64,000 nt of DNA from contig JBDREH010000036.1 in the NCBI GenBank assembly GCA_043819945.1, forward strand, positions 82 through 64,081, in the 5' to 3' direction. This DNA is from Bacillota bacterium (GTDB taxonomy: Bacteria > Bacillota_I > Bacilli_A > Acholeplasmatales > Acholeplasmataceae). Each line of letters begins with the position of its first letter. Position 1 is the first letter of the stretch. The translations under genes were made by a program, and so were the position numbers. Positions 1 through 64,000 of the stretch are shown piece by piece. The notes below the pieces were generated by a model, which was given only the letters and a program-made list of their open reading frames with translations, ran no database searches and was not told where the DNA came from.

Positions 1-374
1 GCTGTTGAAAACAAGGAATTTTAAATTATAAAAGTTGGGCTTTCTGTGCAGTCATAAAAATTATTGTAGGATATGTAAAAAACATTATTTTAATAACATT
101 ATTATAACACCTATTATATATAATATAAAGGTAATTTTTTAACAATGAAGACTTTATAAATAAGAGTTAGGAAATTAATTTCTCAATTGTGAAAAGAGTG
201 TTGAAATCTAAGTAAAGATACTTATGTTCGATAACTTAGAAAATAGCAAAAGTCAACCATCTCAATGATTTTTAAGTATTTTTGGTATAATATAATTAGA
301 AACAGATATCATTTGAACATATAACAGTAACAGTCGATAGAAAGCAATACAATACTTTTTCCTTGGAGAGAATA

Positions 375-665
375 ATGACAGACGATCCCATTTTATTAAG
401 TCTTACAGCCTTTTTCCTAATTGTGATTCCAGTATTTAGTTTTCAAATGGGAAAAGTAAGATCAAAAAGAGTGTTTCTACTTCCTGCTCTGGCAATGTGT
501 ATATCGTTTCCGATATTCATGTTTTTGATGGTTGTACCAGATACTCCCTATAGTATTTATTTTTTCTATGCATCGATGAGTTTATGGACAGGTGGATTTT
601 TTGGTATCTTTTTCTCACTGTATTTTTATTCGAAAAGAAATAGAAGCTTTAGAAGAAAAAGATAA
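375..665 (+). CDS. Small hypothetical membrane protein
   Basis: ORF 363-665; GGAG RBS at 365-368 favours ATG 375. Hydrophobic segments and basic C-terminus. Extended -10 (TGgTATAAT) near 283-291. Confidence 0.55.
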   Translation: MTDDPILLSLTAFFLIVIPVFSFQMGKVRSKRVFLLPALAMCISFPIFMFLMVVPDTPYSIYFFYASMSLWTGGFFGIFFSLYFYSKRNRSFRRKR

Positions 666-706
666 ATAATAATCTTAAATTCCAAATTTTAGGATATTAG
701 TAAAAA

Positions 707-752
707 ACAGGGACTGTCACGAAATGAAGATTTCATTCGTTACAGTTCCTGT
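707..752. terminator. Long hairpin, probable bidirectional terminator between convergent genes
   Basis: acagggactgt-c-acgaaatgaa / ttcattcgt-t-acagttcctgt inverted repeat, flanked by A- and T-rich runs. Confidence 0.75.
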
Positions 753-754
753 CT

Positions 755-1885
755 TTATATTTTATCAGTAGCCCAGTCTCCGATAAACTCAACCAGTTGA
801 TCAAAAGTAGGACTTTCAGCATGTCTTACGTAATATCCACTGGTTGCCATTCCAGTTAATAAAGCTTCCTCAGGTTCCAAGTCAAGCATTAAGCCTAAGA
901 CGAATCCTGCATTAAAATTATCACCTGCACCAGTGGTTAGTTTCGGCTTGGAAACATAAGGTCCTAATGCTTCATAGAATTTGTTTTTAACAAATGTGCA
1001 AGAACGATCCACAGGATGGATGACGACTGCATCGATACCAATTGTTTTGTACAAAGCTTCATTCAAATCCTCAAGAGATATCTGCATTTTTTCAAGACTG
1101 GAGTTATCGAATAGTTCTAAGACATTTGCAACATCATAGGCTTCTTTCTTATTAAGCCCCAACACAACCATAAAGTGACTTGAAAATGATTTCAATAGAC
1201 CTAGTGCTTCATGTATTTCTATAGCTTCACGCTTTTCAGGATCTGCAAGATCAATAAAGAAAATAGGCTTTTTTGCTTTTTTGGGTAGCAAAGGTACAAT
1301 TTCTTTCAATATTTTGTTCCACACATCTGTCATATGCGGCAGCATTGACCAATTGACGGTAGCAAACAGATCAGCTTCACTTAAGAATTGAACAAACTCT
1401 TTTTTACCAACCTTGTCAATTAGATTTTCATAAGTTACGTTATTGAGTGATGTCATTTTGCCTAATAGGATTTTACCGTCATTAAATTCAAGGGCATCCG
1501 TATGACCACCAGTAGCAATTGAATGCAATGTGACATTGCTTGCCATGCTACGGAAAACATCATCAATAGAAGGAACACCAAGTGCACCAATGTATTGAAT
1601 AGATGCATTATGCTTAGCCATTGCGTTACACATAATGGGTCCGTTTCCACCTATTTTCTTTTGAACAGCTACCAGTTCAATATTTGTTGATAGACCACTT
1701 GCTCTTTCGATTCTTTTCGCAAGATCTTCAATCGTTTCAATTCTAGAGAATTGTTCGCTATCCATCCGTTTATCGACAACATGAATGATTTCATCGATAA
1801 ATCCGTCAAAACCAATTACCATCTTTAGGTTTCCAGGATTTTTTGTTTTCAGTTTTTGTGCTAATGCTAACTTTGTTTGTTCCAT
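755..1885 (-). CDS. PfkB/ribokinase-family carbohydrate kinase-like protein
   Basis: C-terminal PfkB signature TTGAGDNFNAGF; N-terminal GGNG; GAGAGG RBS. Confidence 0.8.
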   Translation of the reverse strand: MEQTKLALAQKLKTKNPGNLKMVIGFDGFIDEIIHVVDKRMDSEQFSRIETIEDLAKRIERASGLSTNIELVAVQKKIGGNGPIMCNAMAKHNASIQYIGALGVPSIDDVFRSMASNVTLHSIATGGHTDALEFNDGKILLGKMTSLNNVTYENLIDKVGKKEFVQFLSEADLFATVNWSMLPHMTDVWNKILKEIVPLLPKKAKKPIFFIDLADPEKREAIEIHEALGLLKSFSSHFMVVLGLNKKEAYDVANVLELFDNSSLEKMQISLEDLNEALYKTIGIDAVVIHPVDRSCTFVKNKFYEALGPYVSKPKLTTGAGDNFNAGFVLGLMLDLEPEEALLTGMATSGYYVRHAESPTFDQLVEFIGDWATDKI

Positions 1886-2107
1886 TTGCGCTACCTCTCA
1901 CATGTTTCTTTTCACTACAAATAGTATAACAAAAAATCTTCATTATTGCATTTTATAATGCTAATTATTAAGTCTAGATGGCATCTATAAGTAACCATGC
2001 CATCCTTTTGGAAGTAAAGATCTGAAAATAGCTTAAATTTTCGATATATTTTAAGCATCTTTTCATCATACAACAATAAATATGGTATAATTCTTAGGTT
2101 GGTGAAA

Positions 2108-3514
2108 ATGATGAACAAAGATGAAAAAAAGCGTAACTTAATACTAAAAGACCCCAATATATATAAAGGATTGTTAATATTAGCAATTCCTTTGATGCTG
2201 AATAACTTCATTAAAACGATTCATGATGTCATCGATATGTACTTTGTAAGTGAAATTCAAGGCTTTGGCACAGACGCTATTAACTCAATTTCATTGACGT
2301 TCCCTGTCCTTTTTGCTTTTATTGCACTTGGTATTGGTTTAAGTGCAGCAGGAACGGCACTCATTAGTCAACAAGTTGGTTCTGGACAGATTGAAGAAGC
2401 AAGAAAATATGCAACGCATCTTGTCGTAATTGCACTTATCGCTGGTATAATTCTCAATGTTTTTTCTTATTTTTCAGCACCTTGGATTATGGACTTAATG
2501 GGTACGACAGGTTTTGTTTTTGAAAACAGTGTCAAATATTTGCAAATTCGTTCATTTGAATTACCTGTTGTATTCCTGTTTTTTGCCTTTACGGCAATTA
2601 GACAATCAAGTGGAGATACAGTAACACCTGTCATATATGGAGTGATAACCGTTATTGTAAATATCATATTTACACCACTTTTGGTTTCTTATTTTAACTT
2701 AGGAGTACCTGGTGCAGCTTATGCAACTCTGATTGCAAATATTGTTATCATTCCTTTTGGCTTGTTACAACTCTTTAGAGCCAAAACAGGCATTACAATT
2801 TCAAGAAAATATTTGGCACTAGAAAGTGAAATCACCAGAAAAATTGTAAAGACAGCAATTCCTGCATCCTTTGGTCAAGCATTTACAGCAATAGGATTCG
2901 GGATCATGAATGGCATCATCGTATCTTATGGCATACAAACTGTAGCTGCATTTAGTGTGGGTAACAGATTGAGTAGTTTGATTTTACATCCAGTTATGGC
3001 AATTGGCGGTGTGCTTGCAGCATACATGGGACAAAATATCGGAAACCAGAATATACCTAGAGCTAGGGAAACATTCAGAAAGGCAATGATACTTTCTATA
3101 GGCATCATGATCATTGGTAGTGCGATTGTGATGAATTTTAGAGAATTCTTTGCTAGCTTCTTTATAAAAGAAGATCCTGTAGCGCTAGCACTGACAAATG
3201 AATACATGTTTTATTTACTGATTGGACTTCCATTAATGGCTATATTTCAAACATTTATAGGTACATTTAATGGAACAGGAAACACAAAATATACATTTAT
3301 TATTAGCACGACAAGATTATGGTTACTTCGTATTCCAATCGTCTTTTTGTTTAAGTACTTCACGGATCTTGGAAGTAGTGGAATATGGTATGCAATGTTA
3401 CTCAGTAATATTTTGATTGCATTTCTGGGTATTTATCTTTATAAAAGAATTGATTTCAAACCTAAAATTATGATTGGTAAGGAAAAGAAACCATCATTGA
3501 GGGTTGCTGACTAA
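2108..3514 (+). CDS. MATE family efflux transporter
   Basis: About 12 TM segments in two repeats; LAIPLMLNN...D..FV and AAYATLIAN MATE-type motifs; extended -10 at 2083-2091. Confidence 0.9.
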   Translation: MMNKDEKKRNLILKDPNIYKGLLILAIPLMLNNFIKTIHDVIDMYFVSEIQGFGTDAINSISLTFPVLFAFIALGIGLSAAGTALISQQVGSGQIEEARKYATHLVVIALIAGIILNVFSYFSAPWIMDLMGTTGFVFENSVKYLQIRSFELPVVFLFFAFTAIRQSSGDTVTPVIYGVITVIVNIIFTPLLVSYFNLGVPGAAYATLIANIVIIPFGLLQLFRAKTGITISRKYLALESEITRKIVKTAIPASFGQAFTAIGFGIMNGIIVSYGIQTVAAFSVGNRLSSLILHPVMAIGGVLAAYMGQNIGNQNIPRARETFRKAMILSIGIMIIGSAIVMNFREFFASFFIKEDPVALALTNEYMFYLLIGLPLMAIFQTFIGTFNGTGNTKYTFIISTTRLWLLRIPIVFLFKYFTDLGSSGIWYAMLLSNILIAFLGIYLYKRIDFKPKIMIGKEKKPSLRVAD

Positions 3515-3558
3515 AAGTTTATTTTTTGCTAAATCTCATTTCATTAGTTTAGCGTATA

Positions 3559-3675
3559 TGGTAACATTAATCATCAAAATAGATTTGATCATCCATAAGA
3601 CAGCAAACATATCATCTAAAATTGTATTGCCTGCATTTTCAGATTGAAAAATCCAGATGGTATGGAATTATGAGG
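3559..3675 (+). promoter_or_regulatory. Extended -10 promoter and structured 5' leader of DEAD-box helicase
   Basis: TGgTAACAT at 3559-3567. Stems: atcaaa/tttgat (3573-3589), catatcatct/agatggtatg (3608-3617 with 3655-3664), ttttca/tgaaaa (3636-3650). Confidence 0.55.
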
Positions 3676-3705
3676 CAAAAATATAAAAGAAAACGGAGAA
3701 ACAAA

Positions 3706-5043
3706 TTGACATTCAAATCATTACAAATTATTGAACCAATCCTTAAGGCACTCGCAAGTGAAGGCTATATTGAACCCTCACCTATTCAAGAGCAAGCAAT
3801 TCCTGTTTTATTACAGGGTAACGATATATTAGGAAGTGCACAAACTGGAACAGGTAAGACAGCAGCTTTTGCTATTCCCATCATTCAGGCACTACACGAA
3901 TCGCAAAAGAAACATGAAGCAAGATATATCAAAGCGTTGGTGCTCGCACCAACAAGAGAACTCGCATCTCAGATTAAAGACAGCTTTGTGACCTATGGTA
4001 AGCATTTAGGATTAAAAACAGCAGTTATTTTTGGAGGAGTAGGACAAAAACCTCAAACTGATGCACTCGCAAGAGGCATTGATATATTAGTTGCAACACC
4101 AGGTAGACTACTTGACTTAGTAAATCAAGGATTTATTGATTTTACCAGACTTAAGTACTTTGTCTTAGATGAAGCTGATCGCATGCTAGATATGGGATTC
4201 ATTAAAGATGTTGATCGTATCATCAAGCTGATTCCAAAAGAAAGACAAACCATGCTATTTTCAGCTACAATGCCTAAGGAAATTATCGGTCTAGCAAGCA
4301 AAATATTGAATAATCCAGTCAGAATTGCAGTTCAACCTGTTGAATCTACTCTAGAGGTGATTGAACAATCAGTTTATAAAGTAGCAAAAAAGGATAAGGT
4401 TAGCCTTCTCGTTCATCTTCTTAAGCAAAACACGATTGATTCAGCATTGGTTTTTACAAGAACCAAACAATGGGCTAATAAAGTTACAAAAGCTTTGGTT
4501 GCTGTCGGCATTAACGCTGAAGCCATTCATGGAAATAAATCACAATCTGCTAGAGAAAAAGCTCTTATGAACTTTAAGACTAAACAAATAACTGTTTTAG
4601 TAGCAACTGATATTGCTGCACGTGGAATTGATATTGATGAATTATCACATGTCATCAACTATGATTTACCTGAAGTACCCGAAACCTATATTCACCGTAT
4701 TGGTAGAACAGGGAGAGCGGGATTTTCAGGCATTGCCATCAGTTTTTGCAGTCCAGAAGAATTAGGACTCCTCAAAGACATTGAAAAACACATTCACCTA
4801 GATTTACACGTAAAAAGAGACGTCAAGTTTGCAGATGTTGAAATTAAGCAAACTACACATGCTCCTAATGCTCAATTCAAATCAAATTCGAAGAATAAAA
4901 ATGCTTATCGTTCTCAATCTTTTAACAACAATCAAGCTTCTAGTACTACCGCAGAACCCAAACATCAGGATCCTTATCATGCAAAAAAGAAAAAGTATTG
5001 GGATAAACAACTTAAAGAAAAGTATAAATCAAAGAATAAATAA
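3706..5043 (+). CDS. DEAD-box ATP-dependent RNA helicase (RhlE-like)
   Basis: AQTGTGKT, LAPTRELA, DEAD, SAT and HRIGRTGRAG motifs. GGAGA RBS supports TTG start at 3706 rather than 3622. Confidence 0.95.
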   Translation: MTFKSLQIIEPILKALASEGYIEPSPIQEQAIPVLLQGNDILGSAQTGTGKTAAFAIPIIQALHESQKKHEARYIKALVLAPTRELASQIKDSFVTYGKHLGLKTAVIFGGVGQKPQTDALARGIDILVATPGRLLDLVNQGFIDFTRLKYFVLDEADRMLDMGFIKDVDRIIKLIPKERQTMLFSATMPKEIIGLASKILNNPVRIAVQPVESTLEVIEQSVYKVAKKDKVSLLVHLLKQNTIDSALVFTRTKQWANKVTKALVAVGINAEAIHGNKSQSAREKALMNFKTKQITVLVATDIAARGIDIDELSHVINYDLPEVPETYIHRIGRTGRAGFSGIAISFCSPEELGLLKDIEKHIHLDLHVKRDVKFADVEIKQTTHAPNAQFKSNSKNKNAYRSQSFNNNQASSTTAEPKHQDPYHAKKKKYWDKQLKEKYKSKNK

Positions 5044-5063
5044 AAGCACTCGTGCTTTTTTTT
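5042..5063 (+). terminator. Intrinsic terminator
   Basis: aaaagca-ctcg-tgctttt followed by T run, directly after helicase stop. Confidence 0.75.
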
Positions 5064-5120
5064 ATTTTGCACAAAAATAAAAAATGTTATATAAGATAGA
5101 GAATTAACGAAAATGCGAAT

Positions 5121-5164
5121 AAAAGCATGAAAAATCTCATCAACTCTTGAGTTTTCATGCTTTT
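5121..5164. terminator. Inverted repeat, terminator-like
   Basis: aaaagcatgaaaa...ttttcatgctttt 13-bp arms with inner ctca/tgag. Confidence 0.55.
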
Positions 5165-5238
5165 TATCGCATAATTAAACTAATAAACAAAATGTATGTT
5201 GACCATATTTGAATTCATTTGCGATTGGAGGTCATCTC

Positions 5239-6567
5239 GTGCGTACGAAAACTAAATTTAAAAAACAGTTTCAAAAGAAATCACGTCTAGAAATCTTAAA
5301 ATCATGGATGACGTCTTTTGTGATTACTGCAAGTGCTGTCATTGTTGCTGTTATCGCTATACCTACTAGCCCTAAAGCAGAAATAACTCAAATTCAAGTA
5401 TTTAGAAATCAAATTGTCTATCAGGTTGAGATTACTGATGCTGATAATGCAATACAACCTAATAGTCTCGAAATTGTTTTAGAAAATCAATTTGAGCATT
5501 ATTCAGTTCCCTTGGTTCTTGGTGTTAATGTTGGAGAATTCTCCGAACTCAATGATGGTACGATATATCAAATGCACGTAATGGGTGATAAGGGTTTTGG
5601 AAAAGAGAAATTAGCTTCTAAAAGCATAGTCACTGAACCTAACAGTGGAGGAGCAATTCTAAAGTATACTCAACTGGATGCCGTTGATCTCTATGACCTT
5701 AGCTATGAACTGGAGCTTATTGTCTATGATGAACTCAACGAGTATACTGATGTGCAACTGTTTTATGGAATCATTGGCATGGATGAAACTGAACCTTATG
5801 AATATTATAATTTTTCAGTTCCAGATGGGCGCTCTTCGCTGCTTTTAGAGAATATATATCAAATGAACGCAAATATTTATGTTTATTTAGAGGCTACGCT
5901 TGCCAATAGTGAAACCATCCTCTTGGATGAACTATATTTCCATACACCTTTAATGTTTGAAGCTTACTATTATTTAGAACAGGTTACAGATCATTCAATA
6001 ACCATATTAGTGTATCCAGATTTCTCCTTTTTAAAAGACACTATCTATGAGTATAAGCTCAAAAAAGATGGCATAACGGTTGATACGCAATATGTAACCA
6101 ATCAAGAGGAACCGGATTTTTCAATGTATGATGGTAGAAAGGTTACATTTGAAGGATTAAAGAGAAATACAAAATACGTGCTCGAGATTAAAGCCACCTA
6201 TACCAATCCCTTGACATTAGCAACTGAATCAAAGACATTTGAATCTCTTGAGATTAGAACGTTGAGTGCCTTCACTTACGAATATAGTTTTATTGAATAT
6301 GATACTTATTATGAAGTTACTATAACTGTGATCGACCCCAGTCACAACTACCAACTTGCATATTATTACATATATGAAATTCAAGATGAATTTGATATGT
6401 ATGTTACTGGGGGACAATACGGATTCACACCTATGGATGATTACAAAACAGTAACATTTATCATCAATAAGGTAGGTAATATTCCTCTAAGAATAGATAT
6501 TGGTTTAAGAAATGAAACGAATAGTTATTGTTATATATTAATTGATCAAAAATCGATTCTAGAATAA
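5239..6567 (+). CDS. Membrane-anchored surface protein, beta-rich (possible fibronectin type III-like modules)
   Basis: GGAGG RBS then GTG 5239. Basic N-tail, one TM helix, Tyr/beta-rich body with GLKRNTKYVLEIKATY resembling an FN3 strand motif. Confidence 0.6.
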   Translation: MRTKTKFKKQFQKKSRLEILKSWMTSFVITASAVIVAVIAIPTSPKAEITQIQVFRNQIVYQVEITDADNAIQPNSLEIVLENQFEHYSVPLVLGVNVGEFSELNDGTIYQMHVMGDKGFGKEKLASKSIVTEPNSGGAILKYTQLDAVDLYDLSYELELIVYDELNEYTDVQLFYGIIGMDETEPYEYYNFSVPDGRSSLLLENIYQMNANIYVYLEATLANSETILLDELYFHTPLMFEAYYYLEQVTDHSITILVYPDFSFLKDTIYEYKLKKDGITVDTQYVTNQEEPDFSMYDGRKVTFEGLKRNTKYVLEIKATYTNPLTLATESKTFESLEIRTLSAFTYEYSFIEYDTYYEVTITVIDPSHNYQLAYYYIYEIQDEFDMYVTGGQYGFTPMDDYKTVTFIINKVGNIPLRIDIGLRNETNSYCYILIDQKSILE

Positions 6568-6577
6568 GGAGAAGAAC

Positions 6578-7525
6578 ATGAAATTCAAAGAGAAGTCAAA
6601 GAAAGAAAAGTTTCAAATCATTATCGTAGCTAGTATCACTATCATTTTTCTGTTTCTTGGTATGTTTGCAGGTTTATTGTTTCCTGGAACAACTTTTGCA
6701 CAAGTCATAAACAATAGTATTGGGAAGTTCTTCAATTTGATTGATTTCTTTTCCAATAATTATGTTATTGTTTTAGAAAGTGTAACAATTGTCATCTTTG
6801 TATGGATTATTAACAAAATCTTACAGTTTCTTGTTCCGCTCTTAACTAAAAAGGGTCAACGAAGCGAAACGATAGGGAAACTGATGAGCAGTTTCATCAA
6901 ATACTTAATCGTTGTTGTTGCCATTTTCCTCATATTGAGTGCTTGGGGAGTACAAACACCCACACTTTTGGCTGGTGCAGGTATTTTAGGTTTGGCCATC
7001 AGCTTTGGTGCTCAAAGCTTGATTGAAGATATCTTTTGTGGGCTATTCATTATTTTCGAAAAACAATTTTCCGTTGGAGATGTTATTCAGATCAATGATA
7101 TGAGAGGCACGGTTACTGAAATCGGTCTTAGAATCACGAAAGTTGAAGACAAAAATGGTGATGTCTTGATTATCAATAACTCTGACATTAGAGGTGCTAT
7201 CAATACATCGAGTGCATTGTCTGTTTCAATTTGCTTACTTTCCATTAGTTATAGTGAAGATTTGGAAAAGGTAGAAAAACTCATCGAAGATCATTTAACT
7301 GAGGTTGGAGAGAAGATCTCAATGATTAAGCAAGGTCCTTATTATACAGGTGTGGAACAGCTTGGTGATTCATCTGTTGTCTTAAGAGTGCTTGCGAGAT
7401 GTAATGAGCTAGATAAATATAAAGTAGCAAGATCAATGAATCGCGAGTTCAAACTTTTATTTGATAAGAACCATATTGAAATTCCATTCCCTCAACTTGA
7501 TATTCATCAAAAAGAAAGAGAATAA
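6578..7525 (+). CDS. Small-conductance mechanosensitive channel (MscS family)
   Basis: LLAGAGILGLAISFGAQSLIED, FSVGDVIQI, GTVTEIGLRIT motifs. Confidence 0.9.
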   Translation: MKFKEKSKKEKFQIIIVASITIIFLFLGMFAGLLFPGTTFAQVINNSIGKFFNLIDFFSNNYVIVLESVTIVIFVWIINKILQFLVPLLTKKGQRSETIGKLMSSFIKYLIVVVAIFLILSAWGVQTPTLLAGAGILGLAISFGAQSLIEDIFCGLFIIFEKQFSVGDVIQINDMRGTVTEIGLRITKVEDKNGDVLIINNSDIRGAINTSSALSVSICLLSISYSEDLEKVEKLIEDHLTEVGEKISMIKQGPYYTGVEQLGDSSVVLRVLARCNELDKYKVARSMNREFKLLFDKNHIEIPFPQLDIHQKERE

Positions 7526-7530
7526 GATGA

Positions 7531-7565
7531 AAAAAATGCCTATCCTCGATGGAATAGGCATTTTT
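7531..7565. terminator. Bidirectional terminator
   Basis: aaaaaatgcctat...ataggcattttt between convergent genes. Confidence 0.8.
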
Positions 7566-7567
7566 AT

Positions 7568-8206
7568 TTATGCTAAGTAACTTGTGAGTATTGAATTAAC
7601 ATCAATAAGTGTTGCTTGGACAAACAACATATGATCATATCTCATTTCAAGAATATCAAGGATAGCTTCGAAGTTTTGAATAATCACATCCAAGTGATCA
7701 AGATCATAAAGTCCCTTAAGCTCCATTAACATCTCTTTAATATCTCCAACCGTTTCCATAACTTCTAAACGTCTAATACTAAATTCTGTTTTGTAAGTCA
7801 ATAGAATTGTTTGATCATCTTCAGTCAATGTAAGTTCTGCATCCCTAAAGGCTTGAACACATAATTTTAAAGCTGACCAACTATCTTTGTTCTCATATCT
7901 GATTAATATATTTTGAGCGTGAGCAATTTGAATATCTTCAAACAATGATCTGATATATGCAATCTTTTCCAAATTGGTCATATCGTCGGTACCCAATGTC
8001 ATACTGAGCTGCTGAATATTTTCAAAGCTTAACTGATCTAACGTTTGATTGTTCACATCTGTTTCTTCAATGGCTTCATAACTGGCCATTAAGCTAATTT
8101 CATCTGATGCCGCACGTTCGAATACGGATAAAGCATCCTGTGCTTGACATCCCACTAAACTGATCACTAACATTGCTATTGTAAATATTGATAGTACTTT
8201 TTTCAT
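7568..8206 (-). CDS. Lipoprotein, unknown function
   Basis: MKK-hydrophobic-LVGC lipobox; GGAGG RBS; helical mature part. Confidence 0.75.
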   Translation of the reverse strand: MKKVLSIFTIAMLVISLVGCQAQDALSVFERAASDEISLMASYEAIEETDVNNQTLDQLSFENIQQLSMTLGTDDMTNLEKIAYIRSLFEDIQIAHAQNILIRYENKDSWSALKLCVQAFRDAELTLTEDDQTILLTYKTEFSIRRLEVMETVGDIKEMLMELKGLYDLDHLDVIIQNFEAILDILEMRYDHMLFVQATLIDVNSILTSYLA

Positions 8207-8516
8207 TTCATTACCTCCATGGTATTTTTTTATTACGCCTTCACTATAACAAATTAACTTTTTGGAAACAATGAATAGTCAAGTAAGTTACGAATTAGAT
8301 AGGATATGTTGCAAAAAAAGGAACCCTAGAAAGATTCCAGACCTAAAGTATTTATTTGTTTTTGAATCGTTTGAATAATATTGCATTATTGACAAGATAC
8401 TTATTTTTGAGGTAATATAGAATTGATTTATCAAATGTATTGATATGGAATATGTTCTAAAAATGTATTTGATTTCCAGACTTCTTCATCAAATTGTTTT
8501 TAAGGGGAGATACTAA

Positions 8517-9278
8517 ATGGAATGGTTAGTTAATATTGCATTAGGCATATCAGGAATAGTTATTATTTTAGCTCTATATGCATTCATACGAAATATCATT
8601 AGACAACTTAGAGAACCACGGGTCATTGAAAAGGCTGAAGTAGCAAGAACAAATAGAGAAATAACATTTATTAGCTCAAGTGGAACTTCAACAATTGCTT
8701 CTAGTAACGGTTATGGAAAATCTACATATTTTGTTACATTTAAGATTGAAAGTGGGAAATTAGTCACTTTTAAAGTTAAAAAACAGTTTTTCTTAAGTAT
8801 ATCAGACCATCAAACAGGTATACTCACATATAAAGGATATAAATTGCTTAACTTTGACTATGAAGGATATCCGATTAACTCAATTCAATGGAAATCATTA
8901 AATATATCACCTTTTTTTGGTAGTAAGAAGCATAATGCACCTGTAGTACGTTTTTATGGTGAAGCAAAAGAACTTGATGTAAATTATCATTCGGATCAAG
9001 CAATTGATTGTGACCAAACAGAACTCAATCGTTTCATTGATCAATTAATTAATCAGGAATCTGACAATTTCTTCTGCTTACAAAACGAGAAAAACCAAAT
9101 TCTTGAAGTATCCAACAGTGGTAAGAATGAAGAATTTGAATTGGTCTATATGCATCCTACATCACAAGATCGCTTCTTGGGTAAAGTGACTGGAGCTGAA
9201 GCACTCAAATCAGTCATCGATGCCTATTTTAATGAGTTAGATGTAATCAAAGAATTCAATCTTTCTATTGAATCGTGA
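8517..9278 (+). CDS. DUF2500-like domain protein with extra C-terminal domain
   Basis: N-terminal TM then YFVTFKIESG...FKV...GILTYKG pattern typical of DUF2500; GGGGAG RBS; TTGACA-18-TAATAT at 8389-8418. Confidence 0.6.
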   Translation: MEWLVNIALGISGIVIILALYAFIRNIIRQLREPRVIEKAEVARTNREITFISSSGTSTIASSNGYGKSTYFVTFKIESGKLVTFKVKKQFFLSISDHQTGILTYKGYKLLNFDYEGYPINSIQWKSLNISPFFGSKKHNAPVVRFYGEAKELDVNYHSDQAIDCDQTELNRFIDQLINQESDNFFCLQNEKNQILEVSNSGKNEEFELVYMHPTSQDRFLGKVTGAEALKSVIDAYFNELDVIKEFNLSIES

Positions 9279-9363
9279 AAATACATCAAGTCTATAGATA
9301 GTTTGAACACTACATAAGGGCATAGCCCTTATTTTTTTACAATAAAAAATTAATATTAAATTA

Positions 9364-9393
9364 TTGACAATAGTGTATGACATACAGTATAAT
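9364..9393 (+). promoter_or_regulatory. Consensus sigma-70 promoter with palindromic operator in the spacer
   Basis: TTGACA (9364-9369), 18 nt, TATAAT (9388-9393). Perfect TGTATG-A-CATACA palindrome at 9374-9386. Confidence 0.8.
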
Positions 9394-9411
9394 ATTGTTG
9401 AGGTGATATTT

Positions 9412-9750
9412 ATGAGTGATGCATCATTATTTGCCAATCTTGTTGTTGAATTGCGTAGAGGAACACAAATTATTGCTGTGCTCAGTCAGCTTCAAGAAAA
9501 TCAATATGGATATTCATTGCTTCAAAGACTTAATGAAAAGAAAATAAACATAGAAGCTGGAACACTATATCCTTTGATGAGAAGACTTGAATCTCAAGGT
9601 GTACTTGTGAGTGAATGGGATACAAGTGAATCAAGACCTAGAAAGTATTATGTGTTAAGTGAGATGGGTCAAGATATATTAATAGAGCTGAAAAAAGAAT
9701 GGTATAGATTATCCAAAGAAATGGATGAATTATTTAAGGAGGAAAAATGA
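9412..9750 (+). CDS. PadR family transcriptional regulator
   Basis: YGYSLLQ...IEAGTLYPLMRRLE...RPRKYYVLSEMG; AGGTGA RBS gives ATG 9412. Confidence 0.92.
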   Translation: MSDASLFANLVVELRRGTQIIAVLSQLQENQYGYSLLQRLNEKKINIEAGTLYPLMRRLESQGVLVSEWDTSESRPRKYYVLSEMGQDILIELKKEWYRLSKEMDELFKEEK

Positions 9751-10745
9751 TGAAACAGATAATTGATCGTTACGTGTTTGACGTAATCAGAAGATTGCCA
9801 GATGATAGCAAAGAGGATGTTAAAAAGGAATTGCTGGCAAATATTGATGATATGCTAGCTGAGAATCGCAGTGAAGATCATATCGAAAAAGTGTTATTAG
9901 AGTTAGGCGAACCCAGACTTTTGGCAAATCGATATCGGTCAAAGGATCGTTATTTGATTTCTCCTGCATATTTTGACGATTATTTGCGTATTCTCAAGAT
10001 TGTCATGATTATTTTTCTTTCCGTCTCATTGGTTTTTGGATCTATTGACCTAATCCTTAATCTATCTACACAATCACCTTGGGAGATGATAGGAGAAGTG
10101 TTTTCAAAATTAATCGTTAATGCATTTACTTCACTACTATCTGCATTTGCTTGGGTGACTCTAATATTTTGGGGCATAGAAAAAGCAGAAGAAAAAACAA
10201 AGATCAAAGTTTGGAAGCTTTCAAATTTACCTGAACTACCAAAACAAAACTCAGCTAAAATCAATCGAACAGGTGCCGTATTTTTGCTAGTGATTGAAAC
10301 TATATTTGCAGTGATATTCATTAGTTTGCTCATCAACTATATAGATTATTTAGGTATATATGAGAACACAACGATGGTTGCTCCTATTTTTACAAAAGAA
10401 ATCGTTGCAGCCTTTATTCCATTACTTATATTGTCGGCATCACTTTCCATCATTGTCAGCGCGATTAAAGTATTTTATGCAGCATGGAATGTAAAATTGG
10501 TGTGTATCTATACATTGAGCAAAGTATTTTCTGTGATTGTTGCAATTATCTTTATTAATTATCCCAATCTATTCAATATTTTAATGTTTGATAAAATAGG
10601 GGAGTATTTATCTATTACTACCAATGAAGTTGCAGATGGGTTTGCTCGAGGTATTCGCATCTTCAGCATCTTCTTAGGTTTAGCTGTGACAGTTGATCTG
10701 ATTACTACTTGGTTGAAAACAATAAAAACTACAAAAAGCAATTAA
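9747..10745 (+). CDS. PadR-associated membrane protein with N-terminal HAAS-like domain
   Basis: IDRYV..V.RRLP...DV.KEL..NIDDML...LGEPRLLA.RY N-terminus followed by multiple TM helices; overlaps padR stop. Confidence 0.75.
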   Translation: MMKQIIDRYVFDVIRRLPDDSKEDVKKELLANIDDMLAENRSEDHIEKVLLELGEPRLLANRYRSKDRYLISPAYFDDYLRILKIVMIIFLSVSLVFGSIDLILNLSTQSPWEMIGEVFSKLIVNAFTSLLSAFAWVTLIFWGIEKAEEKTKIKVWKLSNLPELPKQNSAKINRTGAVFLLVIETIFAVIFISLLINYIDYLGIYENTTMVAPIFTKEIVAAFIPLLILSASLSIIVSAIKVFYAAWNVKLVCIYTLSKVFSVIVAIIFINYPNLFNILMFDKIGEYLSITTNEVADGFARGIRIFSIFLGLAVTVDLITTWLKTIKTTKSN

Positions 10746-10759
10746 CCTTAATACTCAAC

Positions 10760-10786
10760 AAATGCATTTCTAAATGGAATGCATTT
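10760..10786 (+). terminator. Intrinsic terminator
   Basis: aaatgcatt...aatgcattt followed by T-rich run. Confidence 0.65.
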
Positions 10787-10868
10787 TTATATTTTTTTTA
10801 CTTTGTACCAGTAAAATAGACTACTAAAATCGTTTATATGGTGATTAAAGAAAAGAGAGGGAAGAAAA

Positions 10869-11909
10869 ATGAAAAAAATTTTATTAAGTTTCACCATGTT
10901 AATGATTGTCGTTGGCTTATCTTCGTGTACTGGCTTATCTGCTTTTGTACAAGCTTTTGAATTTGCATCAGATGAAGAAGTATTTTCTTTTTCAGCAATT
11001 TCAACATCAGCATTGCTTAGTGATAAAGTAGTTGAACCTTTATCAGCAACACATGCTGTAAGTCGCTTAAGTAATGAAACCCCTAATATGACAATTGAAC
11101 AAATTGAGCCATTTCTTGAGATGTTTGAATCACTTTTAATGCAAAACAACGGGTTATCAGTAGTTACAGGTGAATCTGATCTTGAGCTATATGAAACAAA
11201 AAGTGAATTTACAGTTGTGGATTTACTCGGGACTCCAGTGGTTTACACAATGTACTATAATACTATTCTATTGAATGAGGAAATAGATGAACAAGAGTTA
11301 CAGTACGAAATCAATGGCATTTTATTGGTCGGTACAACTGAATATCAAATCACTGGAAGTAAAAAGATTGAGGATGGAGAAGAAAAAATGACTTTTAAAT
11401 CCTATTTTGATGAAAACAACTATGTTATTTCAAAATATCAAATTGAAGATGATGAAAAGAAATTTTCTATTCAAGTCGTTGAAAATGGGATTACCGTATT
11501 ATCAAGTAAGATTAAAGTTGAAATTGAAGATAATGAAACTACGATTAAACTTGAATATACCGAAGGCGTCAATCAAAGCATCTATTCTTTCAAAGTTGAA
11601 GTTGAAGGTGATATCAGTGTTTTGAAAATCAAATATCAAACAGTATTTGATGGTGTTGAAGACTCAGGAAAAATTACAGTACAGGTTGCAATCGATGAAT
11701 TAACTGGAGTAGCAAACTATCAAATATATATAGAACCAGATCATGAAGAGGCTTATGAACATGAGTCTGAACGTAAATCCAATGATGATGATGACGATCA
11801 GGATGATTACGAAGATCAAGATGATCAAGACGATCAGGACAATCAGGACGATTATGATGATCAAGATGATAATGATACAGAAGACATAGTTACAGGTGCA
11901 ACAGTGTAA
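10869..11909 (+). CDS. Lipoprotein with acidic C-tail, paralogous to the anti-sigma ectodomain at 12528-13691
   Basis: LSSC lipobox; shared blocks with 12528 ORF (IEPFLEM/IEPYLEM, DLLG, VENG, YQT, YEHESERK/YEYESDRK); Asp/Gln-rich tail. Confidence 0.8.
   Translation: MKKILLSFTMLMIVVGLSSCTGLSAFVQAFEFASDEEVFSFSAISTSALLSDKVVEPLSATHAVSRLSNETPNMTIEQIEPFLEMFESLLMQNNGLSVVTGESDLELYETKSEFTVVDLLGTPVVYTMYYNTILLNEEIDEQELQYEINGILLVGTTEYQITGSKKIEDGEEKMTFKSYFDENNYVISKYQIEDDEKKFSIQVVENGITVLSSKIKVEIEDNETTIKLEYTEGVNQSIYSFKVEVEGDISVLKIKYQTVFDGVEDSGKITVQVAIDELTGVANYQIYIEPDHEEAYEHESERKSNDDDDDQDDYEDQDDQDDQDNQDDYDDQDDNDTEDIVTGATV
11784..11876 (+). repeat. Imperfect 9-bp in-frame repeats encoding a DDQ acidic tract
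   Basis: gatgatcaa/gacgatcag-like units; protein DDDDDQDDYEDQDDQDDQDNQDDYDDQDDND. Confidence 0.8.
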
Positions 11910-11955
11910 AGATAAGTGTCTAGAAAGTAAATATACTCGTGAATTAATAATCTAG

Positions 11956-12002
11956 TGTAAAATAGTGATTAGAGAGTTGCATTCTTGAAATCACTATTTA
12001 CA
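11956..12002. promoter_or_regulatory. Long hairpin abutting the RBS of the ECF sigma gene
   Basis: tgtaaaatagtgatt (11956-11970) pairs with aatcactatttaca (11989-12002); no U-tract; GAGGAG RBS follows at 12004. Confidence 0.5.
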
Positions 12003-12016
12003 TGAGGAGTTTTCGA

Positions 12017-12556
12017 ATGGTAATCAATCAATCATATATCGATAGAATCAAAAACAAAGATGATGATGCATTTGAATATATTTACGAAGCTACCAAAAGA
12101 GCTGTGTATTCTGTGATTTTTGCTATCACTAAAAATTATTTTGTTTCTGAGGATTTAATGCAGGAAGTCTATATGAAAATGATTGCTTCCATTCATCAAT
12201 ACAAAGAAAACACGAATTTTTATAATTGGATTTTGCAAATCGCACATCATCTAGCAATTGATTATTACCGCAAAAATAAGAGAAAGATTAGTTTGGATAT
12301 CAATGACTATAACGAAATATTAGTTGGCAAAGAACTAAGACCCGATGAAGAAGAACAATTTATGCAGATGATTGAAGTACTAGATGAGGATGAACGTTTG
12401 GTAGTTATTTTAAAAGTTGTTGATGAAATGAAACACCGTGAAATAGCAAAACTGCTTGAAAAACCAATTGGAACAATCATATGGATATACCAAAAAGCGA
12501 TACACAAACTCAAGAAAGTAGGAGAATATGATGATGAAAAAACAGCAAATAATTAA
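12017..12556 (+). CDS. ECF-type RNA polymerase sigma factor
   Basis: Region 2 (AFEYIY...EDLMQEVYMK...FYNWILQIAHHLAIDYYRK) and region 4 (LDEDERLVVIL...HREIAKLLEKPIGTI); RBS supports ATG 12017. Confidence 0.92.
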   Translation: MVINQSYIDRIKNKDDDAFEYIYEATKRAVYSVIFAITKNYFVSEDLMQEVYMKMIASIHQYKENTNFYNWILQIAHHLAIDYYRKNKRKISLDINDYNEILVGKELRPDEEEQFMQMIEVLDEDERLVVILKVVDEMKHREIAKLLEKPIGTIIWIYQKAIHKLKKVGEYDDEKTANN

Positions 12557-13691
12557 CTTATTTAAACAAAATATTGAATCGCATATTCCAACTGCTATGC
12601 CTAGAATTGATTGGAGTCTTGTTCTTGTTGAACAAAGCGATTCCACCTTGTTAAACTTAAGAAAACCTCATTCCAACCTGTTTCCTGGTTTTAAAATGAT
12701 CTTAAGTGTGATGTTTGTTTTTGCAATGATTATCTTTGGAATCGGTTTATTAAACACAAATCCAGTTGAAGAATCTAAGAACCCATACACGAACATTGTC
12801 TATCAAAAGACATTATCAATTTCCGCTGTATCAACAGCAACATTAATCAGCAATTATACTGCGACATCAGTATCAACCAATCAAGCTCTCAGCTTAGCTT
12901 ACGAGCTTGCTGCGACTCAAACAGTTGATACAATAGAACCATATTTAGAAATGATTGAAACAATCACAGGTCAAAACCTAGGTATTGCGATAACAAATGA
13001 AATTTCAGAGAATCCTTTATATGAATCAAAAGTTGTCTTAACCACCTTAGATTTATTAGGAAATGTAATGACATATACACTATACTTCAATTCAATATCT
13101 TACCAAGAGAAAGATAATCAAGTTGAATTTACAATTGAAGGAATCTTCTTATTTAAGAATAGACAATATGAATTTCTTGGGAAAAAAGAGATTGATGGTG
13201 ATGAAGAGATTATTGCTTTTAAAACCATTTCCGATGCCAGTAATTATGTTGAATCAAGCTATAAAATAGAAGATGGAGAAAGCAAATATAATATCAAAAT
13301 TGTTGAAAATGGTGTAATTGTATCACAAAGTAAAATTAGGATAGAAGATGAAGATGGCCAGAAAAAAATTAATTTTGAATATATCGATGGGCAAAATAAC
13401 AGTCAATATGAATTTGAATACGATACTGAGGGTGGCAAAAATATTCTAAAGGTAGAATATCAAACAATAACAAATGGTTTTGAAGAGTCAGGTCAAATGC
13501 AGGTTGAAATTAAAATTGACAGCATTACAGGACAAACTTCATATCAAATATTTGTTAGACCTGATGGCGAAAACGAATATGAGTATGAATCAGACAGAAA
13601 AATAGATCATGATGATGATGACGATGAGCAAGAACCCGATGAGGAGAACGAACGAGACGAAGAAGATGAAGAAGATGAGTCTGAAGATTAA
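12528..13691 (+). CDS. Putative anti-sigma factor, single TM, large ectodomain
   Basis: Overlaps sigma gene end; short cytoplasmic N-terminus, one TM, ectodomain homologous to upstream lipoprotein, acidic tail. Confidence 0.7.
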   Translation: MMMKKQQIINLFKQNIESHIPTAMPRIDWSLVLVEQSDSTLLNLRKPHSNLFPGFKMILSVMFVFAMIIFGIGLLNTNPVEESKNPYTNIVYQKTLSISAVSTATLISNYTATSVSTNQALSLAYELAATQTVDTIEPYLEMIETITGQNLGIAITNEISENPLYESKVVLTTLDLLGNVMTYTLYFNSISYQEKDNQVEFTIEGIFLFKNRQYEFLGKKEIDGDEEIIAFKTISDASNYVESSYKIEDGESKYNIKIVENGVIVSQSKIRIEDEDGQKKINFEYIDGQNNSQYEFEYDTEGGKNILKVEYQTITNGFEESGQMQVEIKIDSITGQTSYQIFVRPDGENEYEYESDRKIDHDDDDDEQEPDEENERDEEDEEDESED

Positions 13692-13806
13692 AATCAGAGA
13701 AATTCAGACTTAATTTTGAGGAAATATCCAATCTATTTTCAATTTGATCTTTTAACGATTCGATTCGACGACATTAAAAAGATTATCATAGGAAATTAGT
13801 ATTGAT

Positions 13807-13837
13807 AAACGCAATGTGCTCAGCATTGCGTTTTTTT
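13807..13837 (+). terminator. Intrinsic terminator
   Basis: aaacgcaatg-tgctcag-cattgcgttttttt. Confidence 0.8.
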
Positions 13838-13997
13838 GACTGACTTTTCATCAATTGCATTTGATATGTAATCGATACGTATATATCACCTGTTTATATT
13901 TTTTCGTTATATTTGACTTATTTTAGCTAAAAATGAATTTAGATTTCTTTTATTTAATCCATTTGTCGTATAATATAACTAAATAAGAGGTGAAAGC

Positions 13998-15812
13998 ATG
14001 TGGAAAATTAAAGAAAGATTTGCTCGTGCCAAGAGCTTAATAAGCATTAAAACATATAAAAGACCTTTGATCTATATCATTTCACTCATGGTTATTCTCA
14101 ATCTCATTATTCTTTCAATAGCTGCAGTTATTGCTTTATTCATTGATGATGAATTCAGTAATTTTGTTGATGCATTTGCCAATGGCAGCTTGAAATGGAT
14201 GCTTGCACCTAATGCTATTTTGAGTATACAAAATCCAGATATGCTAGTTTTGGCAGTTATCGTATTAGTTACTGGGATCATTCTATTTTCAGGTACAATT
14301 ATTGCATTAACAACAAATGCAATTAAAGATTATGTTCAAAAGAAAAATAGTGGTTCAGGTAAAATTCATCTAGATCACCACATTGCCATCCTCAACTGGA
14401 ACAGCAAAGTTCCGGAACTCGTATCTGATTTACTCTATGTTGAAGATAAAGAAGTCACTGTGATGATTTTGGCTGATATCGACAAAAATTATGCTGAAAA
14501 ACAAATCATCAATGCAATACATAAGACAAATATTACGCAAAGTATCGTGAAAATGAACGTATTGGTGAAGCGCGGAGATCCATTGTTGAGAAGTGATCTT
14601 TTAGATATTTCAATTGAAAGAGCTAAGGCAATCCTCATCATGAATCCAGACCGTCATCAAACGGTTTATAAAAACATGTCCAAAAGTGATCTAGCAGTCA
14701 TTAAAGTTATTTTAGGACTTGGTCCGATTGAATTTCTCTATGAACCTCCTATCGTTGTAGAGATTAAACACATTGATAGCAGAGAAAAGATTATGACGCT
14801 TTCCAGAGTAGTTGATAAACTTCACGAGCATATCATTATGCCGATATGCTTCGATATGAGACTTGGGCAAATCATAGCACAAACCTTAATTGAAAATCAG
14901 ATTGAAGATGTATATTTAGCATTATTTTCATTTCAAGGTTCTGAAGTATATGCACTCGAACATACAACGTTTGATGAGTGTATAAGCAATAACTCACACG
15001 CTATTCCCCTTACTATTCAGGATGATCTACTTTTTGTATTATCGCTTAGTGACAACGTTAAATCGAAGAAATCCCCACATCTTCATCCTTTGATTAAAAT
15101 GAAAGCAAAACCAATGTCCAACCCATCGGATATTGAAATATTTATTATCGGTAAAAACAATAAGTTGCAATTTATTCTTGACTCACTCAATCAATATGAA
15201 AAGATTCAAAAAAGTAAATTTCAAGCTTCATGGGTTGATGATGAAGATATTTCTGAACTTGTTGCAAAATTGAACCAATCAAACCAATCAACCTCTATTC
15301 TTTTATTAAGTGATGAGAGCCAAGCTGAAGATGCACTTGATGCCAATGTTATTGATAATCTCATTTACCTAGAAGGCAATCTTACGAATAAAAATGTTCA
15401 TATAATCGTTGAACTATTAAATCCTAAAAACGACCCTATTGTTAAAGATTTTAATATCAAAAATACGATCATTTCCAACAAAATAATATCTCTTCTATTG
15501 AGCAAGCTTGCTTTATATAAAAATACAGCTCCATTTTATGAAGACTTGCTGACTATTGAACCCAATGAGAGTAATGTAGATAAGCTGGCAATAACCATCA
15601 AAACTGCCCATGAGTGTTTTGATGAAACCTTTCCTTTAGTTTTCAAATCAAAAAAACAGGCTATCCATTCGATATATGAAAGCTTGAATCAAGAATATAT
15701 AGTTCTTGGATATTTCCACGATAATCAACTCCTTATTTTTGAAAATGATTTACACAAATCAGAAACGATCACTATTCAAGGCGATGATCGAATCATTCTT
15801 ATTCGCATCTAG
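13998..15812 (+). CDS. CASTOR/POLLUX-like putative ion channel (2 TM plus RCK-like domains)
   Basis: Two N-terminal TM helices around a re-entrant segment, then HIAILNWNSK and RGDPL...L.DISIERAKAILIM RCK-type motifs, second RCK-like half. Confidence 0.6.
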   Translation: MWKIKERFARAKSLISIKTYKRPLIYIISLMVILNLIILSIAAVIALFIDDEFSNFVDAFANGSLKWMLAPNAILSIQNPDMLVLAVIVLVTGIILFSGTIIALTTNAIKDYVQKKNSGSGKIHLDHHIAILNWNSKVPELVSDLLYVEDKEVTVMILADIDKNYAEKQIINAIHKTNITQSIVKMNVLVKRGDPLLRSDLLDISIERAKAILIMNPDRHQTVYKNMSKSDLAVIKVILGLGPIEFLYEPPIVVEIKHIDSREKIMTLSRVVDKLHEHIIMPICFDMRLGQIIAQTLIENQIEDVYLALFSFQGSEVYALEHTTFDECISNNSHAIPLTIQDDLLFVLSLSDNVKSKKSPHLHPLIKMKAKPMSNPSDIEIFIIGKNNKLQFILDSLNQYEKIQKSKFQASWVDDEDISELVAKLNQSNQSTSILLLSDESQAEDALDANVIDNLIYLEGNLTNKNVHIIVELLNPKNDPIVKDFNIKNTIISNKIISLLLSKLALYKNTAPFYEDLLTIEPNESNVDKLAITIKTAHECFDETFPLVFKSKKQAIHSIYESLNQEYIVLGYFHDNQLLIFENDLHKSETITIQGDDRIILIRI

Positions 15813-15901
15813 GCAGGCTTGTTTTCAAAAAATAAATGCATCAATATTGAGTAATTCATTTATTTTGGTAAAATGAAGATGTAGTAAAAAGGAGGAAATC
15901 A

Positions 15902-16417
15902 ATGAATATCTATGATTTTAATATTAAGAATACTAAGCAACAAGATGTGTCACTTTCAATCTATAAAGACAAGGTGTTATTAGTTGTGAATACAGCAACT
16001 AAGTGTGGCTTTACTCCTCAGTATGCAGCTTTAGAAACCTTATATGAGAAGTACAAAGAAAAAGGATTTGAGATACTGGACTTCCCTTGTAACCAGTTTT
16101 TAAAGCAAGCACCAGGAACAGATGAAGAACTTAAATCATTTTGTACATTGAATTATGGCACTACTTTTGAGACATTTGCTAAACTTGATGTCAATGGGAA
16201 TCATGCTCACCCTGTTTATATCTATTTACGAAATGAGATTCAAAGGGACATTACCGGAGGAAGAAAACCAAGTATCCTCTCAAAACTCGCAACTTCAGAT
16301 CGAATCAAGTGGAATTTCACGAAATTTCTTATAGATAGAAAAGGCAAAGTCATCCATCGTTTCGCTCCCGGATATGAACCTGAGAATATTGCTAGATACA
16401 TAGATGAAGTCATCTAA
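15902..16417 (+). CDS. Glutathione peroxidase family protein (Cys type)
   Basis: VVNTATKCGFTPQY, FPCNQF, IKWNFTKFLID. Confidence 0.95.
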   Translation: MNIYDFNIKNTKQQDVSLSIYKDKVLLVVNTATKCGFTPQYAALETLYEKYKEKGFEILDFPCNQFLKQAPGTDEELKSFCTLNYGTTFETFAKLDVNGNHAHPVYIYLRNEIQRDITGGRKPSILSKLATSDRIKWNFTKFLIDRKGKVIHRFAPGYEPENIARYIDEVI

Positions 16418-16433
16418 TTCAATTAGAATAATT

Positions 16434-16460
16434 AAAACACGATAATTTCGTGTTTTTTTT
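16434..16460 (+). terminator. Intrinsic terminator
   Basis: aaaacacga-taatt-tcgtgtttttttt. Confidence 0.8.
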
Positions 16461-16518
16461 GGCAATTCTAACTATGTTTCCCATGAAGAAATTATAAATA
16501 TAATAAACATAAAAAAAA

Positions 16519-16592
16519 TGAAAGCGTTTTTCATGATAGTCTTTTATATCATATAAGAATATGATAAGATATAGGTACAATAACATATGATA
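16519..16592 (+). promoter_or_regulatory. Candidate operators upstream of dehydrogenase operon
   Basis: cre-like TGAAAGCGTTTT at 16519-16530; perfect TATCATAT-AAGA-ATATGATA at 16547-16566; extra ATATGATA half-site at 16585-16592. Confidence 0.45.
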
Positions 16593-16604
16593 AAGGTAAT
16601 AGCG

Positions 16605-16910
16605 ATGCGAATTGAAAGACATCCAATTTTAGATTTTCCGAAAAAGCAAGCGATTTTTTTTATGTTTGAAGGCGAAAAAGTGATGGGATTTCATGGGGAT
16701 ACGATTGCTTCAGCACTTCATGCTTTAGGCATAAAAACACTCAGCTATAGTATCAGTAAAAATCGTCCACGAGGCTTTTACTGTGCAATCGGAAATTGTG
16801 CTTCATGCAATATGATTGTCAATGGAGTTCCCAATGTTAGAACATGCATAACATCCCTTGAAGAAAATATGATTGTTGAAAGACAAATCAACAAGGGGGT
16901 AATCAAATGA
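16605..16910 (+). CDS. (2Fe-2S)-binding subunit of flavin amino-acid dehydrogenase complex
   Basis: GDTIASALHA...RPRGFYCAIGNCASC...VRTC; similar to the sarcosine oxidase alpha N-terminus / Fer2_4. Confidence 0.88.
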   Translation: MRIERHPILDFPKKQAIFFMFEGEKVMGFHGDTIASALHALGIKTLSYSISKNRPRGFYCAIGNCASCNMIVNGVPNVRTCITSLEENMIVERQINKGVIK

Positions 16911-17998
16911 CCTATAAAGACTTGATCATTATTGGTGGTGGGCCATCAGGTCTATGTGCAGCTAAAACTGCTTTGGAAGCTGGAATCTCTGTTTTGATTA
17001 TTGATCGCAGTGAAAAACTCGGTGGTCAACTTGTCAAGCAAACTCATAAATTCTTTGGTTCTAAGGATCAGTATGCAAAAACTAGAGGATTTGATATTGC
17101 AGAGAAATTAGTTAAAGATTTGAAAAATTATGAAAATTTGCAGATATTGATTAATGCTACTGTTGTTGGATTGTATAAAGATAAGGTTGTCACTGTTTTA
17201 AACAACGAAAAATATGTGAGATATCAAGCGAAATCAATCATTGTTGCTACTGGAGCAAGTGAAAAGTTTTTGGCTTTTGAAAATAATGATTTACCTGGAA
17301 TCTATGGAGCTGGAGCTACACAAACGCTCATGAATAATTATGGAGTTCTACCTGGAAAAGAAGTTGTCATGATAGGAAGTGGGAACATTGGTCTTATTGT
17401 TTCCTATCAGCTAATGCAAGCCGGAGTCAAGGTCAAAGCCATCATTGAAGCTTCACCTACCATCGGAGGGTATAAGGTTCACGCTTCAAAAATGACTAGA
17501 CTAGGTGTTCCAATCTTGACATCAACAACAGTCAAAAAGGCAATTGGAGAAACAGAAATTAAGGCAATTGAAATCGTATCTTTAGATGAGAAATGGCAAG
17601 AATTACCTAATACGAGTCGAATCATTGAAATTGATGCTCTTTGCATTTCAGTCGGGCTATCACCAATGCATCAACTTTTATCGATGGTTGGAGCTCGCAT
17701 GAAATTTGTTTTTGAACTAGGTGGATTTGTTCCTATTATCGATGATAACAACCAAACAACACAAGACTCCATATTTGTTTGTGGTGATGCTGTAGGTATT
17801 GAAGAGGCAAGCTCAGCAATGATGGAAGGTTATATGACTGGACTGTTTGTTGCCAAACACTTGAATCATCCCCATCCAAATCATGAAAAATTAATTCAAT
17901 ACTATGAAGAACAACTCAAATTGCTAAGAGATGGTCCATTTGGAGAAAAGACTAAAGTAGGACTCAGTAAATTAAAAGAAGGTGACACACATGCTTAA
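16907..17998 (+). CDS. FAD/NAD(P)-dependent oxidoreductase subunit
   Basis: IIGGGPSGL, LGGQL, VATGA, GSGNIGL, GDAVGIEEA motifs. Confidence 0.88.
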   Translation: MTYKDLIIIGGGPSGLCAAKTALEAGISVLIIDRSEKLGGQLVKQTHKFFGSKDQYAKTRGFDIAEKLVKDLKNYENLQILINATVVGLYKDKVVTVLNNEKYVRYQAKSIIVATGASEKFLAFENNDLPGIYGAGATQTLMNNYGVLPGKEVVMIGSGNIGLIVSYQLMQAGVKVKAIIEASPTIGGYKVHASKMTRLGVPILTSTTVKKAIGETEIKAIEIVSLDEKWQELPNTSRIIEIDALCISVGLSPMHQLLSMVGARMKFVFELGGFVPIIDDNNQTTQDSIFVCGDAVGIEEASSAMMEGYMTGLFVAKHLNHPHPNHEKLIQYYEEQLKLLRDGPFGEKTKVGLSKLKEGDTHA

Positions 17999-18473
17999 TC
18001 ATAGAGGTATACCGACAAAAGCACAAGTGCTGTCAAGATTTCCTGATGCAAAAGCATTATTGCGTCCAAAAGCAATTCTCGAGTGTTATGAAGATATTCC
18101 TTGTAATCCGTGTGAAACAAGCTGTCCTTTTGATGCAATTTCGATAGGATCTAATATAAATCTACAACCACAATTGATTGTTGAGGCATGTACAGGTTGC
18201 GGTATTTGTGTGACTAGCTGTCCTGGACTGGCAATTATTGTTGCACAGATCATAAAAGATCAAGCAATGTTCAAACTTCCTTATGAATTTTTACCTTATC
18301 CAAAAAAGGATGAAATATGGCATGGTATCAATCGCAGTGGTGATGTCATCTGTGATGCGAAAATCCAAAGTGTTTTATTCAATAAAAAACAAGATCATAC
18401 CTTGCAGGTTACAGTTTTAGTACCTATAGATTACCTTTATAATTTTGTTACCATAAGAGCTAAACATGAATAA
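17991..18473 (+). CDS. 4Fe-4S dicluster ferredoxin-like subunit
   Basis: C..DIPCNPCETSCP and CTGCGICVTSCP; RBS supports ATG 17991. Confidence 0.88.
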   Translation: MLNHRGIPTKAQVLSRFPDAKALLRPKAILECYEDIPCNPCETSCPFDAISIGSNINLQPQLIVEACTGCGICVTSCPGLAIIVAQIIKDQAMFKLPYEFLPYPKKDEIWHGINRSGDVICDAKIQSVLFNKKQDHTLQVTVLVPIDYLYNFVTIRAKHE

Positions 18474-18747
18474 GCATAATATCATTATTTGTCGTTGTGA
18501 AGACATCACTTTACAACAAGTTCATGATTTACTTGAAGAAGGATATACAACCTTTGAAGATCTAAAGCGACTTTTACGAGTTGGCATGGGACCATGCCAA
18601 GCAAATACATGTGGGCATCTCATTCAAAGAGAAATAAGCAAGTATTTACAGGTCCCGGTTGAAGATGTTGCTATCCAAAAAGTTAGACCTATGACAATGG
18701 GCGTGCTACTCAAGATGATTGCGGAGGATCAAGAAGATGAAAACTAA
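18466..18747 (+). CDS. BFD-like (2Fe-2S) subunit
   Basis: ICRCEDIT...GMGPCQANTC...RP motif. Confidence 0.88.
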   Translation: MNKHNIIICRCEDITLQQVHDLLEEGYTTFEDLKRLLRVGMGPCQANTCGHLIQREISKYLQVPVEDVAIQKVRPMTMGVLLKMIAEDQEDEN

Positions 18748-19882
18748 CGTATTGATCATCGGTGCAGGTATCAGTGGTGTTAGTATCGCTTATAATCTTG
18801 CTAAAAAGGGTGTAAAAGCCATTCATGTCATTGATAAGGGGTATTTCACAAATGGAGCTACAGGACGCTGTGGTGCTGGTGTTAGACAACAGTGGGCGAC
18901 TGAAATCAACTGTGTTCTAGCGAAAATGAGTATAGAATTCTTCTCAAATGCAAAGAAAATACTAAAATATGAAGGCGATCTGGAGTTCAAACAGGAAGGC
19001 TATCTAATTCTTGCTACGACTCAAGATGAGCATGATCAGTTTACTAAAAATATAATGCTACAAAATTCACTGGGCATCCCATCCAAACAATTGACGGTTG
19101 AAGAGGCATTAAAAATTGTGCCACATTTAAATCCCAATGCTTTTATAAGTGCTACATTTTGTCAGACAGATGGTCATTTGAATCCATTTAAGATAACAGA
19201 AGCATATTACTTGGCTGCAAAGCGACTGGGTGTCACATTTTCCTTTTTTGAAGAAGCAGTTACGATTAAAACTCTTGAACACAAAATCGTTGAGGTTGTA
19301 ACCAATAAAGAAGTTTATCAAACAGAAACTGTTGTCAATGCTGCAGGTGGATATGCAAAAGAAATCGGAGATCTTGCTGGTATAGAGATTCCTGTCTATT
19401 CAGAAAATCATGAAATACTTGCTACGGAACCTATTGAAAAAATGCAAGGACCTATGGTCATTTCATTTTCTAAAAACATTTATTGTCAGCAAGTACCACA
19501 CGGTTCATTTTTGATTGGTAGAGGCACACCAAATGTTCCTCAAGGACATGATACGGAATCTTCATGGCAATTTTTAGATGAAATAGCAAAAACTGTGGTT
19601 GATGTCGTACCACTCATTGGCAATCTTCGTGTGATTAGGCAATGGGGAGGATCTTATAATATGTCTCCTGACCGTCAACCTATCATCAGTGATACGGATC
19701 AACTTGAAGGTTTCTACATGGCATGTGGATTCAGCGGTCATGGATTCATGTTTGCACCGATGACAGGATTATTATTGAGTGAAATGATTTTAAACGAAAA
19801 GCCAACAGTTGATATGACTTCACTTCATTTAGATCGTTTTAAGAATATAGATGTAAATCATATTGAAAAATCAGTTGTATAG
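18737..19882 (+). CDS. DAO-family FAD oxidoreductase, probable L-proline dehydrogenase catalytic subunit
   Basis: IIGAGISG, GATGRCGAGVRQQW, MSPDRQPII, GFSGHGFM; sits next to P5C dehydrogenase. Substrate is inferred. Confidence 0.75.
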   Translation: MKTNVLIIGAGISGVSIAYNLAKKGVKAIHVIDKGYFTNGATGRCGAGVRQQWATEINCVLAKMSIEFFSNAKKILKYEGDLEFKQEGYLILATTQDEHDQFTKNIMLQNSLGIPSKQLTVEEALKIVPHLNPNAFISATFCQTDGHLNPFKITEAYYLAAKRLGVTFSFFEEAVTIKTLEHKIVEVVTNKEVYQTETVVNAAGGYAKEIGDLAGIEIPVYSENHEILATEPIEKMQGPMVISFSKNIYCQQVPHGSFLIGRGTPNVPQGHDTESSWQFLDEIAKTVVDVVPLIGNLRVIRQWGGSYNMSPDRQPIISDTDQLEGFYMACGFSGHGFMFAPMTGLLLSEMILNEKPTVDMTSLHLDRFKNIDVNHIEKSVV

Positions 19883-19897
19883 AAAGGGAGTAATCAT

Positions 19898-21454
19898 ATG
19901 GCGATTTATACTTATCAGACAGAACCACTAACAGATTTCACAAACAAAGAGAATATCAAGAAGTATGAACAAGGATTAGCGATTGTTCAAGGGTATTTAG
20001 GGAGACATTACGATCTCATCATTAATGGAGAACGCATTAAAACCACTAAATCAATGACATCCTTAAATCCATCTGATTTTAAGGAATTTGTTGGTACCAT
20101 CTCACAAGCATCAAGAATTGAAACAAATCTTGCGATTGAATCTGCTCTTCGAGCATTTGAAACTTGGAAATATACCAAACCAGAAATAAGAGCTGATGTT
20201 TTATTTAAATCTGCAGCGATCATCAGAAGAAGAAAATTTGAATTTAGTGCATTAATGACCAAAGAAGCAGGCAAACCATGGCCTGAAGCTGATGCGGATG
20301 TTGCAGAAGCGATTGATTTTCTTGAATATTATGGACGTCAAATGATTGTACTCAACCGAGTAGACGACGCTGTTTTGAGTAGAAGAAATATCGAGCGCAA
20401 TGAATATAAATATATTCCACTTGGTGTTGGTGCGATCATTTCACCCTGGAATTTTCCTTTAGCAATTCTTTCGGGGATGACTTCTGCAGCAATTGTATCA
20501 GGGAATACTGTACTGCTTAAACCAGCAAGCACGACTCAAGTCATCGCATATAAATTCATTGAAGTTCTCGAAGAAGCAGGATTGCCAAACGGTGTTGTCA
20601 ATTTCTTACCTGGAAGTGGTGCTGAAATTGGTGATTATATCGTTGAACATCCCAAAATTAGATTCATTTCCTTTACAGGTTCTAAACAGGTTGGTATGGG
20701 AATATATGAAAAAGCAGCAAAAGTAAATCCAGGTCAGATATGGTTGAAAAGAGTCATTGCTGAAATGGGTGGTAAAGATGCAATTGTTGTCGATCGTGAA
20801 GCTGATCTTGATTTAGCTGCGGAATCAATTGTCAAATCTGCCTTCGGCTTTTCCGGTCAAAAGTGCAGTGCATGTTCAAGAGCAATTATCCATGAGGATG
20901 TTTATGATGTCGTCATTGAAAAGATGGTTAAGCTCACTGAACAGATTAAAGTAGGAAACCCTGAAGAACAAAGTATCTTTATGGGACCCCTAAATGACAA
21001 GAAAGCTTTTGAAAAGGTGACTTCGTATTTTGATATCGGTCATCGTGAAGGCAAATGTGTTATTGGTGGTAAGGCTAATCAATCAGTTGGTTACTTTGTA
21101 GATCCAACCATTTTCATTGATTTAGATCCTAATTCCACTCTAATGCAAGAAGAAATATTTGGACCGATTTTAGCTGTCTCTAAAGTAAAATCTTTTGATG
21201 AAGCCATTAAGGTCGCCAATAATACCGAATACGGTCTCACTGGATCAGTGATATCTAAAAACCGGATGCATTTGGAACAAGCAAGAAGAGATTTCCATGT
21301 TGGTAATCTCTATTTAAACCGCAAATGTACAGGAGCAATCGTGGGTTACCAACCTTTTGGTGGTTTCAACATGAGTGGAACTGACTCAAAAGCTGGTGGT
21401 CCAGATTATTTGATATTACACATGCAAGGTAAATCCGTATCTGAAGCACTATAG
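19898..21454 (+). CDS. pruA: L-glutamate gamma-semialdehyde (P5C) dehydrogenase
   Basis: ALDH motifs [38 protein letters not shown], and the RocA/PruA-type end [20 protein letters not shown]. Confidence 0.93.
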
Positions 21455-21490
21455 AAAGACGAATATCAATATTTGACTAAAACAAAAGCA

Positions 21491-21535
21491 TTAAAAAAAG
21501 ACAAAGACTTGTTTACTCAGTTTTTGTCTTTTTAA
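21491..21535. terminator. Bidirectional terminator between the two catabolic operons
   Basis: ttaaaaaaagacaaagact...agtttttgtctttttaa. Confidence 0.75.
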
Positions 21536-22794
21536 TAGAATTCTTTTCGGATTAAGTTTAGAAAGATAGCAACAATAAGTAAATCAGCTGCTCCACCAAA
21601 GCTAATATGCTTTTGAATCATTTTTTTGTTAAAAGCTTTGAGTTGATTGATTTGAGTCACGTCAGTTTGTTTTAACTCTTCTTTAATCTCGTTATAATTT
21701 TCAATATTACCAGCTCGCTTGAGAAAGACAGTGTCTTCTGAAACTAAAATAAGGTATTTGAGCACATTCCTCAATGTTAAATCTTCATCATCAGTTAAGA
21801 GCTTCATGGCTGATTGGACTGATGAAATCCCCCGATAGGCTTCCCCACGTATACCTGTCATTTTATAGGTCTGATATGCTTTATGTCCTGCAGTTAATTG
21901 ATCTTTTTTGAAATCATCTAGGATCGTTTCAGAGATGATTTTGACGTTTGAATAAATACCATAAAAATCTTGTTGGTGACTTAAAGCATATCCTGTTGCA
22001 AGAAGCGCAAGTCCTAAAATGAAAATTAATCCTTTATATGCGTTAACCCCTTGAGTCATCTGTAACATTTCTTGCTCCGCAGCTATTCCTATGGGTCTTG
22101 TTTGCTCAAGAAGGTTACTTAGATGATCAGAAGTAAACCCAACTTCAAAAAGATCAACAAGATATGGCAGAATTGCTTTTTCAGCTTTCACCATCAATAG
22201 GTAATCCATATCCTGATGAGACCCTTGAGAACTCTTGCTAACAAGACCAAACTTGTCATCTAGATTTAATTCAGTAATGATTGCTTGATGAACGATTTTA
22301 GTGACGATATTTCTTAAATATGACCTAACCTGATTTTCAATAAAACCGATTAATGAATCCACAGGATGAGTTTGATTTCTCGAACAAAATAAAGCATCTT
22401 GATTACATAGATAACATTTACGATTTGGGATATGTAAATCAGTTCTTGATAAAGAAAATTGATTCAAATGAAAAACATCTAAATCGATAAAACGGCCTAA
22501 TGGATGGGTTTCTTCAATCATTACCATATGCTTTTTAATATCAAGCGAATTATTTGTATCCACTGCAAATAAACAATAAGGACCATCAGGACTTACTTTT
22601 ATTTCTGCTTTTTTCAGCGGATATAGATTTTGAATTTTCAGACAAAACAAGCGCACCAATAGATGCGCTTCACGGATATTTTTATTTGTACCAGGTATAT
22701 TGGCTTTGACAAGAATGATTGTATTATCTGGAGTCATTAGATGATTGATCTCATTGAGTCTATTTTCGCGTGCATCTAGCGGATCATTTTTCAT
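21532..22794 (-). CDS. citXG: CitX-CitG fusion (prosthetic-group synthase and holo-ACP synthase)
   Basis: N-terminal GRFIDLDV...RKCYLC (CitX) and C-terminal KGLIFILG, GIRGEA, SFGGAADLL (CitG); ATG 22794 overlaps citC stop. Confidence 0.85.
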   Translation of the reverse strand: MKNDPLDARENRLNEINHLMTPDNTIILVKANIPGTNKNIREAHLLVRLFCLKIQNLYPLKKAEIKVSPDGPYCLFAVDTNNSLDIKKHMVMIEETHPLGRFIDLDVFHLNQFSLSRTDLHIPNRKCYLCNQDALFCSRNQTHPVDSLIGFIENQVRSYLRNIVTKIVHQAIITELNLDDKFGLVSKSSQGSHQDMDYLLMVKAEKAILPYLVDLFEVGFTSDHLSNLLEQTRPIGIAAEQEMLQMTQGVNAYKGLIFILGLALLATGYALSHQQDFYGIYSNVKIISETILDDFKKDQLTAGHKAYQTYKMTGIRGEAYRGISSVQSAMKLLTDDEDLTLRNVLKYLILVSEDTVFLKRAGNIENYNEIKEELKQTDVTQINQLKAFNKKMIQKHISFGGAADLLIVAIFLNLIRKEFY

Positions 22795-23785
22795 CAAAAA
22801 TTGCCTTACCTTTAGATGATTTGAGATAGCGATATGTAACATTTGGAACATAGGATTTCAATACTTCATATTGATGATCTTTTGCTAGTTTTCTAACAAG
22901 TGAAGCACTGACTGTAACTGAATTCTTTTCTAAACGGTTGATGACAATCAACTGATCTTTCAGGATTTGTTTCATTGTTTCATTATAGGCATTTGTTGTA
23001 GGGTCTAGGGGTTCATCACCTACATATCTATAGTCAATTTCAAAGATTCTCATAAAGAAATGAAGGAAAATAGAAATATCAAGTTCCATAAAGAGTAAAG
23101 AAACCTCGTTTAATTCTTTTAGAAAGTAGGTTGGAAAAGTAGCTGAAGAAATGATATATTCCGTTGAGGGAAGTATATGAACATTAGTCATATGTTTTGT
23201 TGCTTTTTTCAAGAGCATCATCCGAGTTTCGAAAGAAAAAACAGATTTGTTTTCCTCAACTAAAAAGATGATAACATGATCATTACTTTTGGCACATGTT
23301 TCAATCAGATATAGATGTCCTAAAGTCACTGGATTACAGTTCATGACAATGGCAGCCTTTGTTCCATGAGATAAAGCTAAATCATTTTTCAGTTTCGTTA
23401 ATTTTTCTTCAATGGTATTGATATTGTTTTCAAACATAACAATCTTCTGATTCTCATAGATAAGTGAAAAAGCGAAATCAACAAAATAATGTTTACTTTC
23501 TTGTGTAGTAAAAAGAAAGTACTTTTCAATACCTTTTGCATTCAGTCTTTGGATTAAGGTTGTTAAAACAAGTGCCGTTAAATTTTCTCCTTGATAAAAA
23601 GAATCAATAGCAATCATTTTAATCACATTCTCATAAAGAGACCCAGTAGCTATCAATTGATTTTCATCATAGAATCCAATGGAAAGAGTAACCTTGTCTT
23701 CGAAACGAAGTCCTTGTTTTTCAAGTAACTGTTTCACATCTTCAAGTTCTTTTGGAGTGATACAATCTCTCATCTGATAATTCAT
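22784..23785 (-). CDS. citC: [citrate (pro-3S)-lyase] ligase homolog
   Basis: GNAT-like N-terminus; AIVMNCNPVTLGHLYL, YIISSATFPTYFLKE, RYVGDEP, VSASLVR. Confidence 0.92.
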   Translation of the reverse strand: MNYQMRDCITPKELEDVKQLLEKQGLRFEDKVTLSIGFYDENQLIATGSLYENVIKMIAIDSFYQGENLTALVLTTLIQRLNAKGIEKYFLFTTQESKHYFVDFAFSLIYENQKIVMFENNINTIEEKLTKLKNDLALSHGTKAAIVMNCNPVTLGHLYLIETCAKSNDHVIIFLVEENKSVFSFETRMMLLKKATKHMTNVHILPSTEYIISSATFPTYFLKELNEVSLLFMELDISIFLHFFMRIFEIDYRYVGDEPLDPTTNAYNETMKQILKDQLIVINRLEKNSVTVSASLVRKLAKDHQYEVLKSYVPNVTYRYLKSSKGKAIFDEK

Positions 23786-25308
23786 GAATGATCACTCCTA
23801 AGTTTATATATACTGTCGATGATTGTTCCATCCCGATAACGAACCACTCCTACCACTTGATCATCATGCAAAATAGATTGAGGATTACCAATCATTTGAT
23901 GTGCTTTGTTTAGCAAATCTTCAATCGTCAAAATTTTTAACTCCGAATGTTCAAGCTTCTTTAAAAGATCAGTTCTTTTAGGATTGATCGCAATACCTCT
24001 TTCAGTCACAAGACAATCGATAGACTCTCCAGGTGTTGTTACTGTTGTGACTTGCGCCTTAACCATGGAGGTTCTCGATTTCATCAAGTTGGTCGTGATG
24101 ATGGAAAGCTTTGCACCATAAGCGGTATCTGCATGACCGCCAGATCCACCAATTATTTTTCCTTTTGAATCGGTTGTAACATTGACGTTGAAATTTAAAT
24201 CAATTTCAGTTGCACCTAAAATAACAATATCTAAATCATTTACCATCGCTGATTTCTCCAGTGGATTTGCATACTTAGAAGCACTCATGAATTGATGATT
24301 TGGATTTCTTTTCAGTGAAGAAATAGCTTCATGATCAAAACACTGAACGTCGTATAATCGCTTAAATAAGCCAATTTCGTGCATCTCTACTAAGTAACTT
24401 GTAATACCACCAGAGGCAAATGATCCCTTGATGTTATGTTTAATCATGCTCTTTTTTAGTTCTTCAGCAACAGCTAGACTGGTACCGCCAGCTCCAGTTT
24501 GAAAACTCATATTTTGTTTTAAGTAACCCAGTTCTTCAATTAAGCGCGCTGTATCTTTGGCAATCTTGAGCTGAACTGGATCTCTTGTAGGTTTCGTAGT
24601 ACCAGAAACGATACCAGAAGCATCCCCAATCTTATCGACATTAATAATATAGTCAATATATTGGGCCTCAATTTCAATAGGGTCAATCTTGTTAACTAAA
24701 TGATCAGTGATGACTACTTTATGTTTTGCATAGAGCATATCAGCAATTGCATAACCTAATGTGCCACATGCATTTGGACCATCAATACCATTACCGTTAC
24801 CTTCATCATCACTATTTGGAACTGCGATAAATGCCACATCAATAATCAATTCTCCTGATTCGATCGCTCTTGGTCGTCCGCCATGTGTATCCATGACAAG
24901 TAAGTCCATTAAATATCCTTGACAGATAGCATCAGCAACCGGTCCGTTGATATAATTCGTATATATTTGAGTTACATTCTTATTTTTGATGAGTTCTACA
25001 AGAGGTTCATGAACCGGAAAAATGGCACTAGGAGCAAGTGTCATATTTGTTAAATTACGCTTTTTAATTTCTTCGAAAACCATATTCATGATACCATCAC
25101 CATTTCTCAAATGATGATGAAAAGAAAGAGTCATCCCATCATGAATGGGTATCATATCAAATAACTTTGATAGATTTTCGACTGATTTCTTGGTGTTTGT
25201 TGTCAACACTTTAGAAATTAAAGGTCTTTTTTTAATTTTAAGGAAATGATCAGCACCTTGATAAGGAATCATCCCTAAAGGTACATGACGATTCAAAGAG
25301 TTATTCAT
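23782..25308 (-). CDS. citF: Citrate/citramalate lyase alpha subunit (acyl-ACP transferase)
   Basis: SFHHHLRNGD, THGGRPRAIESG, FQTGAGG, FNVNVTTDS.G.IIGGSGGHADTA, VTTPGE. Confidence 0.92.
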   Translation of the reverse strand: MNNSLNRHVPLGMIPYQGADHFLKIKKRPLISKVLTTNTKKSVENLSKLFDMIPIHDGMTLSFHHHLRNGDGIMNMVFEEIKKRNLTNMTLAPSAIFPVHEPLVELIKNKNVTQIYTNYINGPVADAICQGYLMDLLVMDTHGGRPRAIESGELIIDVAFIAVPNSDDEGNGNGIDGPNACGTLGYAIADMLYAKHKVVITDHLVNKIDPIEIEAQYIDYIINVDKIGDASGIVSGTTKPTRDPVQLKIAKDTARLIEELGYLKQNMSFQTGAGGTSLAVAEELKKSMIKHNIKGSFASGGITSYLVEMHEIGLFKRLYDVQCFDHEAISSLKRNPNHQFMSASKYANPLEKSAMVNDLDIVILGATEIDLNFNVNVTTDSKGKIIGGSGGHADTAYGAKLSIITTNLMKSRTSMVKAQVTTVTTPGESIDCLVTERGIAINPKRTDLLKKLEHSELKILTIEDLLNKAHQMIGNPQSILHDDQVVGVVRYRDGTIIDSIYKLRSDHS

Positions 25309-25315
25309 GATTCAC

Positions 25316-26179
25316 CTATAGGAGATGCCACTTCTCAGCTTTTTCCAATAATTTTTTTGCGCGTTCAATAATTGGTTTGTCAATCATTTTACCGTCCACA
25401 GAAAAAGCACCTTTCTTTTCCTTTTCAGCTAAAAGGAGTGCCTGGAGTATTTTTTTAGCATGCTCTATTTCCTGTTGAGTGGGGACGAATACAGTATTCA
25501 CAATATCAATTTGGTTTGGATGAATACAAACCTTAGCAGTCATACCTAAACTTTTGGCGTTTATTGAATCCTTCATTAAGCCTTTCTCGTCTTGAGTATG
25601 CGTAAATGGTGTATCAATAGCATCGATTTGATGTGCTTTCGCAGCTAAAACAACGAGACTTCTCGATAGAAGAATCTCAAGACCAATCTCAGTCCGTTCA
25701 ATTTCCAAGTCTGTTGCAAGGTCTTCACCACCAAGTAAGAGGCCATTGACACGATTCACAGAAGCAATTTGTCCAACCTCTATAACAGACTGTGCATTTT
25801 CAATGATTGGCACAATTCCAATATTTTTGGTCATCTTTTTTTGTTTTTCAATTTTATCAAGTAGCTTTGATAAATAAAGGGTATCCTTATATGTAGCTTT
25901 TGGAAGCATAACTGTGTCAATTTTGTCATTGATTATCGTTTCAATATCATTTTTAGAAAAAGGGGTTTCCAAACTATTGATTCGAACGATAACTTCAAAA
26001 TTTTCTATTGGAAAAGTCTTGAGAAATTGCTCTAGTAAAAATAAAGCTGCATCCTTTTCAGAAAGCATGACTGCATCTTCAAGATCGAAGATAATTCCAT
26101 CAGCAGCAAAAATATCAGCATTTTGTAACATTGCTGGAGAATTTGCAGGTATAAATAATAGACTTCTACGCATGATCAT
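25316..26179 (-). CDS. citE: Citrate/citramalate lyase beta subunit
   Basis: RRSLLFIPANSP, FDLEDAV, VRIN, GGEDL, DTPF, CIHPNQI. Confidence 0.92.
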   Translation of the reverse strand: MIMRRSLLFIPANSPAMLQNADIFAADGIIFDLEDAVMLSEKDAALFLLEQFLKTFPIENFEVIVRINSLETPFSKNDIETIINDKIDTVMLPKATYKDTLYLSKLLDKIEKQKKMTKNIGIVPIIENAQSVIEVGQIASVNRVNGLLLGGEDLATDLEIERTEIGLEILLSRSLVVLAAKAHQIDAIDTPFTHTQDEKGLMKDSINAKSLGMTAKVCIHPNQIDIVNTVFVPTQQEIEHAKKILQALLLAEKEKKGAFSVDGKMIDKPIIERAKKLLEKAEKWHLL

Positions 26180-26426
26180 CACTCATCCTTCTTATAGCAG
26201 TCAATAATCTAGCTTTAATCGTATAATCTAGTGCTCCCTTGTCATTTATGGTTACATGGATATTTTTTATGTTGAGCTCTTTTAAAGTGTCTTGAATCAC
26301 TCTATTAATCTGATCTTTAAATTGATCATACACAATGCTTTTAATATCGATAGTCATGCCTGTTTGTTTTTTTACGGTAATTAAGCAATCATTTGATTCA
26401 AATGTACCAGCTGATGCTATTTTCAT
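26166..26426 (-). CDS. citD: Citrate/citramalate lyase acyl carrier protein
   Basis: AGTFESND (prosthetic-group Ser), DKGALD...KARL.TA. Confidence 0.92.
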   Translation of the reverse strand: MKIASAGTFESNDCLITVKKQTGMTIDIKSIVYDQFKDQINRVIQDTLKELNIKNIHVTINDKGALDYTIKARLLTAIRRMSDDHA

Positions 26427-26434
26427 CAAATCAC

Positions 26435-27679
26435 CTATTTTCTTGCGTTTGATCGTGCAATGACGCGTTCCATTTCATTTTTTACAATCATGAAACCACC
26501 GTCTACATCCATACCTGGCTTGGCTAAACATAGATCTGCTTGACAAGCAATGGCGACATTGGTTGTAGCGATTGCTGAAATATTAGTTTCATTGCATGTT
26601 CCACCACAATATGCACCAATATGATTTTCTTTACAATAGATGATTGCCTCAGCAATATTATTTAAACCACCTAAATCAGGTGTTTTTATTTGCAAAATGT
26701 GTCCTGCCTTATTGTCTGCAAAATACTTAATGTCATCTAGAGTATTGCACCATTCATCAGCAACAATTTCCACACCGATATTTTCGTCATCGATTCTTTT
26801 TCTGATGTCTCTTAGAGCAATCATTGTTCCTTCACGATCACCAGTATCGATAGGTCCTTCGAGTCTGATCTTAAATGGTTGTGCGACTTTTTCTAGTGAT
26901 TTGATGTAGCTTATGATTTTATCAAGATCATTATCAAAAGCAATACCAATCGTCCCATAAACATCAATATGCAAAATTGGCATATATTTATCATTTTGTC
27001 TATACTTGAGGATGCGTTCTTTCAACCACTTAACATAATCGAGTAACAATTCACCTCTATACCCCAATTTTTCCTTTACATTATTAATCAGTGCGTGAGG
27101 TAATGAATCTACTTCTTTGAGAATCATTTTATCAACATTGGTATAGCGGTCATCACCTGTTTGAGCAAAAATAGGAACTCTCTTTAGTTGTTTATATTCA
27201 GGATTATATTCATCTCTGATGACTTCTGCAAGAGTTCTTTTAGTAGATATGGCTACTGCACTGAGTAAAGCTTGTGTAATGCCATACCTGATTGCAGTAT
27301 GCATTCTTTGGCCATTGATTTGCATATGGTCGTATTTTTCTGAAAGCATCTTGAAGATAGATACATCTTCACCTATGAGTAGTGGCTTGATATGCTGCTC
27401 TATCCAAGGAAGATAATCTCCTGCTAAAAATAAAGGATCTCTTCCTCCAGCACCTGAATATTGAACAGCAGCACAATCGCCAATTCCAATATCACCATTT
27501 TCGAGAATGAGTTGGATGGAGATAGCTTCACCAGGAACTCTAATATTTGCAAAGCCAGATGTCATTGGACTTCCGACATATAGAAATCCATCATGATCTG
27601 CTCCGCGTTTGATTGCTTTTTGATCATCAAAGTAGAATCCTGTATAAGATTTGGTTAGAATTACGTCAATAATTTTCAT
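26435..27679 (-). CDS. mal: Methylaspartate ammonia-lyase
   Basis: [67 protein letters not shown]. Confidence 0.97.
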
Positions 27680-29148
27680 GTTCTATTTTTGTTTTTTGCT
27701 GGTCTGCCAATCAATTGACCTTGACTGACGGCATAAATGTCATCAACTGTCATCTGGAAGGTGATTGGTCTGCCTTCAACTCTTGACCTTTCTTTTAGTT
27801 TAGCCTTGTGAAATTCTCTAATTTCTTGATTCATTCCGAGATTGCCAAATTCTAAGATGCGAACGCAACCCTCATTATCTCTAGCGGGTAGAACTTTATT
27901 TGCATTTTGCTTGCTTGGAGCAAAGGGAACATCAAGAACTCCCATCTCGAATGCTTTGATTGTTCCTACAGCTAGGTCGTCATTGCCAAGTTTATAAACT
28001 TCTGTTAGAAGTGACTCAACTTCCTTGCGAATTTGTTTCATCTCATTTTTCAGTTTTGTTGTTGCTGGATATTTTTGATCTTGCAATAAGGAAACAACCA
28101 TTTTTGATGCACGAATGCCATATGCATTGATTTCTTTGGTGGGAATACCAATGGATTCATAAGGTGTTTTAGTAATCATCTTTGTCGCACCAGAAAGTGC
28201 TGCGACAGTTGATGCCATGGAAATCAAACCAGTTGCTGCCGCTTCATCTTGTGGAAATCCACCCATCCATTGATGGAAAACGGTTGTAACTGTCATATTT
28301 TCATAGCCATATTTTTTTAAATATTCTTCTGTGAGTTCTTGTAATATCCTAATAGAAGCAATATCTTGTATGACATTTCCACATTGCCCATAACCAACAG
28401 TAATGTTTTTTACTCCTTGCTCTGCTGCAAGAAGTGATTCAATAATGCCAATGGTTATTGAAATTGAAGGGGGAACGAGTGTTCCTGTCAAAGGTCCAAA
28501 TGGTTCACGGTTGATACTAATGCCATGATCCTCGTAATATCCAACTAAGCGATCACAATATTGCCAATAATAAAGAGAATCTGCAATCGATATGTTTTTT
28601 GCATAAGGTAAGTTGTAAGAAATGCCCCCTCCTTCATTGGAAGTCCAACCTGCTGCATGGATAATTTCTGCTAGTAATCTTCCATCAGGGGTACCATGTC
28701 TTGCTTGAAGAGGTACATTAACAGAGTCTAGTACTTGCTTACATGCGCGAACACCATGATTGACTGCAGGAAAACCATTGAGTAGTGACCTGCCCTCTTG
28801 AACGCTCATTTTGATACCTTCTTCAACTTCTTGATATCTGTTGTGTCGTGTATATGAATCAATAGTTGCAGGTAAAAAATCAGCCCCTGCTGCTTCTAGA
28901 TATTGCATCAATTCAATGTGCTCATTGAGTAATGCAACTCCGGCTCTTGGCTGTAAATAAGTTCTTTTCTGTTTTTTTGCTTCAATCAATTTTAATGCGA
29001 AATTTTTATGTGGGGGAACATTGCGTAGCGTTTCAACAGCAACATCCAAGTCTAATAATGGATCATTGCCTGTAGGCCATGATGATAAGACTTCCTTACG
29101 AACCTCTAAAAATTTTTCGAGCGGCCATTTCTTGTTAACGACTTGCAT
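27676..29148 (-). CDS. glmE: Glutamate mutase (methylaspartate mutase) E subunit
   Basis: [54 protein letters not shown]. Confidence 0.97.
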
Positions 29149-29158
29149 AATTTTTCTC

Positions 29159-30541
29159 CTAAATTTCAGTGATGTGTTTCTTCATAATTTTCAAAGCTAT
29201 TTCAGGATGATCCATGCTTAAAAGACCCATTGCTGACAAAATATAAGCTTTATCGAGTAAGAATTTTGGTGCTTTTGGTCTTAACTCCATGGATCTGCTT
29301 TCAATTTTTGTTGCTCTTTTCAGCATCTTAACAGGATCTTTACTGCTGATGACAACACCACCAGTTCCTATGAAGTAATTTGCCTTTGTTAAATCCTTGC
29401 CAACTTGATAATACATAATTCCCATAGGTGTATAAACACCTTTAAGTGTACCTACGTGTCTTGAGGTTGCTGTATCTATACATCTTGCAGCAAGGATGTC
29501 ATCAACGATATAATCATGATCAGATTCAGAAATAAAATCAATATGCTTAAATCTATTCGTTGCTTCCATGACTATATCAATGCCCTTTTTATTGAAATGG
29601 CTAATCTCAGAGGGGCTCATTGCACTTAAAACTCCAAGGGCAGAATAGCGCATACCCAAATCACCTTCAACTGTTCTTTTTGCAAATGGCTCTTCGAGTC
29701 CACTGAGTAGCGCATTCATCTGAGTAGGTAAACCAGCAGCCATTGAATAGATGTCTGTGGTTGCACCACCAACATCAGCAATCATTAAATCACCTAACCC
29801 TGATTCATTGTCAAAACCCGTCGAAAGTAGTTCTGCAGCCATTAATACGGCATTTGGAGTTGGCACAACCACTCTATCGATGGTTTTCTCTATTTTTTTG
29901 ATTCCTTTTGCTTCTATAATATTTTTAACAAATATTTCCTTGATTTTATCTTTAGCACTGTTAATGTTCAACACATTAAGACGTGGCATTACATTTTCAC
30001 AAATATAAAAATCCTTTTTTGCAGCTGATAGAATTTCTGTTATTTCATCTGCTGCATCTTTATTTCCAGCAAATACAATAGGTGCAATGACTGAAGAATT
30101 TGCCAGTTTTTTGGCATTATGAATGACACATTCAGAATTTCCTCCATTTGCTCCTCCAGCAAGTAGCACGATATCTATATTCTTATCTAGAATACTTTGA
30201 ACTTCGGCATTATTGATATTATGTGACAAAACAAGCTCAACCTTGGCTCCAGCACCTAGACAAACTCTAGTGGCAGCTTCGGTTGTCAGTTCTTCAACTA
30301 GACCAATTGCGACCATCTTTAAGCCGCCAGCAGCAGAAGAGCAAGCAATAATTCGATCAAAATCGATTTTTGATCCAATTTTCTCATATAGTCTTTCCAA
30401 AGCCTTTTCATACCCAATAACAATATTGGTATCTACAGTAGTTATCGCTTTAGAAGTAGCAATGATATCTTCACGATCCAAATCCACAGCTGTCAATTTC
30501 GTGAATGTTGATCCAAAATCAACCAATAAGTAATTAGGCAT
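29159..30541 (-). CDS. glmL: Glutamate mutase accessory/reactivating protein (MutL/GlmL)
   Basis: [41 protein letters not shown]; located between the S and E subunits. Confidence 0.93.
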
Positions 30542-30948
30542 TATGATTCTCCCAAATCTTCTTTAATCGTTTGCAAAACATCGTCAATTGTGACACCTGG
30601 TGGATAAATACGATCAAATCCCATATCCTTGAATCGCTTTTCAACTTCTATAAAATCTTGTTTGCCAACAACGATATTTCCTCCAACATACAATAAAACA
30701 CCATCAAGCCCAGCCTCATTACATTTATCTCTCATGCCACGGCAATCCAGTTCACCATGCCCGTATAAGGATGAGACTAAAATTAAATGAGCCGATGTTT
30801 CAATCGCTGCATTTATAAAATCCTCTTGAGACGCTAACACTCCAACGTTGACTACGTTGTATCCTTCTCGTGTTAACGTGTACTCAATGATTCTATTTCC
30901 GACAGCATGAACATCAGCTCCGATAACGCCAATAACTATGGATTTCAT
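30541..30948 (-). CDS. glmS: Glutamate mutase S (cobalamin-binding) subunit
   Basis: DVHAVG (DxHxxG), SSLYG, GG B12-binding motifs; GGAGGA RBS gives ATG 30948. Not glucosamine synthase. Confidence 0.97.
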
Positions 30949-30995
30949 TTTTCCTCCGGTCAAATTGCTCTTAATCTGGATTTTTTTCAAAAAAA

Positions 30996-31090
30996 ATAAA
31001 ACGTTTTCACACACTTGTATTTTAATACAAAGAGCAAAAAAAAACAACAGTTATCCGTTGTTTTGCGTTTAAGATTTTTAATGATATAAT
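30996..31090. promoter_or_regulatory. Divergent promoters of glm-mal-cit and fum operons, with cre-like site
   Basis: Minus strand: TTGTTT(31047-42)-17-TAAAAT(31024-19) then TGAAAACGTTTT (31009-30998). Plus strand: TTGCGT(31063-68)-16-TATAAT(31085-90) with TG. Confidence 0.6.
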
Positions 31091-31107
31091 ATGTGTAGGT
31101 GAAATGT

Positions 31108-31947
31108 ATGAGAAATGTGGATATTAAAGAGATAACAAACACGATCAAAGCCCTTGCTTTGGATGCGAATTGCAACATTGGAAAATCATTTATTGATGAG
31201 CTTAGAGAAGCAATAAAAAAAGAGAAATCCGAGATAGGGAGAAATGTTTTAGAGCAAATTATCGAAAATGATGAAATTGCTCTTGAAGCACATGAACCGA
31301 TGTGTCAAGATACGGGCATGGTGGTTGTTTTTTTAGAAGTTGGATATGATGTTCATTTCAACGGTGATGTCTATGATGCCGTCAATGAAGGTGTCAGACA
31401 AGCCTATCATGAAGGACTGCTTCGCAAGTCTGTTGCATTGCATCCCATTTCTCGTGGAAATACAAACGATAATACTCCTGCAATTATTCATATCAAATTG
31501 GTAGACGGCAACCAAATAAAAATCACACTCGCCCCTAAGGGTGGAGGAAGCGAAAATATGAGTCTCGTTAAAATGCTCATCCCATCTGATGGGATTGAGG
31601 GCATTAAAAAATTGGTGCTTCACACCATTTTTTATGCTGGAGGCAAACCTTGTCCACCGCTTGTTGTAGGGATTGGTATTGGGGGTAACCTAGAAAAATC
31701 AGCATTGATTGCAAAAGAAGCATTAATGCGTGATTTACATGACATTAATCCCGATCCTATTCTTGCTCAACTTGAGACGGAATTACTAGAAGAGATTAAT
31801 CGATTGGGAGTTGGTCCGATGGGATTTGGAGGCACAACAACGGCTTTAGCAGTTAAAATTGGTGCTTATCCTTGCCATTTCGCTTCTTTACCTATTGCGA
31901 TTAACATTCAATGCCATGCTTCAAGACATAAGTCAATCATGCTATAG
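31108..31947 (+). CDS. Class I Fe-S hydro-lyase alpha subunit (fumarase/tartrate dehydratase family; probable mesaconase)
   Basis: PMCQDTG, DNTPA, KGGGSEN, KPCPP, GPMGFGG, PCHFASLP...CHA. Confidence 0.9.
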   Translation: MRNVDIKEITNTIKALALDANCNIGKSFIDELREAIKKEKSEIGRNVLEQIIENDEIALEAHEPMCQDTGMVVVFLEVGYDVHFNGDVYDAVNEGVRQAYHEGLLRKSVALHPISRGNTNDNTPAIIHIKLVDGNQIKITLAPKGGGSENMSLVKMLIPSDGIEGIKKLVLHTIFYAGGKPCPPLVVGIGIGGNLEKSALIAKEALMRDLHDINPDPILAQLETELLEEINRLGVGPMGFGGTTTALAVKIGAYPCHFASLPIAINIQCHASRHKSIML

Positions 31948-31957
31948 GAGGTATGAA

Positions 31958-32509
31958 ATGAAACTAAAAACACCGATTACAAAACATGATATCCTAAATA
32001 TGAAAGTTGGAGATATTATCTATATAACTGGAACGCTTTATACTGGACGTGATGCTGCACATAAGCGTATGGTTGAAGCTCTTGAATCAGGATTTGAGCT
32101 TCCCATTGATTTTTCCGGTCAGGTCATTTACTATACAGGACCGACCCCGTCAAAACCGAATCGTCCAATTGGCTCATGTGGTCCAACTTCTAGTTATCGA
32201 ATGGATGCATACAGCCTACCTTTAATGAAAAAAGGGCTTAAGGTCATGATTGGCAAAGGTGACAGAAGTGATGCCTTTATTAAAGACATGATTGAACAAA
32301 AAGCTGTTTATTTACAAGCAGTTGGTGGAGCCGGAGCACTTTTATCAAGAAAAGTGGTCAAGAGTGAAGTGGTTGCCTATCCTGATTTGGGAGCTGAAGC
32401 AATTTATAAGCTTGAGGTTATCGATTTTCCTGCTATTGTTACCTACGATGTATATGGTGGTAATCTAATTGTTGATGAAGTTAAAAAATATCGAAATATT
32501 CAATTTTAA
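31958..32509 (+). CDS. Class I Fe-S hydro-lyase beta subunit (probable mesaconase)
   Basis: GRDAAHKR, GPTSSYRMD, IGKG, GGAGAL, DLGAEAI; GGAGG RBS gives ATG 31958. Confidence 0.9.
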   Translation: MKLKTPITKHDILNMKVGDIIYITGTLYTGRDAAHKRMVEALESGFELPIDFSGQVIYYTGPTPSKPNRPIGSCGPTSSYRMDAYSLPLMKKGLKVMIGKGDRSDAFIKDMIEQKAVYLQAVGGAGALLSRKVVKSEVVAYPDLGAEAIYKLEVIDFPAIVTYDVYGGNLIVDEVKKYRNIQF

Positions 32510-32555
32510 ATTTTTAATACATAGACAGTTAATAGATAAATGAACGAGGTTGACG

Positions 32556-33095
32556 ATGAAAGAAGAGACCAAAACAAGCAGAAAAGTATATGAATGTTCA
32601 TTCATGGAGATTTATGAAGATGAGGTTATTCTGCCTAATCAAAATTTAAGTCAAAGAGTCTATATTAAACACCCTGGAGCAGCTGCTATTTTACCTATAA
32701 CTAAAGATAATAAAATCATATTGATCAAACAATATCGATATCCGATTCATAGCATTAGTTTAGAAGTTCCAGCAGGCAAAAAAGATAATCTATCTGAAGA
32801 CAGCTATGCATGTGCAATGCGTGAATTAGAAGAAGAAACAGGACACATCTCTAGTGAAATGAAATTTCTAAATAGAATTTATCCCTGTGTTGGATATTCT
32901 AACGAATATATTGATTTATTTATTGCGGAAAATTGCATGAGAAAAATAGATCCAAAGTCAATGGACGAGGATGAAAGCATTGAAAGTGTTTTTTTCAGTC
33001 TTAGTGAAATCAAGCAAATGATAGCTACAAATCAAATCACCGATGGCAAGACATTAATTCTCTTGCAATCCTATTTATTGATGGTAAAACCATGA
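32556..33095 (+). CDS. NUDIX hydrolase (ADP-ribose pyrophosphatase-like)
   Basis: EVPAGK...AMRELEEETG Nudix box; HPGAAAI; QYRYP. Confidence 0.9.
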   Translation: MKEETKTSRKVYECSFMEIYEDEVILPNQNLSQRVYIKHPGAAAILPITKDNKIILIKQYRYPIHSISLEVPAGKKDNLSEDSYACAMRELEEETGHISSEMKFLNRIYPCVGYSNEYIDLFIAENCMRKIDPKSMDEDESIESVFFSLSEIKQMIATNQITDGKTLILLQSYLLMVKP

Positions 33096-34240
33096 AAAAA
33101 AGAAGAATTGATCGACAACAAGACCTAATAATGTCTATACTTAGACCGGTCGTTCGAATTTGGATGCGTATGGATGCTAAACGAATGGTTCATCTTGGAG
33201 ACGGTGTGAGTTTAAAGAGAAAAGAGCCCTACATCTTGCTAGCAAATCATACTTTTTTGTTTGATGTCATCCACGTGCCACTCAGATTAAAAAATGTTCC
33301 CTTTATCGTCGCTTCTCAGACATTATTTAAAAAACAACCCACAAAATTTTTAGTCACACAGGTTGCTCATGTCATTCCTAAATCAAAAGGGGCAAGCGAT
33401 ACATCAACCGTTAGAGATTTAATTGGTTCTATTCGTAGAGGCTACCCGATACTCATCTTCCCAGAAGGTGATACGACTTTCTATGGTGAGACTGGGTATA
33501 TCGAAGAGTCAACGATGAAACTCATCAAAAAACTTGGAGTAGATGTCGTAACATGTCACGTTAAAGGTGGATATTTATCAAAGCCTAGATGGGCAACTGG
33601 AAAAAGGAAAAATCGTCAAATAAGACTTGAATATGAACTTACCATACCTAAGGAAAAAATTACAGATTTGAGTCTTGCACAGATTAACGATATCATCAAA
33701 AATGCATTATTTCATAATGATTATCAATATCAAAGAACAGTCATGATTCCTCATCCAGGTAAGAAACTAGCTGAAGGTATTGAAAATGTTGTTTATGTCT
33801 GTCCTTTTTGTGAAGCCATCAATACGATTGAATCAAAAGGAAATACTTTAAAATGCAGTGCTTGCAGGCATGAAGGCAAAATGGATTCCTATGGTTTTAT
33901 TCAAGATTTTAGGTTTGACAATCTGATTGACTGGAACAACTATCAAAAAAAATTTTCAAGCAAACTTCGGGAAGCAACCATCAAATCGGTTGGCTTTCTA
34001 AACTATTTAAGTAAAGAAGACGATCATCTAGAACCTATCGGTCAAATTGAAATTGATTATCATGATTATCAATTTCACATATCAGGTGCGCTATCCTTAG
34101 AGATCCCTATCAATGAGATTACAAATGCAACGATAACCTTGAGAAGGGATTTTGGATTTGTCTGGAATCAGCGTCATTATTTAATCAAATTAGAACGATT
34201 TGGAGCATCACTTCTCCGTGTTGTCCAAGATAAATATTAA
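33092..34240 (+). CDS. Lysophospholipid acyltransferase family protein
   Basis: NHTFLFD (NHx4D) and IFPEG; CPFC zinc-ribbon-like C-terminal part. Confidence 0.85.
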   Translation: MKKRRIDRQQDLIMSILRPVVRIWMRMDAKRMVHLGDGVSLKRKEPYILLANHTFLFDVIHVPLRLKNVPFIVASQTLFKKQPTKFLVTQVAHVIPKSKGASDTSTVRDLIGSIRRGYPILIFPEGDTTFYGETGYIEESTMKLIKKLGVDVVTCHVKGGYLSKPRWATGKRKNRQIRLEYELTIPKEKITDLSLAQINDIIKNALFHNDYQYQRTVMIPHPGKKLAEGIENVVYVCPFCEAINTIESKGNTLKCSACRHEGKMDSYGFIQDFRFDNLIDWNNYQKKFSSKLREATIKSVGFLNYLSKEDDHLEPIGQIEIDYHDYQFHISGALSLEIPINEITNATITLRRDFGFVWNQRHYLIKLERFGASLLRVVQDKY

Positions 34241-34329
34241 ATTGTGATTATGACTAGACATTGTATATATATCTAGGCGTATAATAGAATTAAAGTTACG
34301 AAGAATTGAATAAAAGGAGCGCTTTAAAA

Positions 34330-35367
34330 ATGGAAATGACAGCAGTGATTAAAGAATCCAGAGAACCTGGTTTTAAGATTGTAAAAAAGCAGGTCCCAGA
34401 TGTTTTAGGTCCAAATGAAGTTTTGATTAAAGTACTAGCCACATCGATTTGTGGGACAGATGTCCATATCTATAAATGGGACCGATGGAGTCAAAATCGG
34501 ATCAAACCACCACTTACTGTCGGACATGAATTTAGTGGCAGAGTTTTAAAAATTGGAAGCAGTGTTAAACAAGTCAAGGTTGGAGATATTGTTTCAGCTG
34601 AGACGCACATCGTTTGTCACGAATGTGAGTTTTGCCGTAGAGGTGAATATCACATTTGCAAAAACACAAAAATTATCGGTGTGGATACAGATGGTTGTTT
34701 TGCAGAATATGCAAGAATGCCAGCTGAAAACTTGATTATCAATCATGCAGATGTGGATCCCAAGTATTTATCAATTCAGGAACCATTAGGCAATGCAGTT
34801 CACACCATGCTTCACTTTCCAATAACAGGTAAAACAGTGGCAATCGTTGGTTGTGGACCCATCGGAATGATGGGTGTTAACATTGCTAAAGTTGTTGGAG
34901 CCAGTAAGATTATTGCTATCGAAATCAATGATTATCGGATTAAGCTTGCAAAAGAACTTGGGGCCGATGTCATTATCAATCCACTCAAGGAAAATGTCAT
35001 TACTCGTGTGTTAGAAGAAACCGATGGCATGGGTGTAGATATTGTTGCAGAATTTTCAGGAAACAAACAGGCTATTGAGGATTCCTTTAAATATGTCAAG
35101 GCTGGCGGGAAAATGTCAATGCTTGGTATTACTCCACAAAATATCGAATTCGACTTATCTAACGATGTCGTTTTCAAAGGGATAACAATTTATGGTGTTG
35201 TAGGCCGTATATTACCCGAAACATGGCAACAGGTTACTGGCCTTGTTGAAAGTGGTAAATTGGATTTAGAAAAGATTGTTACACATACTTTTTCACTTAC
35301 ACAAATGGATGAAGCGATGCAAATCATGATTTCAGGAAATAGTGGGAAAGTTGTATTAATTCCATAA
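34330..35367 (+). CDS. tdh: L-threonine 3-dehydrogenase
   Basis: ICGTDVHIY.WD.W, GHEF, CHECEFC...C, QEPLGNAVHT, GCGPIG; adjacent to kbl. Confidence 0.95.
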   Translation: MEMTAVIKESREPGFKIVKKQVPDVLGPNEVLIKVLATSICGTDVHIYKWDRWSQNRIKPPLTVGHEFSGRVLKIGSSVKQVKVGDIVSAETHIVCHECEFCRRGEYHICKNTKIIGVDTDGCFAEYARMPAENLIINHADVDPKYLSIQEPLGNAVHTMLHFPITGKTVAIVGCGPIGMMGVNIAKVVGASKIIAIEINDYRIKLAKELGADVIINPLKENVITRVLEETDGMGVDIVAEFSGNKQAIEDSFKYVKAGGKMSMLGITPQNIEFDLSNDVVFKGITIYGVVGRILPETWQQVTGLVESGKLDLEKIVTHTFSLTQMDEAMQIMISGNSGKVVLIP

Positions 35368-35382
35368 ACAAAGGAGGATATT

Positions 35383-36555
35383 ATGTCATATCTACTATTA
35401 AGGGTTAATGAACTTAAAGCAGATGGTGTTTATCGCAAGTTGCCAATTAATGATGGTCCTTGTGATGCCGTAATCAAGCTTAACGGAAAACCAGTTATCA
35501 ACCTTTCGTCCAATAATTATTTAGGATTTGCAAATCATCCTAGAATCAAAAAAGCTGCAAAGGACGCAATCGATAAATTTGGTGTCGGATCCGGTGCAGT
35601 GCGCACGATTGTGGGGAATATGACGATTCATGAAGAACTTGATCGTTTAATAGCACGCTTTAAACATGAAGATGCTGCTGTAGTGTTTCAATCGGGATTC
35701 GCAACTAATGCAGGAGTGATTCAAGCAATAACCGATGAGCATGACTTGATTGTCTCAGATGAGCTGAATCACGCTTCAATTATCGATGGAATCAGGTTAT
35801 CTAAGGCTAGCAGAGCCGTATATAAGCATAGCGACATGGCAAGTCTCGAGACTGTATTAAAAGAAAGAAGAGAACATTATCACAATGTATTAATCATTAC
35901 TGACGGTGTTTTTTCGATGGATGGTGATATTGCAAAATTACCTGAAATTGTTAAATTAGCTAAAAAATATAAAGCATTGACGTATGTTGACGATGCACAT
36001 GGATCAGGTGTTCTTGGTCGTTCAGGCAGAGGCACTGTCGACCACTTTGGTCTCCACGGACAGGTCGACTTCATCGTAGGAACTTTGTCCAAGGCTATTG
36101 GTGTTGTTGGTGGTTATGTATGTGGATCTTTAGCCATGCGTGACTGGTTATTGCACAGAGGAAGACCATTATTGTTTTCAACAGCCATGATGCCTTCTGC
36201 AGTTGCAGCCATTATTGAAGCATTTCACATGCTTGAAGAATCTACAGATTATACCGACAGATTATGGGATAATGCTCGTTATTTCAAAAAAAAATTGGTT
36301 GAACATGGATTTGACATTGGTCAAAGTGAAACACCCATCACACCTATCATGATTGGCGATGAAAGTACAACGATGGAGTTTTCTAAGAATTTGCTTAAAT
36401 ATGGCGTGTTCGTCTCAGCCATTGTTTTCCCCACTGTACCCAAGGGTAAGGGAAGAATTCGTTGCATGGTATCAGCATTACATTCCAAAGAGCAATTGGA
36501 TAAAGCAGTTGAGATTATTTACAAGACTGCAAAGAAAATGGAATTAATTGCCTAG
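35383..36555 (+). CDS. kbl: Glycine C-acetyltransferase (2-amino-3-ketobutyrate CoA ligase)
   Basis: [39 protein letters not shown]. Confidence 0.92.
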
Positions 36556-36574
36556 TTAAGACTAGGCTTTTTTT
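36550..36574 (+). terminator. Intrinsic terminator
   Basis: gcctagt-taag-actaggc-ttttttt overlapping kbl stop. Confidence 0.8.
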
Positions 36575-36671
36575 CTATTTGAAAATATGAAAAGAATATC
36601 CTTAAAATAATGCTTTCAAAAACAATTTTATTTTATGGTAAGATTATTGTAGATATTGACATTAGAGGTAA

Positions 36672-38699
36672 ATGATGGGCGAAAACCAACATTTGAATGA
36701 AAATGTAAATCTCATATATAATTTGGGTCCCTTTCTTGTTGATTCAAAGCATGCACATAATAGCTATCTCATTCAATATGATAAACTAAATATACTTATT
36801 GATTTAACACCTATTCAGGTTTTTCCTCAACAAAAATCGGCAATTCAAAAAATTGTTGATTTTTCACAGCTCACATACATTATTATCCAAAATATTACCA
36901 TGTCAAGTATGGACGTTATCTTGCAACTCATTGAAGATGGATTTAAAGGGACTATTATCACTAACGTTTATTTTGCGCGACAAATTGTGAGTTTTAATCT
37001 CCCACTCAAAATTGAATTAATTGAGGAACTAAAGTATCAATTAATTAAGCAAAATCAAATTATTTTCAAATTTATTCCTATGGTTTTTTTACCTTATCCG
37101 GAAATGTTCATGACTTATATGCCTTCCTATTTCGCATTATTTTCATCAACACTTTTTAGTAGTTATTTTGACAAGGATACCTATCCAAGTATAGATCATC
37201 TCCAAAGATCAATATATGCGTATCATAAATATACAATGCCTAGTAGCCTATATATTCAACCCCCTCTGAAATTGCTACAGAAGCTTGATATTCATCACAT
37301 TTATCCAGGAATGGGCTATTTGATTTCAAAACAAATATTTAGTGCTATTTATGATTTCGAACAAAAGCTCGATTTTTATAATAATTATCAGGTTTTTACT
37401 TACGATGCAGAAGGTGAGAAATGCATCAATTACAGAGAAATCATCAATCACATGCTCAATCATCTTCAAAAATATTTTTCAAAAATTGAGATTCTAAATA
37501 CCTTCATAGGAACATCCTTTAATCTTCAACCAGATCCTTTGATGCTAATAAAGTCTTCTGTTGATGAATATAAACTTTGGCATGGTTTTTTCGAACATAT
37601 TTATGTGACAAAAGGATTACCTTGGATTACTATCTTAGAACCCTTAGTGAATCGATATTTTGAGAGTTATGGTGTAGCAAAACCAAACGTCTATATGTCA
37701 AAATTTATTGAAATGACTATGAAAGCTGAATCTCTACAAAAATTAAAGACTGAATTAGAAGAGCACATTGAACAGTTGAATGCTGAGATTGAAGATACAA
37801 AAGATCAATTTATGCGTTGCCCAATTACGCATTTGTATAATCAGGATTTCTTTAAACATTTACTTAAGATGGATTTAAACAAGCCTAAAGTAGAAGGCTT
37901 TACCAAAGGATTTTTACTGATACAAATTGATCAATTGACCGATCTTAACCGTCGCTACGGAAAAGAAACCGGAGATGAATCTTTAAGAAATTTAGCATAC
38001 CAAATACAACAGGTCAAACAACCTGACGCCTTGCTTTTTAAGCAAAATGGACCTGGTATCTTGATCTATCATGAGAAAGTTATATCACAAGGCATAGAAG
38101 ATTGTGCAGTTGCTGTCAGAAATGCAATCAATGAGTCAAATTTGTTTATTGAAAAGATTTCAACTTCAATTAGTACAGTTGATTTAGAGGAAATAAATCC
38201 AAAATTAGAAGTAGATGAACAAATAAGAGAAATCTTTAGACTGCTTGATCAACGTAATATAATAGCCAAAAGCAAAGGAATGGGTCTCATTATCGATCAT
38301 AAGACAAATTTACCCATATCTCAAGAAGGTATTGTGTTGCTAGTTGATGAAGATGAGGTCAATCTCAATATGTTAAATCGTATTTTCAAACGCATTCATT
38401 TTGATGTCAAAATAGCAAGGGGCGTCGAAGAAGCACTTGAGATTATTGATGAGGTTTTAATCGATGTCATCATTTCAGAGATTAATTTGTCTAAGATTGA
38501 TGGATTTACTTTAAAGCGTATGTTGAATGAGAGCAAGGATCATCAAAAAATACCATTCATTATGGTTTCGCATAATAAAACTCTCGAAAATATTAAAAGA
38601 GGTAACTCACTCAATGTCAATCTAATGCTGGAAAAACCAATTATTCCAGACGAATTGATCGGGCACGTTAAGCGCTATAAAACATGGGTACATCAATGA
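36672..38699 (+). CDS. Multidomain signalling protein: degenerate MBL-fold (ODP/flavodiiron-like), coiled coil, degenerate GGDEF, atypical receiver
   Basis: NSYLI...LID / FKFIP..FLPYP.MFMTY...LFSS MBL pattern; CPITHLYN...IDQL..LN.RYGKETGDE.L GGDEF scaffold with NGPGI at the signature; REC domain with IISE instead of IISD. Confidence 0.75.
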   Translation: MMGENQHLNENVNLIYNLGPFLVDSKHAHNSYLIQYDKLNILIDLTPIQVFPQQKSAIQKIVDFSQLTYIIIQNITMSSMDVILQLIEDGFKGTIITNVYFARQIVSFNLPLKIELIEELKYQLIKQNQIIFKFIPMVFLPYPEMFMTYMPSYFALFSSTLFSSYFDKDTYPSIDHLQRSIYAYHKYTMPSSLYIQPPLKLLQKLDIHHIYPGMGYLISKQIFSAIYDFEQKLDFYNNYQVFTYDAEGEKCINYREIINHMLNHLQKYFSKIEILNTFIGTSFNLQPDPLMLIKSSVDEYKLWHGFFEHIYVTKGLPWITILEPLVNRYFESYGVAKPNVYMSKFIEMTMKAESLQKLKTELEEHIEQLNAEIEDTKDQFMRCPITHLYNQDFFKHLLKMDLNKPKVEGFTKGFLLIQIDQLTDLNRRYGKETGDESLRNLAYQIQQVKQPDALLFKQNGPGILIYHEKVISQGIEDCAVAVRNAINESNLFIEKISTSISTVDLEEINPKLEVDEQIREIFRLLDQRNIIAKSKGMGLIIDHKTNLPISQEGIVLLVDEDEVNLNMLNRIFKRIHFDVKIARGVEEALEIIDEVLIDVIISEINLSKIDGFTLKRMLNESKDHQKIPFIMVSHNKTLENIKRGNSLNVNLMLEKPIIPDELIGHVKRYKTWVHQ

Positions 38700-41542
38700 T
38701 TACCATCGATTTCGCATGGATGATCTTTTATGGATTTGTCGCTATTACGGTGATTTTATTAGTTGCTATTGCAATTCAAAAGCGCATTAATTTTCGTGTT
38801 CTACGCTTAAAGGGACAGGCAAGAGATTACTTATTTAAGAAATACTTTGACCATGAGCAAACAGAAACTGGTTTGACCAGTCAGTTCTTTTTTGATGCCT
38901 ATATCGATATTGAAACACATGTAGAAATTGAACCTGAAGTCAGAAAGAAAGTAATTGAGGATCTAAGTTCAACGAAATTTGCACGAAAACAAATGCGAAG
39001 ATTGAATTCATGTAGTGTTATCAGAAGAAAGATCGCTATTTTTTATGTGAGCACCTTAGCTACGGATCGATCTTGGGCATTGCTGAATATGCGATTAAAT
39101 AAAGAAAGAAATGATAGTGTTCGCTTTTACTTAATCTATTCGATGATGAGCATCATCAATCCTGATATATTTGATAGAATAGTAAATAGTTTGATTGGTT
39201 CACACCCTAACTATCAAAGATGGATTCAAGCATTATTAAAAAATCATTACTCAAGTATTCAGACTTTTATACCTAACTATTATTCTGACCATCGTCCTGA
39301 AGTAATTAAGCTGCTGATTGCTTTAGCAGGAAATACATTTGACGAAGGTTTAAAAGAATACGCAATTAGAATTTTTCATGAATCAGTGTTAGATCTAGAC
39401 ATCAAATTGCTTGCAATAGAAGCGATTGCTAAAATGAATCCTCAAGAAATCGCAAACGATATCTTTTGCAAAAATGAAAATGATGCAATCAAGCGTGTAT
39501 CAATCCGTGCAGCTTCATCAATTGTCTCACAAGAAATGGTGGAGAATCTTGTTCAATCCATGGATGGATCACCATTAGATTTAGATCGCATCAATAGCCT
39601 GTCTAGAATAGTATATGAATCTACAGATTTACTCCTTTATGTACTTGAGTGGTATGATAGCACAAAAAATAGAAATCAACAATTAGCTATCGCTCATGTT
39701 TTATCGCATCGAATTGATTATTTGATGCTTAAAATTGATACTGAGGGGTATGAGCATATCATTGATATTTTAGAAGATATGCTAAATCTGCATATTATTG
39801 AGGATTTCATCGATTTTGTCAATGTCAACAAGAATTTGCCTATAGAAAATAAATTAGTTCCGCTCATTAGAAGTTGTGTTGCCAAGGATAAGTATCTTCT
39901 TGAAGAATTTTCTATATATTTAAAGGAAGATAAGCTAAAAAAAATAGGTATACCTAAGCTTAAGCAACCCGTTATCCCTCGAGATCCATCCCCTTTGGAA
40001 CGGTCAAAAATAATTTGGATTTCATCATGGATAGCCTTTGCTATTCTCGTGTTTCCATTGATATTTTTTATCACTCGATTTAAGATAATATTTAGTGGAA
40101 CAGTCAATGTTTTTGAATACTTAATCATAAGCATTAATAACTATCTTGTGATTTATTTTCTAGCAGCAAACCTTGTTTACCTGATTTTACTACTCATTTC
40201 AGTCAAAGGTTCTAAAGAACGACTTGATTTATGGAAGATTAAAAATCAGACCCTATTATTCGAACACGATGTGCTACCCAGCATTTCAATTGTTGCTCCA
40301 GCATATAATGAAGAAATTAGCATCATTGAAAGTGTTACATCCTTACTCAATTTGAAGTATCCTGTCTATGAAGTTATCGTTGTCAATGATGGATCGAAAG
40401 ATGATACCATCAATGTTTTAATCAAACACTTTAATCTTGAAAGAAAGCATCCATTCTTTAAGTTGAAACTTAAAACAAAAGCACTTCGAGGTGTTTATAT
40501 TAATAAAAACATCCCAAACTTGATTGTTATCGATAAGCAAAACGGGGGAAAAGCAGATGCTTTGAATCTTGGAATTAATGTAGCCAAAAATAACTATATT
40601 TGTGGGATAGATGCAGATTCATTACTTGAAGAAGATGCGCTTCTCAAACTCATGAGCATTACTTTGGATCATACAGTAGATCACATCGCATTAGGTGGGA
40701 ACATCGTTCCTGTTAATGGATGCATTGTTGATAAAGGAAAGATTGAACATAGTGGTTTAGGTAAAAACCAATTGGTTAGATTTCAAACCCTAGAGTATTT
40801 AAGAGCTTTTACAACTGGACGTATCGGTTGGTCAACAATCCATAGTCTTTTAATTATTTCAGGAGCATTTGGCTTATTTCAACGCAAAGCACTCCTTGAG
40901 ACAGGTGGTTATCTAACCATCAGTGGTGATTTAAAAAAAGACACAGTTGGGGAAGACATGGAGTTAGTCGTCAGATTAACTTATGAAGCTTTAAAAAAGA
41001 AGAATCCGTATAGAGTTGAATATGTTCATCATGCAAACTGCTTTACTGAACTTCCAAATGATTTACGTAGTCTTATGAAACAAAGAAACAGATGGCAAAG
41101 AGGCTTACTTGACATCTTGAGCTACCACCGCAAACTATTATTCAATCCCAGATATAAACAACCAGGAATGATTAGCTTTCCCTATTTTTTCATTTTTGAA
41201 ATGGTTGGTCCATTTCTAGAAATCATAGGCTATATCGCTTTAGTCATCGGATTATCATTTGGATTGTTAAACACTCCATTTGTCATTGTACTATTTGTTG
41301 CTACTATTGGATTTGGAATGGTTATCTCCCTATTTTCACTCTGGATTGCCGAAAAAAAGAATGTCTTTTATTCAAATAAAGAAACTGGTATACTAGTACT
41401 AACAGCTATTCTCGAAAACTTTGGATATAGACAATTAATGAGTTTGCAGCGTGTTTTCTCAACTTTTTCAGCTCTTAAAGAGAGTGGCTCTTGGGGAAGT
41501 CAAAAACGTCAAGGATTTATAAAAAATAATATTGAGGTATAA
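38696..41542 (+). CDS. HEAT-like repeat / processive GT2 glycosyltransferase fusion (PgaC/IcaA-like catalytic domain)
   Basis: N-terminal TM and long helical region; PAYNEE, VNDGSKD, GGKADALN, IDADS, EDMEL, QRNRW; C-terminal TMs. ATGA overlap with upstream stop. Confidence 0.85.
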   Translation: MITIDFAWMIFYGFVAITVILLVAIAIQKRINFRVLRLKGQARDYLFKKYFDHEQTETGLTSQFFFDAYIDIETHVEIEPEVRKKVIEDLSSTKFARKQMRRLNSCSVIRRKIAIFYVSTLATDRSWALLNMRLNKERNDSVRFYLIYSMMSIINPDIFDRIVNSLIGSHPNYQRWIQALLKNHYSSIQTFIPNYYSDHRPEVIKLLIALAGNTFDEGLKEYAIRIFHESVLDLDIKLLAIEAIAKMNPQEIANDIFCKNENDAIKRVSIRAASSIVSQEMVENLVQSMDGSPLDLDRINSLSRIVYESTDLLLYVLEWYDSTKNRNQQLAIAHVLSHRIDYLMLKIDTEGYEHIIDILEDMLNLHIIEDFIDFVNVNKNLPIENKLVPLIRSCVAKDKYLLEEFSIYLKEDKLKKIGIPKLKQPVIPRDPSPLERSKIIWISSWIAFAILVFPLIFFITRFKIIFSGTVNVFEYLIISINNYLVIYFLAANLVYLILLLISVKGSKERLDLWKIKNQTLLFEHDVLPSISIVAPAYNEEISIIESVTSLLNLKYPVYEVIVVNDGSKDDTINVLIKHFNLERKHPFFKLKLKTKALRGVYINKNIPNLIVIDKQNGGKADALNLGINVAKNNYICGIDADSLLEEDALLKLMSITLDHTVDHIALGGNIVPVNGCIVDKGKIEHSGLGKNQLVRFQTLEYLRAFTTGRIGWSTIHSLLIISGAFGLFQRKALLETGGYLTISGDLKKDTVGEDMELVVRLTYEALKKKNPYRVEYVHHANCFTELPNDLRSLMKQRNRWQRGLLDILSYHRKLLFNPRYKQPGMISFPYFFIFEMVGPFLEIIGYIALVIGLSFGLLNTPFVIVLFVATIGFGMVISLFSLWIAEKKNVFYSNKETGILVLTAILENFGYRQLMSLQRVFSTFSALKESGSWGSQKRQGFIKNNIEV

Positions 41543-41543
41543 A

Positions 41544-42449
41544 ATGAAAACGATTGATCAACTAAAAGTTCTATTTGAATCCTTTCATGAAGCGATTTAT
41601 ATAGTAGATAAAGAAAGAAAAATTCTCTATTTCAACCCAATTGCCTCGTTAATCAGTGGCTATAGCAAGGATGAAATGGTGAACTCTTTCTGTTTTGATC
41701 ATCGGCTAAACCACATAGATGATGAAGGAAACAAATTATGTCAAGCTGGTTGCCCACTTATTGAAAGTATAGCTGCAAACAAGGTTAGCGAGAATTTTAT
41801 TTTTCTTCATCATAAGAATGGGCATCGTGTTAGAGTTCATGTTAAAGCCATACCTTATGAGGAAAATGGTGAAGTCGTTGGAGCTATTGAAGTCTTCACA
41901 GATGTCACTGAAAAAAACTTATTACTTGAAGAAATAATGATTCAAAAGAGATTGACAATGTTAGACCCTTTAACTGGTCTTTTCAATCGTCGTTTCTTAA
42001 ATGAAGAATTTCCTAATATTGCAAAAGGTATTCATAAGGATGATAAGTTAGGTATCTTATTTATTGATATCGACGAGTTTAAACAAAAAAATGATCGCTT
42101 CGGACATTTGATTGGTGATGAGATTCTTAAAACAATTTCAAAAACAATTCAATATAATCTAAAGGCTAACGATTTTGTTATTCGATATGGCGGTGACGAG
42201 ATTTTAGTATTGCTTAGAAATATTGACCAGGAAAATGTTGAATTTATGGCAGAAAAATTAAGAATACTCGTTAAAAATTCAGGTTCAAGAGATTTAGATG
42301 AGCAGATCAAGATAACCATATCTGTTGGAGCTACCATCTTAGCTAGCAATGAAAGTCTTTTACAAGCCATCAATAGAGCAGATCATGCAATGTATCTTGC
42401 AAAAAGTCAAGGAAATAACCAAGTTGTTTTTATTGGTAAAGAATACTAA
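41544..42449 (+). CDS. PAS-domain diguanylate cyclase
   Basis: PAS N-terminus; DPLTGLFNRR, DIDEFK..ND.FGH.IGD, RYGGDE, ISVG, RADHAMY.AK. Confidence 0.92.
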   Translation: MKTIDQLKVLFESFHEAIYIVDKERKILYFNPIASLISGYSKDEMVNSFCFDHRLNHIDDEGNKLCQAGCPLIESIAANKVSENFIFLHHKNGHRVRVHVKAIPYEENGEVVGAIEVFTDVTEKNLLLEEIMIQKRLTMLDPLTGLFNRRFLNEEFPNIAKGIHKDDKLGILFIDIDEFKQKNDRFGHLIGDEILKTISKTIQYNLKANDFVIRYGGDEILVLLRNIDQENVEFMAEKLRILVKNSGSRDLDEQIKITISVGATILASNESLLQAINRADHAMYLAKSQGNNQVVFIGKEY

Positions 42450-42654
42450 ATTAATAAAAATTTGTAAAGGTGTTGCATAGATTTATCAATTGCATTGATA
42501 CATATTATATTTATCCACTAAATCAGAAATAAATGGTAACAAAGTGCACTTCGCTGTTGAAGAAATCTACAAAATTGAGCGATAGAAATTACCACAAAAA
42601 TAAATTTCACTATTCGTAATATCCAAAGTTGTTATAACATCAGAATTCTCATTT

Positions 42655-42679
42655 AAAGGGCTGCGCCCTTTTCTTTTTT
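42655..42679 (+). terminator. Intrinsic terminator upstream of rlmD promoter
   Basis: aaagggc-tgc-gcccttt then T run; TGtTATAAT follows at about 42682-42690. Confidence 0.7.
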
Positions 42680-42707
42680 GGTGTTATAATGAGAGTAGAG
42701 GTAACTT

Positions 42708-44003
42708 ATGGAAATCACATGTTTAAAGTTAAATGACTTAACCGAATCTGTTTGCGAAAACAATTTTAAGGTTCGCTATATGCTACCAAATGAAAAAGCA
42801 GAATTTATCAACAGGAAAAATAAAGTCATTCATGAACACGATATTATTGTTCCATCTATTCATCGAACAAGAGTCATTTGTCCGATTTTTTTTGAGTGTG
42901 GAGGATGTGATTTTCTACATATCAAATATGATGAGCAGCTAAGAATGAAGACTGATTTAATCTATAAACTATTTCTACGTAACAATATAAATATAAATAT
43001 ACAACCCATAGTAAAAAATGAAAAACCGCTTAATTATAGACATAAAGTTGTAGCAAGTGCTACGACTAAAAACAAGAAACTGAGATTAGGACTTTATCAG
43101 GAAAACAGTAAAATCATCCTTCCATTTTTGGATTGTTATATACAGGATAAAGATGCAAACGATGTCTTAAGGACGGTGGAAGGATTACTCAATAAGTACA
43201 AAATTCCTGCTTATGACCTTGACAAGGAAACTGGAATGATTAAGCATATCTTAATACGTAAATCATATAAGTCACAAAAAATACTAGTCGTTGTTGTTAC
43301 TCAAGGATATCTATTACCGAATGCAAAAAAAATTGCTTCAGAATTGGTAAATAGTCATCCCAGGATTCAAACAGTCATTCAAAATATTCACAATAAAAAG
43401 ACTAAACTAGTGCTTTTAGATGATGAAAAAATCATTTTTGGAAGAGGATACATCGAAGACGAAATTGATGGGATAAGCTTTAGATTATCATCAAAATCTT
43501 TCTATCAAGTCAATCCAATGCAAATGATAAAGCTTTATCATCTTACTTTAGATATGGCTGATATTAAACCTGATGATGTCGTTATGGACACATATTCCGG
43601 TATTGGTACTATCTCGTTACTTGCTGCAAAGAAGGCTAAGGAAGTCATCGCAATCGAATCAAATCTCTCATCACACCTGGATGCGATGAATAATAAAAAA
43701 AATAGCCAGATGACTAATATTTCATTTTTTAATGATGATGTTGAAAACTTCATAAGAAATTATCAAGGCAAGGTTGATTGTCTCATTATGGATCCTACAA
43801 GAGAAGGATCGTCTGAAGGCTTTCTCAATGCAGTACTAAAGCTTTGTCCTAAAAAAATTATCTATATTTCATGTGAACCAAGAACTCAAGTTAGAGATAT
43901 GTTAATCTTAATGAAATCATATGTTCCGATCTCTTTACAACCCGTTGATATGTTTTCGCAAACTGCTCACGTGGAAACTATATCATTGCTTTTACTAAAA
44001 TAG
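42708..44003 (+). CDS. rlmD: 23S rRNA (uracil-5)-methyltransferase RlmD/RumA
   Basis: CPIFFECGGCD Fe-S motif, NYRHK, SFYQVN, DTYSGIG, MDPTR, YISC, DMFSQTAHVE. Confidence 0.93.
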   Translation: MEITCLKLNDLTESVCENNFKVRYMLPNEKAEFINRKNKVIHEHDIIVPSIHRTRVICPIFFECGGCDFLHIKYDEQLRMKTDLIYKLFLRNNININIQPIVKNEKPLNYRHKVVASATTKNKKLRLGLYQENSKIILPFLDCYIQDKDANDVLRTVEGLLNKYKIPAYDLDKETGMIKHILIRKSYKSQKILVVVVTQGYLLPNAKKIASELVNSHPRIQTVIQNIHNKKTKLVLLDDEKIIFGRGYIEDEIDGISFRLSSKSFYQVNPMQMIKLYHLTLDMADIKPDDVVMDTYSGIGTISLLAAKKAKEVIAIESNLSSHLDAMNNKKNSQMTNISFFNDDVENFIRNYQGKVDCLIMDPTREGSSEGFLNAVLKLCPKKIIYISCEPRTQVRDMLILMKSYVPISLQPVDMFSQTAHVETISLLLLK

Positions 44004-44077
44004 CACTTGTTATATACTTGACACATACTTGGCAACGTTTTTTAAATCAACCCAAATATAACAAATCCAATAAAGAC

Positions 44078-44118
44078 AGCCATCAGATACCTTCAAAAAG
44101 GGTCCGATGGCTTTTTTT
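44078..44118 (+). terminator. Intrinsic terminator after rlmD
   Basis: agccatc...gatggct stem with inner cctt/aagg, then T7. Confidence 0.75.
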
Positions 44119-44144
44119 CTCTATATGAGCAAATTTTGTCTTTT

Positions 44145-44224
44145 GTGGAAACATATTTTAGCCTAAAAAAGCAACGAAAACAGAGGTTAACCTCGTGAGT
44201 GGAAACATATTTGCTTCTAAAAAA
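44145..44224 (+). repeat. Two 26-bp direct repeats resembling the rlmD 3' end (att-like)
   Basis: gtggaaacatattt-tagc-ctaaaaaa (44145-44170) and gtggaaacatattt-gctt-ctaaaaaa (44199-44224); rlmD has gtggaaactatatcattgcttttactaaaa from 43971. Confidence 0.75.
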
Positions 44225-44226
44225 AA

Positions 44227-45945
44227 TCAAATAATAACCACTCGATACTTCATGATTCTATCGTATTTTTCGCTTCTATAGGATCCTTCAGCAAGGGGTG
44301 TCAAGGCTTCAAATTCATGTCGTCTTTCGGAGAATTCTTTATCTCCATAATTCTTGCTACCAGCTATACAGAATACAACTTCATCAGGTTTTACGGAGAT
44401 CATCTTGAAGATGAATGATCGCAGTATATCGCCATCTACCTCTGTAATGGAATCATTGAGTTGATTCAATGTAGTTTCGATTTTTGCTAATCTTGAACGT
44501 GTATCATAGTTCGCAATGTAGTGTGCTTCAAGCTTCTGAATCTCTACTTGGTTTGTCTTTAGTTGATTCGTAAATCCCATGTACTTTTGATTGAAGTCTA
44601 ACTCGGATAAGTTTGGGTTTTTTATTTGCACATCTATCAAGTTTGATATCAATTTTTCAATGTTCTCATTTTCAGTTCGAAGCTCATCTATTCTCATCTC
44701 AACATCCGTTATTTTGATTGTTGATTGAATGATTTTTTGAATAGTTGGAATTATCATTCTATCTGCAAGAAAGACTTCATTAATCATTTCTATGGTTGCT
44801 CCTTCGAGAAGTTCTTGGTATGTGGCCTTAGCTTTACAATTTGCTTTGCCATCAATATAACCACCACATTGTTGCATGACTCGTTCAGCGGGAGTTCCGT
44901 AGTTCCAATATCTCCGTTTAAGTGTTCTACCACACTCTGAACAAATGATGAATGCCGAGAATGGATAAGTCGCATTGTATTTAGCTAAGTTTTTATCTTT
45001 GCCCACTCTAACTCGGCCACGATCCTTTCTGATCTGTTGAGCGATTAGGAAGGTTTCTTTATCGATGATAGCTTCGTGTGAATGCTCTGTATGAAATTTT
45101 GGTGCAATATCGTTATTTTGGACTTTACGATGTGTTAGGTAATCGATCGTAATTGTTTTTTGCTGAACAAGGTCACCAGTATACTTTTCGTTTTTAAGAA
45201 TACTAGCAACTGTCGACATACTCCATTTGGTTGCACCAGCACCAGTCTTAGCTCCGATGGATTCCATGTGTTTAGCAATATTTGCTGGACCCACTCCATT
45301 GATGTACATTTGAAAGACGATACGAACTGAATCTGCTTCATTCGGTTCAACAACCAGGTTACCGCCTTTTTTCTCTTTAGTGTACCCAAGAAACCTAGAA
45401 TGATTCACGATAGGGATTCCGTTATTAAAACGCTTCTGAACGTTCCATTTGACGTTCTCACTCACGTTTCTAGCTTCCTCTTGAGCAATCGATGACATGA
45501 TGGTAAGTGTAAAGTCTACTTTTGGGTCTGAGGAGTAGATGTTTTCTTTTTCAAAATAGATTTCTACATGGATTGCTCGCATTTCTCTAATATAGTTTAG
45601 GCAATCAACTGTGTTTCTTGCGAATCTTGAAATGGACTTTGTAATGACTAAATCAATCTCACCTCTACGTGCAGCATCCATCATATCGTTAAATTGTTTT
45701 CTATGCTTGGTGGAAGTGCCACTGATGCCCTCGTCTGCGTAGATTCCACAGAATATCCACTCTGGATTATTCTGAATTCTTGACGTGTATTCCTCGGTTT
45801 GGGCAATGTAACTTGTCTTCTGTTCCTCGTTGTCGGTTGAGACACGAACATAGGCACAGACGCGTTTTTTGAGCGGTTTGGGAATCAATCCTGTTGAATC
45901 GTAAGCTGGCTTTGGTTGTATAATTCTGACTTGTTTGTTTTGCAT
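44227..45945 (-). CDS. Large serine recombinase (integrase)
   Basis: AYVRVST, YADEGISGT, TKSISRFARN, recombinase domain (FLGY, ILKNEKYTG), zinc ribbon CSECG...CGG...C, coiled coil; AAGGAGG RBS. Confidence 0.95.
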   Translation of the reverse strand: MQNKQVRIIQPKPAYDSTGLIPKPLKKRVCAYVRVSTDNEEQKTSYIAQTEEYTSRIQNNPEWIFCGIYADEGISGTSTKHRKQFNDMMDAARRGEIDLVITKSISRFARNTVDCLNYIREMRAIHVEIYFEKENIYSSDPKVDFTLTIMSSIAQEEARNVSENVKWNVQKRFNNGIPIVNHSRFLGYTKEKKGGNLVVEPNEADSVRIVFQMYINGVGPANIAKHMESIGAKTGAGATKWSMSTVASILKNEKYTGDLVQQKTITIDYLTHRKVQNNDIAPKFHTEHSHEAIIDKETFLIAQQIRKDRGRVRVGKDKNLAKYNATYPFSAFIICSECGRTLKRRYWNYGTPAERVMQQCGGYIDGKANCKAKATYQELLEGATIEMINEVFLADRMIIPTIQKIIQSTIKITDVEMRIDELRTENENIEKLISNLIDVQIKNPNLSELDFNQKYMGFTNQLKTNQVEIQKLEAHYIANYDTRSRLAKIETTLNQLNDSITEVDGDILRSFIFKMISVKPDEVVFCIAGSKNYGDKEFSERRHEFEALTPLAEGSYRSEKYDRIMKYRVVII

Positions 45946-45968
45946 AATATTTCCTCCTTTGTTAGTAC

Positions 45969-46002
45969 ATATACATCACTCTAAAAGCAATGAATAGCAA
46001 GT
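45969..46002 (-). promoter_or_regulatory. Element-specific promoter-like motif upstream of integrase
   Basis: ACTTGCTATT-N8-TTAGAGTGATGTATAT; 25/34 identical to the plus-strand copy at 61981-62014. Confidence 0.6.
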
Positions 46003-46012
46003 GAATAAGCGA

Positions 46013-46171
46013 TTAATCGTTGCTTTGTATGATTTTGTAGTGAGCTTTCAATCGTGTCAGAACAATTCTGTATTCATCTTCAGTAATAAGTTTATCCATA
46101 TATAGATTAAAGACAACTTTTGCAGAGTATTCATATTTCATTTGATTGGTCACTATCTCTTTCTTTTTCAT
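46013..46171 (-). CDS. Small SHOCT-like protein (52 aa) upstream of integrase; absent from ORF track
   Basis: Translated by hand: MKKKEIVTNQMKYEYSAKVVFNLYMDKLITEDEYRIVLTRLKAHYKIIQSND; AAGGA RBS; LITEDEY..v SHOCT-like core. Confidence 0.7.
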   Translation of the reverse strand: MKKKEIVTNQMKYEYSAKVVFNLYMDKLITEDEYRIVLTRLKAHYKIIQSND

Positions 46172-46194
46172 CGTTTTCCTTTCCGAAGGATAAA

Positions 46195-46224
46195 AAGAAA
46201 AAAAGGAATTGCCAAAGCAATCCC
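46195..46224 (-). terminator. Intrinsic terminator downstream of repressor gene
   Basis: Minus strand GGGATTGC-TTTG-GCAATTCC followed by T run. Confidence 0.8.
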
Positions 46225-46341
46225 TAGGGAAAGTGCGTGCCTTATGAGCACTGAGTTTGTGACACCGCCTAACCTACCAAAAGTAGTTTATCACTATCTA
46301 AAAATTAAAACTACATGCCAGTGGCACAAACGTAATCTGTT

Positions 46342-46938
46342 TTAAAAGAAATTAGGTATTTGAAATTCTTTTGAAATGGTACCCGCACAGATTCCTGTTA
46401 TTATAATGTTTTCTGCTTGAGATTTTGTAAAGTTAAGTATTTCATCATTAATAAAGAAACTACCACTGCCATCTATGTTGTAAAATATCTTTGAGACATA
46501 TGGACGGCTGTAATATTCAAAGAGCATCACATGGTTTTTATGATACGTCTGTGTGCGCCAGAAGAAGTCTATCTTGTGCTCATTATATCTCACCAGAATG
46601 ACATCATCATATTCTGTATTGATACTGGAGGGTAATACACGCTTGAGTTCCTTCTCAATAATTTCATAGGTTCTAAAAGCGAGTTTGTTGTCACTTTTGT
46701 TTGAGAATGGATTACCAGTTATATGATCAACAGAAATACCGTAAAAGTTTGAGAGCTTGATTAAATCGTGAATCCCGATTTCCCTAGAGCCATTCTCATA
46801 ATTGAGATAACCCTGTCGGGATTTTTTTATGACGTTGGCTACATGAGTCGTAGTCAAGTTGTGAGCTAAGCGTAATCTTTTCAAATTCTCACAAATGAAC
46901 AAATTATTAAAATCATCTTCTGTATTCAATTTAACCAT
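46342..46938 (-). CDS. XRE-family HTH regulator, probable element repressor
   Basis: NLKRLR....LTTTHVA..I..SRQGY.NYENG.RE...DLIKLS.FYGISVD.ITG; divergent from a second XRE. Confidence 0.88.
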   Translation of the reverse strand: MVKLNTEDDFNNLFICENLKRLRLAHNLTTTHVANVIKKSRQGYLNYENGSREIGIHDLIKLSNFYGISVDHITGNPFSNKSDNKLAFRTYEIIEKELKRVLPSSINTEYDDVILVRYNEHKIDFFWRTQTYHKNHVMLFEYYSRPYVSKIFYNIDGSGSFFINDEILNFTKSQAENIIITGICAGTISKEFQIPNFF

Positions 46939-46975
46939 GGAGGGTACCTCTTCAAATTCTATATTTTTCGCGAGA

Positions 46976-47023
46976 ATGATACCACAACAAATGTTGACAA
47001 GTCAATGATAATGTCGACAATAA
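46976..47023. promoter_or_regulatory. Immunity-region promoter with paired ATGTYGACAA operators
   Basis: Minus strand: TTGACT(47005-47000)-18-TATCAT(46981-76) with TG. ATGTTGACAA at 46991-47000 and ATGTCGACAA at 47011-47020. Confidence 0.6.
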
Positions 47024-47173
47024 CTATCAATTCAATATTAAAAATAAGGGTTTTCTGCTATTTGGGAACTCTTTTTGTTGCTATAACGATATTGCTCTTG
47101 TAAGTTATTTTTTGAAAGAATCCTTTCTCATATAATCAAGTCACCATCGAAAATGATGAAAGGAGGACAATTC

Positions 47174-47467
47174 ATGCCTGTTAATGGAACAGGGAAAGTT
47201 CAGAACCGTGACCAAGCAACACCACTACCAAGGTTTTATCTGATTGAACATCGAAATAATCTCGGATTATCGGTTGAAGAAGTGTCAAGATTGCTTAACC
47301 TCTCTCACTATTATTACTACCAAATCGAAAGTGGTCGAAGAGGACAAAAATTACCGATTCCACTTGTTTTAGAACTCATTCGAGTGTTGCAAATCGATGC
47401 AATCAAATTTTTAGAATTAGAAAGTGAACATGTCAAGAAACATAACGAATTCAATCGGATGAAATAA
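47174..47467 (+). CDS. XRE/Cro-like HTH protein
   Basis: LIEHRNNLGLSVEEVSRLLNLS..YY.QIESG.R; AGGAGG RBS gives ATG 47174. Confidence 0.85.
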   Translation: MPVNGTGKVQNRDQATPLPRFYLIEHRNNLGLSVEEVSRLLNLSHYYYYQIESGRRGQKLPIPLVLELIRVLQIDAIKFLELESEHVKKHNEFNRMK

Positions 47468-47583
47468 AAAGACGCCAAGTTTGTACTTGGGATACAAACC
47501 TGGCCAGTAGAAAAGCGACCGCCCTTCTACAATTCCGATTATACAACTCATTACAAATTTAACATACCATTGAAAGGATAAAA

Positions 47584-48504
47584 ATGGACGATAAGGGCTT
47601 TTTTCGTGAGATTATCGAATATTATTTGCAAAGATTCGATATCAAAGAGAACACCAAGCGTTCCTACGGGAAGATGCTTGCCCAGTACGCTGATTATGTT
47701 GATCGCTTGCCTAACCTACCAACCAGGCAAGATGTCATGGCTTATCGTGAACATCTCAAGTCCAGATTAAGAGCTTCATCCGTTCAAAAACACATTGTAG
47801 TGATAAGAGGTTTTTATCGATGGTACTACATTGAGGGATTTGGACCAAATGCAGCTGAAGGTGTTAAGGGTATGAAGATTGAGTCTGACTTTAAGAGAGA
47901 ATCACTTTCGCTTGAAGCAGCTACAAAACTATTAAACAGAGCGAAACGTTATGCAAGTAAGAGCATCATCGGAAAAAGAGATCATGCTCTGATCGCACTA
48001 CTATTAACAACCGGATTAAGAACAATTGAAGTTGAAAGAGCAGATGTCACAGATATCAGCTTCGTGGATGAAACTAAGGTGTTATACATCATGGGTAAAG
48101 GACACGATGAAAAAGATGCGTATGTCAAACTCTCACCAGAAGTCTATGGTTTAATCGAGGATTACTTGATTGAGCGACAAGACGAGTATAAACCACTCTT
48201 TATCAATCATACTAAACCCTACCTGGGAACAAGACTTAGAACACGAATGATTAGTATGGTGGTTAAGGAAATGTTACGTGAAATCGGGATTGATGATCCC
48301 AAATATTCTGCCCATAGCCTAAGGCATACAGCAGCTTCTTTAGCGCTGGATTTAGGTGGAGATTTAGATGCAGCACAACAATTAATGCGCCATAAAGACA
48401 TATCTACCACTAAAATCTATGCTCACAGGTTGAGCAAAGCAAAGAATCATCTAGAATGGCAGATTAGTACTGCGCTGTTTGGAACTACCAAAAAGAAAAA
48501 GTGA
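47584..48504 (+). CDS. Tyrosine recombinase (XerC/D-like)
   Basis: Catalytic set R (TGLRTIEV), K (GKG), HxxR (HSLRH), H (MRH), Y (TTKIY); N-terminal SAM-like domain. Confidence 0.92.
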   Translation: MDDKGFFREIIEYYLQRFDIKENTKRSYGKMLAQYADYVDRLPNLPTRQDVMAYREHLKSRLRASSVQKHIVVIRGFYRWYYIEGFGPNAAEGVKGMKIESDFKRESLSLEAATKLLNRAKRYASKSIIGKRDHALIALLLTTGLRTIEVERADVTDISFVDETKVLYIMGKGHDEKDAYVKLSPEVYGLIEDYLIERQDEYKPLFINHTKPYLGTRLRTRMISMVVKEMLREIGIDDPKYSAHSLRHTAASLALDLGGDLDAAQQLMRHKDISTTKIYAHRLSKAKNHLEWQISTALFGTTKKKK

Positions 48505-48515
48505 AGGGATAACCT

Positions 48516-49259
48516 ATGATTAGAGAGTTTGAACACAATGCCTATGGTAAGGTACGTGCCACGATTGTGGATGATGAGCCTTGCTTCAACCTTAAGGATC
48601 TCTGTCGCATGTTTGAAATAAAAAGCGTATCAGAAATCCGAACCAAACTGAACGACACCAGTATAAAGCTAGTGAGCGTTCCCCACGATAAAACGAATCA
48701 AAATATGTTTTTTGTAACTGCAGACCACCTATCAACCATATTCTTCCAATCCAAGCGCAAAGACGCAGAAGTGATTGGGGATTGGTTGTATCGCACAATT
48801 TTGCCTCTCTTGATCCGCTATGGTACTTATCAAATAGAAGATTTTGAGAATCCGGATAAGGTCATAGAGTTTTTAGATGAATTCCAAGAGCTGAAGGTAA
48901 GAGCAAACATCCTGGAAACAACACTAAAGATGAACACACCAAAAATCAAAGCGATTGATAATCTACTTGGTACAACAAGCTGTGTGGATTTGGATATGGT
49001 CCATGATGTGATCAAGTATAAGAATATCGGTAAAGATGTCTTATTAAAACTACTTAGAGCAACTCATGTCTTGGATGAACAGAATATTCCATTTCAAGAT
49101 TTTTGTGATAAGAAATTATTCAGAGTTGTAGAAGCGAAAGTGGTGTCTGGTGGAACAGTCATCAAATCAACCAAAACATACGTCTATAGAGGCGGTATAT
49201 CATTCATCGAAAGGATACTAAAAGAATACGATGGAAACAAACAACGGAAAGAAAAATGA
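48516..49259 (+). CDS. Phage antirepressor (BRO-N plus KilAC-like C-terminus)
   Basis: GKVRA..VDDEPCFNLKDLC BRO-N start; W....ILP.L.RYGTY; PKI...D.L...K..L..LR C-terminal part. Confidence 0.82.
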   Translation: MIREFEHNAYGKVRATIVDDEPCFNLKDLCRMFEIKSVSEIRTKLNDTSIKLVSVPHDKTNQNMFFVTADHLSTIFFQSKRKDAEVIGDWLYRTILPLLIRYGTYQIEDFENPDKVIEFLDEFQELKVRANILETTLKMNTPKIKAIDNLLGTTSCVDLDMVHDVIKYKNIGKDVLLKLLRATHVLDEQNIPFQDFCDKKLFRVVEAKVVSGGTVIKSTKTYVYRGGISFIERILKEYDGNKQRKEK

Positions 49260-49422
49260 GAATATCTATAGCATTAATGAGCTACAAGAGATACTCCAAG
49301 TTAAAAGACCGACTTTGCTTAAGTACATAAAGACCAAAAGAATCAAAGCATTCAAGGTTGGAAACCAATGGCGAGTGACTCAAGAACACTTAGATGAATT
49401 CATTCAGAAGAACATGAAGTAA
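49231..49422 (+). CDS. Excisionase-type HTH DNA-binding protein
   Basis: YSINELQEILQV...TLLKYIK.KRIKAFKVGNQWRV. Confidence 0.85.
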   Translation: METNNGKKNENIYSINELQEILQVKRPTLLKYIKTKRIKAFKVGNQWRVTQEHLDEFIQKNMK

Positions 49423-49447
49423 AGACAATTGTTAAGCCACTCCACCT

Positions 49448-49515
49448 TTACCGATAATGCTTGTGAACAGTAATGTGAACTACACACGAATATACTGCGA
49501 ACTGTATATCAAGTA
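49448..49515 (+). repeat. Copy 1 of duplicated intergenic hairpin motif
   Basis: ttaccgataatgcttgtgaacagtaatgtgaacta, 31/35 identical to 59957-59991; second block 49500-49515 is 14/16 identical to 60031-60046. Confidence 0.8.
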
Positions 49516-49597
49516 TGCGTGAAGTGGCTTTCAAGTGTCATTTAATAAAAGCCCTTATTGGGCGATTTTTAACTATACCTAGGGAAAGGAATAACTC

Positions 49598-50512
49598 ATG
49601 GCACGACCATTCAAACAAGGCTTACAATACTTTCCTCTCGACGTGAATATTTTTGAAGATGAAAAGATACAGGATCTCAATCTCGCATTTGGTTATTTGG
49701 GTGAAATCATCTACATAAGGTTACTTTCGATGATATACGCCAATGGATACTATTTGGAAAAATCAATCGCTTCACTCGCAAGGACACTCATGAAAAGTAT
49801 TGGTGCCAACTGGACACCAAACCCAATCGACATCGAAGAGGTCATTGTCTATTGTGGGAAAGTGGGTTTATTTAACTACGATCTACTTAAAGAAGATGTG
49901 ATCACATCAAAATCAATTCAAAAACAGTTCATTTTATCTACCAGAAGAAGAAAGAATACCGGTCAGGATAAATACTGGTTACTGGATGAAAAAACGATGT
50001 TGGAACTCAGTATTTTTAACAAAACATCAAAAAACATTAATGTTGACAATAATGAGGTTATTGATAACACAAATGGCGTTATTGGTAGCAATAATCAAGT
50101 TAATGCAGACAATAACCGAGTTAATGTCGACAAAAGTACACAAAAAGAAAAAGAAAAGAAAAAAGAAAGAAAAATTGATAAAGAGGATAAAGAAGATAAA
50201 GGGCCGTACGGCCTCCCTAAATTACATTTTATTACCAATTCTTTAATCAAAAACAAATACATCGATGAGTCATCTCTAGACATCATCAAATTTAACATCT
50301 TGTTTGAAGATTTAATCCATGGGTATGGATTTGAAGATGTCTTATCAGCGGTAGATTATGTGGTTAAGTATTCTAAGAACCCTAATCCACCCATAGAAGA
50401 TAAGTTTGCTTTCATGAGAGAGTCAGTTCAAACAAATTTAAAGCAATTTGAACACAGGAGGAAAACAGCCAATGAGTCATTCGAATCGTGGATTAAACGA
50501 ACCCTTCTATAA
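49598..50512 (+). CDS. Phage replication initiator (DUF4373-like N-terminus)
   Basis: MARPFKQGLQYFPLDV...D.KI..L....G..G..IY..LL..IY..GYY...ITSKSIQKQF; low-complexity linker containing iterons. Confidence 0.85.
   Translation: MARPFKQGLQYFPLDVNIFEDEKIQDLNLAFGYLGEIIYIRLLSMIYANGYYLEKSIASLARTLMKSIGANWTPNPIDIEEVIVYCGKVGLFNYDLLKEDVITSKSIQKQFILSTRRRKNTGQDKYWLLDEKTMLELSIFNKTSKNINVDNNEVIDNTNGVIGSNNQVNADNNRVNVDKSTQKEKEKKKERKIDKEDKEDKGPYGLPKLHFITNSLIKNKYIDESSLDIIKFNILFEDLIHGYGFEDVLSAVDYVVKYSKNPNPPIEDKFAFMRESVQTNLKQFEHRRKTANESFESWIKRTLL
50038..50142 (+). repeat. Five 21-bp tandem iterons within the initiator gene (probable origin)
   Basis: taatgttgacaataatgaggt / tattgataacacaaatggcgt / tattggtagcaataatcaagt / taatgcagacaataaccgagt / taatgtcgacaaaagtacaca, followed by an A-rich tract. 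Confidence 0.8.
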
Positions 50513-50903
50513 GTGGATTGATGATGTTAGAAGAGCGATGAGAAAAGAAAAAGAACTCCAGGAAAAGTTGGGGTTCTATAATATGAAGCTTATTGGGTAT
50601 AAAGGTGTTTCATATGATCGTATTGGATCTTCTGGTTCACGTTCTTCTGGAGATAGTGAGTTGTTGTTTTGGATGGATAAAATAGATAAAACTGAAAAGC
50701 GAATTACACTTAATAATCATGTCATTAACGAGTTTAAGTCATTTGCTCAAAAATTGAATATTACAGAATCAGACATTATTAACGAGTTAGTTTTCAAAGG
50801 TATAATCAATATAGACTCACCCAAAATATCAAAATCAAATCGCTATCAAATCATCAATTCAATTTCGGTAAAACTGTTAAAAAAGAATCACATTACTCAA
50901 TAG
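50472..50903 (+). CDS. Hypothetical phage protein, possibly ArpU/RinA-like late regulator
   Basis: AGGAGG RBS gives ATG 50472; coiled coil with GVSYDRIGSSGS reminiscent of the ArpU linker; last early gene by position. Confidence 0.45.
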   Translation: MSHSNRGLNEPFYKWIDDVRRAMRKEKELQEKLGFYNMKLIGYKGVSYDRIGSSGSRSSGDSELLFWMDKIDKTEKRITLNNHVINEFKSFAQKLNITESDIINELVFKGIINIDSPKISKSNRYQIINSISVKLLKKNHITQ

Positions 50904-50926
50904 ATATAACTAAATCAGAAAACTCC

Positions 50927-50955
50927 TTCGAAAAATGCCAAAAAAATGGTAAAAT
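50927..50955 (+). promoter_or_regulatory. Own promoter of the defence cassette
   Basis: TTCGAA(50927-32)-17-TAAAAT(50950-55) with TG extension. Confidence 0.6.
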
Positions 50956-50990
50956 AAAAAAAGAGTTACTCGATTTTAGGAGGGAAATTT

Positions 50991-52874
50991 ATGATAAAAG
51001 ACATAATAGAGGCTAATAAGAGTCTGGATCCGATTAATGATAAAATAAAGCAATTAAAGGAAATTTTTCCTGGTGCTTTCCAAGGACAAATGATAGATCT
51101 GGAATATATTAAAAATCAACTGAAAGAAACCAGAGTGACAAAAGAAGGATATGAGCTGAATTTTTTAGGAAAATCATATGCTAAGTTGCTAGCTGCTTTA
51201 GAAACTGAAACTGTAATTGAACCAAATCAAACGCATAATAATTTAATTGAAAATAGTAACAGTCAAAACGTTTTTATTTCTGCAGATAATCTAGATGCCT
51301 TAAAGCATTTATTGAATTCATATTGGAGAACGATCAAAGCAATCTACATCGATCCACCATATAACACTGGATCTGATGGCTTTGTCTATAATGACTCATT
51401 CTCTTTTTCAAAAGAAATGTTAATAGAGAAATTAGGGATAAGTGATGAGGAAGCTGAAAGAGTGGTTGAATTAACAAATTCAGGGAGTTCATCACATTCT
51501 GCATGGTTAACATTTATGTATCCAAGGCTTTATTTAGCGAGACAACTTCTTCGTGACGATGGTATTATTTTCATATCAATAGATGACCATGAACAAGCAA
51601 ATTTACGTATTCTTTGTGATGACATATTTGGTGATACAAACTTTCTAGCAAATATAACTCGCGCAACTGGAACACCAACTGGTGGAGGATTTGAAGCATT
51701 TGTAAATGAAGTAGATTATTGCTTAGTCTATGCAAAGGACATTAACCAAATACGTATATCTGGGCTTGCAATGAGCGATGAAGATGCAAAAATATATAAT
51801 CAACAAGATGAAAAAGGCAGATATCTAACCAGAACACTTCGACGAACTGGCGGGGAAGATAGACGTGAAGACCGACCAACTATGTATTATGCTATTAAAT
51901 CTCCGGAGGGAACTGATATTTATCCTATTGGACCAAGTGGATATGAAAGCAGATGGATTTGTGGATCAGATAAGTACAATGAGCTTCTTGAAGATGGATT
52001 AATAGAGTGGAAAAAAGTTGATGATCAGTGGAGTGTGTATCAAAAGTTCTATTTAGAAGGTAGACAAAAGCAACCAGGTAACTTATGGACTGATATTGAA
52101 GGTAATAAGAAAGCCACAAGACAAATTAGAACTCTTTTTGATTCCATGAAAGTATTTGAAACAGCAAAACCACTTGAGTTTATAACTAAAATAATAGAGC
52201 TTAGTTGCCAAGATGGTGATTATATTTTGGATTTTTTTGCTGGATCAGCAACTACTGCACATGCTGTTATGAAAACAAATTCAGAAAAGAATTGGAACTT
52301 AAAATATATACTTGTTCAACTTGATGAAACTGTTAGACAAGGTAGCGATGCTGAAAGAGCTGGATATTCTACAATAGATCAAATTGGTTTTGATAGAATC
52401 ATTAAATCATCAAAACTTGTATCTCAAGAAAACTTGCTTTCCGTAGCTGATTATGGATTTAAGCATTTTAAGGTAAAAAATGTTACATCTAATCAACTTT
52501 CGAAACTTGATTCATTTGTACCCATTGATCTTTTTGATGAAAGAGGTGTACTTGGTGAGTTTGGACTAGATACAGTACTTACAACTTGGGTAAATCTTGA
52601 TGGTTATGGACTTTCAAAAACATGGACTAAAATCGATTTATCGAGTTACGAAGCTTACCAAATGGAAAATACTATTTACCTTCTTAATTCTAATTTAACA
52701 AATAAAGCAGTTAAAACATTGCTGGAGAAATTTGAAGATGAAAATTTCACCTGCAACAAAATTATACTTTTTGGATATTCGTTTGGTATGAGTGAAATAC
52801 AGTCTGTTAAGGATAACTTAAAGCAAGTTGAAGGTATAAAACATATCACACTTGATATTATAGTTAGGTACTGA
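50991..52874 (+). CDS. mod: Type III restriction-modification methyltransferase (Mod)
   Basis: ELNFLGKSYA, DNLDALKHL, IYIDPPYNTG, WLTFMYPRL, DFFAGSATTAHA. Confidence 0.93.
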   Translation: MIKDIIEANKSLDPINDKIKQLKEIFPGAFQGQMIDLEYIKNQLKETRVTKEGYELNFLGKSYAKLLAALETETVIEPNQTHNNLIENSNSQNVFISADNLDALKHLLNSYWRTIKAIYIDPPYNTGSDGFVYNDSFSFSKEMLIEKLGISDEEAERVVELTNSGSSSHSAWLTFMYPRLYLARQLLRDDGIIFISIDDHEQANLRILCDDIFGDTNFLANITRATGTPTGGGFEAFVNEVDYCLVYAKDINQIRISGLAMSDEDAKIYNQQDEKGRYLTRTLRRTGGEDRREDRPTMYYAIKSPEGTDIYPIGPSGYESRWICGSDKYNELLEDGLIEWKKVDDQWSVYQKFYLEGRQKQPGNLWTDIEGNKKATRQIRTLFDSMKVFETAKPLEFITKIIELSCQDGDYILDFFAGSATTAHAVMKTNSEKNWNLKYILVQLDETVRQGSDAERAGYSTIDQIGFDRIIKSSKLVSQENLLSVADYGFKHFKVKNVTSNQLSKLDSFVPIDLFDERGVLGEFGLDTVLTTWVNLDGYGLSKTWTKIDLSSYEAYQMENTIYLLNSNLTNKAVKTLLEKFEDENFTCNKIILFGYSFGMSEIQSVKDNLKQVEGIKHITLDIIVRY

Positions 52875-52876
52875 TT

Positions 52877-55780
52877 ATGGGGTTAATTTTAGAAAAAGGA
52901 TTAAAACATCAAGTAAATGCATTAATTGCCCTTAACAGGGTTTTTCGTGATGTAGATATAAAAAAAGGATCTAAATCCTTCGCAAATCCTTTAATTGACA
53001 TTGAATCTGTAAATCTGAGAAGGAATTTACTGGATTTGAAAAAAGGGCTTCCTTATCAAAATGAGAATAGCAACATAATTGATGATTATTTAAATATTGA
53101 TATAAAAATGGAAACTGGAACTGGGAAAACTTATGTATATACACAATCCGTTTTTGAGTTACATCGAAATTATGGTATAACTAAGTTTATTATTCTTGTA
53201 CCATCTGTTGCTATTAAATTAGGAACAATCAATTTTATTAATTCAAGTGAGACTAGACGGCACTTTAGAGAAATGTATGGAACAGAGATTGATCTTTCTA
53301 TACTCGATGCTAAGAAAAATAAGAAAGAAATTTTTCCCAATGCAATTCGAGAATTTGTCTCTGCATCAGGTTTAATTAAGAATCAGATTAGTGTTCTTGT
53401 CATAAATAATGTTGTGTCACAAAGTTCGTTAACAAAAAACTATTCAAGTGGAGTTGAGGGATTTTATAACCCAATTGATGCTTTAAAAGCTACTAAGCCA
53501 TTTATCATCATTGATGAACCACACAGATTTGGCAAAGATCAAAAAACATTCAACTTTCTACAGGACAGAATAAAACCACAATGTATTATTCGTTTTGGTG
53601 CTACTTTTCCAGAACTTAAAGGTGGGAAGAAAGATTATCATAATCTAGTATATAATCTGAGTAGTTGTGATTCATTCAATCAAAACCTAATCAAAGGTGT
53701 AAGTGTCACACCTTTGGAAACACCTAATGGAACCAATGTTAAGTTAAAACTTAAGTCTGTTGTTAGTAAAACTTCAGCATCTTTTGAAATCAATAACACC
53801 GGTAGAAAACGCGATATTAGTATCGAGTTTAAAAAAGGTGATTCATTAGGTCTAGCCTTTGATGCATTTGCTGGACTGAATATTGATGGTATTGGTAAGA
53901 ATTTTATTGAATTATCAAATGGTCTTTTATTAAATGTCGGGCAAGAGATATTTGCTGACATTTATGATAAGTCATATCAGGAAAGCATGATTGATGTTGC
54001 ACTAGATTCACATTTTTCAACTGAAAAAAAGAATTTTTGCAGACGAGATCAAATTAAAACAATCGCGTTATTTTTTATTGATGATATTTCATCTTATCGA
54101 GGATCGACCGATCGAACACCGTACTTAAGAGAGTATTTTGAAAGTGCATTAATAGCGAAAACCAAAGAAGAAATCGCAATAATCGATAATGGCATACCTA
54201 GAGAAGTAGAATACAAAAAATTCCTTGAAGATTCATTAAAAGACATTTCAGCTACACATGGAGGATATTTCTCACAAGACAACAGTGATAAAGAGTTTGA
54301 AGAAGAAATTGAAAAAATCCTCAAAAAGAAGGAAGAAACTATTTCATTGAAATATGCTAATGGGAAATATAATACTTTTAGATTCATATTTTCTAAGTGG
54401 ACCCTAAAAGAAGGTTGGGATAATCCTAATGTATTTACAATAGCAAAAATCAGGTCAAGTGGAAGCGAAATTTCTAAAATACAGGAAGTTGGACGAGGTC
54501 TAAGATTACCAGTAAACAGTTCATTTTCTCGTGTTTCAAATGAGCAGTTCTATCTGAATTATATCGTTGATTTTACTGAAAAGAACTTTGCACAAAGACT
54601 TATAGATGAAATTAATGGAGATCTTCTTGAGCAACTGACACTTATGGAAGATGTTGTCAAAAAAGTTGCTAAAGATTCAGGCATGTCTTACTTTGGTTTC
54701 ATGGATTTTCTTGTCAAAAATAATTTTATTAATGAGGATCGGGTTGTTAATACAGAAAAAAGAGACGATCTTTTCGCATTATATCCTGATCTTATGATTG
54801 GACTAGCAAGTGGTAAGATTGTAACAACTCCGCCAAAGGCTATTATGCATGAAGTTAAAATTGATAAGACCAACTATCTGAAACTAAAAGATTTATGGAA
54901 GTCTCTTAATTCTAAATACTTTATAACATATCTACCATTAAAAGATGATGAGATAGTTAAGGCGTTATTAGGCATCCTTAAGGACGGTATTGAGAAAAAA
55001 GTTGAAGTTGTTGCAACCACTAAAACAGTTATGTTCAACTTGCTTGATGCAAACCTTGAAGATGGAGCGCAACGAACATATTCGTCAGAAGAAACTATGA
55101 AATATAATGAATTTTTAATGAGAGTAAATAAGTCAACTAGCATACCTCTTAAGTTAATTCATCACTCATTTGTCGAGTATTACAAATTATATCCTTTCAA
55201 GGGTACGCTATTCAATAGAGCATCACTGACATTTTTTGTTATGAAGATTATTGAGTGGAAAAAGGGTACATTGTTTGGTAAGTTTAAGTATGAAAAAATG
55301 GGATTAGAACCAAGTGATACAAGCATTAACGATAAGAACTGGAATTCGCACAAAACTATTACACAAGGTTTACTCGGACGTTTATATGATAAAAATAGTA
55401 AGCCACCCATAAATTATCTATATGATTTATGTGTATATGATTCAAAGATTGAGAAAGACAATATACAATCAGATGTTCAAGGAGTTGAAGTTTTCGGGAA
55501 AATTCCAAAAGGTAGTATTCGTATACCTGTAATTAATGGAGGTTCTTATAGTCCCGATTTTATGTATGTAGTTAAAAGAAATGGTGAAGTATCTGAGCTA
55601 AACTTAGTTATAGAATCTAAAGGTTACGATAAGGCAGAAGATATACCCGTAGACGAACTATTTAAAATCAAATGTGCAGAGGTGTTTTTTAAGCAACTTG
55701 AAAGTGATGGGGTAAAAGTTGAATTTAAAACTCAAATAAATGCAGATAAAATGTATAATATTATTAGGGGGTTGATGTGA
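52877..55780 (+). CDS. res: Type III restriction endonuclease (Res)
   Basis: IKMETGTGKT, DEPH, FSKWTLKEGWDNPNVF, QEVGRGLRLPV, C-terminal YSPDF...VIESKG nuclease. Confidence 0.93.
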   Translation: MGLILEKGLKHQVNALIALNRVFRDVDIKKGSKSFANPLIDIESVNLRRNLLDLKKGLPYQNENSNIIDDYLNIDIKMETGTGKTYVYTQSVFELHRNYGITKFIILVPSVAIKLGTINFINSSETRRHFREMYGTEIDLSILDAKKNKKEIFPNAIREFVSASGLIKNQISVLVINNVVSQSSLTKNYSSGVEGFYNPIDALKATKPFIIIDEPHRFGKDQKTFNFLQDRIKPQCIIRFGATFPELKGGKKDYHNLVYNLSSCDSFNQNLIKGVSVTPLETPNGTNVKLKLKSVVSKTSASFEINNTGRKRDISIEFKKGDSLGLAFDAFAGLNIDGIGKNFIELSNGLLLNVGQEIFADIYDKSYQESMIDVALDSHFSTEKKNFCRRDQIKTIALFFIDDISSYRGSTDRTPYLREYFESALIAKTKEEIAIIDNGIPREVEYKKFLEDSLKDISATHGGYFSQDNSDKEFEEEIEKILKKKEETISLKYANGKYNTFRFIFSKWTLKEGWDNPNVFTIAKIRSSGSEISKIQEVGRGLRLPVNSSFSRVSNEQFYLNYIVDFTEKNFAQRLIDEINGDLLEQLTLMEDVVKKVAKDSGMSYFGFMDFLVKNNFINEDRVVNTEKRDDLFALYPDLMIGLASGKIVTTPPKAIMHEVKIDKTNYLKLKDLWKSLNSKYFITYLPLKDDEIVKALLGILKDGIEKKVEVVATTKTVMFNLLDANLEDGAQRTYSSEETMKYNEFLMRVNKSTSIPLKLIHHSFVEYYKLYPFKGTLFNRASLTFFVMKIIEWKKGTLFGKFKYEKMGLEPSDTSINDKNWNSHKTITQGLLGRLYDKNSKPPINYLYDLCVYDSKIEKDNIQSDVQGVEVFGKIPKGSIRIPVINGGSYSPDFMYVVKRNGEVSELNLVIESKGYDKAEDIPVDELFKIKCAEVFFKQLESDGVKVEFKTQINADKMYNIIRGLM

Positions 55781-58659
55781 TGAAGTCGATTGAAGAGTAT
55801 TTATTATATCTTGATGAGCAAAAGTTTACTCCTGATCAAAAAAGAGCCATTGTAACTTCAAGTAAAAATGTTCAAATTATAGCTTGCGCTGGATCAGGTA
55901 AGACTAGTACTATTGTATCTCGTATCATTTTTCTCATTGTCTCAGGAGTCAGTCCTTCAGAAATTGTCGCTATCACATATACTGAGAAAGCAGCAGCTTC
56001 ACTTAAACAGAAGATATATCAGGAATACGAAAAGGCTATGGGAACATTAGAAGGCTTATCCGATTTATATGTTGGCACAATTCATGGTTATTGTTTGTTC
56101 ATGCTTCAGGAATTTACAGTAGATTTCAAAAATTATGATATTCTTACTGAGATTCAAGCTAAACTACATATTAAGGCAAAACGTTGGGAAAATGGGCTTA
56201 ATGACTGCATGTACTATGTAAAAGAAAATCCGATTCCAAAAAAACTTGTTGGTAAATCTTATTCTAACTGGGAACAATTTAGTGACAGAGTTTCCGCATA
56301 TAAACAATTTCTCGATATTTCTCGCGAGTATGGAATCAAAAAACTTAACGATCCGCACTTAGAAGAATTGATTGCAAAATATGAATTTTCTCTAGCTAGA
56401 GACAAGTACTTTGATTTCACATCAATTCAAATTACTGCACTTGAATATTTCAAGAAACAGTATTTTGATGAGTATCTAAAAAAAATAAAACATTTGATTG
56501 TTGATGAATACCAAGACGTTAATGAAACGCAAGAAGAGATTATTAGATATTTTTATGACCATGGAATTACTGTTTGTGTAGTTGGTGACGATGATCAAAC
56601 TATTTATGAATGGCGTGGAAGTCGATTGAAATATATTAAGGATTTTTCAACTAGGTATTCGAATGTTGAATCTGTTGAACTATCATTGAATTTTAGAAGC
56701 AGCGTAGGTATTACCTCTACAGCTGAGACCTTAATAACAAATAATAATAATCGTCTTTTGAAGACAATGGACAGTGCCAATAACCAGAGTTATGTTAAAG
56801 GTGATATTTTAGGTATATCCTTTAATTCTAGGGAAGATGAAGTCCAATTCATAATTGACAAAATAAATCAAGTAACTGGAAGTAAGTTCTCTCAAAAAGG
56901 TAATGAGTGGGGACTAGGTTATGATGACATTGTAATATTAGTCAGTTCAGTAAAAAAAGTAAATCAACTTATAGAAAAGTTAAATGACTCTAAATTACCA
57001 TTCATTGTCGAAGGAACGCAAAATCTTTTTGAAACCCCCGAAATTATAGCTATTACCGAAACTTTTGAGATGTTGATTTTTCACTATATGCAAATGCTAA
57101 GAACTGGTGTTGAAAATGCAGATAAAATTAAAGCAGCAATAAAGAAAGCACAACAAGAAGTTGTTGATCGATGGAAAGTAGTTGTTTCAGCAGACGAAAA
57201 CCAAATTAACAACGCACTTATTAGTTTTAGAGACGAGTTTCTTGATGCTGTAACTAACCCAAATAAAGGTTATGAATACACGATTCAAAAGAATCTTCAT
57301 GATTTACTATTTGGACTCGGCGCGATGTCAGATAAATTGGATGATAAAGTTTACTATAATATTGGAAAATTCACAGAAATGATTAATGATTTTGAGAAGA
57401 TATTTCTAAAAACCTTTCCAATTGAGCGAATGGAAAAATTTCAAGAATTCCTTATTCAAGATGCGAAGAACATGTATCCTGAAGGATGGATGTCACCCCG
57501 TTTTAATCTAGTAAAAACTTTGCGAGTTATGACTTATCACCAAGCAAAAGGATTAGAGTTTCCCGTGGTATTCCTTCCGTTCTTAACGAAGGATTCTACT
57601 TTTCCTCTTACCCGCGGTGGTGGTGGTATCACAGCATGGTCAATAATTCATAACGATGCAATTAAACAAGAGTTTAATGATAAAGAATCACACCATAGAG
57701 TATTCTACGTAGGAATGACAAGAGCAGAAAAGTTTTTATTTATGACCCGTTCTCCTGGATTCTCAGATAGTGGGAAAACTCAGTATTTGACAGAAGCGAA
57801 ACAATTTATTCAAGCATCTCACTCTGAGTATGTTACTCCAGCTACATGTCTGGACATCAGTTATGAAAAATCGTCAATTGCAAAGTATTCTAATGACGAA
57901 GTCATTACTTTAAATTTTAGCTTGCTTAAGGATCTCTTTGAATGCGGATATAAATTTAAACTATCTAATGTGTTTGGTTTGTACCAACCATTGAATATTC
58001 GTATGGGGTATGGTCAATCAATTCATAGCATGTTAGATTACGTTCACAAGAATTGGCAAAAACTGAATCTTGATGATGAAAGCGTAATATGGGGAATAGT
58101 GAAACGGTTCATGCACTTACCTTATGCATCACCTAAATTGATTCAAGCAGAAACCAATAAAGCATTTGACAGATTACAAAAATACATTATCAATAATAAG
58201 CAAAGATTTAAAAACATTGTTTTTTCCGAGAAGAGAATCGATTTCAAGTTCTCAGATTACTTTTTTATTGATGGAAGAATTGACTTGATAAGAGATGATG
58301 TCAATAAAGAACTGACTATAGTTGATTTCAAATCAGAGTCTGCTTCATTGAGCGCTGATCAAATTAAGAATCAACTCATGATTTATGTTTTAGGTTATGA
58401 AAACATGAAAAGCGAGAAAATATCTTACATTGAATCATATGATATCAATGAAACAAAACCAACGAGAATACCAATATTTGATGAAGATAGAGATGGATTT
58501 CTCAAGGAACTCTCCAAGTGTGAAACAACAATTAAAACAGGTAAGTATTTACGTCACTGTGATTTAGATCCAAATCATAAAAATAGACATTGCAAAGATT
58601 GTTTTTTAAAGAATGTATGCTTAACAGGGAAAAATCCTCCATTAGCTACTTCTAGATAA
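55777..58659 (+). CDS. UvrD/REP SF1 helicase fused to C-terminal PD-(D/E)XK nuclease with Cys motif
   Basis: AGSGKT, DEYQD, GDDDQTIY.WRG, NFRS, TYHQAKGLEF, YVGMTRA; then ECG..., GRIDL...VDFKS, QL.IY, CKDC....C. Confidence 0.9.
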   Translation: MMKSIEEYLLYLDEQKFTPDQKRAIVTSSKNVQIIACAGSGKTSTIVSRIIFLIVSGVSPSEIVAITYTEKAAASLKQKIYQEYEKAMGTLEGLSDLYVGTIHGYCLFMLQEFTVDFKNYDILTEIQAKLHIKAKRWENGLNDCMYYVKENPIPKKLVGKSYSNWEQFSDRVSAYKQFLDISREYGIKKLNDPHLEELIAKYEFSLARDKYFDFTSIQITALEYFKKQYFDEYLKKIKHLIVDEYQDVNETQEEIIRYFYDHGITVCVVGDDDQTIYEWRGSRLKYIKDFSTRYSNVESVELSLNFRSSVGITSTAETLITNNNNRLLKTMDSANNQSYVKGDILGISFNSREDEVQFIIDKINQVTGSKFSQKGNEWGLGYDDIVILVSSVKKVNQLIEKLNDSKLPFIVEGTQNLFETPEIIAITETFEMLIFHYMQMLRTGVENADKIKAAIKKAQQEVVDRWKVVVSADENQINNALISFRDEFLDAVTNPNKGYEYTIQKNLHDLLFGLGAMSDKLDDKVYYNIGKFTEMINDFEKIFLKTFPIERMEKFQEFLIQDAKNMYPEGWMSPRFNLVKTLRVMTYHQAKGLEFPVVFLPFLTKDSTFPLTRGGGGITAWSIIHNDAIKQEFNDKESHHRVFYVGMTRAEKFLFMTRSPGFSDSGKTQYLTEAKQFIQASHSEYVTPATCLDISYEKSSIAKYSNDEVITLNFSLLKDLFECGYKFKLSNVFGLYQPLNIRMGYGQSIHSMLDYVHKNWQKLNLDDESVIWGIVKRFMHLPYASPKLIQAETNKAFDRLQKYIINNKQRFKNIVFSEKRIDFKFSDYFFIDGRIDLIRDDVNKELTIVDFKSESASLSADQIKNQLMIYVLGYENMKSEKISYIESYDINETKPTRIPIFDEDRDGFLKELSKCETTIKTGKYLRHCDLDPNHKNRHCKDCFLKNVCLTGKNPPLATSR

Positions 58660-58672
58660 GTAGGTGACATTA

Positions 58673-59905
58673 ATGAATTTAAACATCCAATATAGTGATT
58701 ATAAGAAGAGTATCGACATACATGGTACTGTTCTTTATCCTGCAGTAATGGTTGCACCGGTGCAAAAAGATGTTTTAAACTGGTTAATTGATGGAAGAAA
58801 AAATCTAAAGATATTTGACCCTTTCCACGGATCAGGTACAGCATTATATGAAGCAGCTAGTATCGAACCAGAAATAGAATTGTTTGGATATGACATAAAT
58901 CCTCTTGCATCACTAATAACGCAGACTAAATTACAAGGAATTGAGATTGCTACGATCGATTCAGATATCAAGTCATTGGAACTTATGTTGCAGTCAGAGT
59001 ATAAATATCCGACACTATCTTTCTACAAGTCTGAAAAATGGTTCAGAAAAGATATTTTAGAAACTTTATCAGAGATCCGTTATGCAATTATGGAAGTTAC
59101 AAGCAAGAGAAATAGACAATATTTCTGGGTAATGCTTTGTGATATCATTCGCTATTATAGCAATACCAGAAGTAGTACTTTTAAACTTCATATGAAAGAA
59201 AATAAGAAGATTGAAGCATTAAAAAACTTGATTATAAAGGATTTCCTAAAGAAAATTAAATCTTCTTTAAAATTCTACAAGAAAAACCTCACTAATTTTG
59301 ACTTAAAAAAAGGGAATTCATTGGAGTTAATTAAAGACCTTGATGATAAATCAATGGATATTATTGTTACGTCACCTCCATATGGAGACAATGCAACAAC
59401 TGTAACATATGGGCAATTTTCATATTTGGCTTTGTCAATAATCGATAAAAATGACATACCTTTTGAAGGTTGGGAGTTATACAACTGTCAGATACTTGAT
59501 TCATCTAGCATGGGGGGAACCCAATCTTTGTCATTAAGTAATGAAAATAGAAAATATATTCAATGGTATTTAAATAGAATTAAACAATCAAAAAGGAAGA
59601 AAGTAGAAAGATTCTTTGCTGATTATTTTGATTTTCTTGATAGTGCTGCACGTGTTTCTAAAGAATATATTGTAATGACTTTGGGGAATAGAACTGTTGA
59701 TAGAGTGAGGATTAATTTGGCAAAAATAACAGTCAAATATCTTCAGGATAAGGGTTTTAACTTTAAGAAAATCTTATCACGCTCAATAGTATCTAAAAGA
59801 ACGCCTGATTACATATTGGTTAACAATTTAAAAACGACGACTATGACGAAAGAATACATAGTTATAATGGAAAAACCCCTACAAACGATTGTAGCAAATG
59901 CTTAA
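58673..59905 (+). CDS. DNA amino-methyltransferase (SPPY type, probably N4-cytosine)
   Basis: H...YPA.M, FDPFHGSGT (motif I), TSPPY (motif IV); AGGTGA RBS gives ATG 58673. Confidence 0.85.
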   Translation: MNLNIQYSDYKKSIDIHGTVLYPAVMVAPVQKDVLNWLIDGRKNLKIFDPFHGSGTALYEAASIEPEIELFGYDINPLASLITQTKLQGIEIATIDSDIKSLELMLQSEYKYPTLSFYKSEKWFRKDILETLSEIRYAIMEVTSKRNRQYFWVMLCDIIRYYSNTRSSTFKLHMKENKKIEALKNLIIKDFLKKIKSSLKFYKKNLTNFDLKKGNSLELIKDLDDKSMDIIVTSPPYGDNATTVTYGQFSYLALSIIDKNDIPFEGWELYNCQILDSSSMGGTQSLSLSNENRKYIQWYLNRIKQSKRKKVERFFADYFDFLDSAARVSKEYIVMTLGNRTVDRVRINLAKITVKYLQDKGFNFKKILSRSIVSKRTPDYILVNNLKTTTMTKEYIVIMEKPLQTIVANA

Positions 59906-59956
59906 GTTGCGATTAAAGTAGCAATTCTACATTGTTGAATATTCATATTGTCTTAG

Positions 59957-60046
59957 TTACCGGTAATACTTGTGAACAGTAATGCCAACTATGAGACAAC
60001 ATATCAACAATTATCGATTAAGTAGTTGTCAACTATATAACAAGTA
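59957..60046 (+). repeat. Copy 2 of duplicated intergenic hairpin motif
   Basis: ttaccggtaatacttgtgaacagtaatgccaacta; enclosed by ttgtctta/tgagacaa. Confidence 0.8.
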
Positions 60047-60103
60047 CTATAGCCTAAAACATAAAAATAGCGATGCTTCATAAATTATTGTGCCGCTGGC
60101 ATG

Positions 60104-60270
60104 TAGACAAAAGTTGACATATTTCATATACTACAATTAGCGTGGAATACTGGCTTTAGTTGAAGCCTAGAAGTGAGAGACTCTCAAATTTGAGGGTTTC
60201 TTTTCTTTTGCAGAAAGAGTTGTAGTATTCAACCCTTGGATAACTTCAGTTTTTGATAAATTAACTGAAC
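60104..60270 (+). promoter_or_regulatory. Late-operon promoter and structured leader with premature terminator
   Basis: TAGACA(60104-09)-17-TATACT(60127-32); hairpins 60152-60167, 60177-60200 plus U-tract, 60245-60269; gaatact/agtattc pairing (60145-51 with 60224-30). Confidence 0.55.
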
Positions 60271-60290
60271 CCTGAAAGGTTGGAATCGAT

Positions 60291-60809
60291 GTGCCAAAGG
60301 TACTGGATACATATCAGCAATGGGAGGCTGATGGAGTACTTGACGAAAGAATAAAGAGTGTTCAAGACATGGTTGCTAGGCGGATTATCCAAAAGGATAT
60401 CGCAAAAGCTCTAAATATAAGTGAAAACACAATGATTAAATTGAAGCGATCTCATCCCAGATTAAATCAAGCATTCATCAATGGCGATGATGAACTGAAG
60501 TATAAACTCATGGATGCATTGTTCCAACGAGCTGTTGGGATGGAGTATGAGGAAGTACAAACCATCATTGAAGAAACCTCATCGGGAACAAAGAAACGAC
60601 TTGTTAAAACCAAGAAGAAATCTCTACCCGATTTTAATGCACTCAAATACTTACTGATAATCAAGTTCGGACGTGAATACAACGAACGCAAAGAAGAAAT
60701 AGACATCATGCTCAAACGCATAGAAAAAGGCGAGGAAACTTGGATTAATGAACATAGTGATGAAGAAACCCTCGGAGTTGTCAATATACGAAAACAACCC
60801 AAGAAATAA
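60291..60809 (+). CDS. Terminase small subunit-like / DNA packaging HTH protein
   Basis: N-terminal HTH (QKDIAKALNIS), ALFQRAVG.EYEEV...K.TKK...PD..AL.YLL pattern of phage TerS-like proteins. Confidence 0.6.
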   Translation: MPKVLDTYQQWEADGVLDERIKSVQDMVARRIIQKDIAKALNISENTMIKLKRSHPRLNQAFINGDDELKYKLMDALFQRAVGMEYEEVQTIIEETSSGTKKRLVKTKKKSLPDFNALKYLLIIKFGREYNERKEEIDIMLKRIEKGEETWINEHSDEETLGVVNIRKQPKK

Positions 60810-61959
60810 CGACGCTGCAGTTGATGCTGTAGCTAATAGTATTAAAGAGTTCGGATTCAAGGTTCCGATAGTGATCACTAAGGATCTAGTTATCATTGCA
60901 GGCCACACTAGGCTCAAAGCAAGCCTTAAACTTGGATTGGTAACTGTTCCTTGCATTATTGCTGATGACCTCACAGAAGGGCAAATCAAGGCCTTTCGTT
61001 TGGCAGATAACAAGACCGCAGAACTTGCTACTTGGGACTTTAGTAAACTTGAAGATGAACTATCTCATATCGATATGGATATGTTACAGTTTGGTTTTGA
61101 AGAGTTAGAATCAAGTGTTCCAGATAATGCAAGTGATGATGACTTCGACCCTTCAGATGAAATCAGTGAAAAACCATATTCTGAAATGGGTGATATTTAT
61201 CTATTAGGCAATCACAGAGTCATGTGTGGTGATTCTACGATAAAAAAGGATGTTCACAAACTCCTGGATGGTCAAAAGATAGATATGATCTTCACGGATC
61301 CTCCTTACAATGTGGATTATGAAGGAACAGCTGGAAAGATTAAGAATGACAAGATGGAAGACAATAACTTCTATCTTTTTTTATATGATGCATTTACGAA
61401 TATGTTTGAAGCAACCAAAGCTGGTGGAGCCATCTATGTTTGCCATGCGGATACAGAAGGTATTAACTTTAGAAATGCATACAAAAATGCTGGATTCAAA
61501 CTTGCAGAGTGTCTAGTCTGGGTTAAGAATGCACTCGTACTCGGTAGACAAGATTACCACTGGCGACATGAACCCATTCTTTATGGATGGAAAGAAGGTG
61601 CTGCCCATTACTTTATCGATGACCGTACACAAGATACTATCTGGGAATATAACAAACCTAAAAGAAATGATGAACATCCAACAATGAAACCACTTGAGCT
61701 TTGTGGCAGAGCGATTGCAAACTCCTCTAGAGTGAATGAATATGTACTAGACTTATTTGGTGGTTCAGGATCAACGATGATCGCATCTGATCAGCTTCAA
61801 AGAAAATCATTGTTGATGGAACTCGATGAACGATATGTTGACGTGATTGTTAAAAGGTATATCCGATACAAAGGATCAAGTGACAATTGCTATCTGATCC
61901 GAAAAGGTAAGAAGCTATCACTCAATACGATTGATGACTTTCAAAATTTATCACTATAG
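60748..61959 (+). CDS. ParB-like N-terminal domain fused to N6/N4 DNA methyltransferase
   Basis: NPRNND...SIKEFGF..PI...AGHTR, RLADNK; TDPPYNV, HEPILYGWK, HPTMKP, DLFGGSGST. Confidence 0.92.
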   Translation: MNIVMKKPSELSIYENNPRNNDAAVDAVANSIKEFGFKVPIVITKDLVIIAGHTRLKASLKLGLVTVPCIIADDLTEGQIKAFRLADNKTAELATWDFSKLEDELSHIDMDMLQFGFEELESSVPDNASDDDFDPSDEISEKPYSEMGDIYLLGNHRVMCGDSTIKKDVHKLLDGQKIDMIFTDPPYNVDYEGTAGKIKNDKMEDNNFYLFLYDAFTNMFEATKAGGAIYVCHADTEGINFRNAYKNAGFKLAECLVWVKNALVLGRQDYHWRHEPILYGWKEGAAHYFIDDRTQDTIWEYNKPKRNDEHPTMKPLELCGRAIANSSRVNEYVLDLFGGSGSTMIASDQLQRKSLLMELDERYVDVIVKRYIRYKGSSDNCYLIRKGKKLSLNTIDDFQNLSL

Positions 61960-61980
61960 TAAGCATTTAGTGTCGAATTG

Positions 61981-62014
61981 ACTTGATATAAAAGGTCATT
62001 AGAGTGATATATAT
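61981..62014 (+). promoter_or_regulatory. Second copy of element-specific promoter-like motif
   Basis: ACTTGATATA-N8-TTAGAGTGATATATAT upstream of ORF 62043. Confidence 0.6.
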
Positions 62015-62042
62015 ACATACCAAAAGGTAGAAAGTAGGTCAT

Positions 62043-62474
62043 ATGATGGATAAACAAATCAAGTTATCTGAATGGATTCAAAGATTTAAATCTGGTGAGT
62101 TCGACAAACCTGATTCAACGACTCAAATCAAAGCAGGATGGTTCGACTGGTTTTGTAGAGATTCAAGTTTAGCTAATAAAACCATTAAGATGGGAAACAT
62201 CATCAAACAAATTAAAGTAGGGGGTAAGGTTGACCTTGAAACAAGTTATGTGTGGTTCAAGAATAACTGCCCACTCAATGGTCCACTTTATGATGATTTC
62301 AGAATTGCAGACATCGAAAACAACAATAATTTATTCGTTGTTCAAATCGATTGTGTGTGGAACGATTCCAAATACACAGTCTTTGAAAGACTTGATGGAT
62401 TTGAAAAACCAGTATTTCAAACTGAATCATCAAGAGAACTTGTGAAATGGTTTAACAAAGGATGGACAAAGTAA
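62043..62474 (+). CDS. Hypothetical phage protein
   Basis: ORF with RBS; aromatic-rich (GWFDWFC, YVWFKNNCP...LYDDFR). Confidence 0.7.
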   Translation: MMDKQIKLSEWIQRFKSGEFDKPDSTTQIKAGWFDWFCRDSSLANKTIKMGNIIKQIKVGGKVDLETSYVWFKNNCPLNGPLYDDFRIADIENNNNLFVVQIDCVWNDSKYTVFERLDGFEKPVFQTESSRELVKWFNKGWTK

Positions 62475-62848
62475 TGTTTAAAGAATACAACGCTCATCCA
62501 AAAGGTACCAAAACAACCGATTGTGTTGTAAGAGCTATCAGTACCGCAATGAATAAAGACTACATGGAATGCAGACGAGAACTGAATCAACTTAAACGAG
62601 ATTGGAAGTTCACAAGCTATAAAGACACAGAGTTCTTATACAAATACTTCGAAGGCAAACCTAGACTCATTTTCAAAGCAATTAAAGGTGAACCACGAAT
62701 TAAAGGTTCCGACTTCACTTTACTACATCCAAAAGGAACTTATGTTCTAAAGATGGTAGGACATGTCACAGTATGTAAAGATGGATTAATTCTTGATACT
62801 TGGGACTGTACCTATAGAAGCGTTTATACTGCTTGGAAAATTGACTAG
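62474..62848 (+). CDS. Hypothetical phage protein
   Basis: TAATG stop/start overlap; NAHPKG...DCVVRAIS...GHVTVCKDG.ILDTWD. Confidence 0.7.
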   Translation: MFKEYNAHPKGTKTTDCVVRAISTAMNKDYMECRRELNQLKRDWKFTSYKDTEFLYKYFEGKPRLIFKAIKGEPRIKGSDFTLLHPKGTYVLKMVGHVTVCKDGLILDTWDCTYRSVYTAWKID

Positions 62849-62860
62849 AAGGATAAAGAC

Positions 62861-63157
62861 ATGAAAACTAATTTTATACGAAAAGCAACATCAACAGAAC
62901 TCATTCCACATGATGAGTTCGTTATCGAAAAACAAGTAGTTATTGATAAAGACTTATTCGAGTGCTTTATCAAGGATCCACTGAACGACTACGATTTCAT
63001 CAAAGAAAATCTAGAGCATATGTTTTGTGACCAAGATGAGGTGTTCCACTGTATCTTCGTTACATCCGATTCACACGACTTTGGAATCCTAGTTGAAAGT
63101 GAAGGATATCATTATGCGAGGTACACTGCATACCTACCAAAAACAGCTATCAAATAA
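62861..63157 (+). CDS. Hypothetical phage protein (DUF6329-like, from recall)
   Basis: DYDFIKEN...MFCD.D.VFHC....GILVESEGY.YARY; AAGGA RBS. Confidence 0.6.
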   Translation: MKTNFIRKATSTELIPHDEFVIEKQVVIDKDLFECFIKDPLNDYDFIKENLEHMFCDQDEVFHCIFVTSDSHDFGILVESEGYHYARYTAYLPKTAIK

Positions 63158-63180
63158 CACATTTAATTCAAAGCAAATCA

Positions 63181-63203
63181 GGGAAGTTCAGGCTTCCTTT
63201 TTC
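63181..63203 (+). terminator. Weak terminator before metK
   Basis: ggaag-ttcagg-cttcc followed by T run. Confidence 0.5.
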
Positions 63204-63222
63204 TTGCTAGAAAGAGGACAAC

Positions 63223-64000
63223 ATGAAAATCATAACAAGCGAATCTGTCTTTAGTGGACATCCGGATAAAATATGTGACCAAATCAGTGATGCGATACTT
63301 GACGCAATCCTGGAACAAGACCAATCTGCACGAGTAGCAGTTGAGACAGCCATCAAGGACGATTTAGTAGTTATCTTTGGTGAGGTTACAACCACCGCTT
63401 CAGTTCAATATTCTGAAATCGCAAAACAAGTACTTAAAGAAATAGGATATACTGATGAGTTCTACGTGCTTGAAAAGATATCTAAACAATCACCAGATAT
63501 AGCACAAGGAGTAAATGAAACAGTCGATCATCAACAAGGTGCAGGTGATCAGGGCATGATGTATGGTTTTGCTTGTAGTGAAACACCAGAGTTCATGCCA
63601 CTGCCTATTATGGTTGCACACGAAATATCTAAAGAAATAGATTCAATTAGAAAAGCTAAGTATAATCATATCTTTGGTCCAGATGGTAAGTGCCAAGTAT
63701 CTGTGAGATATGTAGATGGCCAACCTTTTGCATATGACTCAATAATTGTTTCTGCTCAAACAAGACCAGAAGCAAGTCTGTCACTCGCAAAAGAAATCAT
63801 TATTGAAGAAGTACTCAAACCATTGATCAGTAAAGATCTGACTGGAATCAACATTTTAATTAATCCAACAGGTGCGTTTATTATCGGTGGACCCTATGGA
63901 GATTCAGGCTTAACTGGTAGAAAGATTATCGTAGACACGTATGGTGGTTATGCAAAACATGGTGGTGGAGCTTTCTCAGGTAAGGACGTAAGCAAGGTTG
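63223..64000 (+). CDS. metK: S-adenosylmethionine synthetase, 3' end outside window (absent from ORF track)
   Basis: Hand translation MKIITSESVFSGHPDKICDQISDA...GAGDQG...PDGK.QV...GDSGLTGRKIIVDTYGG...HGGGAFSGKD; GAGG RBS. Confidence 0.95.
   Translation, partial: MKIITSESVFSGHPDKICDQISDAILDAILEQDQSARVAVETAIKDDLVVIFGEVTTTASVQYSEIAKQVLKEIGYTDEFYVLEKISKQSPDIAQGVNETVDHQQGAGDQGMMYGFACSETPEFMPLPIMVAHEISKEIDSIRKAKYNHIFGPDGKCQVSVRYVDGQPFAYDSIIVSAQTRPEASLSLAKEIIIEEVLKPLISKDLTGINILINPTGAFIIGGPYGDSGLTGRKIIVDTYGGYAKHGGGAFSGKDVSKV

Follow-up and report, generated by a model that had tools for sequence, protein, structure and literature searches.

An ECF sigma factor module of a wall-less Bacillota bacterium that may induce a lipid-anchored copy of its own sensor domain

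To our knowledge, little has been learned about how acholeplasmas and other related Bacilli with small genomes, which lack a cell wall, sense damage at the sole layer of their envelope. A 64,000-nucleotide stretch of DNA (the window, to which coordinates refer unless a contig is named) from a wall-less groundwater relative of Acholeplasma raises the question of why an ECF sigma factor gene should be flanked by genes for a lipoprotein and for a single-pass membrane protein that resemble each other outside the membrane. The three open reading frames (10869-11909, the sigma gene and 12528-13691) are all present, and the features of the locus are as follows.

10760..10786, + strand: intrinsic terminator (11-bp stem, then a T-run) of the upstream PadR/HAAS operon, the left boundary of the module
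10808..10836, + strand: ECF-type promoter, with -35 CCAGTAA (10808-10814), a 16-nt spacer and -10 CGTTTA (10831-10836), then TATGGTG
10869..11909, + strand: twin lipoprotein, 346 aa (signal peptide, lipobox LSSC with Cys20, ectodomain, acidic tail)
11956..11963, + strand: predicted internal promoter of the extended -10 type, TGTAAAAT, thought from its conservation to drive basal expression of sigma and anti-sigma
11960..11999, + strand: stem-loop right after the internal -10, with arms AAATAGTGATT and AATCACTATTT, the predicted 5' stem-loop of the sigma mRNA
12017..12556, + strand: ECF sigma factor, about 179 aa (Pfam Sigma70_r2 and r4_2; TIGR02937 above cut-off)
12528..13691, + strand: anti-sigma-like single-pass protein, 387 aa (cytoplasmic N-terminus, transmembrane segment, ectodomain, acidic tail)
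13807..13833, + strand: intrinsic terminator (11-bp stem, then a T-run), the right boundary of the module

Groundwater metatranscriptome contigs match the locus at 100% identity and cover 10863-13660 only, with the flanks uncovered; these are assembled contigs and not strand-resolved read depth. The trio of lipoprotein, sigma and anti-sigma-like genes is a conserved module in other genomes, where it is kept in two gene orders (A and B) across several families, and a complete genome from the same family, assembled as one contig of 1,496,992 bp (G200), has it too, at 444.6-447.1 kb. Neither neighbor belongs to it. Both the upstream PadR/HAAS operon and the downstream gene for a 604-aa membrane protein were ruled out as parts of the module, each being separated from it by a terminator, syntenic in close relatives only and without transcript contigs.

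The central gene encodes a sigma-70 protein of the ECF class (group IV), which has only sigma regions 2 and 4 (Sigma70_r2, 2.4e-14; Sigma70_r4_2, 4.2e-9) and matches the ECF superfamily model; TIGR02937 scored 87 bits against a cut-off of 42.9. As read from the sequence, the most likely start is the ATG at 12017, positioned 7 nt downstream of the ribosome-binding site GAGGAG (12004-12009), and the alternative at 12002 is less likely. None of the named ECF equivalogs in NCBIfam (BldN, SigY, SigX, SigW, SigM, SigV and SigZ) comes near its cut-off with this protein, the best score being that of the BldN family (91.5 bits versus 206), with SigW at 66 versus 209 bits and SigV at 51 versus 190.

The product of the 12528 gene has the sequence features of a membrane anti-sigma factor, namely coupling to the sigma gene, a single-pass topology with the N-terminus inside, and a conserved cytoplasmic segment. 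Its transmembrane segment lies at about residues 56-78 (12693-12761), its ectodomain at 94-357 (12807-13598) and its acidic tail at 358-387. Translation most likely begins at 12531 or 12534, behind AGGAG (12520-12524), and the sigma and anti-sigma-like genes overlap by 23-29 nt, a coupling that was the same in 17 of the 17 other loci examined. The cytoplasmic N-terminus bears the conserved motif MKKxxIxxxxKxNIESHIP..ID, and this motif is kept, together with the transmembrane segment (about residues 50-78), in 79 relatives of the anti-sigma form. Conservation of this cytoplasmic stretch of 25 residues is confined to membrane-spanning members; the lipoprotein form lacks it. From these features we infer that the 12528 product acts as an anti-sigma factor whose short N-terminus binds the sigma factor. 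One could argue instead that it is no anti-sigma factor, that the paralogs are no more than surface proteins expressed together, and that the ECF sigma factor is controlled by other means. No anti-sigma domain was found by Pfam, with either the whole protein or an N-terminal profile, or by PDB sequence search; the protein is not of Class I (ZAS/zf-HC2, RsrA-RslA type), its N-terminal motif (MKKxxIxxxIKxxIESHIP) being without Cys; and AlphaFold modeled residues 1-59 with low confidence (pLDDT 25-59). We nevertheless consider this argument quite improbable, given the translational coupling at all 17 loci, the restriction of the cytoplasmic motif to the membrane-spanning form, and a module that has no other candidate anti-sigma gene.

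That the lipoprotein and the 12528 product are collinear homologs, as the original prediction held, was borne out by BLASTP, which aligned them over 297 residues with 37% identity, 61% positives and 2 gaps (E=3e-67). It stops short of the acidic tails and is significant without them, and low-complexity sequence is therefore not the driver of the similarity. The shared blocks that had been picked out from the sequence alone (SAISTSAL/SAVSTATL, IEPFLEM/IEPYLEM, DLLG, NYV.S.Y, VENG and YQI..P) turned out to be conserved columns of the family alignment. In the lipoprotein, the ectodomain comprises residues 37-302 (10977-11774) and is followed by an acidic disordered tail (303-346) that ends in TGATV; Cys20 of the lipobox does not vary among 22 homologs of the lipoprotein form, in keeping with a bacterial lipoprotein. 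Both twins do carry long poly-Asp/Glu tails, and their similarity might have been put down to an artefact of acidic low-complexity sequence or to a recent local duplication without functional coupling. This explanation, to which we assign almost no weight, is already refuted by the alignment outside the tails, by the low identity of the twins across loci (just 26-48%) in a pair that persists over families and two gene orders, and by the open frames and the same confident AlphaFold fold that both copies have kept. Within lineages, the twin domains are sister copies and the twins co-evolve; a single ancient split into lipoprotein and anti-sigma forms was rejected (AU test, p=4.7e-7). Acidic tails are found on both twins only in Acholeplasmataceae-type modules and are missing from most other modules of the family, including most of those of order B. 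Because of this restriction, we regard them as a lineage-specific add-on and reject them as a core functional element of the mechanism, which leaves little support for the earlier suggestion that they point to a cationic peptide or metal as the ligand.

The AlphaFold models of both twins have the same confident topology in the ectodomain, two helices followed by a 15-strand antiparallel meander. In the lipoprotein, the helices span 35-51 and 73-91 and the 15 strands lie at 97-301 (pLDDT 82-96); the model of the 12528 product has a helix at 5-17, the transmembrane segment at 55-75 and helices at 90-110 and 125-150, with 15 strands at 154-356 (pLDDT 85-93). Foldseek searches of the PDB with both models gave a best E value of 0.04 and TM scores of at most 0.27, and a PDB sequence-profile search with the domain gave no match. 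The weak Foldseek matches included several beta-barrels (TamA, Tom40, VDAC, a porin-like lipoprotein and HphA). Because these matches are weak and scattered, no fold assignment is justified. Likewise, no family for the domain emerged when both twins, 17 members taken singly and 10 long relatives were scanned against Pfam and NCBIfam; the sole matches were at chance level, for example MacB_PCD, DUF4992 and Ig-like. The domain family comprises 1135 clusters at 50% identity, about half of them lipoproteins and about half anti-sigma-like proteins; of the 137 genera of the class that were sampled, 29 have it. Among 173 family members, 71 bear a lipobox, and a single-protein scan named relatives only from close groups (Acholeplasmatales, Acholeplasmataceae and Mariniplasma). 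About half of the genomes that carry the domain have no adjacent twin pair, and thus the twin is not obligatory for the domain family.

How the module is wired is suggested by its promoters. An ECF-type promoter, ACCAATAA-N16-CGT(A/T)TA, was found 5' of the first module gene in about 20 genomes; of 22 loci compared, which come from several families, about 19 have the motif ahead of that gene. Seven matches were observed genome-wide versus 1.75 expected, and five of the seven stand a short way 5' of either the two sigma modules or genes for secreted proteins. The CGTTTA form occurs in promoter position once in the genome, before the twin lipoprotein. In the spacer between the lipoprotein and sigma genes of order-A loci, the sequence TGnTA(A/T)AAT is conserved, and TGATATAAT is also present 5' of the sigma gene in L035, L036 and L039. 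Stems of 10-14 bp, differing in sequence, occupy the same place as the stem-loop in W, L004, L009, L010, L023, L024 and L025. Because the switch's own promoter precedes the lipoprotein gene, the sensor probably controls the making of its own twin, and because order-A loci have a separate basal promoter for sigma and anti-sigma, the layout is that of an induced product and not of a constitutive co-sensor.

By motif search, the twin lipoprotein is the sole output that can be predicted in this genome, where the regulon was predicted from the motif alone and targets with degenerate promoters would escape. The genome (1.58 Mb) also has a second sigma module, and two of its three alternative sigma factors are coupled to the shared extracytoplasmic domain; RsgI_M (Pfam) is confined to the lipoproteins of the second module, which are unrelated to the twin lipoprotein. 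The -35 element is closely similar in the promoters of that module (sigma-2 type), and the present sigma factor (sigma-1) might read these very similar promoters too.

Such cross-reading bears on another hypothesis, in which the lipoprotein is an accessory regulator of the RseB/MucB type that, by binding the ectodomain of the anti-sigma factor, controls its cleavage, the true regulon lying elsewhere and having escaped the motif search. In known systems, an RseB-like partner is transcribed along with the sigma/anti-sigma pair, and the twin domains co-evolve as interacting partners would. The sigmaE-RseA-RseB (E. coli rpoE operon) and AlgU-MucA-MucB (Pseudomonas) systems likewise consist of an autoregulated ECF sigma factor and a single-pass anti-sigma factor, with a third extracytoplasmic protein in the same operon that, as here, is expected to modulate the sensor. 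However, RseB and MucB are LolA-like and unrelated to the periplasmic domain of RseA or MucA, whereas the third protein here is a lipoprotein and itself paralogous to the sensor domain, in a host that has neither the cell wall nor the outer membrane of the sigmaE and AlgU hosts. No match to the MucB_RseB domain was found by Pfam in 17 family members, and the Foldseek match to MucB had an E value of 0.33 and a probability of 0.04. Considering also the position of the ECF promoter in order A, with sigma and anti-sigma on their separate basal promoter, and that no further CGTTTA-type promoter was found in the genome, we think that the accessory role is unlikely.

Two other known arrangements resemble the module in part. 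In Clostridium thermocellum and Bacillus subtilis, the anti-sigma factors of the SigI-RsgI systems have a sensor domain of the same kind as domains of the sigma-induced proteins, and sensor and output therefore recognize the same thing. RsgI, however, has the sigma-binding domain RsgI_N and the autoproteolytic juxtamembrane RsgI_M, both of which are absent from the 12528 product (Pfam); the sigma factor here is of the ECF and not the SigI type; and whereas the C. thermocellum SigI outputs are enzymes, the predicted output here is a bare copy of the sensor domain. The SigW/RsiW and SigV/RsiV systems of Bacillota share with the module an ECF sigma factor and a translationally coupled single-pass anti-sigma factor, an autoregulated promoter whose -10 is of the CGTA type, and a genome that encodes a site-2 protease of the RasP type. 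In contrast to these, the -35 is CCAATAA and not the GAAAC of SigW/SigV type, and the anti-sigma-like protein has no zf-HC2 or DUF4179; we know of no twin lipoprotein in the SigW/RsiW and SigV/RsiV systems.

The reading that we favor, and hold to be rather probable, is that the module is an ECF switch that regulates itself and has as its main output a lipoprotein copy of its own sensor domain, closing a negative feedback loop. The proposal of a sensor/effector pair made from one domain is thereby kept, with the addition that, as the promoters are arranged, the inducible output of the sigma factor is the lipid-anchored twin. At rest, the internal housekeeping-type promoter would supply the sigma factor and the single-pass anti-sigma factor, whose short cytoplasmic N-terminus would hold the sigma factor. 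A signal would perturb the outer domain, with its helical hairpin and 15-strand beta meander, and lead to removal of the anti-sigma factor, most likely by regulated proteolysis with the M50 site-2 protease of the genome performing the last step. Such a protease is encoded in the genome (PF02163, 209.7 bits, C5:1118-2614), which makes regulated intramembrane proteolysis plausible. The freed sigma factor would then read the ACCAGTAA-N16-CGTTTA promoter, so that lipoprotein, sigma and anti-sigma are transcribed together, and the lipoprotein twin would build up on the outer side of the wall-less cell's membrane. As it has the sensor's domain, the twin may damp the signal: it could bind the ligand that the sensor binds, or else pair with the sensor domain and shield it, and negative feedback would result. 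Four elements of this sequence of events are inferred: binding of the sigma factor, proteolysis, the ligand, and which way the feedback runs.

A bolder and distinctly more tentative version of the switch is that it works as a self-measuring homeostat of a surface coat, in which the twin assembles like with like on the naked membrane and the sensor domain joins the assembly. When the twin is scarce, or the coat damaged or stripped, the unpaired sensor domain would be exposed and degraded and the sigma factor freed; more twin would then be made until the sensor is covered again, and the sensor's "ligand" would be its own output protein. If this is true, it would explain the single-operon regulon, the twins staying sisters within each lineage, and the tie of two out of three alternative sigma factors to one domain.

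In the literature that we searched, we found no description of Acholeplasma or Mollicutes ECF systems of this kind or of an anti-sigma factor with a paralogous lipoprotein, nor, for ECF systems, of wiring in which a sensor switches on a lipid-anchored copy of the domain with which it senses. The architecture, which had not been recognized as a described one at the outset, thus has no description in that literature, and its domain is unannotated in Pfam, NCBIfam and the PDB. The module brings to light one undescribed extracytoplasmic domain that has more than 1000 sequence clusters but neither an entry in Pfam nor a solved structure. The self-copy wiring represents a simple feedback design, and the clean promoter/sigma pair may be of use as a genetic part when wall-less organisms serve as the chassis.

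The original prediction described a lipoprotein, an ECF sigma factor and a single-pass membrane protein encoded side by side, and held that the first and the last are collinear homologs. All three open reading frames were found, and in a BLASTP comparison the two proteins (the twins) were 37% identical over 297 residues (61% positives, 2 gaps, E=3e-67), in an alignment that ends upstream of, and so excludes, their acidic tails. The sigma gene product carries Sigma70_r2 and r4_2 domains and scored 87 bits against the ECF superfamily model TIGR02937 (cut-off 42.9), and it reached none of the named ECF equivalogs, with BldN, SigY, SigX, SigW, SigV and others far below their cut-offs. The positions of ribosome-binding sites (RBS) suggest starts at 12017 for the sigma gene and at 12531 or 12534 for the anti-sigma-like gene, so that the two overlap by 23-29 nt. 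Intrinsic terminators bound the trio, and none was found inside it.

10760-10786: intrinsic terminator, left bound of the trio
10808-10814 and 10831-10836, plus strand: predicted ECF-type promoter (−35 CCAGTAA, −10 CGTTTA), ~32 nt 5′ of the start codon of the lipoprotein gene
10869-11909, plus strand: twin lipoprotein, 346 aa
11956-11963, plus strand: predicted extended −10, TGnTA(A/T)AAT, in the lipoprotein-sigma spacer (order-A loci)
12017 (alternative 12002) to 12556, plus strand: ECF sigma, RBS-suggested start 12017
12528-13691, plus strand: single-pass anti-sigma-like protein, 387 aa, RBS-suggested start 12531 or 12534
13807-13833: intrinsic terminator, right bound of the trio

An ECF-type box, ACCAATAA(AA) followed after ~15-16 nt by (C/T)GT(A/T)TA, lies 5′ of the first module gene in ~19 of 22 loci, so that in loci with the order lipoprotein-sigma-anti-sigma (order A) the predicted ECF-type promoter precedes the lipoprotein and not the sigma gene. 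Immediately 3′ of the extended −10 in the spacer is a stem-loop of 10-14 bp, the stem being kept and its sequence varying by lineage. We read these two elements as a basal housekeeping promoter, the transcript of which would begin with a 5′ stem-loop. The tandem arrangement of an ECF box and then TGATATAAT was also seen in several loci with the order sigma-anti-sigma-lipoprotein (order B).

Contigs identical to the window had been assembled in three groundwater metatranscriptome runs; as assembled contigs, they are neither quantitative nor 5′-end resolving. All 14 pieces lie within 10863-13660, across all three genes, and none was found over the flanks 9200-10860 and 13724-14400, which argues against DNA carry-over.

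Directly upstream of the module is an operon (9364-10745) that encodes a PadR regulator together with a multi-pass membrane protein of 332 aa with a HAAS domain; the synteny of this pair is limited to the close relatives L006 and L007. Since a perfect TTGACA-18-TATAAT promoter (9364-9393) overlaps the listed TTG start of PadR, translation probably begins at a later ATG near 9412 (MSDASL...). On the right, a 604-aa membrane protein (13998-15812) with a weak RCK/Slo-like match and no other family is a conserved neighbour in L006 and L007, divided from the module by the terminator and without transcript contigs. Further to the left are a DUF2500 protein (8517-9278) with an extra C-terminal region of ~140 residues that has no family match, and a 212-aa all-helical lipoprotein (7568-8206, minus strand), also without a family match, which keeps its relative position in L006 and L007.

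The search for conserved synteny bore out the trio, which recurs in metagenomic contigs and genome loci in two gene orders. All of the ortholog-bearing metagenomic contigs have order A, as do 5 of the 20 genome loci fetched; 9 loci, from other families, have order B, 2 have the sigma and anti-sigma genes without a lipoprotein, and 4 have a lone lipoprotein (one at a contig end). An adjacent twin pair is found in roughly half of the domain-carrying genomes. In every locus with both, the anti-sigma-form gene lies directly 3′ of the sigma gene, overlapping or abutting it; that the membrane paralog serves in some role other than that of an anti-sigma is, in our judgement, very improbable.

A word-indexed search for the shared ectodomain returned 22 clusters only, each of hypothetical proteins from Acholeplasmataceae or "Firmicutes" MAGs, and an exhaustive profile search gave 1135 clusters (50% identity) with E<=1e-3, 762 of them with E<=1e-10. 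Among 173 inspected sequences, 71 are of the lipoprotein form, with the domain beginning near residue 35-45, and 79 are membrane-spanning, with a cytoplasmic N-terminus, a TM segment around residue 50 and a domain start at ~85-95; the other 23 are mostly fragments or longer-leader lipoproteins. The N-terminal motif MKKxxIKKxIKxxIxSxxP....ID is conserved in the membrane-spanning form and missing in the lipoprotein form. Of the 200 genomes and 137 genera sampled in the class, 41 and 29, respectively, have the domain. It is concentrated in small genomes, from the family and order of the window and from several further families, and the phylum-level sample gave no match outside the class. Named close relatives are Acholeplasmatales, Acholeplasmataceae and Mariniplasma MAGs.

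Neither twin matched a Pfam or NCBIfam family, nor did the ectodomain in 17 relatives scanned singly and 10 longer ones, and searching PDB sequences with the ectodomain profile found nothing. The AlphaFold2 model of the anti-sigma (24-sequence alignment) has a short helix at 5-17 (low confidence), a TM helix at 55-75, helices at 90-110 and 125-150 split by a variable loop, and 15 antiparallel strands linked by tight turns (residues 154-356, pLDDT 85-93), followed by a disordered acidic tail. The lipoprotein was modelled independently from another alignment, of 22 sequences, and its elements follow one another in the same way: two helices (35-51 and 73-91), then 15 strands (97-301), pLDDT 82-96. 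Foldseek of both models against the PDB gave nothing better than E=0.04 and TM 0.27, the weak matches being scattered, with several beta-barrels among them. The ectodomain thus has a confidently predicted fold, common to both twins, with no solved relative detectable by Foldseek in the PDB. The literature searched contained no description of the domain or the twin layout, and the domain family is undescribed. Occasional longer relatives fuse the ectodomain to other domains: the representative search found four PepSY-like repeats in P0049 (648 aa) and a cytochrome b5-like heme/steroid-binding domain in P0116 (a 504-aa lipoprotein). Such fusions are a possible hint at the ligand class.

In a phylogeny of 43 ectodomains, lipoprotein (L) and anti-sigma (A) copies do not form two ancient clades but are sister groups within lineages. 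In the window's closest group, five A copies are sister to five L copies (SH-aLRT 98), and in the order-B families six L copies are sister to six A copies; the twins of L009 and of L024 are further examples. A single clade of all lipoproteins was rejected (a cost of 114 log-likelihood units, AU p=4.7e-7). Recent duplication is ruled out by a twin identity of just 26-48% within one genome. Sister twins would fit repeated duplication, gene conversion, or co-evolution of domains that recognise the same thing or each other, and the two gene orders may be independent duplication events. In nearly all order-A (Acholeplasmataceae-type) modules, both twins carry a poly-Asp/Glu tail of 25-75 residues after the domain; most order-B proteins lack such a tail, which is a lineage-specific addition. 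In the window's lipoprotein (11880-11906) and those of its closest relatives (L004, L010, P0018), the tail is followed by a short conserved hydrophobic C-terminal motif (VTGATV, TTEATI or TTGATV; TGATV/TEATI-like).

The pattern CCA[AG]TAA-N15-17-[CT]GT[TA]TA matched the window's own 1.58-Mb assembly 7 times, whereas 20 first-order Markov simulations averaged 1.75 matches and never exceeded 3. Five of the seven matches sit 20-45 nt 5′ of start codons; the one before the twin lipoprotein alone has a CGTTTA −10, and the other four have TGTATA. These four, and the second module to which two belong, are as follows.

C31:17000-19800 (L008:5052-7803), minus strand: second ECF module (sigma-2, 170 aa; anti-sigma, 367 aa; lipoprotein, 315 aa)
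C31: predicted TGTATA-type promoter before the second ECF sigma
C31: predicted TGTATA-type promoter before the lipoprotein downstream of the second module
C8:98963-100153: paralogous lipoprotein (375 aa), preceded by a predicted TGTATA-type promoter
C35:36476-37223: secreted DUF2202 protein, preceded by a predicted TGTATA-type promoter

The sigma-2 and second-module lipoprotein genes each have their own predicted ACCAATAA-N16-TGTATA promoter. The second anti-sigma shares the ectodomain, being 26% identical to the window's, and, like most order-B proteins, has no acidic tail. The lipoprotein of this module differs from the twin type, having an N-terminal part that matches Pfam RsgI_M and a coiled-coil tail; the C8 paralog likewise has RsgI_M, plus a weak lipocalin/NlpE-like C-terminus. 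RsgI_M is the central extracytoplasmic domain of RsgI anti-sigma factors. Four sigma-70-family genes are encoded in the genome, so that of three alternative sigmas two are tied to the shared ectodomain.

A relaxed scan of the genome added no further CGT-type site in promoter position and one extra possible site, of the sigma-2 type, upstream of a divergent gene for an 803-aa S8 subtilisin-like protease. This protease is perhaps a candidate site-1 protease, perhaps no more than another member of the regulon; an M50 site-2 protease is also encoded. Since a CGTTTA-type site was found only before the twin lipoprotein, the window's sigma has one recognisable target, its own operon with the twin lipoprotein at its head. 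A rival reading, in which the lipoprotein is an RseB-like accessory and a wider regulon escaped detection, we consider improbable. The rpoE-rseA-rseB and algU-mucA-mucB operons are the nearest in operon logic, but RseB is unrelated both to the periplasmic domain of RseA and to the module's fold. In design logic the nearest system is SigI-RsgI of Clostridium thermocellum, whose sensor modules are similar to modules found in the proteins it induces, although the window's module lacks all of the RsgI domains. SigW- and SigV-type pairs of Firmicutes have a CGTA-type −10 and probable regulated intramembrane proteolysis in common with the module, but the window's sigma failed their equivalog tests.

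The observation in the original prediction is confirmed, and its interpretation, a sensor and effector built from one duplicated domain, is supported in part: the shared domain stands, and sequestration of a ligand is one of two forms that feedback might take. The regulator pair would be kept at a base level by the separate housekeeping promoter, and the inducible promoter would supply the twin on demand; this wiring of sigma, anti-sigma and twin, with the twin as induced product, we regard as likely. Because it carries the sensor's own domain, the twin might then quench the signal, by sequestering a ligand that the two have in common or by covering the sensor in a like-with-like contact, a negative-feedback step that we put forward tentatively, at slightly less than even chances. 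On the boldest reading, which seems unlikely, the module might be a homeostat in which the sensor gauges how abundant or how intact its own output is on the naked membrane. Wiring and negative feedback together remain, on balance, our favoured explanation. The findings support a view of the module as an ECF sigma/anti-sigma switch of a well-known general type, in which the sensor domain is new and the output, a lipid-anchored copy of that domain, is unusual.

Follow-up and report, generated by a model that had tools for sequence, protein, structure and literature searches.

A bacterial five-gene cluster related to the Thermococcales proline dehydrogenase, probably linked to glutamate fermentation in a wall-less Acholeplasma relative

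We analyzed a 64,000-nucleotide stretch of DNA (the window) from a small wall-less fermenting bacterium, a relative of Acholeplasma, whose genome is 99.97% complete. Its ORF listing contains six co-oriented plus-strand genes spanning 16605-21454 (Table 1). We consider it likely, with a probability of about 0.8, that the first five are the bacterial counterpart of the Thermococcales alpha-beta-gamma-delta dye-linked L-proline dehydrogenase, and that they feed the P5C dehydrogenase encoded by the sixth and, in turn, glutamate fermentation. The archaeal enzyme is known as PdhA/PdhF/PdhX/PdhB in T. profundus and as PDH2 in P. horikoshii, and its pdhA-F-X-B order and subunit roles have been described (PMC4364671, PMC4575208). 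No characterized bacterial member of the complex was found in the literature searched.

Table 1. Features of the proline cluster and its surroundings (positions in the window)
Feature	Position	Strand	Length	Description
Glutathione-peroxidase gene	15902-16417			Directly upstream of the operon
cre-like box	16518-16533	+		ATGAAAGCGTTTTTCA
Palindrome	16547-16566	+		TATCATAT-N4-ATATGATA; candidate operator
alpha-N	16605-16910	+	101 aa	2Fe-2S domain subunit; Pfam Fer2_4, E 1.6e-25
alpha-core	16907-17998	+	363 aa	FAD- and NAD(H)-binding flavoprotein; Pfam Pyr_redox_2, E 1.3e-35
gamma (PdhF-like)	17982/17991-18473	+	about 160 aa (from 17991)	4Fe-4S ferredoxin-type; Pfam Fer4 families
delta (PdhX-like)	18466-18747	+	93 aa	BFD-like four-Cys domain; Pfam Fer2_BFD / SO_alpha_A3
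beta (PdhB-like)	18737-19882	+	381 aa	Catalytic DAO-family flavoprotein; Pfam DAO, E 2e-63
P5C dehydrogenase	19898-21454	+	518 aa	L-glutamate gamma-semialdehyde (P5C) dehydrogenase; TIGR01237, 772.5 bits
Methylaspartate route of glutamate fermentation	21532-32509	both		Pfam; minus strand: citXG, citC, citF, citE, citD-like (citramalate lyase), methylaspartase, glutamate mutase E/L/S; plus strand: class I fumarase-type mesaconase

The layout bears out an earlier note on this DNA, which had described five overlapping genes of these domain types with a P5C dehydrogenase 15 nt downstream. The ORFs and Pfam matches place the first five genes with successive overlaps of 4, 8, 8, and 11 nt (17 for the second if gamma begins at its GTG), and a 15-nt gap precedes the sixth, which passes the NCBIfam equivalog cut-off (659.65 for TIGR01237) and also scores 850 bits on NF002852 (cut-off 648). 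The true start of alpha-N is the ATG at 16605, that of gamma is most likely the ATG at 17991, since homologues begin at the aligned methionine, and the recorded beta protein starts at 18737. Upstream, the cre-like box, which may resemble the CcpA cre consensus, is kept as ATGWAAGCGTTTTT in at least 8 Acholeplasmataceae relatives. The palindrome runs into a -10-like hexamer and is kept in relatives as TATCACATAAATATGTGATA, its flanking sequence not being kept.

Each subunit found its best match in PDH2, and collinearly so, which sharpens the earlier proposal of an archaeal-style proline dehydrogenase. We used for this comparison the T. guaymasensis genes (locus L101), ordered alpha (Fer2_4 and Pyr_redox_2), gamma (Fer4), delta (BFD), and beta; the four subunit types and the gene order are common to both. 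Alpha-N is 52% identical to PDH2 alpha residues 1-97, alpha-core 48% to residues 118-473, gamma 37% over its full length, delta 43%, and beta 42%. Identities to PDH1, opine dehydrogenase, and Sox subunits reach 24-34% or less. The cofactor motifs are kept as well: the C60-x4-C65-x2-C68-x12-C81 pattern of alpha-N matches the published 2Fe-2S motif (PMC4575208), and alpha-core carries two GxGxxG motifs, with G157, G159, N160, and G162 invariant (alignment A3). Equally invariant are eight cysteines of gamma (C35, C41, C44, C48, C70, C73, C76, and C80; n = 20 sequences, Thermococcus included), four of delta (C9, C11, C44, and C49), and the R301-x-W303 motif of beta. As for PDH2, the domain content suggests no membrane segment.

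The two systems also differ. Alpha is encoded here by two genes, the break falling near residues 100-117, so that alpha-N, equivalent to PdhA residues 1-97, resembles the separate 2Fe-2S (gamma) subunit that opine and D-hydroxyproline dehydrogenases of bacteria possess. The host here is a bacterium, mesophilic and wall-less. The P5C dehydrogenase gene lies in the operon, whereas none occurs within 7 kb on either side of the Thermococcus locus, whose flanks hold a tandem PDH1 pair. In the phylogeny of the DAO subunit, proposed earlier as a check, the bacterial betas form a clade of their own, yet not one sister to the Thermococcus betas, from which many uncharacterized clades separate them, and the deep nodes lack resolution.

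Among solved structures, the closest relative is PDH1, the alpha4beta4 L-proline dehydrogenase of Pyrococcus horikoshii (PH1363/PH1364, PDB 1Y56), for both beta (1Y56_B, 238 bits; SoxB reaches 112 bits) and alpha-core (1Y56_A, 89 bits). The C-terminal four-Cys domain of PDH1 alpha corresponds to delta, which aligns to the last approximately 85 residues of both PDH1 alpha and opine dehydrogenase alpha. PDH1 differs in lacking a gamma ferredoxin subunit, in the fusion of delta to alpha, and in an alpha only 24% identical to alpha-core (beta, 34%); moreover, PDH1 alpha binds ATP where PDH2 alpha binds FAD (PMC4575208, Table S2). Further fusions join alpha-N to alpha-core in archaea, delta to alpha in opine dehydrogenase, gamma to delta in Acidaminobacter (L089), and delta to beta in four proteins (P0129, P0146, P0149, and P0180). 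Between them, these fusions would link all subunits into one predicted complex.

To place the cluster in a wider context, we fetched 80 related loci from Acholeplasmataceae, Izemoplasmatales, Haloplasma, Erysipelotrichaceae, Tissierellales, Sedimentibacter, Acidaminobacter, Alkaliphilus, and others. The five genes kept their order in all 80 wherever the contig was long enough, so the arrangement is not due to chance. A TIGR01237-type P5C dehydrogenase lies directly downstream of beta in 41 of the 80, and also in the relatives with listed coordinates. Three other loci carry a second type of aldehyde dehydrogenase, one of which (L061) clears the cut-off of the other P5C dehydrogenase family, TIGR01236, with 810 bits against 614. 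Further recurrent neighbors are a polyferredoxin with a tungsten-type aldehyde:ferredoxin oxidoreductase (16/80), a PepQ-like (prolidase-like) M24 peptidase (11/80), and a sodium-dependent SNF transporter (7/80). No proline transporter adjoins the operon within the window, a point against the proline reading.

Across 41 relatives, the proline cluster, P5C dehydrogenase, and glutamate mutase were present or absent together, although these counts come mostly from one genus, whose members are not independent. Beta was found in 24 relatives. P5C dehydrogenase matched in 26, but the two surplus matches are gene fragments where contigs of incomplete genomes end; both genes were missing from the other 15. 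Glutamate mutase E occurred in 25, of which 24 carry the proline cluster, mostly on the same contig and a few kb apart. This shared ancestry would also suit a general NADH:ferredoxin-type electron-transfer module without proline catabolism, whose adjacency to P5C dehydrogenase is functionless inherited synteny, and the alpha subunit of archaeal PDH2 is said to have its own NADH dehydrogenase activity (reportedly found by Kawakami et al. in 2004). We regard such a module as hardly credible: beta is by its domain a complete amine-oxidizing DAO flavoprotein, kept at 53-81% identity across orders, and three unrelated types of enzyme oxidizing glutamate semialdehyde recur as neighbors in distant lineages.

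The host genome points the same way. PutA/PutB-type proline dehydrogenase (PF01619), which catalyzes the reaction proposed here and is also paired with P5C dehydrogenase, but has an unrelated TIM-barrel fold and reduces membrane quinone, was found neither in the host nor in any of the 41 relatives that include it. Also not found in the host genome were Aminotran_3, and therefore ornithine aminotransferase, the P5C reductase dimer domain, and the proline racemase / hydroxyproline epimerase family. These four absences leave the P5C dehydrogenase without another visible source of substrate. Together with the context and the co-occurrence, they support the route from proline through P5C to glutamate put forward in the earlier note. 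Given also the kinship with 1Y56_B, we infer that the complex very probably oxidizes proline.

Similarity alone does not settle the substrate, since the BjOpnDH2 opine dehydrogenase subfamily, a near neighbor of archaeal L-ProDH by BLAST, does not accept L-proline as a substrate (PMC4575208). The wider family also holds D-hydroxyproline, opine, and HCN-forming enzymes of the same domain set, and JGI names beta "sarcosine oxidase subunit beta", as the earlier note had expected of automatic annotation. Together with the poorly resolved beta tree, this keeps in play another cyclic or N-substituted amino acid (trans-4-hydroxy-L-proline, D-proline, D-hydroxyproline, sarcosine, pipecolate, or an opine), with only an indirect link to P5C dehydrogenase. 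Such a substrate is unlikely, given that identities to Sox and opine dehydrogenase subunits are only 25-29%, against 37-52% to PDH2. The sarcosine names stem from domains common to SoxABDG (a Fer2_4-like N-terminus, Pyr_redox_2, A3, and a DAO beta), and alpha-core matches the NCBIfam soxA model TIGR01372 over model positions 168-483. However, SoxA is a protein of about 1000 aa whose C-terminal half is folate-dependent, and it is joined by SoxD and SoxG (L103), none of which was found here; alpha-core is 26% identical to SoxA and beta 25% to SoxB.

The bacterial flavin opine dehydrogenase (alpha4beta4gamma4), D-hydroxyproline dehydrogenase (LhpB/E/F), and HCN synthase (HcnABC) share a small separate 2Fe-2S subunit, a Pyr_redox_2 alpha, a DAO beta, and overlapping genes (Ti-plasmid example L102), the likeness to LhpB and HcnC being drawn indirectly and not from their own sequences. 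They nevertheless have three subunits, delta fused to alpha, and no eight-Cys PdhF protein, are reported to be membrane-associated, and show 26-29% identity (opine dehydrogenase alpha 26%, Ti-plasmid beta 27%). D-imino acids would have no route in a genome without the racemase/epimerase family. The aldehyde dehydrogenase, which passes the P5C equivalog, fails that for ketoglutarate-semialdehyde dehydrogenase (374.8 against a cut-off of 770), and different lineages have recruited two non-orthologous P5C dehydrogenase families and the PepQ-like peptidase as neighbors of the five genes. A side activity on hydroxy-L-proline may exist.

Neither cytochrome bd nor a UbiA-family prenyltransferase, on which quinone synthesis depends, was found in the host genome, so no quinone pathway is seen there; the genome does encode PFOR, Rnf, and [FeFe]-hydrogenases. 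The earlier suggestion of NAD or ferredoxin, possibly with bifurcation, thus appears reasonable from the motifs and the missing quinone and oxidase genes; electrons may pass to NAD, ferredoxin, or both by confurcation. The midpoint of proline oxidation lies near -120 mV; proline alone therefore cannot reduce NAD+ or ferredoxin, which leaves the simple scheme without a thermodynamically adequate acceptor.

Oxygen would solve this problem. In an oxidase or oxygen-linked enzyme, electrons from proline would pass under microaerobic conditions to O2, giving H2O2 or water. True oxidases occur within the DAO / sarcosine-oxidase family, the peroxidase gene immediately precedes the operon in this genome and in five close relatives, and the cultured relative Peloplasma aerotolerans, whose beta is 80% identical, is aerotolerant and prefers microaerobic conditions (PMC11122141). 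We consider oxygen very unlikely as the acceptor, because three dedicated Fe-S subunits, together with a Rossmann motif of the NAD(H) type, would be superfluous in a simple oxidase, and the operon is common in strict anaerobes, beside oxygen-sensitive tungsten enzymes. The peroxidase gene is adjacent in the closest relatives only, and a hairpin followed by a T-run, seen by eye on the plus strand, separates it from the operon (the scan listed the stem on the minus strand only). The literature searched describes the archaeal enzymes as dye-linked dehydrogenases, not oxidases. A point against the proline-to-glutamate route itself is that neither glutamate nor casamino acids supported growth of P. 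aerotolerans; growth on proline is not reported there (PMC11122141).

In the proline dehydrogenase reading, 16605-19882 would encode a five-polypeptide iron-sulfur flavoprotein complex in which two subunits, one 2Fe-2S and the other FAD/NAD(H)-binding, together correspond to PdhA. Beta would convert L-proline to delta-1-pyrroline-5-carboxylate (P5C), and electrons would leave through four-Cys delta, eight-Cys gamma, and the 2Fe-2S subunit to the alpha flavoprotein and on to soluble carriers (NAD+ and/or ferredoxin), as no quinone route is seen in the cell. The co-transcribed P5C dehydrogenase would then make glutamate from P5C / glutamate semialdehyde. The glutamate sink adjoins the proline cluster and is inherited together with it, a metabolic fit: through the neighboring methylaspartate pathway, the glutamate would be fermented to pyruvate, acetate, and ammonia.

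The six plus-strand genes follow the layout described in the earlier note, the first five overlapping by 4-11 nt and the sixth starting 15 nt further on (Table). On the 3' side, the next gene is convergent, on the minus strand, at 21532. Among 1.8 billion representative proteins, a search picked out P0144 of Thermococcus guaymasensis. Its locus carries the alpha/beta pair of PDH1, the alpha4beta4 L-proline dehydrogenase type of Pyrococcus horikoshii, followed by alpha (Fer2_4 + Pyr_redox_2), gamma (Fer4), delta (BFD/A3) and beta. This arrangement is the one published for T. litoralis and for pdhA, pdhF, pdhX and pdhB of T. profundus (PMC4364671; PMC4575208), which encode the alpha-beta-gamma-delta enzyme PDH2. 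The window has the same order, alpha-N, alpha-core, gamma, delta, beta. All five subunits are nearer to PDH2 (37-52% identity) than to their counterparts in PDH1, a Ti-plasmid opine dehydrogenase or a SoxBDAG set, to which identities are 24-34% over comparable lengths (BLASTP). The claimed homology to the multi-subunit L-proline dehydrogenases of Thermococcales thus holds for every subunit. Among solved structures, the top relative of the DAO protein is the P. horikoshii L-proline dehydrogenase beta subunit (1Y56_B, 238 bits, E 1e-69), compared with about 112 bits for sarcosine oxidase beta; the top match of the Pyr_redox_2 protein is 1Y56_A. Given the shared gene order and identities to PDH2 above those to all other counterparts, the cluster is, judged from its sequence, of the alpha-beta-gamma-delta type, with alpha divided into two genes. 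It would be read as a bacterial representative of an already known archaeal kind of enzyme, and not as a new kind. A separate small 2Fe-2S subunit is likewise found in the bacterial opine and D-hydroxyproline dehydrogenases.

Features of the proline dehydrogenase cluster and its upstream region (identities by BLASTP)
Feature	Position	Strand	Family or observation	Match
Large ORF, 387 aa	12528-13691
Large ORF, 604 aa	13998-15812
Glutathione-peroxidase gene	15902-16417		Directly upstream of cluster; position kept in five close relatives (L021, L022, L023, L026, L059)
Conserved box ATGWAAGCGTTTTT	16518-16570 region		Upstream of operon; found by eye and alignment
Perfect palindrome TATCACATAAATATGTGATA	16518-16570 region		Upstream of operon, overlapping a -10-like hexamer; found by eye and alignment
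Genes 1-6	16605-21454	+	Pfam, NCBIfam
Gene 1 (alpha-N)		+	Fer2_4 2Fe-2S	PDH2 alpha residues 1-97, 52% identity
Gene 2 (alpha-core)		+	Pyr_redox_2 flavoprotein	PDH2 alpha residues 118-473, 48% identity
Gene 3 (gamma)		+	Ferredoxin-type 4Fe-4S	PDH2 gamma, full length, 37% identity
Gene 4 (delta)		+	BFD-like/sarcosine-oxidase-A3	PDH2 delta, 43% identity
Gene 5 (beta)		+	DAO flavoprotein	PDH2 beta, 42% identity
Gene 6 (P5C dehydrogenase)	19898-21454	+	Aldehyde dehydrogenase, TIGR01237 type	772.5 bits (equivalog cut-off 659.65)

A quick maximum-likelihood tree of 61 beta subunits placed the window in a Mollicutes-type clade within a Bacillota clade. Both Thermococcus betas, those of PDH1 and PDH2, grouped apart in a clade of their own within the same broad family; the deep nodes lacked resolution, and the bacterial clade was not placed as sister to the archaeal enzymes. 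The position of the Agrobacterium sequences was disregarded because of their very long branches.

Source databases name orthologues of beta "sarcosine oxidase subunit beta", a label of the kind the earlier note had warned of, or else "FAD-binding oxidoreductase". The heterotetrameric sarcosine oxidase SoxABDG is rejected, as the roughly 1000-aa SoxA with its folate-binding C-terminal half is absent, and so are SoxD and SoxG. Of the 996 positions in the NCBIfam soxA model, the window proteins align to roughly 14-483 and no more, scoring 38.7 and 168 bits where the cut-off is 1164. The alpha4beta4gamma4 family of HcnABC and the opine and D-hydroxyproline dehydrogenases would predict a three-subunit enzyme that lacks a ferredoxin-type subunit and carries the four-Cys domain as part of alpha; the window differs in both respects, having an additional eight-Cys gamma and a free delta. 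Identity to the Ti-plasmid opine dehydrogenase, the member of this family used for the comparison, is 26-29%. Elsewhere in the same genome, outside the window, G000:C9:27043-29900 encodes another DAO protein (492 aa) together with a Pyr_redox protein (432 aa); the two probably represent a GlpA-like glycerol-3-phosphate dehydrogenase set, not a further proline enzyme.

The cofactor motifs are intact, and invariant from the window's bacterium to Thermococcus in the alignments of alpha-core, gamma, delta and beta. Gene 1 carries C-x4-C-x2-C-x12-C (2Fe-2S). Gene 2 has two GxGxxG folds, and a conserved Glu after the second would fit NAD(H) binding. Gamma has eight Cys, of ferredoxin-type clusters, and delta four, and beta combines an FAD fold with an R-x-W motif. 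Natural fusions join every neighbouring pair of parts, which supports the predicted assembly into one soluble complex: alpha-N and alpha-core are one protein in archaea, delta is fused to alpha in PDH1 and opine dehydrogenase, gamma and delta form one 267-aa protein in Acidaminobacter (L089:7198-8001), and delta lies at the N-terminus of beta in four representative proteins of about 500 aa (P0129, P0146, P0149, P0180). In a complex prediction for alpha-core, beta and delta, with gamma as a partner, a control with beta replaced reached an equally high score, so that the prediction speaks neither for nor against binding.

Since a near relative of the archaeal L-proline dehydrogenases does not use proline (PMC4575208), similarity alone is insufficient to assign the substrate, and the case for proline is one we build on genomic context. 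The sixth gene also scores 850.2 bits on the NF002852 model (cut-off 648). We collected 80 related loci from named genomes by a search with a 9-sequence alignment, and the five-gene order was constant throughout. A P5C dehydrogenase of the window's type lies directly downstream in 41 of them (Acholeplasmataceae, Izemoplasmatales, Haloplasma, Inordinaticella and Erysipelotrichaceae). In three others (L061, L085, L100), a different aldehyde dehydrogenase adjoins the cluster. The one from Sporosalibacterium faouarense (L061:9219-10850) scores 810 bits on TIGR01236, a non-orthologous second P5C dehydrogenase family, as if the second step had here been recruited independently. Sixteen clostridial loci, including L079:9660-12300, L089 and L092 (Maledivibacter, Acidaminobacter, Alkaliphilus and others), have a polyferredoxin and an aldehyde:ferredoxin oxidoreductase of about 720 aa in place of the P5C dehydrogenase, and upstream lie a sigma-54 activator and, in many cases, an SNF transporter; the oxidoreductase is a candidate tungsten-dependent glutamate-semialdehyde oxidase. 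Three unrelated enzymes capable of oxidising an aldehyde, independently recruited, point to glutamate semialdehyde as the probable product. Moreover, a PepQ-like M24 peptidase follows the cluster in 11 of the 80 loci, and a sodium-dependent SNF transporter precedes it in seven. No proline transporter or peptidase occurs elsewhere in the window.

Other sources of P5C were eliminated on the window's genome, which is 99.97% complete. The Pro_dh TIM-barrel domain of PutA and PutB (PF01619) is absent from the window's proteins, from its genome and from all 41 relatives; the cluster would work like PutB, yet it belongs to another protein family. The same genome contains no class-III aminotransferase, which removes ornithine as a P5C source, and no P5C reductase, which removes a biosynthetic P5C pool. 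A D-hydroxyproline route fails for want of any proline racemase/hydroxyproline epimerase family, and the aldehyde dehydrogenase is of the wrong type for it; routes via D-imino acids are excluded in this genome. With these four missing, nothing apart from the cluster can be seen to supply the P5C dehydrogenase with substrate. Across 41 genomes of the order, beta was found in 24, P5C dehydrogenase in 26 and glutamate mutase E in 25, and the remaining 15 had none of the three. The two surplus P5C dehydrogenase matches are contig-end fragments in genomes that are 81% and 63% complete. This co-occurrence represents only a few independent events, as the 41 genomes belong essentially to two genera.

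Upstream of the operon, the box and the palindrome are both kept in at least eight Acholeplasmataceae relatives, and the sequence around them is not conserved. The box looks like a catabolite-responsive (cre) site, and the two elements together suggest that the operon may be under sugar repression and a dedicated regulator. A scan for promoters and terminators returned no more sites than in shuffled sequence. A hairpin and T-run at about 16434-16460, read by eye on the plus strand, is a candidate terminator of the glutathione-peroxidase gene; the automatic scan found this stem on the minus strand only. With this hairpin in between, a functional link of the glutathione peroxidase to the operon, for example through peroxide that autoxidising flavin might release, is no more than a conjecture. 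Further upstream are two large ORFs without a significant Pfam or NCBIfam family; the 604-aa ORF shows nothing beyond an RCK-like match below threshold.

Directly downstream lies a complete methylaspartate route: glutamate mutase S, L and E, methylaspartase, citramalate-lyase-type genes and a class I fumarase-type mesaconase. This pathway converts glutamate to pyruvate, acetate and ammonia (PMC8473912), so that glutamate derived from proline could be fermented next door. The cluster and these genes would then form a compact island leading from proline via glutamate to pyruvate, acetate and ammonia. In one relative, the glutamate mutase E gene (G008:C8:8224-9549) has an in-frame TGA, which may be a sequencing error, a pseudogene or recoding.

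The window's genome encodes Rnf, PFOR and two [FeFe]-hydrogenases, and neither a UbiA-type prenyltransferase nor cytochrome bd was found in it. A PutA, which reduces quinone, would find no acceptor in this cell, and a soluble Fe-S flavoprotein in its stead makes sense on that ground. The midpoint potential of proline/P5C is near -120 mV, far above those of NAD+ and ferredoxin. The electrons might be handled by confurcation with reduced ferredoxin, by O2 under microaerobic conditions or by some other partner. In the first case, the complex would be a flavin-based electron-confurcating proline dehydrogenase in which proline and reduced ferredoxin jointly reduce two NAD+, comparable to the way in which acetogens use their lactate dehydrogenase/Etf system. 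PFOR would supply the reduced ferredoxin from pyruvate produced by the adjacent methylaspartate pathway; in Clostridia, the co-encoded tungsten aldehyde oxidoreductase would take this part. Confurcation is attractive because of the conserved NAD(H)-type flavoprotein, the ferredoxin-like subunit and the repeated association with enzymes that reduce ferredoxin (AOR, PFOR); nevertheless, we consider it unlikely, at roughly one chance in five. If true, it would explain both the oxidation of proline by quinone-less anaerobes and the retention, from Thermococcus to Mollicutes, of an eight-Cys ferredoxin subunit alongside a flavoprotein that binds NAD(H).

When 300 species genomes of the class were sampled, 57 of them, from 33 of 179 genera and mostly from four or five families, had an orthologue of beta with at least 55% identity, and the operon is also present in many amino-acid-fermenting Clostridia. 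That this operon type is a real, recurrent system is well supported. A literature search for this type of proline dehydrogenase in bacteria, Acholeplasma or Izemoplasma, or for a bifurcating one, returned nothing relevant, and the heteromeric proline dehydrogenases in that search were archaeal only. In the published description of Peloplasma aerotolerans, a cultured relative whose beta shares 80% identity, neither the proline nor the methylaspartate module is mentioned. The cluster offers a concrete answer to how a large group of fermenters may degrade proline without PutA and without quinones, and it corrects the widespread labels "sarcosine oxidase" and "FAD-binding oxidoreductase". The scientifically interesting part is the electron acceptor, a question that equally concerns the archaeal enzymes, so far characterised with artificial dyes. 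For the free-living relatives of Acholeplasma, the island of proline and methylaspartate genes alters the metabolic picture.

Follow-up and report, generated by a model that had tools for sequence, protein, structure and literature searches.

A ~20-kb part of the window (the whole 64,000-nucleotide stretch of DNA that was analysed), positions 16605-36555, probably encodes a conserved catabolic supercluster, in which proline is converted via glutamate and the methylaspartate pathway to pyruvate and acetate, threonine is degraded alongside, and cre-like catabolite control is combined with separate repressors. The cluster itself is real and the route is plausible. The host genome is that of a 1.58-Mb mollicute and congener of Peloplasma aerotolerans, i.e., a free-living, wall-less Acholeplasmataceae bacterium and small-genome relative of Acholeplasma. 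Examination with Pfam and NCBIfam profiles confirmed the gene content and coordinates given in the original prediction. Four transcription units were recognised: unit 1 (+ strand, 16587/16605-21454), with a five-ORF homologue of the archaeal-type L-proline dehydrogenase followed by P5C dehydrogenase; unit 2 (- strand, 21532-31047), convergent on unit 1, with glmS-glmL-glmE-mal-citDEF-citC-citXG; unit 3, divergent from the glmS operon, with mesAB-nudix-acyltransferase; and unit 4, tdh-kbl, with its own promoter. The cluster genes were single-copy in the genome except for the acyltransferase gene, which has a paralogue at C9. The term "island" applies to it only as a cluster of genes: neither mobility genes nor tRNA genes were found in its flanks, and no transporter or regulator gene was found inside it.

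The first unit consists of the following genes.
16587..16910, + strand: [2Fe-2S] subunit, Fer2_4 (PF13510, E 1.6e-25; likely start ATG 16605, 101 aa)
16907..17998, + strand: body of the alpha subunit, a Pyr_redox_2 flavoprotein (PF07992, E 1.3e-35)
17982..18473, + strand: gamma-like ferredoxin subunit (Fer4 family matches)
18466..18747, + strand: delta-like small subunit, BFD-like [2Fe-2S] (PF04324, E 8.6e-11; SO_alpha_A3, E 2.9e-8)
18719..19882, + strand: beta (catalytic) subunit, a DAO-family flavoprotein, candidate L-proline dehydrogenase (PF01266, E 2e-63)
19898..21454, + strand: P5C / L-glutamate gamma-semialdehyde dehydrogenase (TIGR01237, 772.5 bits, cut-off 659.65; NF002852, 850 bits, cut-off 648)

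The five-ORF enzyme would oxidise L-proline to P5C, and the co-transcribed dehydrogenase would convert P5C to L-glutamate. Among solved relatives, the beta subunit was closest to its counterpart in the P. horikoshii L-proline dehydrogenase, 1Y56_B (E 8e-70, residues 8-364), a far better match than sarcosine or glycine oxidases (SoxB, E 1e-31). The alpha body, which carries one dinucleotide-binding motif at residue 10 (GGGPSG) and another at residue 157 (GSGNIG), matched 1Y56_A (PH1363; E 3e-24). The Fe-S and dinucleotide-binding motifs of the proline dehydrogenase subunits were all intact, including C66-x4-C71-x2-C74-x12-C87 in the Fer2_4 subunit (median ortholog length, 101 aa), C9-x-C11-x32-C44-x4-C49 in the delta-like subunit, and eight cluster cysteines in the gamma-like subunit (C35/C41/C44/C48 and C70/C73/C76/C80), which suffice for 2x[4Fe-4S]. 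Of the 80 related loci, 69 had p5cdh after pdhB; the other 11 had no p5cdh match, most of them ending near pdhB. A PutA-type Pro_dh was absent from the genome. Glycine/proline reductase families gave no match in the genome in a search whose positive control was also silent.

The second unit, in order of coordinates, was assigned as follows.
21532..22851, - strand: CitX-CitG fusion for lyase prosthetic-group synthesis (PF03802, PF01874; TIGR03124, 116.5 bits, over cut-off)
22784..23785, - strand: CitC-type lyase ligase, acetylating the ACP thiol (PF08218, E 5.5e-61; TIGR00124, 230 bits, under the citrate-lyase cut-off of 262)
23782..25308, - strand: CitF-type alpha subunit, acyl-ACP:acid transferase (TIGR01584, 557 bits, cut-off 501)
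25316..26182, - strand: CitE-type beta subunit, candidate citramalyl-ACP lyase (TIGR01588, 253 bits, cut-off 443)
26166..26429, - strand: CitD-type acyl carrier protein (TIGR01608, 91.7 bits, cut-off 63.5)
26435..27679, - strand: methylaspartate ammonia-lyase, mal (TIGR01502, 579 bits, cut-off 286)
27676..29148, - strand: glutamate mutase subunit E, glmE (TIGR01503, 731 bits, cut-off 390)
29159..30541, - strand: GlmL (MutL), accessory/reactivating protein of glutamate mutase (NF040745, 593 bits, cut-off 475)
30541..30948, - strand: B12-binding glutamate mutase subunit S, glmS (NF002612, 209 bits, cut-off 110)

MAL, GlmE, GlmL, and GlmS all scored above the cut-offs of equivalog models. Translation of glmS probably starts from the ATG at 30948, which has GGAGG before it, and the NF002612 alignment begins at residue 34 of the long ORF. 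The CitE score far under its cut-off sets this protein apart from typical citrate lyase beta subunits. The cit genes and the fumarase-type genes were the sole copies in the genome. In the proposed route, which here is the classical methylaspartate pathway, AdoCbl-dependent glutamate mutase GlmSE, with GlmL, would form 3-methylaspartate from glutamate, and MAL would convert it to mesaconate and ammonia; mesaconate would be turned into (S)-citramalate by a two-subunit class I fumarase homologue, MesAB, and (S)-citramalate would be cleaved to acetate and pyruvate by the CitDEF-type lyase, which CitC and CitXG would activate. The predicted enzyme assignments, with L-glutamate as both the product of the first operon and the substrate of the second, held up.

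MesAB and the genes downstream occupy the remainder of the cluster.
31099..31947, + strand: class I fumarase-type alpha subunit, candidate mesaconase MesA (PF05681, E 4.8e-109; likely start ATG 31108)
31859..32509, + strand: class I fumarase-type beta subunit, candidate mesaconase MesB (PF05683, E 6.7e-55; likely start ~31955, with the NF005310 alignment from residue 33)
32550..33095, + strand: NUDIX hydrolase, ADP-sugar pyrophosphatase-like (PF00293)
33092..34240, + strand: acyltransferase with a PlsC-like domain (PF01553, E 8.5e-11)
34306..35367, + strand: L-threonine 3-dehydrogenase, tdh (NF003808, 450 bits, cut-off 380; TIGR00692, 455.8 bits, cut-off 458.35; likely start ATG 34330)
35383..36555, + strand: glycine C-acetyltransferase (2-amino-3-ketobutyrate CoA ligase), Kbl (NF005394, 512 bits, cut-off 460; TIGR01825, 571 bits, cut-off 535)

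The candidacy of MesA as a mesaconase follows the cluster logic of a previous report (PMC4682846). Tdh and Kbl would convert threonine to acetyl-CoA and glycine. The tdh-kbl pair had been described as following the fumarase genes, but it does not do so directly: the NUDIX hydrolase and acyltransferase genes intervene, and tdh has its own TATAAT box (34280-34285), conserved in orthologous spacers. The acyltransferase gene was at the same position in all g1 loci. The NUDIX gene accompanied these modules in each arrangement seen, adjoining mesB in genera g1 and g11 and lying between p5cdh and tdh in g20.

Signals in the spacers were then as follows.
16434..16456, + strand: hairpin of the gpx terminator, left boundary of the pdh unit (terminator scan)
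16519..16529, + strand: cre-like box TGAAAGCGTTT upstream of the pdh operon (ATGwAAGCGTTTT in 9/9 orthologous spacers)
16547..16566, no strand: conserved palindromic candidate operator TATCATAT-N4-ATATGATA, overlapping the extended -10 box (TGATAAGAT)
21495..21533, no strand: predicted bidirectional intrinsic terminator common to both convergent operons (fold and conservation)
30999..31009, - strand: cre-like box TGAAAACGTTT upstream of glmS (genome scan and conservation)
31015..31030, no strand: palindrome TTGTATT-N2-AATACAA in the glmS-mesA divergent spacer, candidate specific operator (arms invariant in 18 orthologous spacers)

The gpx hairpin and its T-run were conserved in nine orthologous spacers. 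The convergent spacer of 77 nt held a single hairpin (+ strand fold, -17.7 kcal/mol; z -3.1), preceded by an A-run and followed by a T-run. Related species yielded 26 distinct orthologous spacers (29-102 nt), in which a single hairpin with A/T flanks was again the main content, and the hairpin persisted while the spacer sequences differed. This recurrence places the claim of one terminator for both operons beyond chance. The genome scan found 14 cre-like boxes, 12 of them intergenic and preceding catabolic or glycolytic genes. The boxes upstream of glmS and pdh are oriented alike with respect to their operons, and AAAACGCTTACAT was conserved in the orthologous spacers covering the glmS site. 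The pdh palindrome, both arms of which covary in L006 and L014 (CACAT/ATGTG), was unique in the genome, as was the glmS-mesA palindrome at 0 mismatches. The two promoters accordingly have a general cre-like box in common and different specific operators; the former may provide common catabolite control of both operons, and the latter may bind separate specific repressors.

Synteny and co-occurrence were also examined. The full 20-kb order was kept in all 16 congener loci fetched with sufficient flank, and in the sister genus g11 (L097, L045) the modules were linked in a second, independent order. In another sister genus, g20, and in Izemoplasmatales, however, the two operons were hundreds of kb apart, and other families also had them unlinked; the expectation of linkage among relatives was thus upheld within the genus and partly refuted by g20 and Izemoplasmatales. 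Conservation reached deeper for the linkage pdh-p5cdh-(nudix)-tdh-kbl than for that of pdh to glm. Among 399 genomes, 33 had both modules, 3 pdh only, 16 glm only, and 347 neither, so that glmE occurred in 33/36 pdh-positive (92%) and 16/363 pdh-negative genomes (4%), as raw counts that ignore kinship and an amino-acid-fermenter lifestyle. The co-occurrence extended across eight families even where the modules were unlinked, and outside the host's own family 22 of the 24 pdh-positive genomes had glmE at unlinked sites. In a 151-genome sample of the family, glm occurred without pdh in eight genomes and pdh without glm in two.

The genome also encodes a PduO adenosyltransferase (B12), together with a cobalamin riboswitch, PFOR, and two [FeFe]-hydrogenases. 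In the further course of the proposed route, ATP, CO2, and H2 would come from PFOR, phosphotransacetylase/acetate kinase, and the [FeFe]-hydrogenases, whose genes lie outside the cluster. The P5C/proline couple lies at ~-120 mV, and its unaided reduction of NAD+ or protons is impossible; the route probably depends either on a low H2 level (with a syntrophic partner) or on being coupled energetically to ferredoxin and NAD. In P. aerotolerans M4Ah, neither quinones nor terminal oxidases nor sulfur reductases were found, and the TCA cycle is absent in this cultured congener. Strain M4Ah has an identical cluster (locus L014 = L084) but failed to grow when given glutamate, casamino acids, peptone, or glycine (PMC11122141). 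The originally proposed linked proline-to-acetate pathway is favoured by the enzymes, the lack of a PutA-type Pro_dh, the genus-wide order, and the co-occurrence, and weakened by the unlinked modules elsewhere, the differing specific operators, the lack of quinones in M4Ah, and this growth result.

Glutamate may instead be a hub, with the proline, methylaspartate, and threonine modules being independent catabolic operons joined in one genus by rearrangement, proline-derived glutamate going mainly to nitrogen metabolism, biosynthesis, or other sinks, and the methylaspartate pathway being fed mainly by uptake, histidine, and the like. We consider this possible but unlikely. It agrees with the unlinked modules in g20 and other families, the older linkage of pdh with tdh-kbl, the differing specific operators, the presence of hutI in the genome, and the 16 of 399 genomes that have glm without pdh. 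In eight Izemoplasmatales loci, moreover, a KorAB-like 2-oxoacid:ferredoxin oxidoreductase is encoded at a distance of 0.4-7 kb from the pdh operon, suggesting another fate of glutamate. The strong association of glmE with pdh, the two independent linked arrangements, and the hairpin-only convergent junction kept across at least 26 species argue for the connected pathway instead.

It is improbable that the five-subunit flavoenzyme acts on a substrate other than proline (hydroxyproline, pipecolate, sarcosine or another N-alkyl amino acid, an opine, or a D-amino acid), with the aldehyde dehydrogenase acting on the matching semialdehyde. Heteromeric enzymes of the DAO family include HCN synthase, D-hydroxyproline dehydrogenase, and opine dehydrogenases, and BjOpnDH2, of a subfamily near the L-ProDH beta of archaea, is inactive on proline (PMC4575208), indicating that homology alone cannot fix the substrate of the beta subunit. 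The NCBIfam matches of the flavoenzyme subunits were to subfamily-level soxA/soxB models only, all under cut-off, and a proline substrate leaves the adjacency of the glycine-producing tdh-kbl in Izemoplasma and g20 unexplained. On the other hand, the partner exceeds the P5C dehydrogenase equivalog cut-off and mostly shares the operon, the best homologue of known structure is a proven L-ProDH, the gene order is that of the archaeal operon, and the genome has no other proline dehydrogenase. A cluster that is largely cryptic, or is run otherwise (e.g., for mesaconate/citramalate use, or from pyruvate and acetate to glutamate), is very improbable, even though the congener did not grow on glutamate and the enzymes from MAL through the lyase can in principle run backwards. 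The P5C dehydrogenase step is effectively irreversible, the ORFs are intact with 42-94% identity across the genus, implying selection, and the cre-like boxes fit catabolic control. The organisation also resembles that of the clusters of known glutamate fermenters (PMC4682846).

The alpha-gamma-delta-beta order reproduces that of the archaeal L-ProDH operon, pdhA-F-X-B, with the gamma-like subunit in the position of pdhF (PMC4364671). The alpha subunit found here is divided between two ORFs, one for a [2Fe-2S] protein and one for a flavoprotein, the former corresponding to the first ~120 residues, at the N terminus, of the archaeal alpha subunit (domain correspondence, PMC4575208). The genes glmSLE-mal-mesAB-citDEF-citCXG, in turn, are the gene set of the glutamate fermentation cluster of Clostridia (PMC4682846). 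The enzymes are all of known kinds, whereas their combination and the mollicute host have not previously been described.

The first of the two convergent operons consisted of six plus-strand genes in the same direction, which overlapped or were tightly packed. ORF listing together with Pfam and NCBIfam scans confirmed the gene list of the original prediction, and the features of the cluster are as follows.

16587/16605-16910, +, Fer2_4 [2Fe-2S] protein (PF13510)
16907-17998, +, Pyr_redox_2 flavoprotein (PF07992)
17982-18473, +, ferredoxin-like protein with eight cluster cysteines (Fer4 families)
18466-18747, +, BFD-like [2Fe-2S] protein (PF04324)
18719-19882, +, DAO-family flavoprotein (PF01266)
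19898-21454, +, L-glutamate gamma-semialdehyde (P5C) dehydrogenase (TIGR01237, 772.5 bits vs cut-off 659.65)
21532-30948, -, citXG, citC, citF, citE, citD, mal, glmE, glmL and glmS, convergent on pdh-p5cdh
31099-32509, divergent from glmS, two class I fumarase-type subunit genes (mesAB)
after mesAB and before tdh, NUDIX hydrolase (32550-33095) and acyltransferase genes
to 36555, tdh and kbl, after a spacer of 65-90 nt with a conserved TATAAT box

The P5C dehydrogenase (P5CDH) also exceeded the cut-off of NF002852 (850.2 vs 648 bits) and was of the RocA/PutC type at the equivalog level. The five preceding ORFs (pdh) resembled the L-proline dehydrogenase of archaea. The DAO-family protein matched the beta subunit of the Pyrococcus horikoshii enzyme (1Y56_B) with an E value of 8e-70 over 357 residues, the next-best solved match being the sarcosine oxidase beta subunit SoxB (1e-31), and the Pyr_redox_2 protein matched the alpha subunit (1Y56_A; 3e-24). 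The features of the archaeal alpha subunit were divided between two overlapping ORFs, namely the Fer2_4 protein with Cx4Cx2Cx12C and the Pyr_redox_2 protein with GGGPSG and GSGNIG; the N-terminal 120 residues or so of archaeal alpha are a separate [2Fe-2S] subunit in bacterial relatives (PMC4575208). The order (Fer2_4, flavoprotein)-ferredoxin-small protein-DAO protein was colinear with that of the archaeal alpha-beta-gamma-delta operon, pdhA-pdhF-pdhX-pdhB (PMC4364671), and all cofactor motifs were intact. The gamma and delta ORFs presumably correspond to PdhF and PdhX, as judged by their domain types and positions.

The p5cdh gene directly followed the beta-subunit gene pdhB in 69 of the 80 related loci. 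Mainly because the P5CDH gene follows in the operon, we infer that the substrate of the complex is L-proline, which would be oxidised to P5C. A real caveat for this assignment is that a subfamily near the archaeal L-proline dehydrogenase is inactive on proline (PMC4575208).

The upstream side of pdh varied among relatives. In 12-14 congeners, MarR, ribD, ribBA, and HAD phosphatase genes (riboflavin synthesis) lay directly upstream, with 120-180 bp between the end of the HAD gene and the operon; this arrangement was absent from the window. A KorAB-like 2-oxoacid:acceptor oxidoreductase (alpha subunit NF006412, 559 vs 411 bits) was located 0.4-7 kb from pdh in eight Izemoplasmatales-type loci, and a MocR/PdxR-like regulator gene was upstream of pdh in seven loci. 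In seven other loci an unassigned amidohydrolase gene preceded pdh by 93-137 bp (762 bp in one). The gene at 13998-15812, which adjoined gpx and pdh throughout the genus and was downstream of p5cdh in the sister genus g11, encoded a 604-aa protein with two N-terminal transmembrane helices and a weak RCK-like match. It was considered as an amino-acid carrier and rejected, since these features look channel-like.

In the second operon, MAL, GlmE, GlmL, and GlmS were all well above their NCBIfam equivalog cut-offs. The set glmS-glmL-glmE-mal, mesAB, citDEF, and citC/X/G is exactly the one published for glutamate fermentation in Clostridia (PMC4682846). CitF, CitD, and CitX exceeded their cut-offs, whereas CitE (253 bits; citrate-lyase cut-off 443), CitC, and CitG fell below theirs; the cit and fumarase-type genes were the sole copies in the genome. 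Because of these sub-cut-off scores, the sole copies, and the lack of a TCA cycle in a cultured congener, a candidate citramalate lyase and mesaconase fit the sequences better than citrate lyase and fumarase. Otherwise full-length glmE matches with one in-frame stop were seen in five genomes of family f8 (TAG in four, TAA in one), and could be pseudogenes, sequencing errors, or recoding.

Tdh (Zn-ADH-type; NF003808, 450 vs 380 bits) and Kbl (PLP-dependent; NF005394, 512 vs 460 bits) were both above their cut-offs. The two genes had been described as following the fumarase genes; they do not do so directly, as the NUDIX hydrolase and acyltransferase genes lie between, and this was the sole correction to what had been observed. 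The NUDIX hydrolase gene was the most persistent companion of the modules, standing after mesB in the host's own genus (g1) and in g11 and between p5cdh and tdh in a second sister genus, g20.

The stop codons of the P5CDH gene and citXG were separated by a 77-nt spacer, which contained a single hairpin (21495-21533) flanked by an A-run and a T-run. In 26 distinct orthologous spacer sequences (29-102 nt), a single hairpin with its A/T runs likewise made up nearly the whole spacer, and the stem sequences varied among them. This is good evidence that the hairpin is a bidirectional intrinsic terminator shared by the two convergent operons. One congener (loci L034/L096) carried a 3.45-kb insert between the P5CDH gene and citXG; all others had the hairpin only.

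The gene order was compared over 20-kb stretches from 16 species of g1, in which the identity of the beta subunit went down to 72%, and with the loci of related genera.

Table. Arrangement of the modules in related lineages. A slash separates neighbouring gene units.
Own genus g1 (16 species): pdh...p5cdh / citXG...glmS / mesAB-nudix-acylT-tdh-kbl
Genus g11 (two loci): citXG...glmS / mesAB-nudix-pdh...p5cdh, still linked
Genus g20 (complete genomes, three loci): mesAB / citXG...glmS; pdh...p5cdh-nudix-tdh-kbl about 500 kb away
Izemoplasma (six loci): pdh...p5cdh, then directly tdh-kbl

The joint cluster of the original prediction was therefore retained in the same order in 16 of 16 species of g1, three of whose loci are cut off ahead of kbl or tdh-kbl by the end of the contig or of the stretch fetched, and was linked in g11, but it was split in g20. 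Its description as an island in the sense of a mobile element was rejected, as its gene order has been vertically maintained within the genus and its flanks contain no mobility genes. The arrangements across g1, g11, g20, and Izemoplasma point to pdh-p5cdh with tdh-kbl (and the NUDIX gene) as the oldest linkage, and the arrangement in the window looks as if the 11-kb methylaspartate module had been placed between pdh-p5cdh and tdh-kbl. The succession of pdh-P5CDH and tdh-kbl recurred in seven loci of the Izemoplasma type and g20. We know of no described or obvious metabolic reason for a linkage between proline oxidation and threonine cleavage.

In a sample of 151 genomes of the family, glmE was present in 51 and the DAO subunit in 45; 43 genomes had both, eight had glmE alone, two had pdh alone, and 98 had neither. 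A functional tie between the two operons was best supported by co-occurrence beyond linkage, for which the DAO subunit and glmE were scored in a phylum-level sample of 399 genomes.

Table. Co-occurrence of pdhB and glmE in 399 genomes.
pdhB present: glmE present 33, glmE absent 3
pdhB absent: glmE present 16, glmE absent 347

The DAO subunit was thus found in 36 of the 399 genomes, which all belong to one class and measure 1.1-2.3 Mb, and glmE in 49 (Fisher's exact p ~1e-32, a value uncorrected for shared ancestry or an amino-acid-fermenter lifestyle). Outside the family, 22 of the 24 pdh-positive genomes (19 genera) had glmE, at sites unlinked to pdh where the contigs allow judgement.

Regulatory elements were sought by phylogenetic footprinting of orthologous spacers. 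The pdh promoter contained a conserved box, ATGwAAGCGTTTT, about 20 nt upstream of the palindrome TATCATAT-N4-ATATGATA, which overlapped an extended -10 box and whose arms co-varied in two species. In the glmS-mesA spacer this box recurred, oriented towards glmS as it is towards pdh, and adjoined a different conserved palindrome, TTGTATT-N2-AATACAA. Related TGTAAGCGCTT boxes were located upstream of tdh in several relatives, and none before tdh in the window. The box corresponds to the Firmicute cre element in its left half and centre (TGWAARCG). As TGWAARCGYTT, it had 14 sites in the genome, 12 of them intergenic. The number of sites was no enrichment over the approximately 10 that we estimated from base composition, so that the weight of the box lies in its cross-species conservation and intergenic position, not in its abundance. 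The assigned targets (several by eye, some confirmed) were gapA, a sugar ABC ATPase, a pullulanase-like pair, phosphoglycerate mutase, tryptophanase/malic enzyme, an amino-acid dehydrogenase, ortAB, a thiolase, sufC, and the pdh and glm operons, and the boxes mark a putative small regulon. The best LacI-family protein in the genome reached 288 bits, short of the 442 set as the cut-off for CcpA.

Both palindromic operators were unique in a genome-wide search, which revealed no regulon partner or regulator gene, and the cluster itself contained no regulator gene. An Rfam scan of 13000-38000 (E <= 0.1) gave no riboswitch, T-box, or other known RNA, and hence regulation is not by a known RNA element. 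A generic scan was at chance level, with 79 promoter-like sites vs 78 expected and 12 terminator-like sites vs 11 expected. The conserved spacers suggest that the two operons would be under common catabolite control with separate specific repressors.

The host genome was 1.58 Mb in 36 contigs, with a completeness of 99.97% and a G+C content of about 33%. The 80 closest DAO-subunit loci came from Acholeplasmataceae, Mariniplasma, Peloplasma, Izemoplasmatales, Haloplasma, and small-genome Bacilli, and from no others. One genome assigned to the host's genus had the same sequence as the record of the cultured Peloplasma aerotolerans M4Ah, and its cluster was identical. On the basis of these taxa and this congener, the host, itself uncultured, is a free-living wall-less mollicute relative. 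Such relatives (Acholeplasmataceae, Izemoplasmatales, Haloplasmatales) are described as fermenters of sugars and nucleic acids. In the literature on them, we found no link to glutamate mutase, the methylaspartate pathway, or proline dehydrogenase.

The same genome encoded a PduO-type adenosyltransferase (contig C25, 114938-115414) and had one cobalamin riboswitch (C25, 82621-82795; 88 bits). The riboswitch lay in the region C25:80646-85105, after hutI and a cyclodeaminase-like gene and before three genes encoding a 393-aa lipoprotein, a 158-aa membrane-anchored protein, and a 181-aa polytopic membrane protein. None of the three had a Pfam match, and together they may form a B12 uptake system of a kind not yet described. 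A second cluster for the B12-dependent fermentation of amino acids lay outside the window (C25:112556-122182) and comprised the genes for lysine 5,6-aminomutase alpha/beta (kamDE), pduO, 2,4-diaminopentanoate dehydrogenase (ord), ortAB, oraSE, and a glmL-like gene; a cre-like box precedes ortA. The six proteins scanned (KamD, KamE, PduO, Ord, OrtB, and OraE) were all above their NCBIfam cut-offs. The 1.6-Mb mollicute has three AdoCbl-dependent mutase systems.

With regard to electrons, PFOR and two [FeFe]-hydrogenases were present. A PutA-type Pro_dh domain (PF01619) was not found in the genome, and the glycine/proline reductase family (PF09338, Gly_reductase/PrdA) had no match there, although none of 14 control genomes matched either. 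The thiolase locus C2:62535 was considered as a butyrate-forming electron sink and rejected, as no bcd/etf was seen nearby (read by eye); its neighbours were an SDR gene, a KAS-III-like gene, and a Liv-type ABC transporter. With the P5C/proline couple near -120 mV, the oxidation of proline cannot by itself drive the reduction of NAD+ or protons, and the complex needs another acceptor, a very low H2 level, or a coupling to the oxidation of ferredoxin. For ferredoxin-driven confurcation there is a reported precedent in the lactate dehydrogenase/Etf complex of acetogens. That the five-subunit complex is likewise a flavin-based electron-confurcating proline dehydrogenase is unlikely. The predicted cofactors of the complex are two FAD and probably FMN, with two [2Fe-2S] and two [4Fe-4S] clusters; it also has a second dinucleotide site of the NAD(P) type. 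In the confurcation reading, the oxidation of reduced ferredoxin would pull the otherwise unfavourable proline oxidation towards NAD+. If confurcation were true, it would provide a fully oxidative proline fermentation, proline -> 2 acetate + CO2 + NH4+ + about 3 H2, open to quinone-free wall-less anaerobes beside H2 consumers, and would settle the long-standing question of what accepts the electrons of the dye-linked proline dehydrogenases of archaea in vivo.

P. aerotolerans M4Ah, which originated from a methanogen enrichment, has PFOR, Pta-Ack, Rnf, an F-type ATPase, and hydrogenases of groups A1 and A3, lacks the TCA cycle, quinones, and terminal oxidases, and is deficient in vitamin synthesis, most vitamin pathways being missing (PMC11122141). 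In pure culture it did not grow on glutamate, casamino acids, peptone, or glycine (PMC11122141). This negative growth weighs against the route as a stand-alone energy source and would be compatible with co-metabolism or a syntrophic mode.

All of the enzymes come from known families, and the methylaspartate cluster is a textbook one. In the literature, we did not find descriptions of a bacterial split-alpha alpha-beta-gamma-delta proline dehydrogenase in an operon with P5CDH, of a near-obligate co-occurrence of proline dehydrogenase and glutamate mutase across wall-less Bacilli, or of B12-dependent amino-acid fermentation modules in mollicute relatives. Together with kamDE/ora/ort, the cluster would make amino-acid fermentation a core trait of these lineages, which would then depend on B12 from neighbours. 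It also places a candidate proline dehydrogenase of the archaeal type in bacteria, where its genes share a defined operon with that of the downstream enzyme, and the quinone-free host sharpens the question of the destination of electrons for this enzyme family. The identical cluster in a cultured congener makes the predictions directly testable.

Among known systems, the L-proline dehydrogenases of Thermococcus profundus, T. litoralis, and P. horikoshii (PH1363/PH1364, 1Y56) share with the present complex the DAO-family beta subunit, the Pyr_redox_2 alpha subunit, the [2Fe-2S] module, the ferredoxin-like gamma and small delta subunits (by domain type and position), the gene order, and anaerobic, peptide-using hosts. 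The Thermococcus enzyme is alpha-beta-gamma-delta and that of P. horikoshii (PH1363/PH1364) alpha4-beta4. Unlike these, the present complex occurs in wall-less Bacilli, with alpha divided over two ORFs and the P5CDH gene in the operon. PutA and the PutB-PutC pair (B. subtilis putBCP) also convert proline via P5C to glutamate, with a P5CDH of the same family (TIGR01237); however, the first enzyme is unrelated, being a heteromeric DAO-family/Fe-S complex here and a Pro_dh TIM-barrel there, and the congener is without a quinone-linked respiratory chain for the electrons. The Stickland D-proline reductase of Clostridia (Prd) is likewise an anaerobic fate of proline in amino-acid fermenters, but its redox direction is opposite, with proline as the electron acceptor and 5-aminovalerate as the product.

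The methylaspartate cluster of Clostridium tetanomorphum and C. tetani (Kronen et al. 2015, PMC4682846) is alike in its AdoCbl dependence and its gene set, including the genes for a two-subunit mesaconase candidate and, with its activation genes, for a citrate-lyase-like candidate citramalate lyase. It differs in that the present cluster resides in a 1.6-Mb mollicute, contains no GntR regulator, has no butyrate branch found beside the thiolase, and is joined physically to a proline-to-glutamate operon and tdh-kbl. The latter is, as in E. coli and Bacillus, a two-gene unit for the conversion of threonine to glycine and acetyl-CoA; unlike those, it recurs beside the proline dehydrogenase operon here and in related lineages.

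Follow-up and report, generated by a model that had tools for sequence, protein, structure and literature searches.

A probable methylaspartate pathway of glutamate catabolism, with a predicted citramalate lyase, in a wall-less member of the Acholeplasmataceae

Genes deposited as 'CoA ester lyase', 'citrate lyase' and 'fumarate hydratase' stand beside glutamate mutase and methylaspartase genes at one locus of a poorly known bacterial lineage, which raises the question of what reactions these enzymes carry out. In a survey of environmental Tenericutes, citrate lyase was read as a sign of the reductive TCA cycle, CO2 fixation and autotrophy (PMC7301438). Neither the methylaspartate pathway nor B12 is mentioned where Peloplasma aerotolerans was described as a species (PMC11122141). 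The window analysed here is a stretch of 64,000 nucleotides from a wall-less groundwater bacterium with a 1.58-Mb genome (completeness 99.97%). Its host belongs to the Acholeplasmataceae, within the genus of P. aerotolerans, so that the Mollicute-like lineage guessed at in the first-pass annotation was right. That annotation had further proposed that the 'citrate lyase' is a citramalate lyase and the 'fumarase' a mesaconase. In our analysis, the locus very probably specifies every step of the B12-dependent methylaspartate pathway, by which glutamate is broken down to pyruvate, acetate and ammonia.

The gene run and its divergent hydro-lyase

The nine genes glmS-glmL-glmE-mal-citD-citE-citF-citC-citXG form a minus-strand run (window 21532-31047), and mesAB is transcribed divergently from glmS. 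All eleven genes are intact when read with translation table 11 and lie where they had been placed, providing the candidates claimed earlier for all four steps of the pathway and for prosthetic-group assembly. With starts refined for glmS (30951), mesA (31108), mesB (31958) and citXG (probably M20, 22794), junctions within the run extend from a 17-nt overlap to a 10-nt gap, and 156 bp separate glmS from the divergent mesA; the operon with abutting junctions and the two-subunit class I hydro-lyase across a region of about 160 bp are thus both borne out. The run is retained in 20/20 relatives examined, from at least six genera and at 50-94% identity, an arrangement that cannot be put down to chance. 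In 15 of these 20 relatives, mesAB is also divergent from glmS.

GlmS, GlmL, GlmE and Mal are equivalog-level family matches. The small, B12-binding subunit of glutamate mutase, GlmS (30541..30951, minus strand; 136 aa), scores 208.6 bits against NF002612 (cut-off 110), and its ATG at 30951 has GGAGG ahead of it. Aligned with MutS of Clostridium tetanomorphum (1BE1; 195 bits), it keeps the cobalamin-binding motif DxHxxG as GADVHAVGN. The catalytic subunit GlmE (27676..29148, minus strand) scores 731 bits against TIGR01503 (cut-off 390) and 717 bits against GlmE of C. cochlearium (6H9E/1CCW), and the reactivase-like accessory protein GlmL (29159..30541, minus strand) scores 593 bits against NF040745 (cut-off 475). 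GlmS and GlmE would together convert (S)-glutamate to (2S,3S)-3-methylaspartate in an AdoCbl-dependent reaction, with GlmL presumably keeping the mutase active. The 3-methylaspartate ammonia-lyase Mal (26435..27679, minus strand; TIGR01502 579 bits, cut-off 286) aligns with the C. tetanomorphum methylaspartase (1KCZ; 605 bits) with H194, D238, E273, D307, Q329 and K331 conserved throughout, and therefore holds the catalytic K331 and H194 as well as the Mg ligands D238, E273 and D307. It would remove ammonia from 3-methylaspartate to give mesaconate.

The next step is assigned to MesAB, an Fe-S class I hydro-lyase of two subunits and the sole class I hydro-lyase copy in the genome. MesA (alpha, 31108..31947, plus strand) scores 395 bits against NF004885 (cut-off 276) and 364 bits against Pfam Fumerase; MesB (beta, 31958..32509, plus strand, with its start set from the translation) scores 238.3 bits against NF005310 (cut-off 238) and 166.8 bits against TIGR00723 (cut-off 145). 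Both subunits thus reach the family scores of two-subunit class I fumarate hydratase. This oxygen-sensitive enzyme would hydrate mesaconate to (S)-citramalate.

The lyase proper would then comprise three subunits. CitD, the acyl carrier (gamma) subunit (26166..26429, minus strand; TIGR01608 91.7 bits, cut-off 63.5), keeps the prosthetic-group serine, its AGTFES aligning with AGTLES of E. coli (Ser14). CitF, the alpha subunit and proposed citramalate:acetyl-ACP transferase (23782..25308, minus strand), is 46% identical to E. coli CitF and scores 556.7 bits against TIGR01584 (cut-off 501.45). CitE, the beta subunit and proposed (S)-citramalyl-ACP lyase (25316..26182, minus strand), keeps the family-invariant residues E35, D36, R67, E128, D154 and D268. 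By the proposed mechanism, CitF would exchange acetyl-S-ACP for citramalyl-S-ACP with release of acetate, and CitE would cleave the citramalyl-S-ACP thioester into pyruvate and regenerated acetyl-S-ACP. The prosthetic group would be provided by the fused holo-ACP synthase and triphosphoribosyl-dephospho-CoA synthase CitXG (21532..22851, minus strand, likely true start M20 at 22794; Pfam CitX 120 bits, CitG 147 bits; TIGR03124 116.5 bits, cut-off 105), its CitG part, with CitX, making the phosphoribosyl-dephospho-CoA arm and then attaching it to CitD. The arm would be primed with acetate by the ligase CitC, which acetylates the prosthetic-group thiol (22784..23785, minus strand; Pfam Citrate_ly_lig 206 bits; TIGR00124 229.9 bits, below the cut-off of 262).

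The 156-bp divergent control region (30952..31107) between glmS and mesA carries a 16-bp palindrome, TTGTATTTTAATACAA, at 31015-31030, which occurs once in the genome, and a TTGCGT-N17-TATAAT promoter facing mesA. Palindrome and promoter are conserved across genera in an alignment of 16 orthologous spacers, and the palindrome is a putative, operator-like element.

Supply of cobalamin and glutamate

A search for B12 uptake, which the first-pass annotation had called for, was positive. The genome holds one cobalamin riboswitch (RF00174, 88 bits) ahead of an operon for a transcobalamin-like lipoprotein, as well as a PduO adenosyltransferase (TIGR00636 132 bits, cut-off 108), so that riboswitch, lipoprotein operon and adenosylating enzyme are all in place for adenosylcobalamin supply. 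One such riboswitch and PduO are found in each of 16/16 genomes of the genus. The predicted structure of the riboswitch-linked lipoprotein (pLDDT 92) consists of a transcobalamin beta-domain (TM 0.71 to 5NO0) and an alpha/alpha barrel that aligns with transcobalamin and intrinsic factor; its homologues contain DUF4430. Mammalian transcobalamin and intrinsic factor have the same two folds, but in the host protein, which is a lipoprotein under cobalamin riboswitch control, the predicted domain order is reversed (beta first) and identity is only 13-19%. On this modelled structure and its riboswitch linkage, the lipoprotein system is probably a B12 importer. The host is unable to synthesise B12 and would take it up and adenosylate it through PduO.

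Glutamate is probably formed inside the cell from peptides, proline and histidine, and not taken up as the free amino acid. Upstream, a glutamate-forming module (16907..21454, plus strand) encodes sarcosine-oxidase-like FAD/Fe-S dehydrogenase subunits, with soxA/soxB-like and ferredoxin matches, and an L-glutamate gamma-semialdehyde (P5C) dehydrogenase (19898-21454, plus strand; NF002852 850 bits, cut-off 648) that adjoins citXG in most genomes of the genus. The sarcosine-oxidase-like subunits are candidates for a proline dehydrogenase, in which case proline would reach glutamate through this enzyme and the P5C dehydrogenase. Histidine would do so through the hut operon (hutH, hutU and hutI, with a formimidoyltransferase), and lysine and ornithine degradation modules are also present in the genome. 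Downstream, the presence of PFOR, AckA and Buk/Ptb suggests that pyruvate would be converted by PFOR to acetyl-CoA, from which AckA would form acetate or Ptb/Buk butyrate, with a yield of ATP.

These data bear on the possibility that the pathway, intact in sequence, is physiologically cryptic or minor in the genus, a conserved accessory route and not a growth-supporting fermentation. P. aerotolerans M4Ah, which has the identical gene cluster, failed to grow on glutamate or casamino acids in vitamin-supplemented medium (PMC11122141), and peptone likewise did not support it. Evidence from RNA is limited to trace contigs: groundwater metatranscriptome runs contain contigs that match mal and glmL at 100% identity, but these are few, short and of low depth, and possibly reflect DNA carry-over. 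However, the genome yielded no homologue of GltS or GltP, which explains why growth fails on free glutamate yet succeeds on tryptone. The intact state of the nine genes and mesAB in all 20 relatives, the conserved palindrome and promoter, and an apparatus for B12 uptake, adenosylation and riboswitch control in 16/16 genomes of the genus argue further against a cryptic route, which we consider very unlikely.

Citramalate or citrate as the substrate

A second alternative takes the deposited names at face value: CitDEF would be a genuine citrate lyase and MesAB a genuine fumarase, serving citrate or C4-dicarboxylate fermentation, with glm-mal merely as neighbours. It has in its favour that CitF and the hydro-lyase exceed the citrate-lyase alpha and fumarate-hydratase cut-offs, and that the Tenericutes enzyme was read as a TCA-type citrate lyase in the survey (PMC7301438). 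The alpha-subunit model TIGR01584, however, does not distinguish the citrate-lyase from the citramalate-lyase type, and CitE scores 252.9 bits against TIGR01588, far below the citrate-lyase beta cut-off of 443.4, which no CitE in the genome exceeds.

Phylogeny, the check proposed for CitE at first pass, separates the two types in the same way. All 44 glm-, mal- or mes-linked CitE lie on one side of a single branch (UFBoot 100, SH-aLRT 98.5), in a clade that is almost exclusively of such linkage and that includes the host protein; E. coli-type citrate-lyase CitE forms a separate clade (100/99). Within the former, the Mycoplasmatota CitE have a subclade of their own (32 members, 98/90), which points to long vertical residence and not to recent transfer. 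Positions specific to the clade are conservative (P192/V, N229/H, I31/M), and no specificity-switching residue is evident among them. Of 13 citrate-type loci, 10 have OAD-alpha or a citrate carrier (2HCT or CitT) no more than 10 kb away, compared with 0/16 citramalate-type loci.

The content of the genome, which has one CitDEF set, points in the same direction. That no citrate transporter or oxaloacetate decarboxylase lies nearby, as had been remarked, holds for the whole 1.58-Mb genome: genome-wide tblastn returned no CitT, 2HCT or OAD-alpha. Nor did it return FumC (class II fumarase), AspA (aspartase), FrdAB (fumarate reductase) or Mdh, for which E. coli proteins served as queries, a search that very divergent analogues might escape. 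Malic enzyme is the only enzyme of the fumarate/malate context present. P. aerotolerans uses neither citrate nor fumarate (PMC11122141).

Finally, among 201 genomes of the order, Mal occurs in 36, and precisely these 36 hold a CitE of at least 44% identity, so that this CitE type is never found without Mal. MesA is present in all 36 Mal genomes and, within families f1 and f4, is limited to them; another 51 genomes of the order have MesA homologues but no Mal, and class I fumarases are promiscuous, hence sequence alone cannot tell a mesaconase from a fumarase. Four independent computed lines (family score, phylogeny, context with genome content, and phyletic profile) thus support citramalate lyase and mesaconase, as first proposed, over citrate lyase and fumarase. 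The specificities of CitDEF and MesAB are predicted, as we also infer the direction and size of the flux, and the literal reading of the deposited names appears highly improbable. It is barely credible that the route runs in reverse, with pyruvate, acetate and ammonia combined into glutamate. In favour of this reading, each of the four reactions can be reversed in vitro. The genus also has no reported TCA cycle (PMC11122141). But the lyase equilibrium at millimolar concentrations favours cleavage, catabolic genes that yield glutamate (P5CDH) border the operon, and the hut, lysine and ornithine degradation modules are typical of an amino-acid fermenter.

Related clusters and the lineage

The closest comparison is the glutamate-fermentation cluster of C. 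tetanomorphum, C. tetani and other clostridia, comprising glmS-mutL-glmE-mal, mesAB, citDEF and citCXG (Buckel & Bobi 1976, cited in PMC4682846). For these clusters, it has already been argued that the 'citrate lyase' is a citramalate lyase and the 'fumarase' a mesaconase (Kronen & Berg 2015, PMC4682846); what is new here is the lineage, the Peloplasma-like Acholeplasmataceae. The gene set is common to both, including the prosthetic-group genes and the two-subunit class I hydro-lyase. Against crystallised Clostridium proteins, the host's Mal, GlmS and GlmE score 195-717 bits, and its CitE falls in a clade with those of glm/mal-linked clusters of Clostridiaceae, Oscillospiraceae and Fusobacteriaceae. 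By contrast, the host is a wall-less member of the Acholeplasmataceae with a genome of 1.58 Mb, its CitX and CitG are fused, its cluster is linked to a P5C dehydrogenase, and the conserved 16-bp palindrome takes the place of a GntR regulator, which is absent from the cluster.

The citrate lyase of E. coli and Klebsiella (CitCDEFXG, EC 4.1.3.6) resembles the host enzyme in subunit architecture, ACP serine, prosthetic-group genes and ligase. The E. coli enzyme, however, showed no citramalate lyase activity (PMC4682846). Host CitE shares no more than 36% identity with its E. coli counterpart, scores below the family cut-off and belongs to a different clade; CitT, CitS and OAD are absent as its partners, and its type is always glm-mal-linked. 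Glutamate mutase, methylaspartase and a class I hydro-lyase also occur together in the glm-mal-fumD cluster of E. coli O157:H7, whose FumD was shown to hydrate mesaconate (PMC4682846). There, FumD is a single chain and CitDEF is unlinked, whereas in the host the lyase is part of the glm-mal operon.

Taken jointly, the data lead us to favour, with some reserve, a wider reading for a clade of environmental Acholeplasmatales (Peloplasma and at least five other genera, 36/201 genomes). Its members would be B12-scavenging amino-acid fermenters and not sugar-fermenting 'minimal' mollicutes, the 'citrate lyase' of the survey would be citramalate lyase, and a hitherto undescribed uptake system, under riboswitch control and with a transcobalamin-like surface lipoprotein, would supply their three AdoCbl mutases (for glutamate, and lysine 5,6-aminomutase and D-ornithine 4,5-aminomutase). 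If so, these would be wall-less bacteria with genomes of 1.5-2 Mb that rely on B12 produced by other organisms nearby and feed on peptides and amino acids, in groundwater and mud, and both their cultivation (B12 plus peptides) and the ecological role assigned to them would change. Annotation in this poorly known lineage is corrected accordingly, and a cultured, non-pathogenic organism offers a testbed for the candidate assignment of citramalate lyase genes. The structural model of the lipoprotein also suggests a compact candidate family of B12-binding lipoproteins.

Gene order, control region, and enzyme identities

Nine genes lie on the minus strand of the window: citXG (21532-22851, its start probably M20 from sequence and translation reading), citC (22784-23785), citF (23782-25308), citE (25316-26182), citD (26166-26429), mal for 3-methylaspartate ammonia-lyase (26435-27679), and the glutamate mutase genes glmE (27676-29148), glmL (29159-30541), and glmS (30541-30951, ATG at 30951 behind GGAGG by the same reading). 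[quoted passage not shown] The ORF listing, the family scans, and the refined starts bear out the first-pass annotation, which had described a nine-gene operon with abutting junctions and a hydro-lyase diverging from it across about 160 bp; the spacer measures 156 bp with the refined starts. The mollicute genetic code 4 proved unnecessary, translation table 11 leaving all genes intact. All 20 relatives fetched at full length retain the nine-gene order with all frames intact, and in 15 of them MesAB diverges from glmS. In most genomes of the genus among these full-length relatives, a P5C dehydrogenase gene (19898-21454 in the window, plus strand) adjoins citXG. Identity among relatives falls along a gradient, from about 90% for GlmS and GlmE down to about 45% for CitXG.

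The glmS/mesA spacer carries a perfect palindrome, TTGTATTTTAATACAA (31015-31030), which is kept in at least 4 genera, occurs once in the genome, and resembles a GntR/FadR-type operator. No regulator gene is present in the gene cluster. A scan for promoter-like sites at the locus was uninformative (52 found vs 47.2 expected). A terminator-like hairpin at 31041-31064 is not called an attenuator: relatives share it only in part, and the -35 element of mesA lies across it. Metatranscriptomes yielded only contigs of 150-210 nt at a depth of 2-4, which is too weak for a claim of expression.

GlmS, GlmL, GlmE, Mal, CitD, CitF, and both hydro-lyase subunits score above the NCBIfam curated cut-offs, while CitE (252.9 vs 443.4), CitC, and CitG score under theirs. 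Mal aligns with the crystallised methylaspartase of Clostridium tetanomorphum at 605 bits, with H194, D238, E273, D307, Q329, and K331 conserved. GlmS matches C. tetanomorphum MutS (195 bits) and retains the DxHxxG cobalamin-binding motif, GlmE matches its C. cochlearium counterpart (717 bits), and in CitD the serine bearing the prosthetic group is conserved.

Citramalate lyase versus citrate lyase

The first-pass annotation had suspected that the 'citrate lyase' and 'fumarase' genes encode a citramalate lyase and a mesaconase. For clostridial glm-mal clusters, CitDEF, CitCXG, and MesAB have already been designated citramalate lyase and mesaconase, and the citrate lyase of E. coli was shown not to act as a citramalate lyase (Kronen & Berg 2015, PMC4682846); the suspicion therefore follows established reasoning. 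Window CitE is 36% identical to that of E. coli. CitE proteins with their flanks were collected from 80 named genomes among the matches listed and from 29 relatives of the same order, the closest of which came from the search of the order's genomes; each locus was scored for glm, mal, mes, and cit genes, and a maximum-likelihood tree of CitE was built. Among these matches and relatives, all 40 glm/mal-linked CitE proteins, together with three mesAB-linked ones and one from a short contig, fall on one side of a branch with a UFBoot of 100 and an SH-aLRT of 98.5. E. coli-type CitE proteins, which occur with CitC and without glm or mal, form a separate clade (100/99 among the matches listed), so that the phylogeny which the first-pass annotation had named as a check divides mal-linked from citrate-operon CitE. 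A citrate carrier (2HCT, CitT) or OAD-alpha lies within 10 kb of 10 of the 13 citrate-type loci vs none of the 16 citramalate-type loci, again among the matches listed. Window CitE retains all residues invariant in both lyase clades. A specificity switch was sought by setting 44 citramalate-type sequences against 14 of the citrate type among the matches listed; the eight positions found are all conservative (e.g. P192/V, N229/H), none of them is an obvious carboxylate-binding switch, and a mechanistic claim is withheld.

The tree also contains a third large and well-supported CitE clade (L059-L118, 44 loci among the matches listed) from Bacteroidota, Acidobacteriota, Ignavibacteriota, Planctomycetota, and others. 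In these 44 loci CitE is paired with CitF, and no CitC, CitXG, glm/mal, or citrate carrier was detected.

The organism's own genome (1.58 Mb, 99.97% complete) holds one CitE, one CitDEF set, and one MesAB. Searches with tblastn found no match in it for CitT, 2HCT, OAD-alpha, FumC, AspA, FrdA, FrdB, or Mdh, nor for DcuC with the E. coli probe. The lack of a citrate transporter or oxaloacetate decarboxylase, which the first-pass annotation had reported for the neighbourhood, thus extends to the whole genome, and there is therefore no citrate or fumarate pathway for CitDEF and MesAB to serve. The cluster is real and conserved, and its reading as citramalate lyase and mesaconase, with specificities that we infer, is well supported by computation. 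In a phylogenomic survey of environmental Tenericutes, citrate lyase genes were read as a CO2-fixation step of the reductive TCA cycle (PMC7301438); the present results contradict this interpretation for the sampled Acholeplasmatales.

Predicted cobalamin supply and amino-acid fermentation

The search for B12 uptake that the first-pass annotation had proposed turned up a riboswitch, a lipoprotein predicted to be transcobalamin-like, and PduO. The single cobalamin riboswitch of the genome (88 bits) lies outside the window on contig C25 (82621-82795). Riboswitches of this kind occur in 16/16 genomes of the genus and in 30 of 36 Mal-positive genomes; of the Mal-negative genomes in the family, only one has it. 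Three genes follow it; the first encodes a lipoprotein of 393 aa, and the other two encode membrane proteins, one anchored (158 aa) and one polytopic (181 aa). Since Pfam and NCBIfam searches gave no match for any of the three, the lipoprotein is identified only from the annotation of its homologues (DUF4430) and from its predicted fold. Its AlphaFold model (pLDDT 92.1) best matches human transcobalamin, in the beta-domain (E = 1e-4, TM 0.71); transcobalamin and intrinsic factor also align with the helical (alpha/alpha) barrel of the model, in which the two domains stand in reversed order relative to transcobalamin. The riboswitch and the three genes (C25:82621-85105) are a candidate system for B12 capture and uptake, with homologues almost confined to Acholeplasmataceae-like genomes. 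A PduO-type adenosyltransferase is present in 16/16 genomes of the genus, its gene lying between those for lysine 5,6-aminomutase (KamDE) and D-ornithine 4,5-aminomutase (OraSE) in a lysine/ornithine/arginine fermentation block (C25:108000-127600). This block encodes Kce, Kdd, lysine 2,3-aminomutase, KamDE, PduO, Ord, OrtAB, and OraSE with a GlmL-like protein, as well as two racemases, arginine deiminase, ornithine carbamoyltransferase, and carbamate kinase. Together with glutamate mutase, KamDE and OraSE therefore bring the AdoCbl-dependent mutases of the organism to three.

The routes that would form glutamate include the P5C dehydrogenase with an adjacent dehydrogenase, and the hut genes (hutH, hutU, glutamate formimidoyltransferase, hutI, and cyclodeaminase; C25:~76800-82552) directly upstream of the riboswitch. 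As in C. tetanomorphum, the latter supply the methylaspartate route with glutamate made from histidine. No homologue of the glutamate importers GltS and GltP was found in the genome with E. coli probes. The same cluster is carried by a cultured congener, Peloplasma aerotolerans M4Ah (a DSM strain). In vitamin-supplemented medium, growth of P. aerotolerans is reported with tryptone, yeast extract, and pyruvate, and no growth with glutamate, citrate, fumarate, or casamino acids; its description mentions neither the methylaspartate pathway nor B12 (PMC11122141). Given this failure on free glutamate, the route may handle only glutamate generated intracellularly, or be minor.

Downstream enzymes in the genome include PFOR (48% identical to YdbK), AckA, butyrate kinase, and phosphate butyryltransferase. 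The last two are grouped with a malic enzyme (51% identity with one from a Firmicute) and a tryptophanase-family lyase at C25:64900-71040, followed by an IS1634 transposase at ~71.4-73.1 kb. In the window, a 604-aa ORF (13998-15812) has no NCBIfam match and only sub-threshold Pfam ones (RCK-like, DUF423). Downstream of the cluster, L-threonine 3-dehydrogenase (450 bits vs a cut-off of 380) and a glycine C-acetyltransferase/Kbl-family enzyme (34306-36555) are predicted to form a module converting threonine to glycine and acetyl-CoA, within the same amino-acid catabolic island.

Distribution and lineage

Of 201 evenly sampled genomes of the order, 36 have a Mal above the cut-off; the same 36, and no others, have a CitE with an identity of 44% or more. 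In three very small genomes of the same family (G161, G163, and G169; 0.5-0.6 Mb), which lack Mal, there is a CitE-like gene that is only distantly related (37-39% identity), the sole CitE in the sample unlinked to the pathway. MesA is found in 36/36 Mal-positive genomes and, within the two families that hold Mal, is confined to them. It also occurs in 51 Mal-negative genomes of the sample, from two other families, so that this hydro-lyase family is not restricted to the methylaspartate pathway.

The named CitE homologues nearest to that of the window belong to Acholeplasmataceae and 'Tenericutes' MAGs and to P. aerotolerans (68% identity). In the tree of matches listed and relatives, window CitE lies inside a 32-member subclade composed of Mycoplasmatota only (98/90), which argues for long residence in the lineage. 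A literature search found no paper tying the methylaspartate pathway to Acholeplasma, Tenericutes, or Mollicutes. The window cluster is a known kind of gene cluster in a new lineage, a finding useful for annotation and cultivation. A genome bearing the name Mycoplasma sp. P36-A1 (L056; complete 1.97-Mb chromosome) also has glmS-L-E, mal, citDEF, and mesAB. A separate acquisition is suggested here by the position of CitE, which lies among those of Clostridiaceae and outside the Acholeplasmatales clade. Finally, the window sequence was found again in groundwater metagenomes of several studies.
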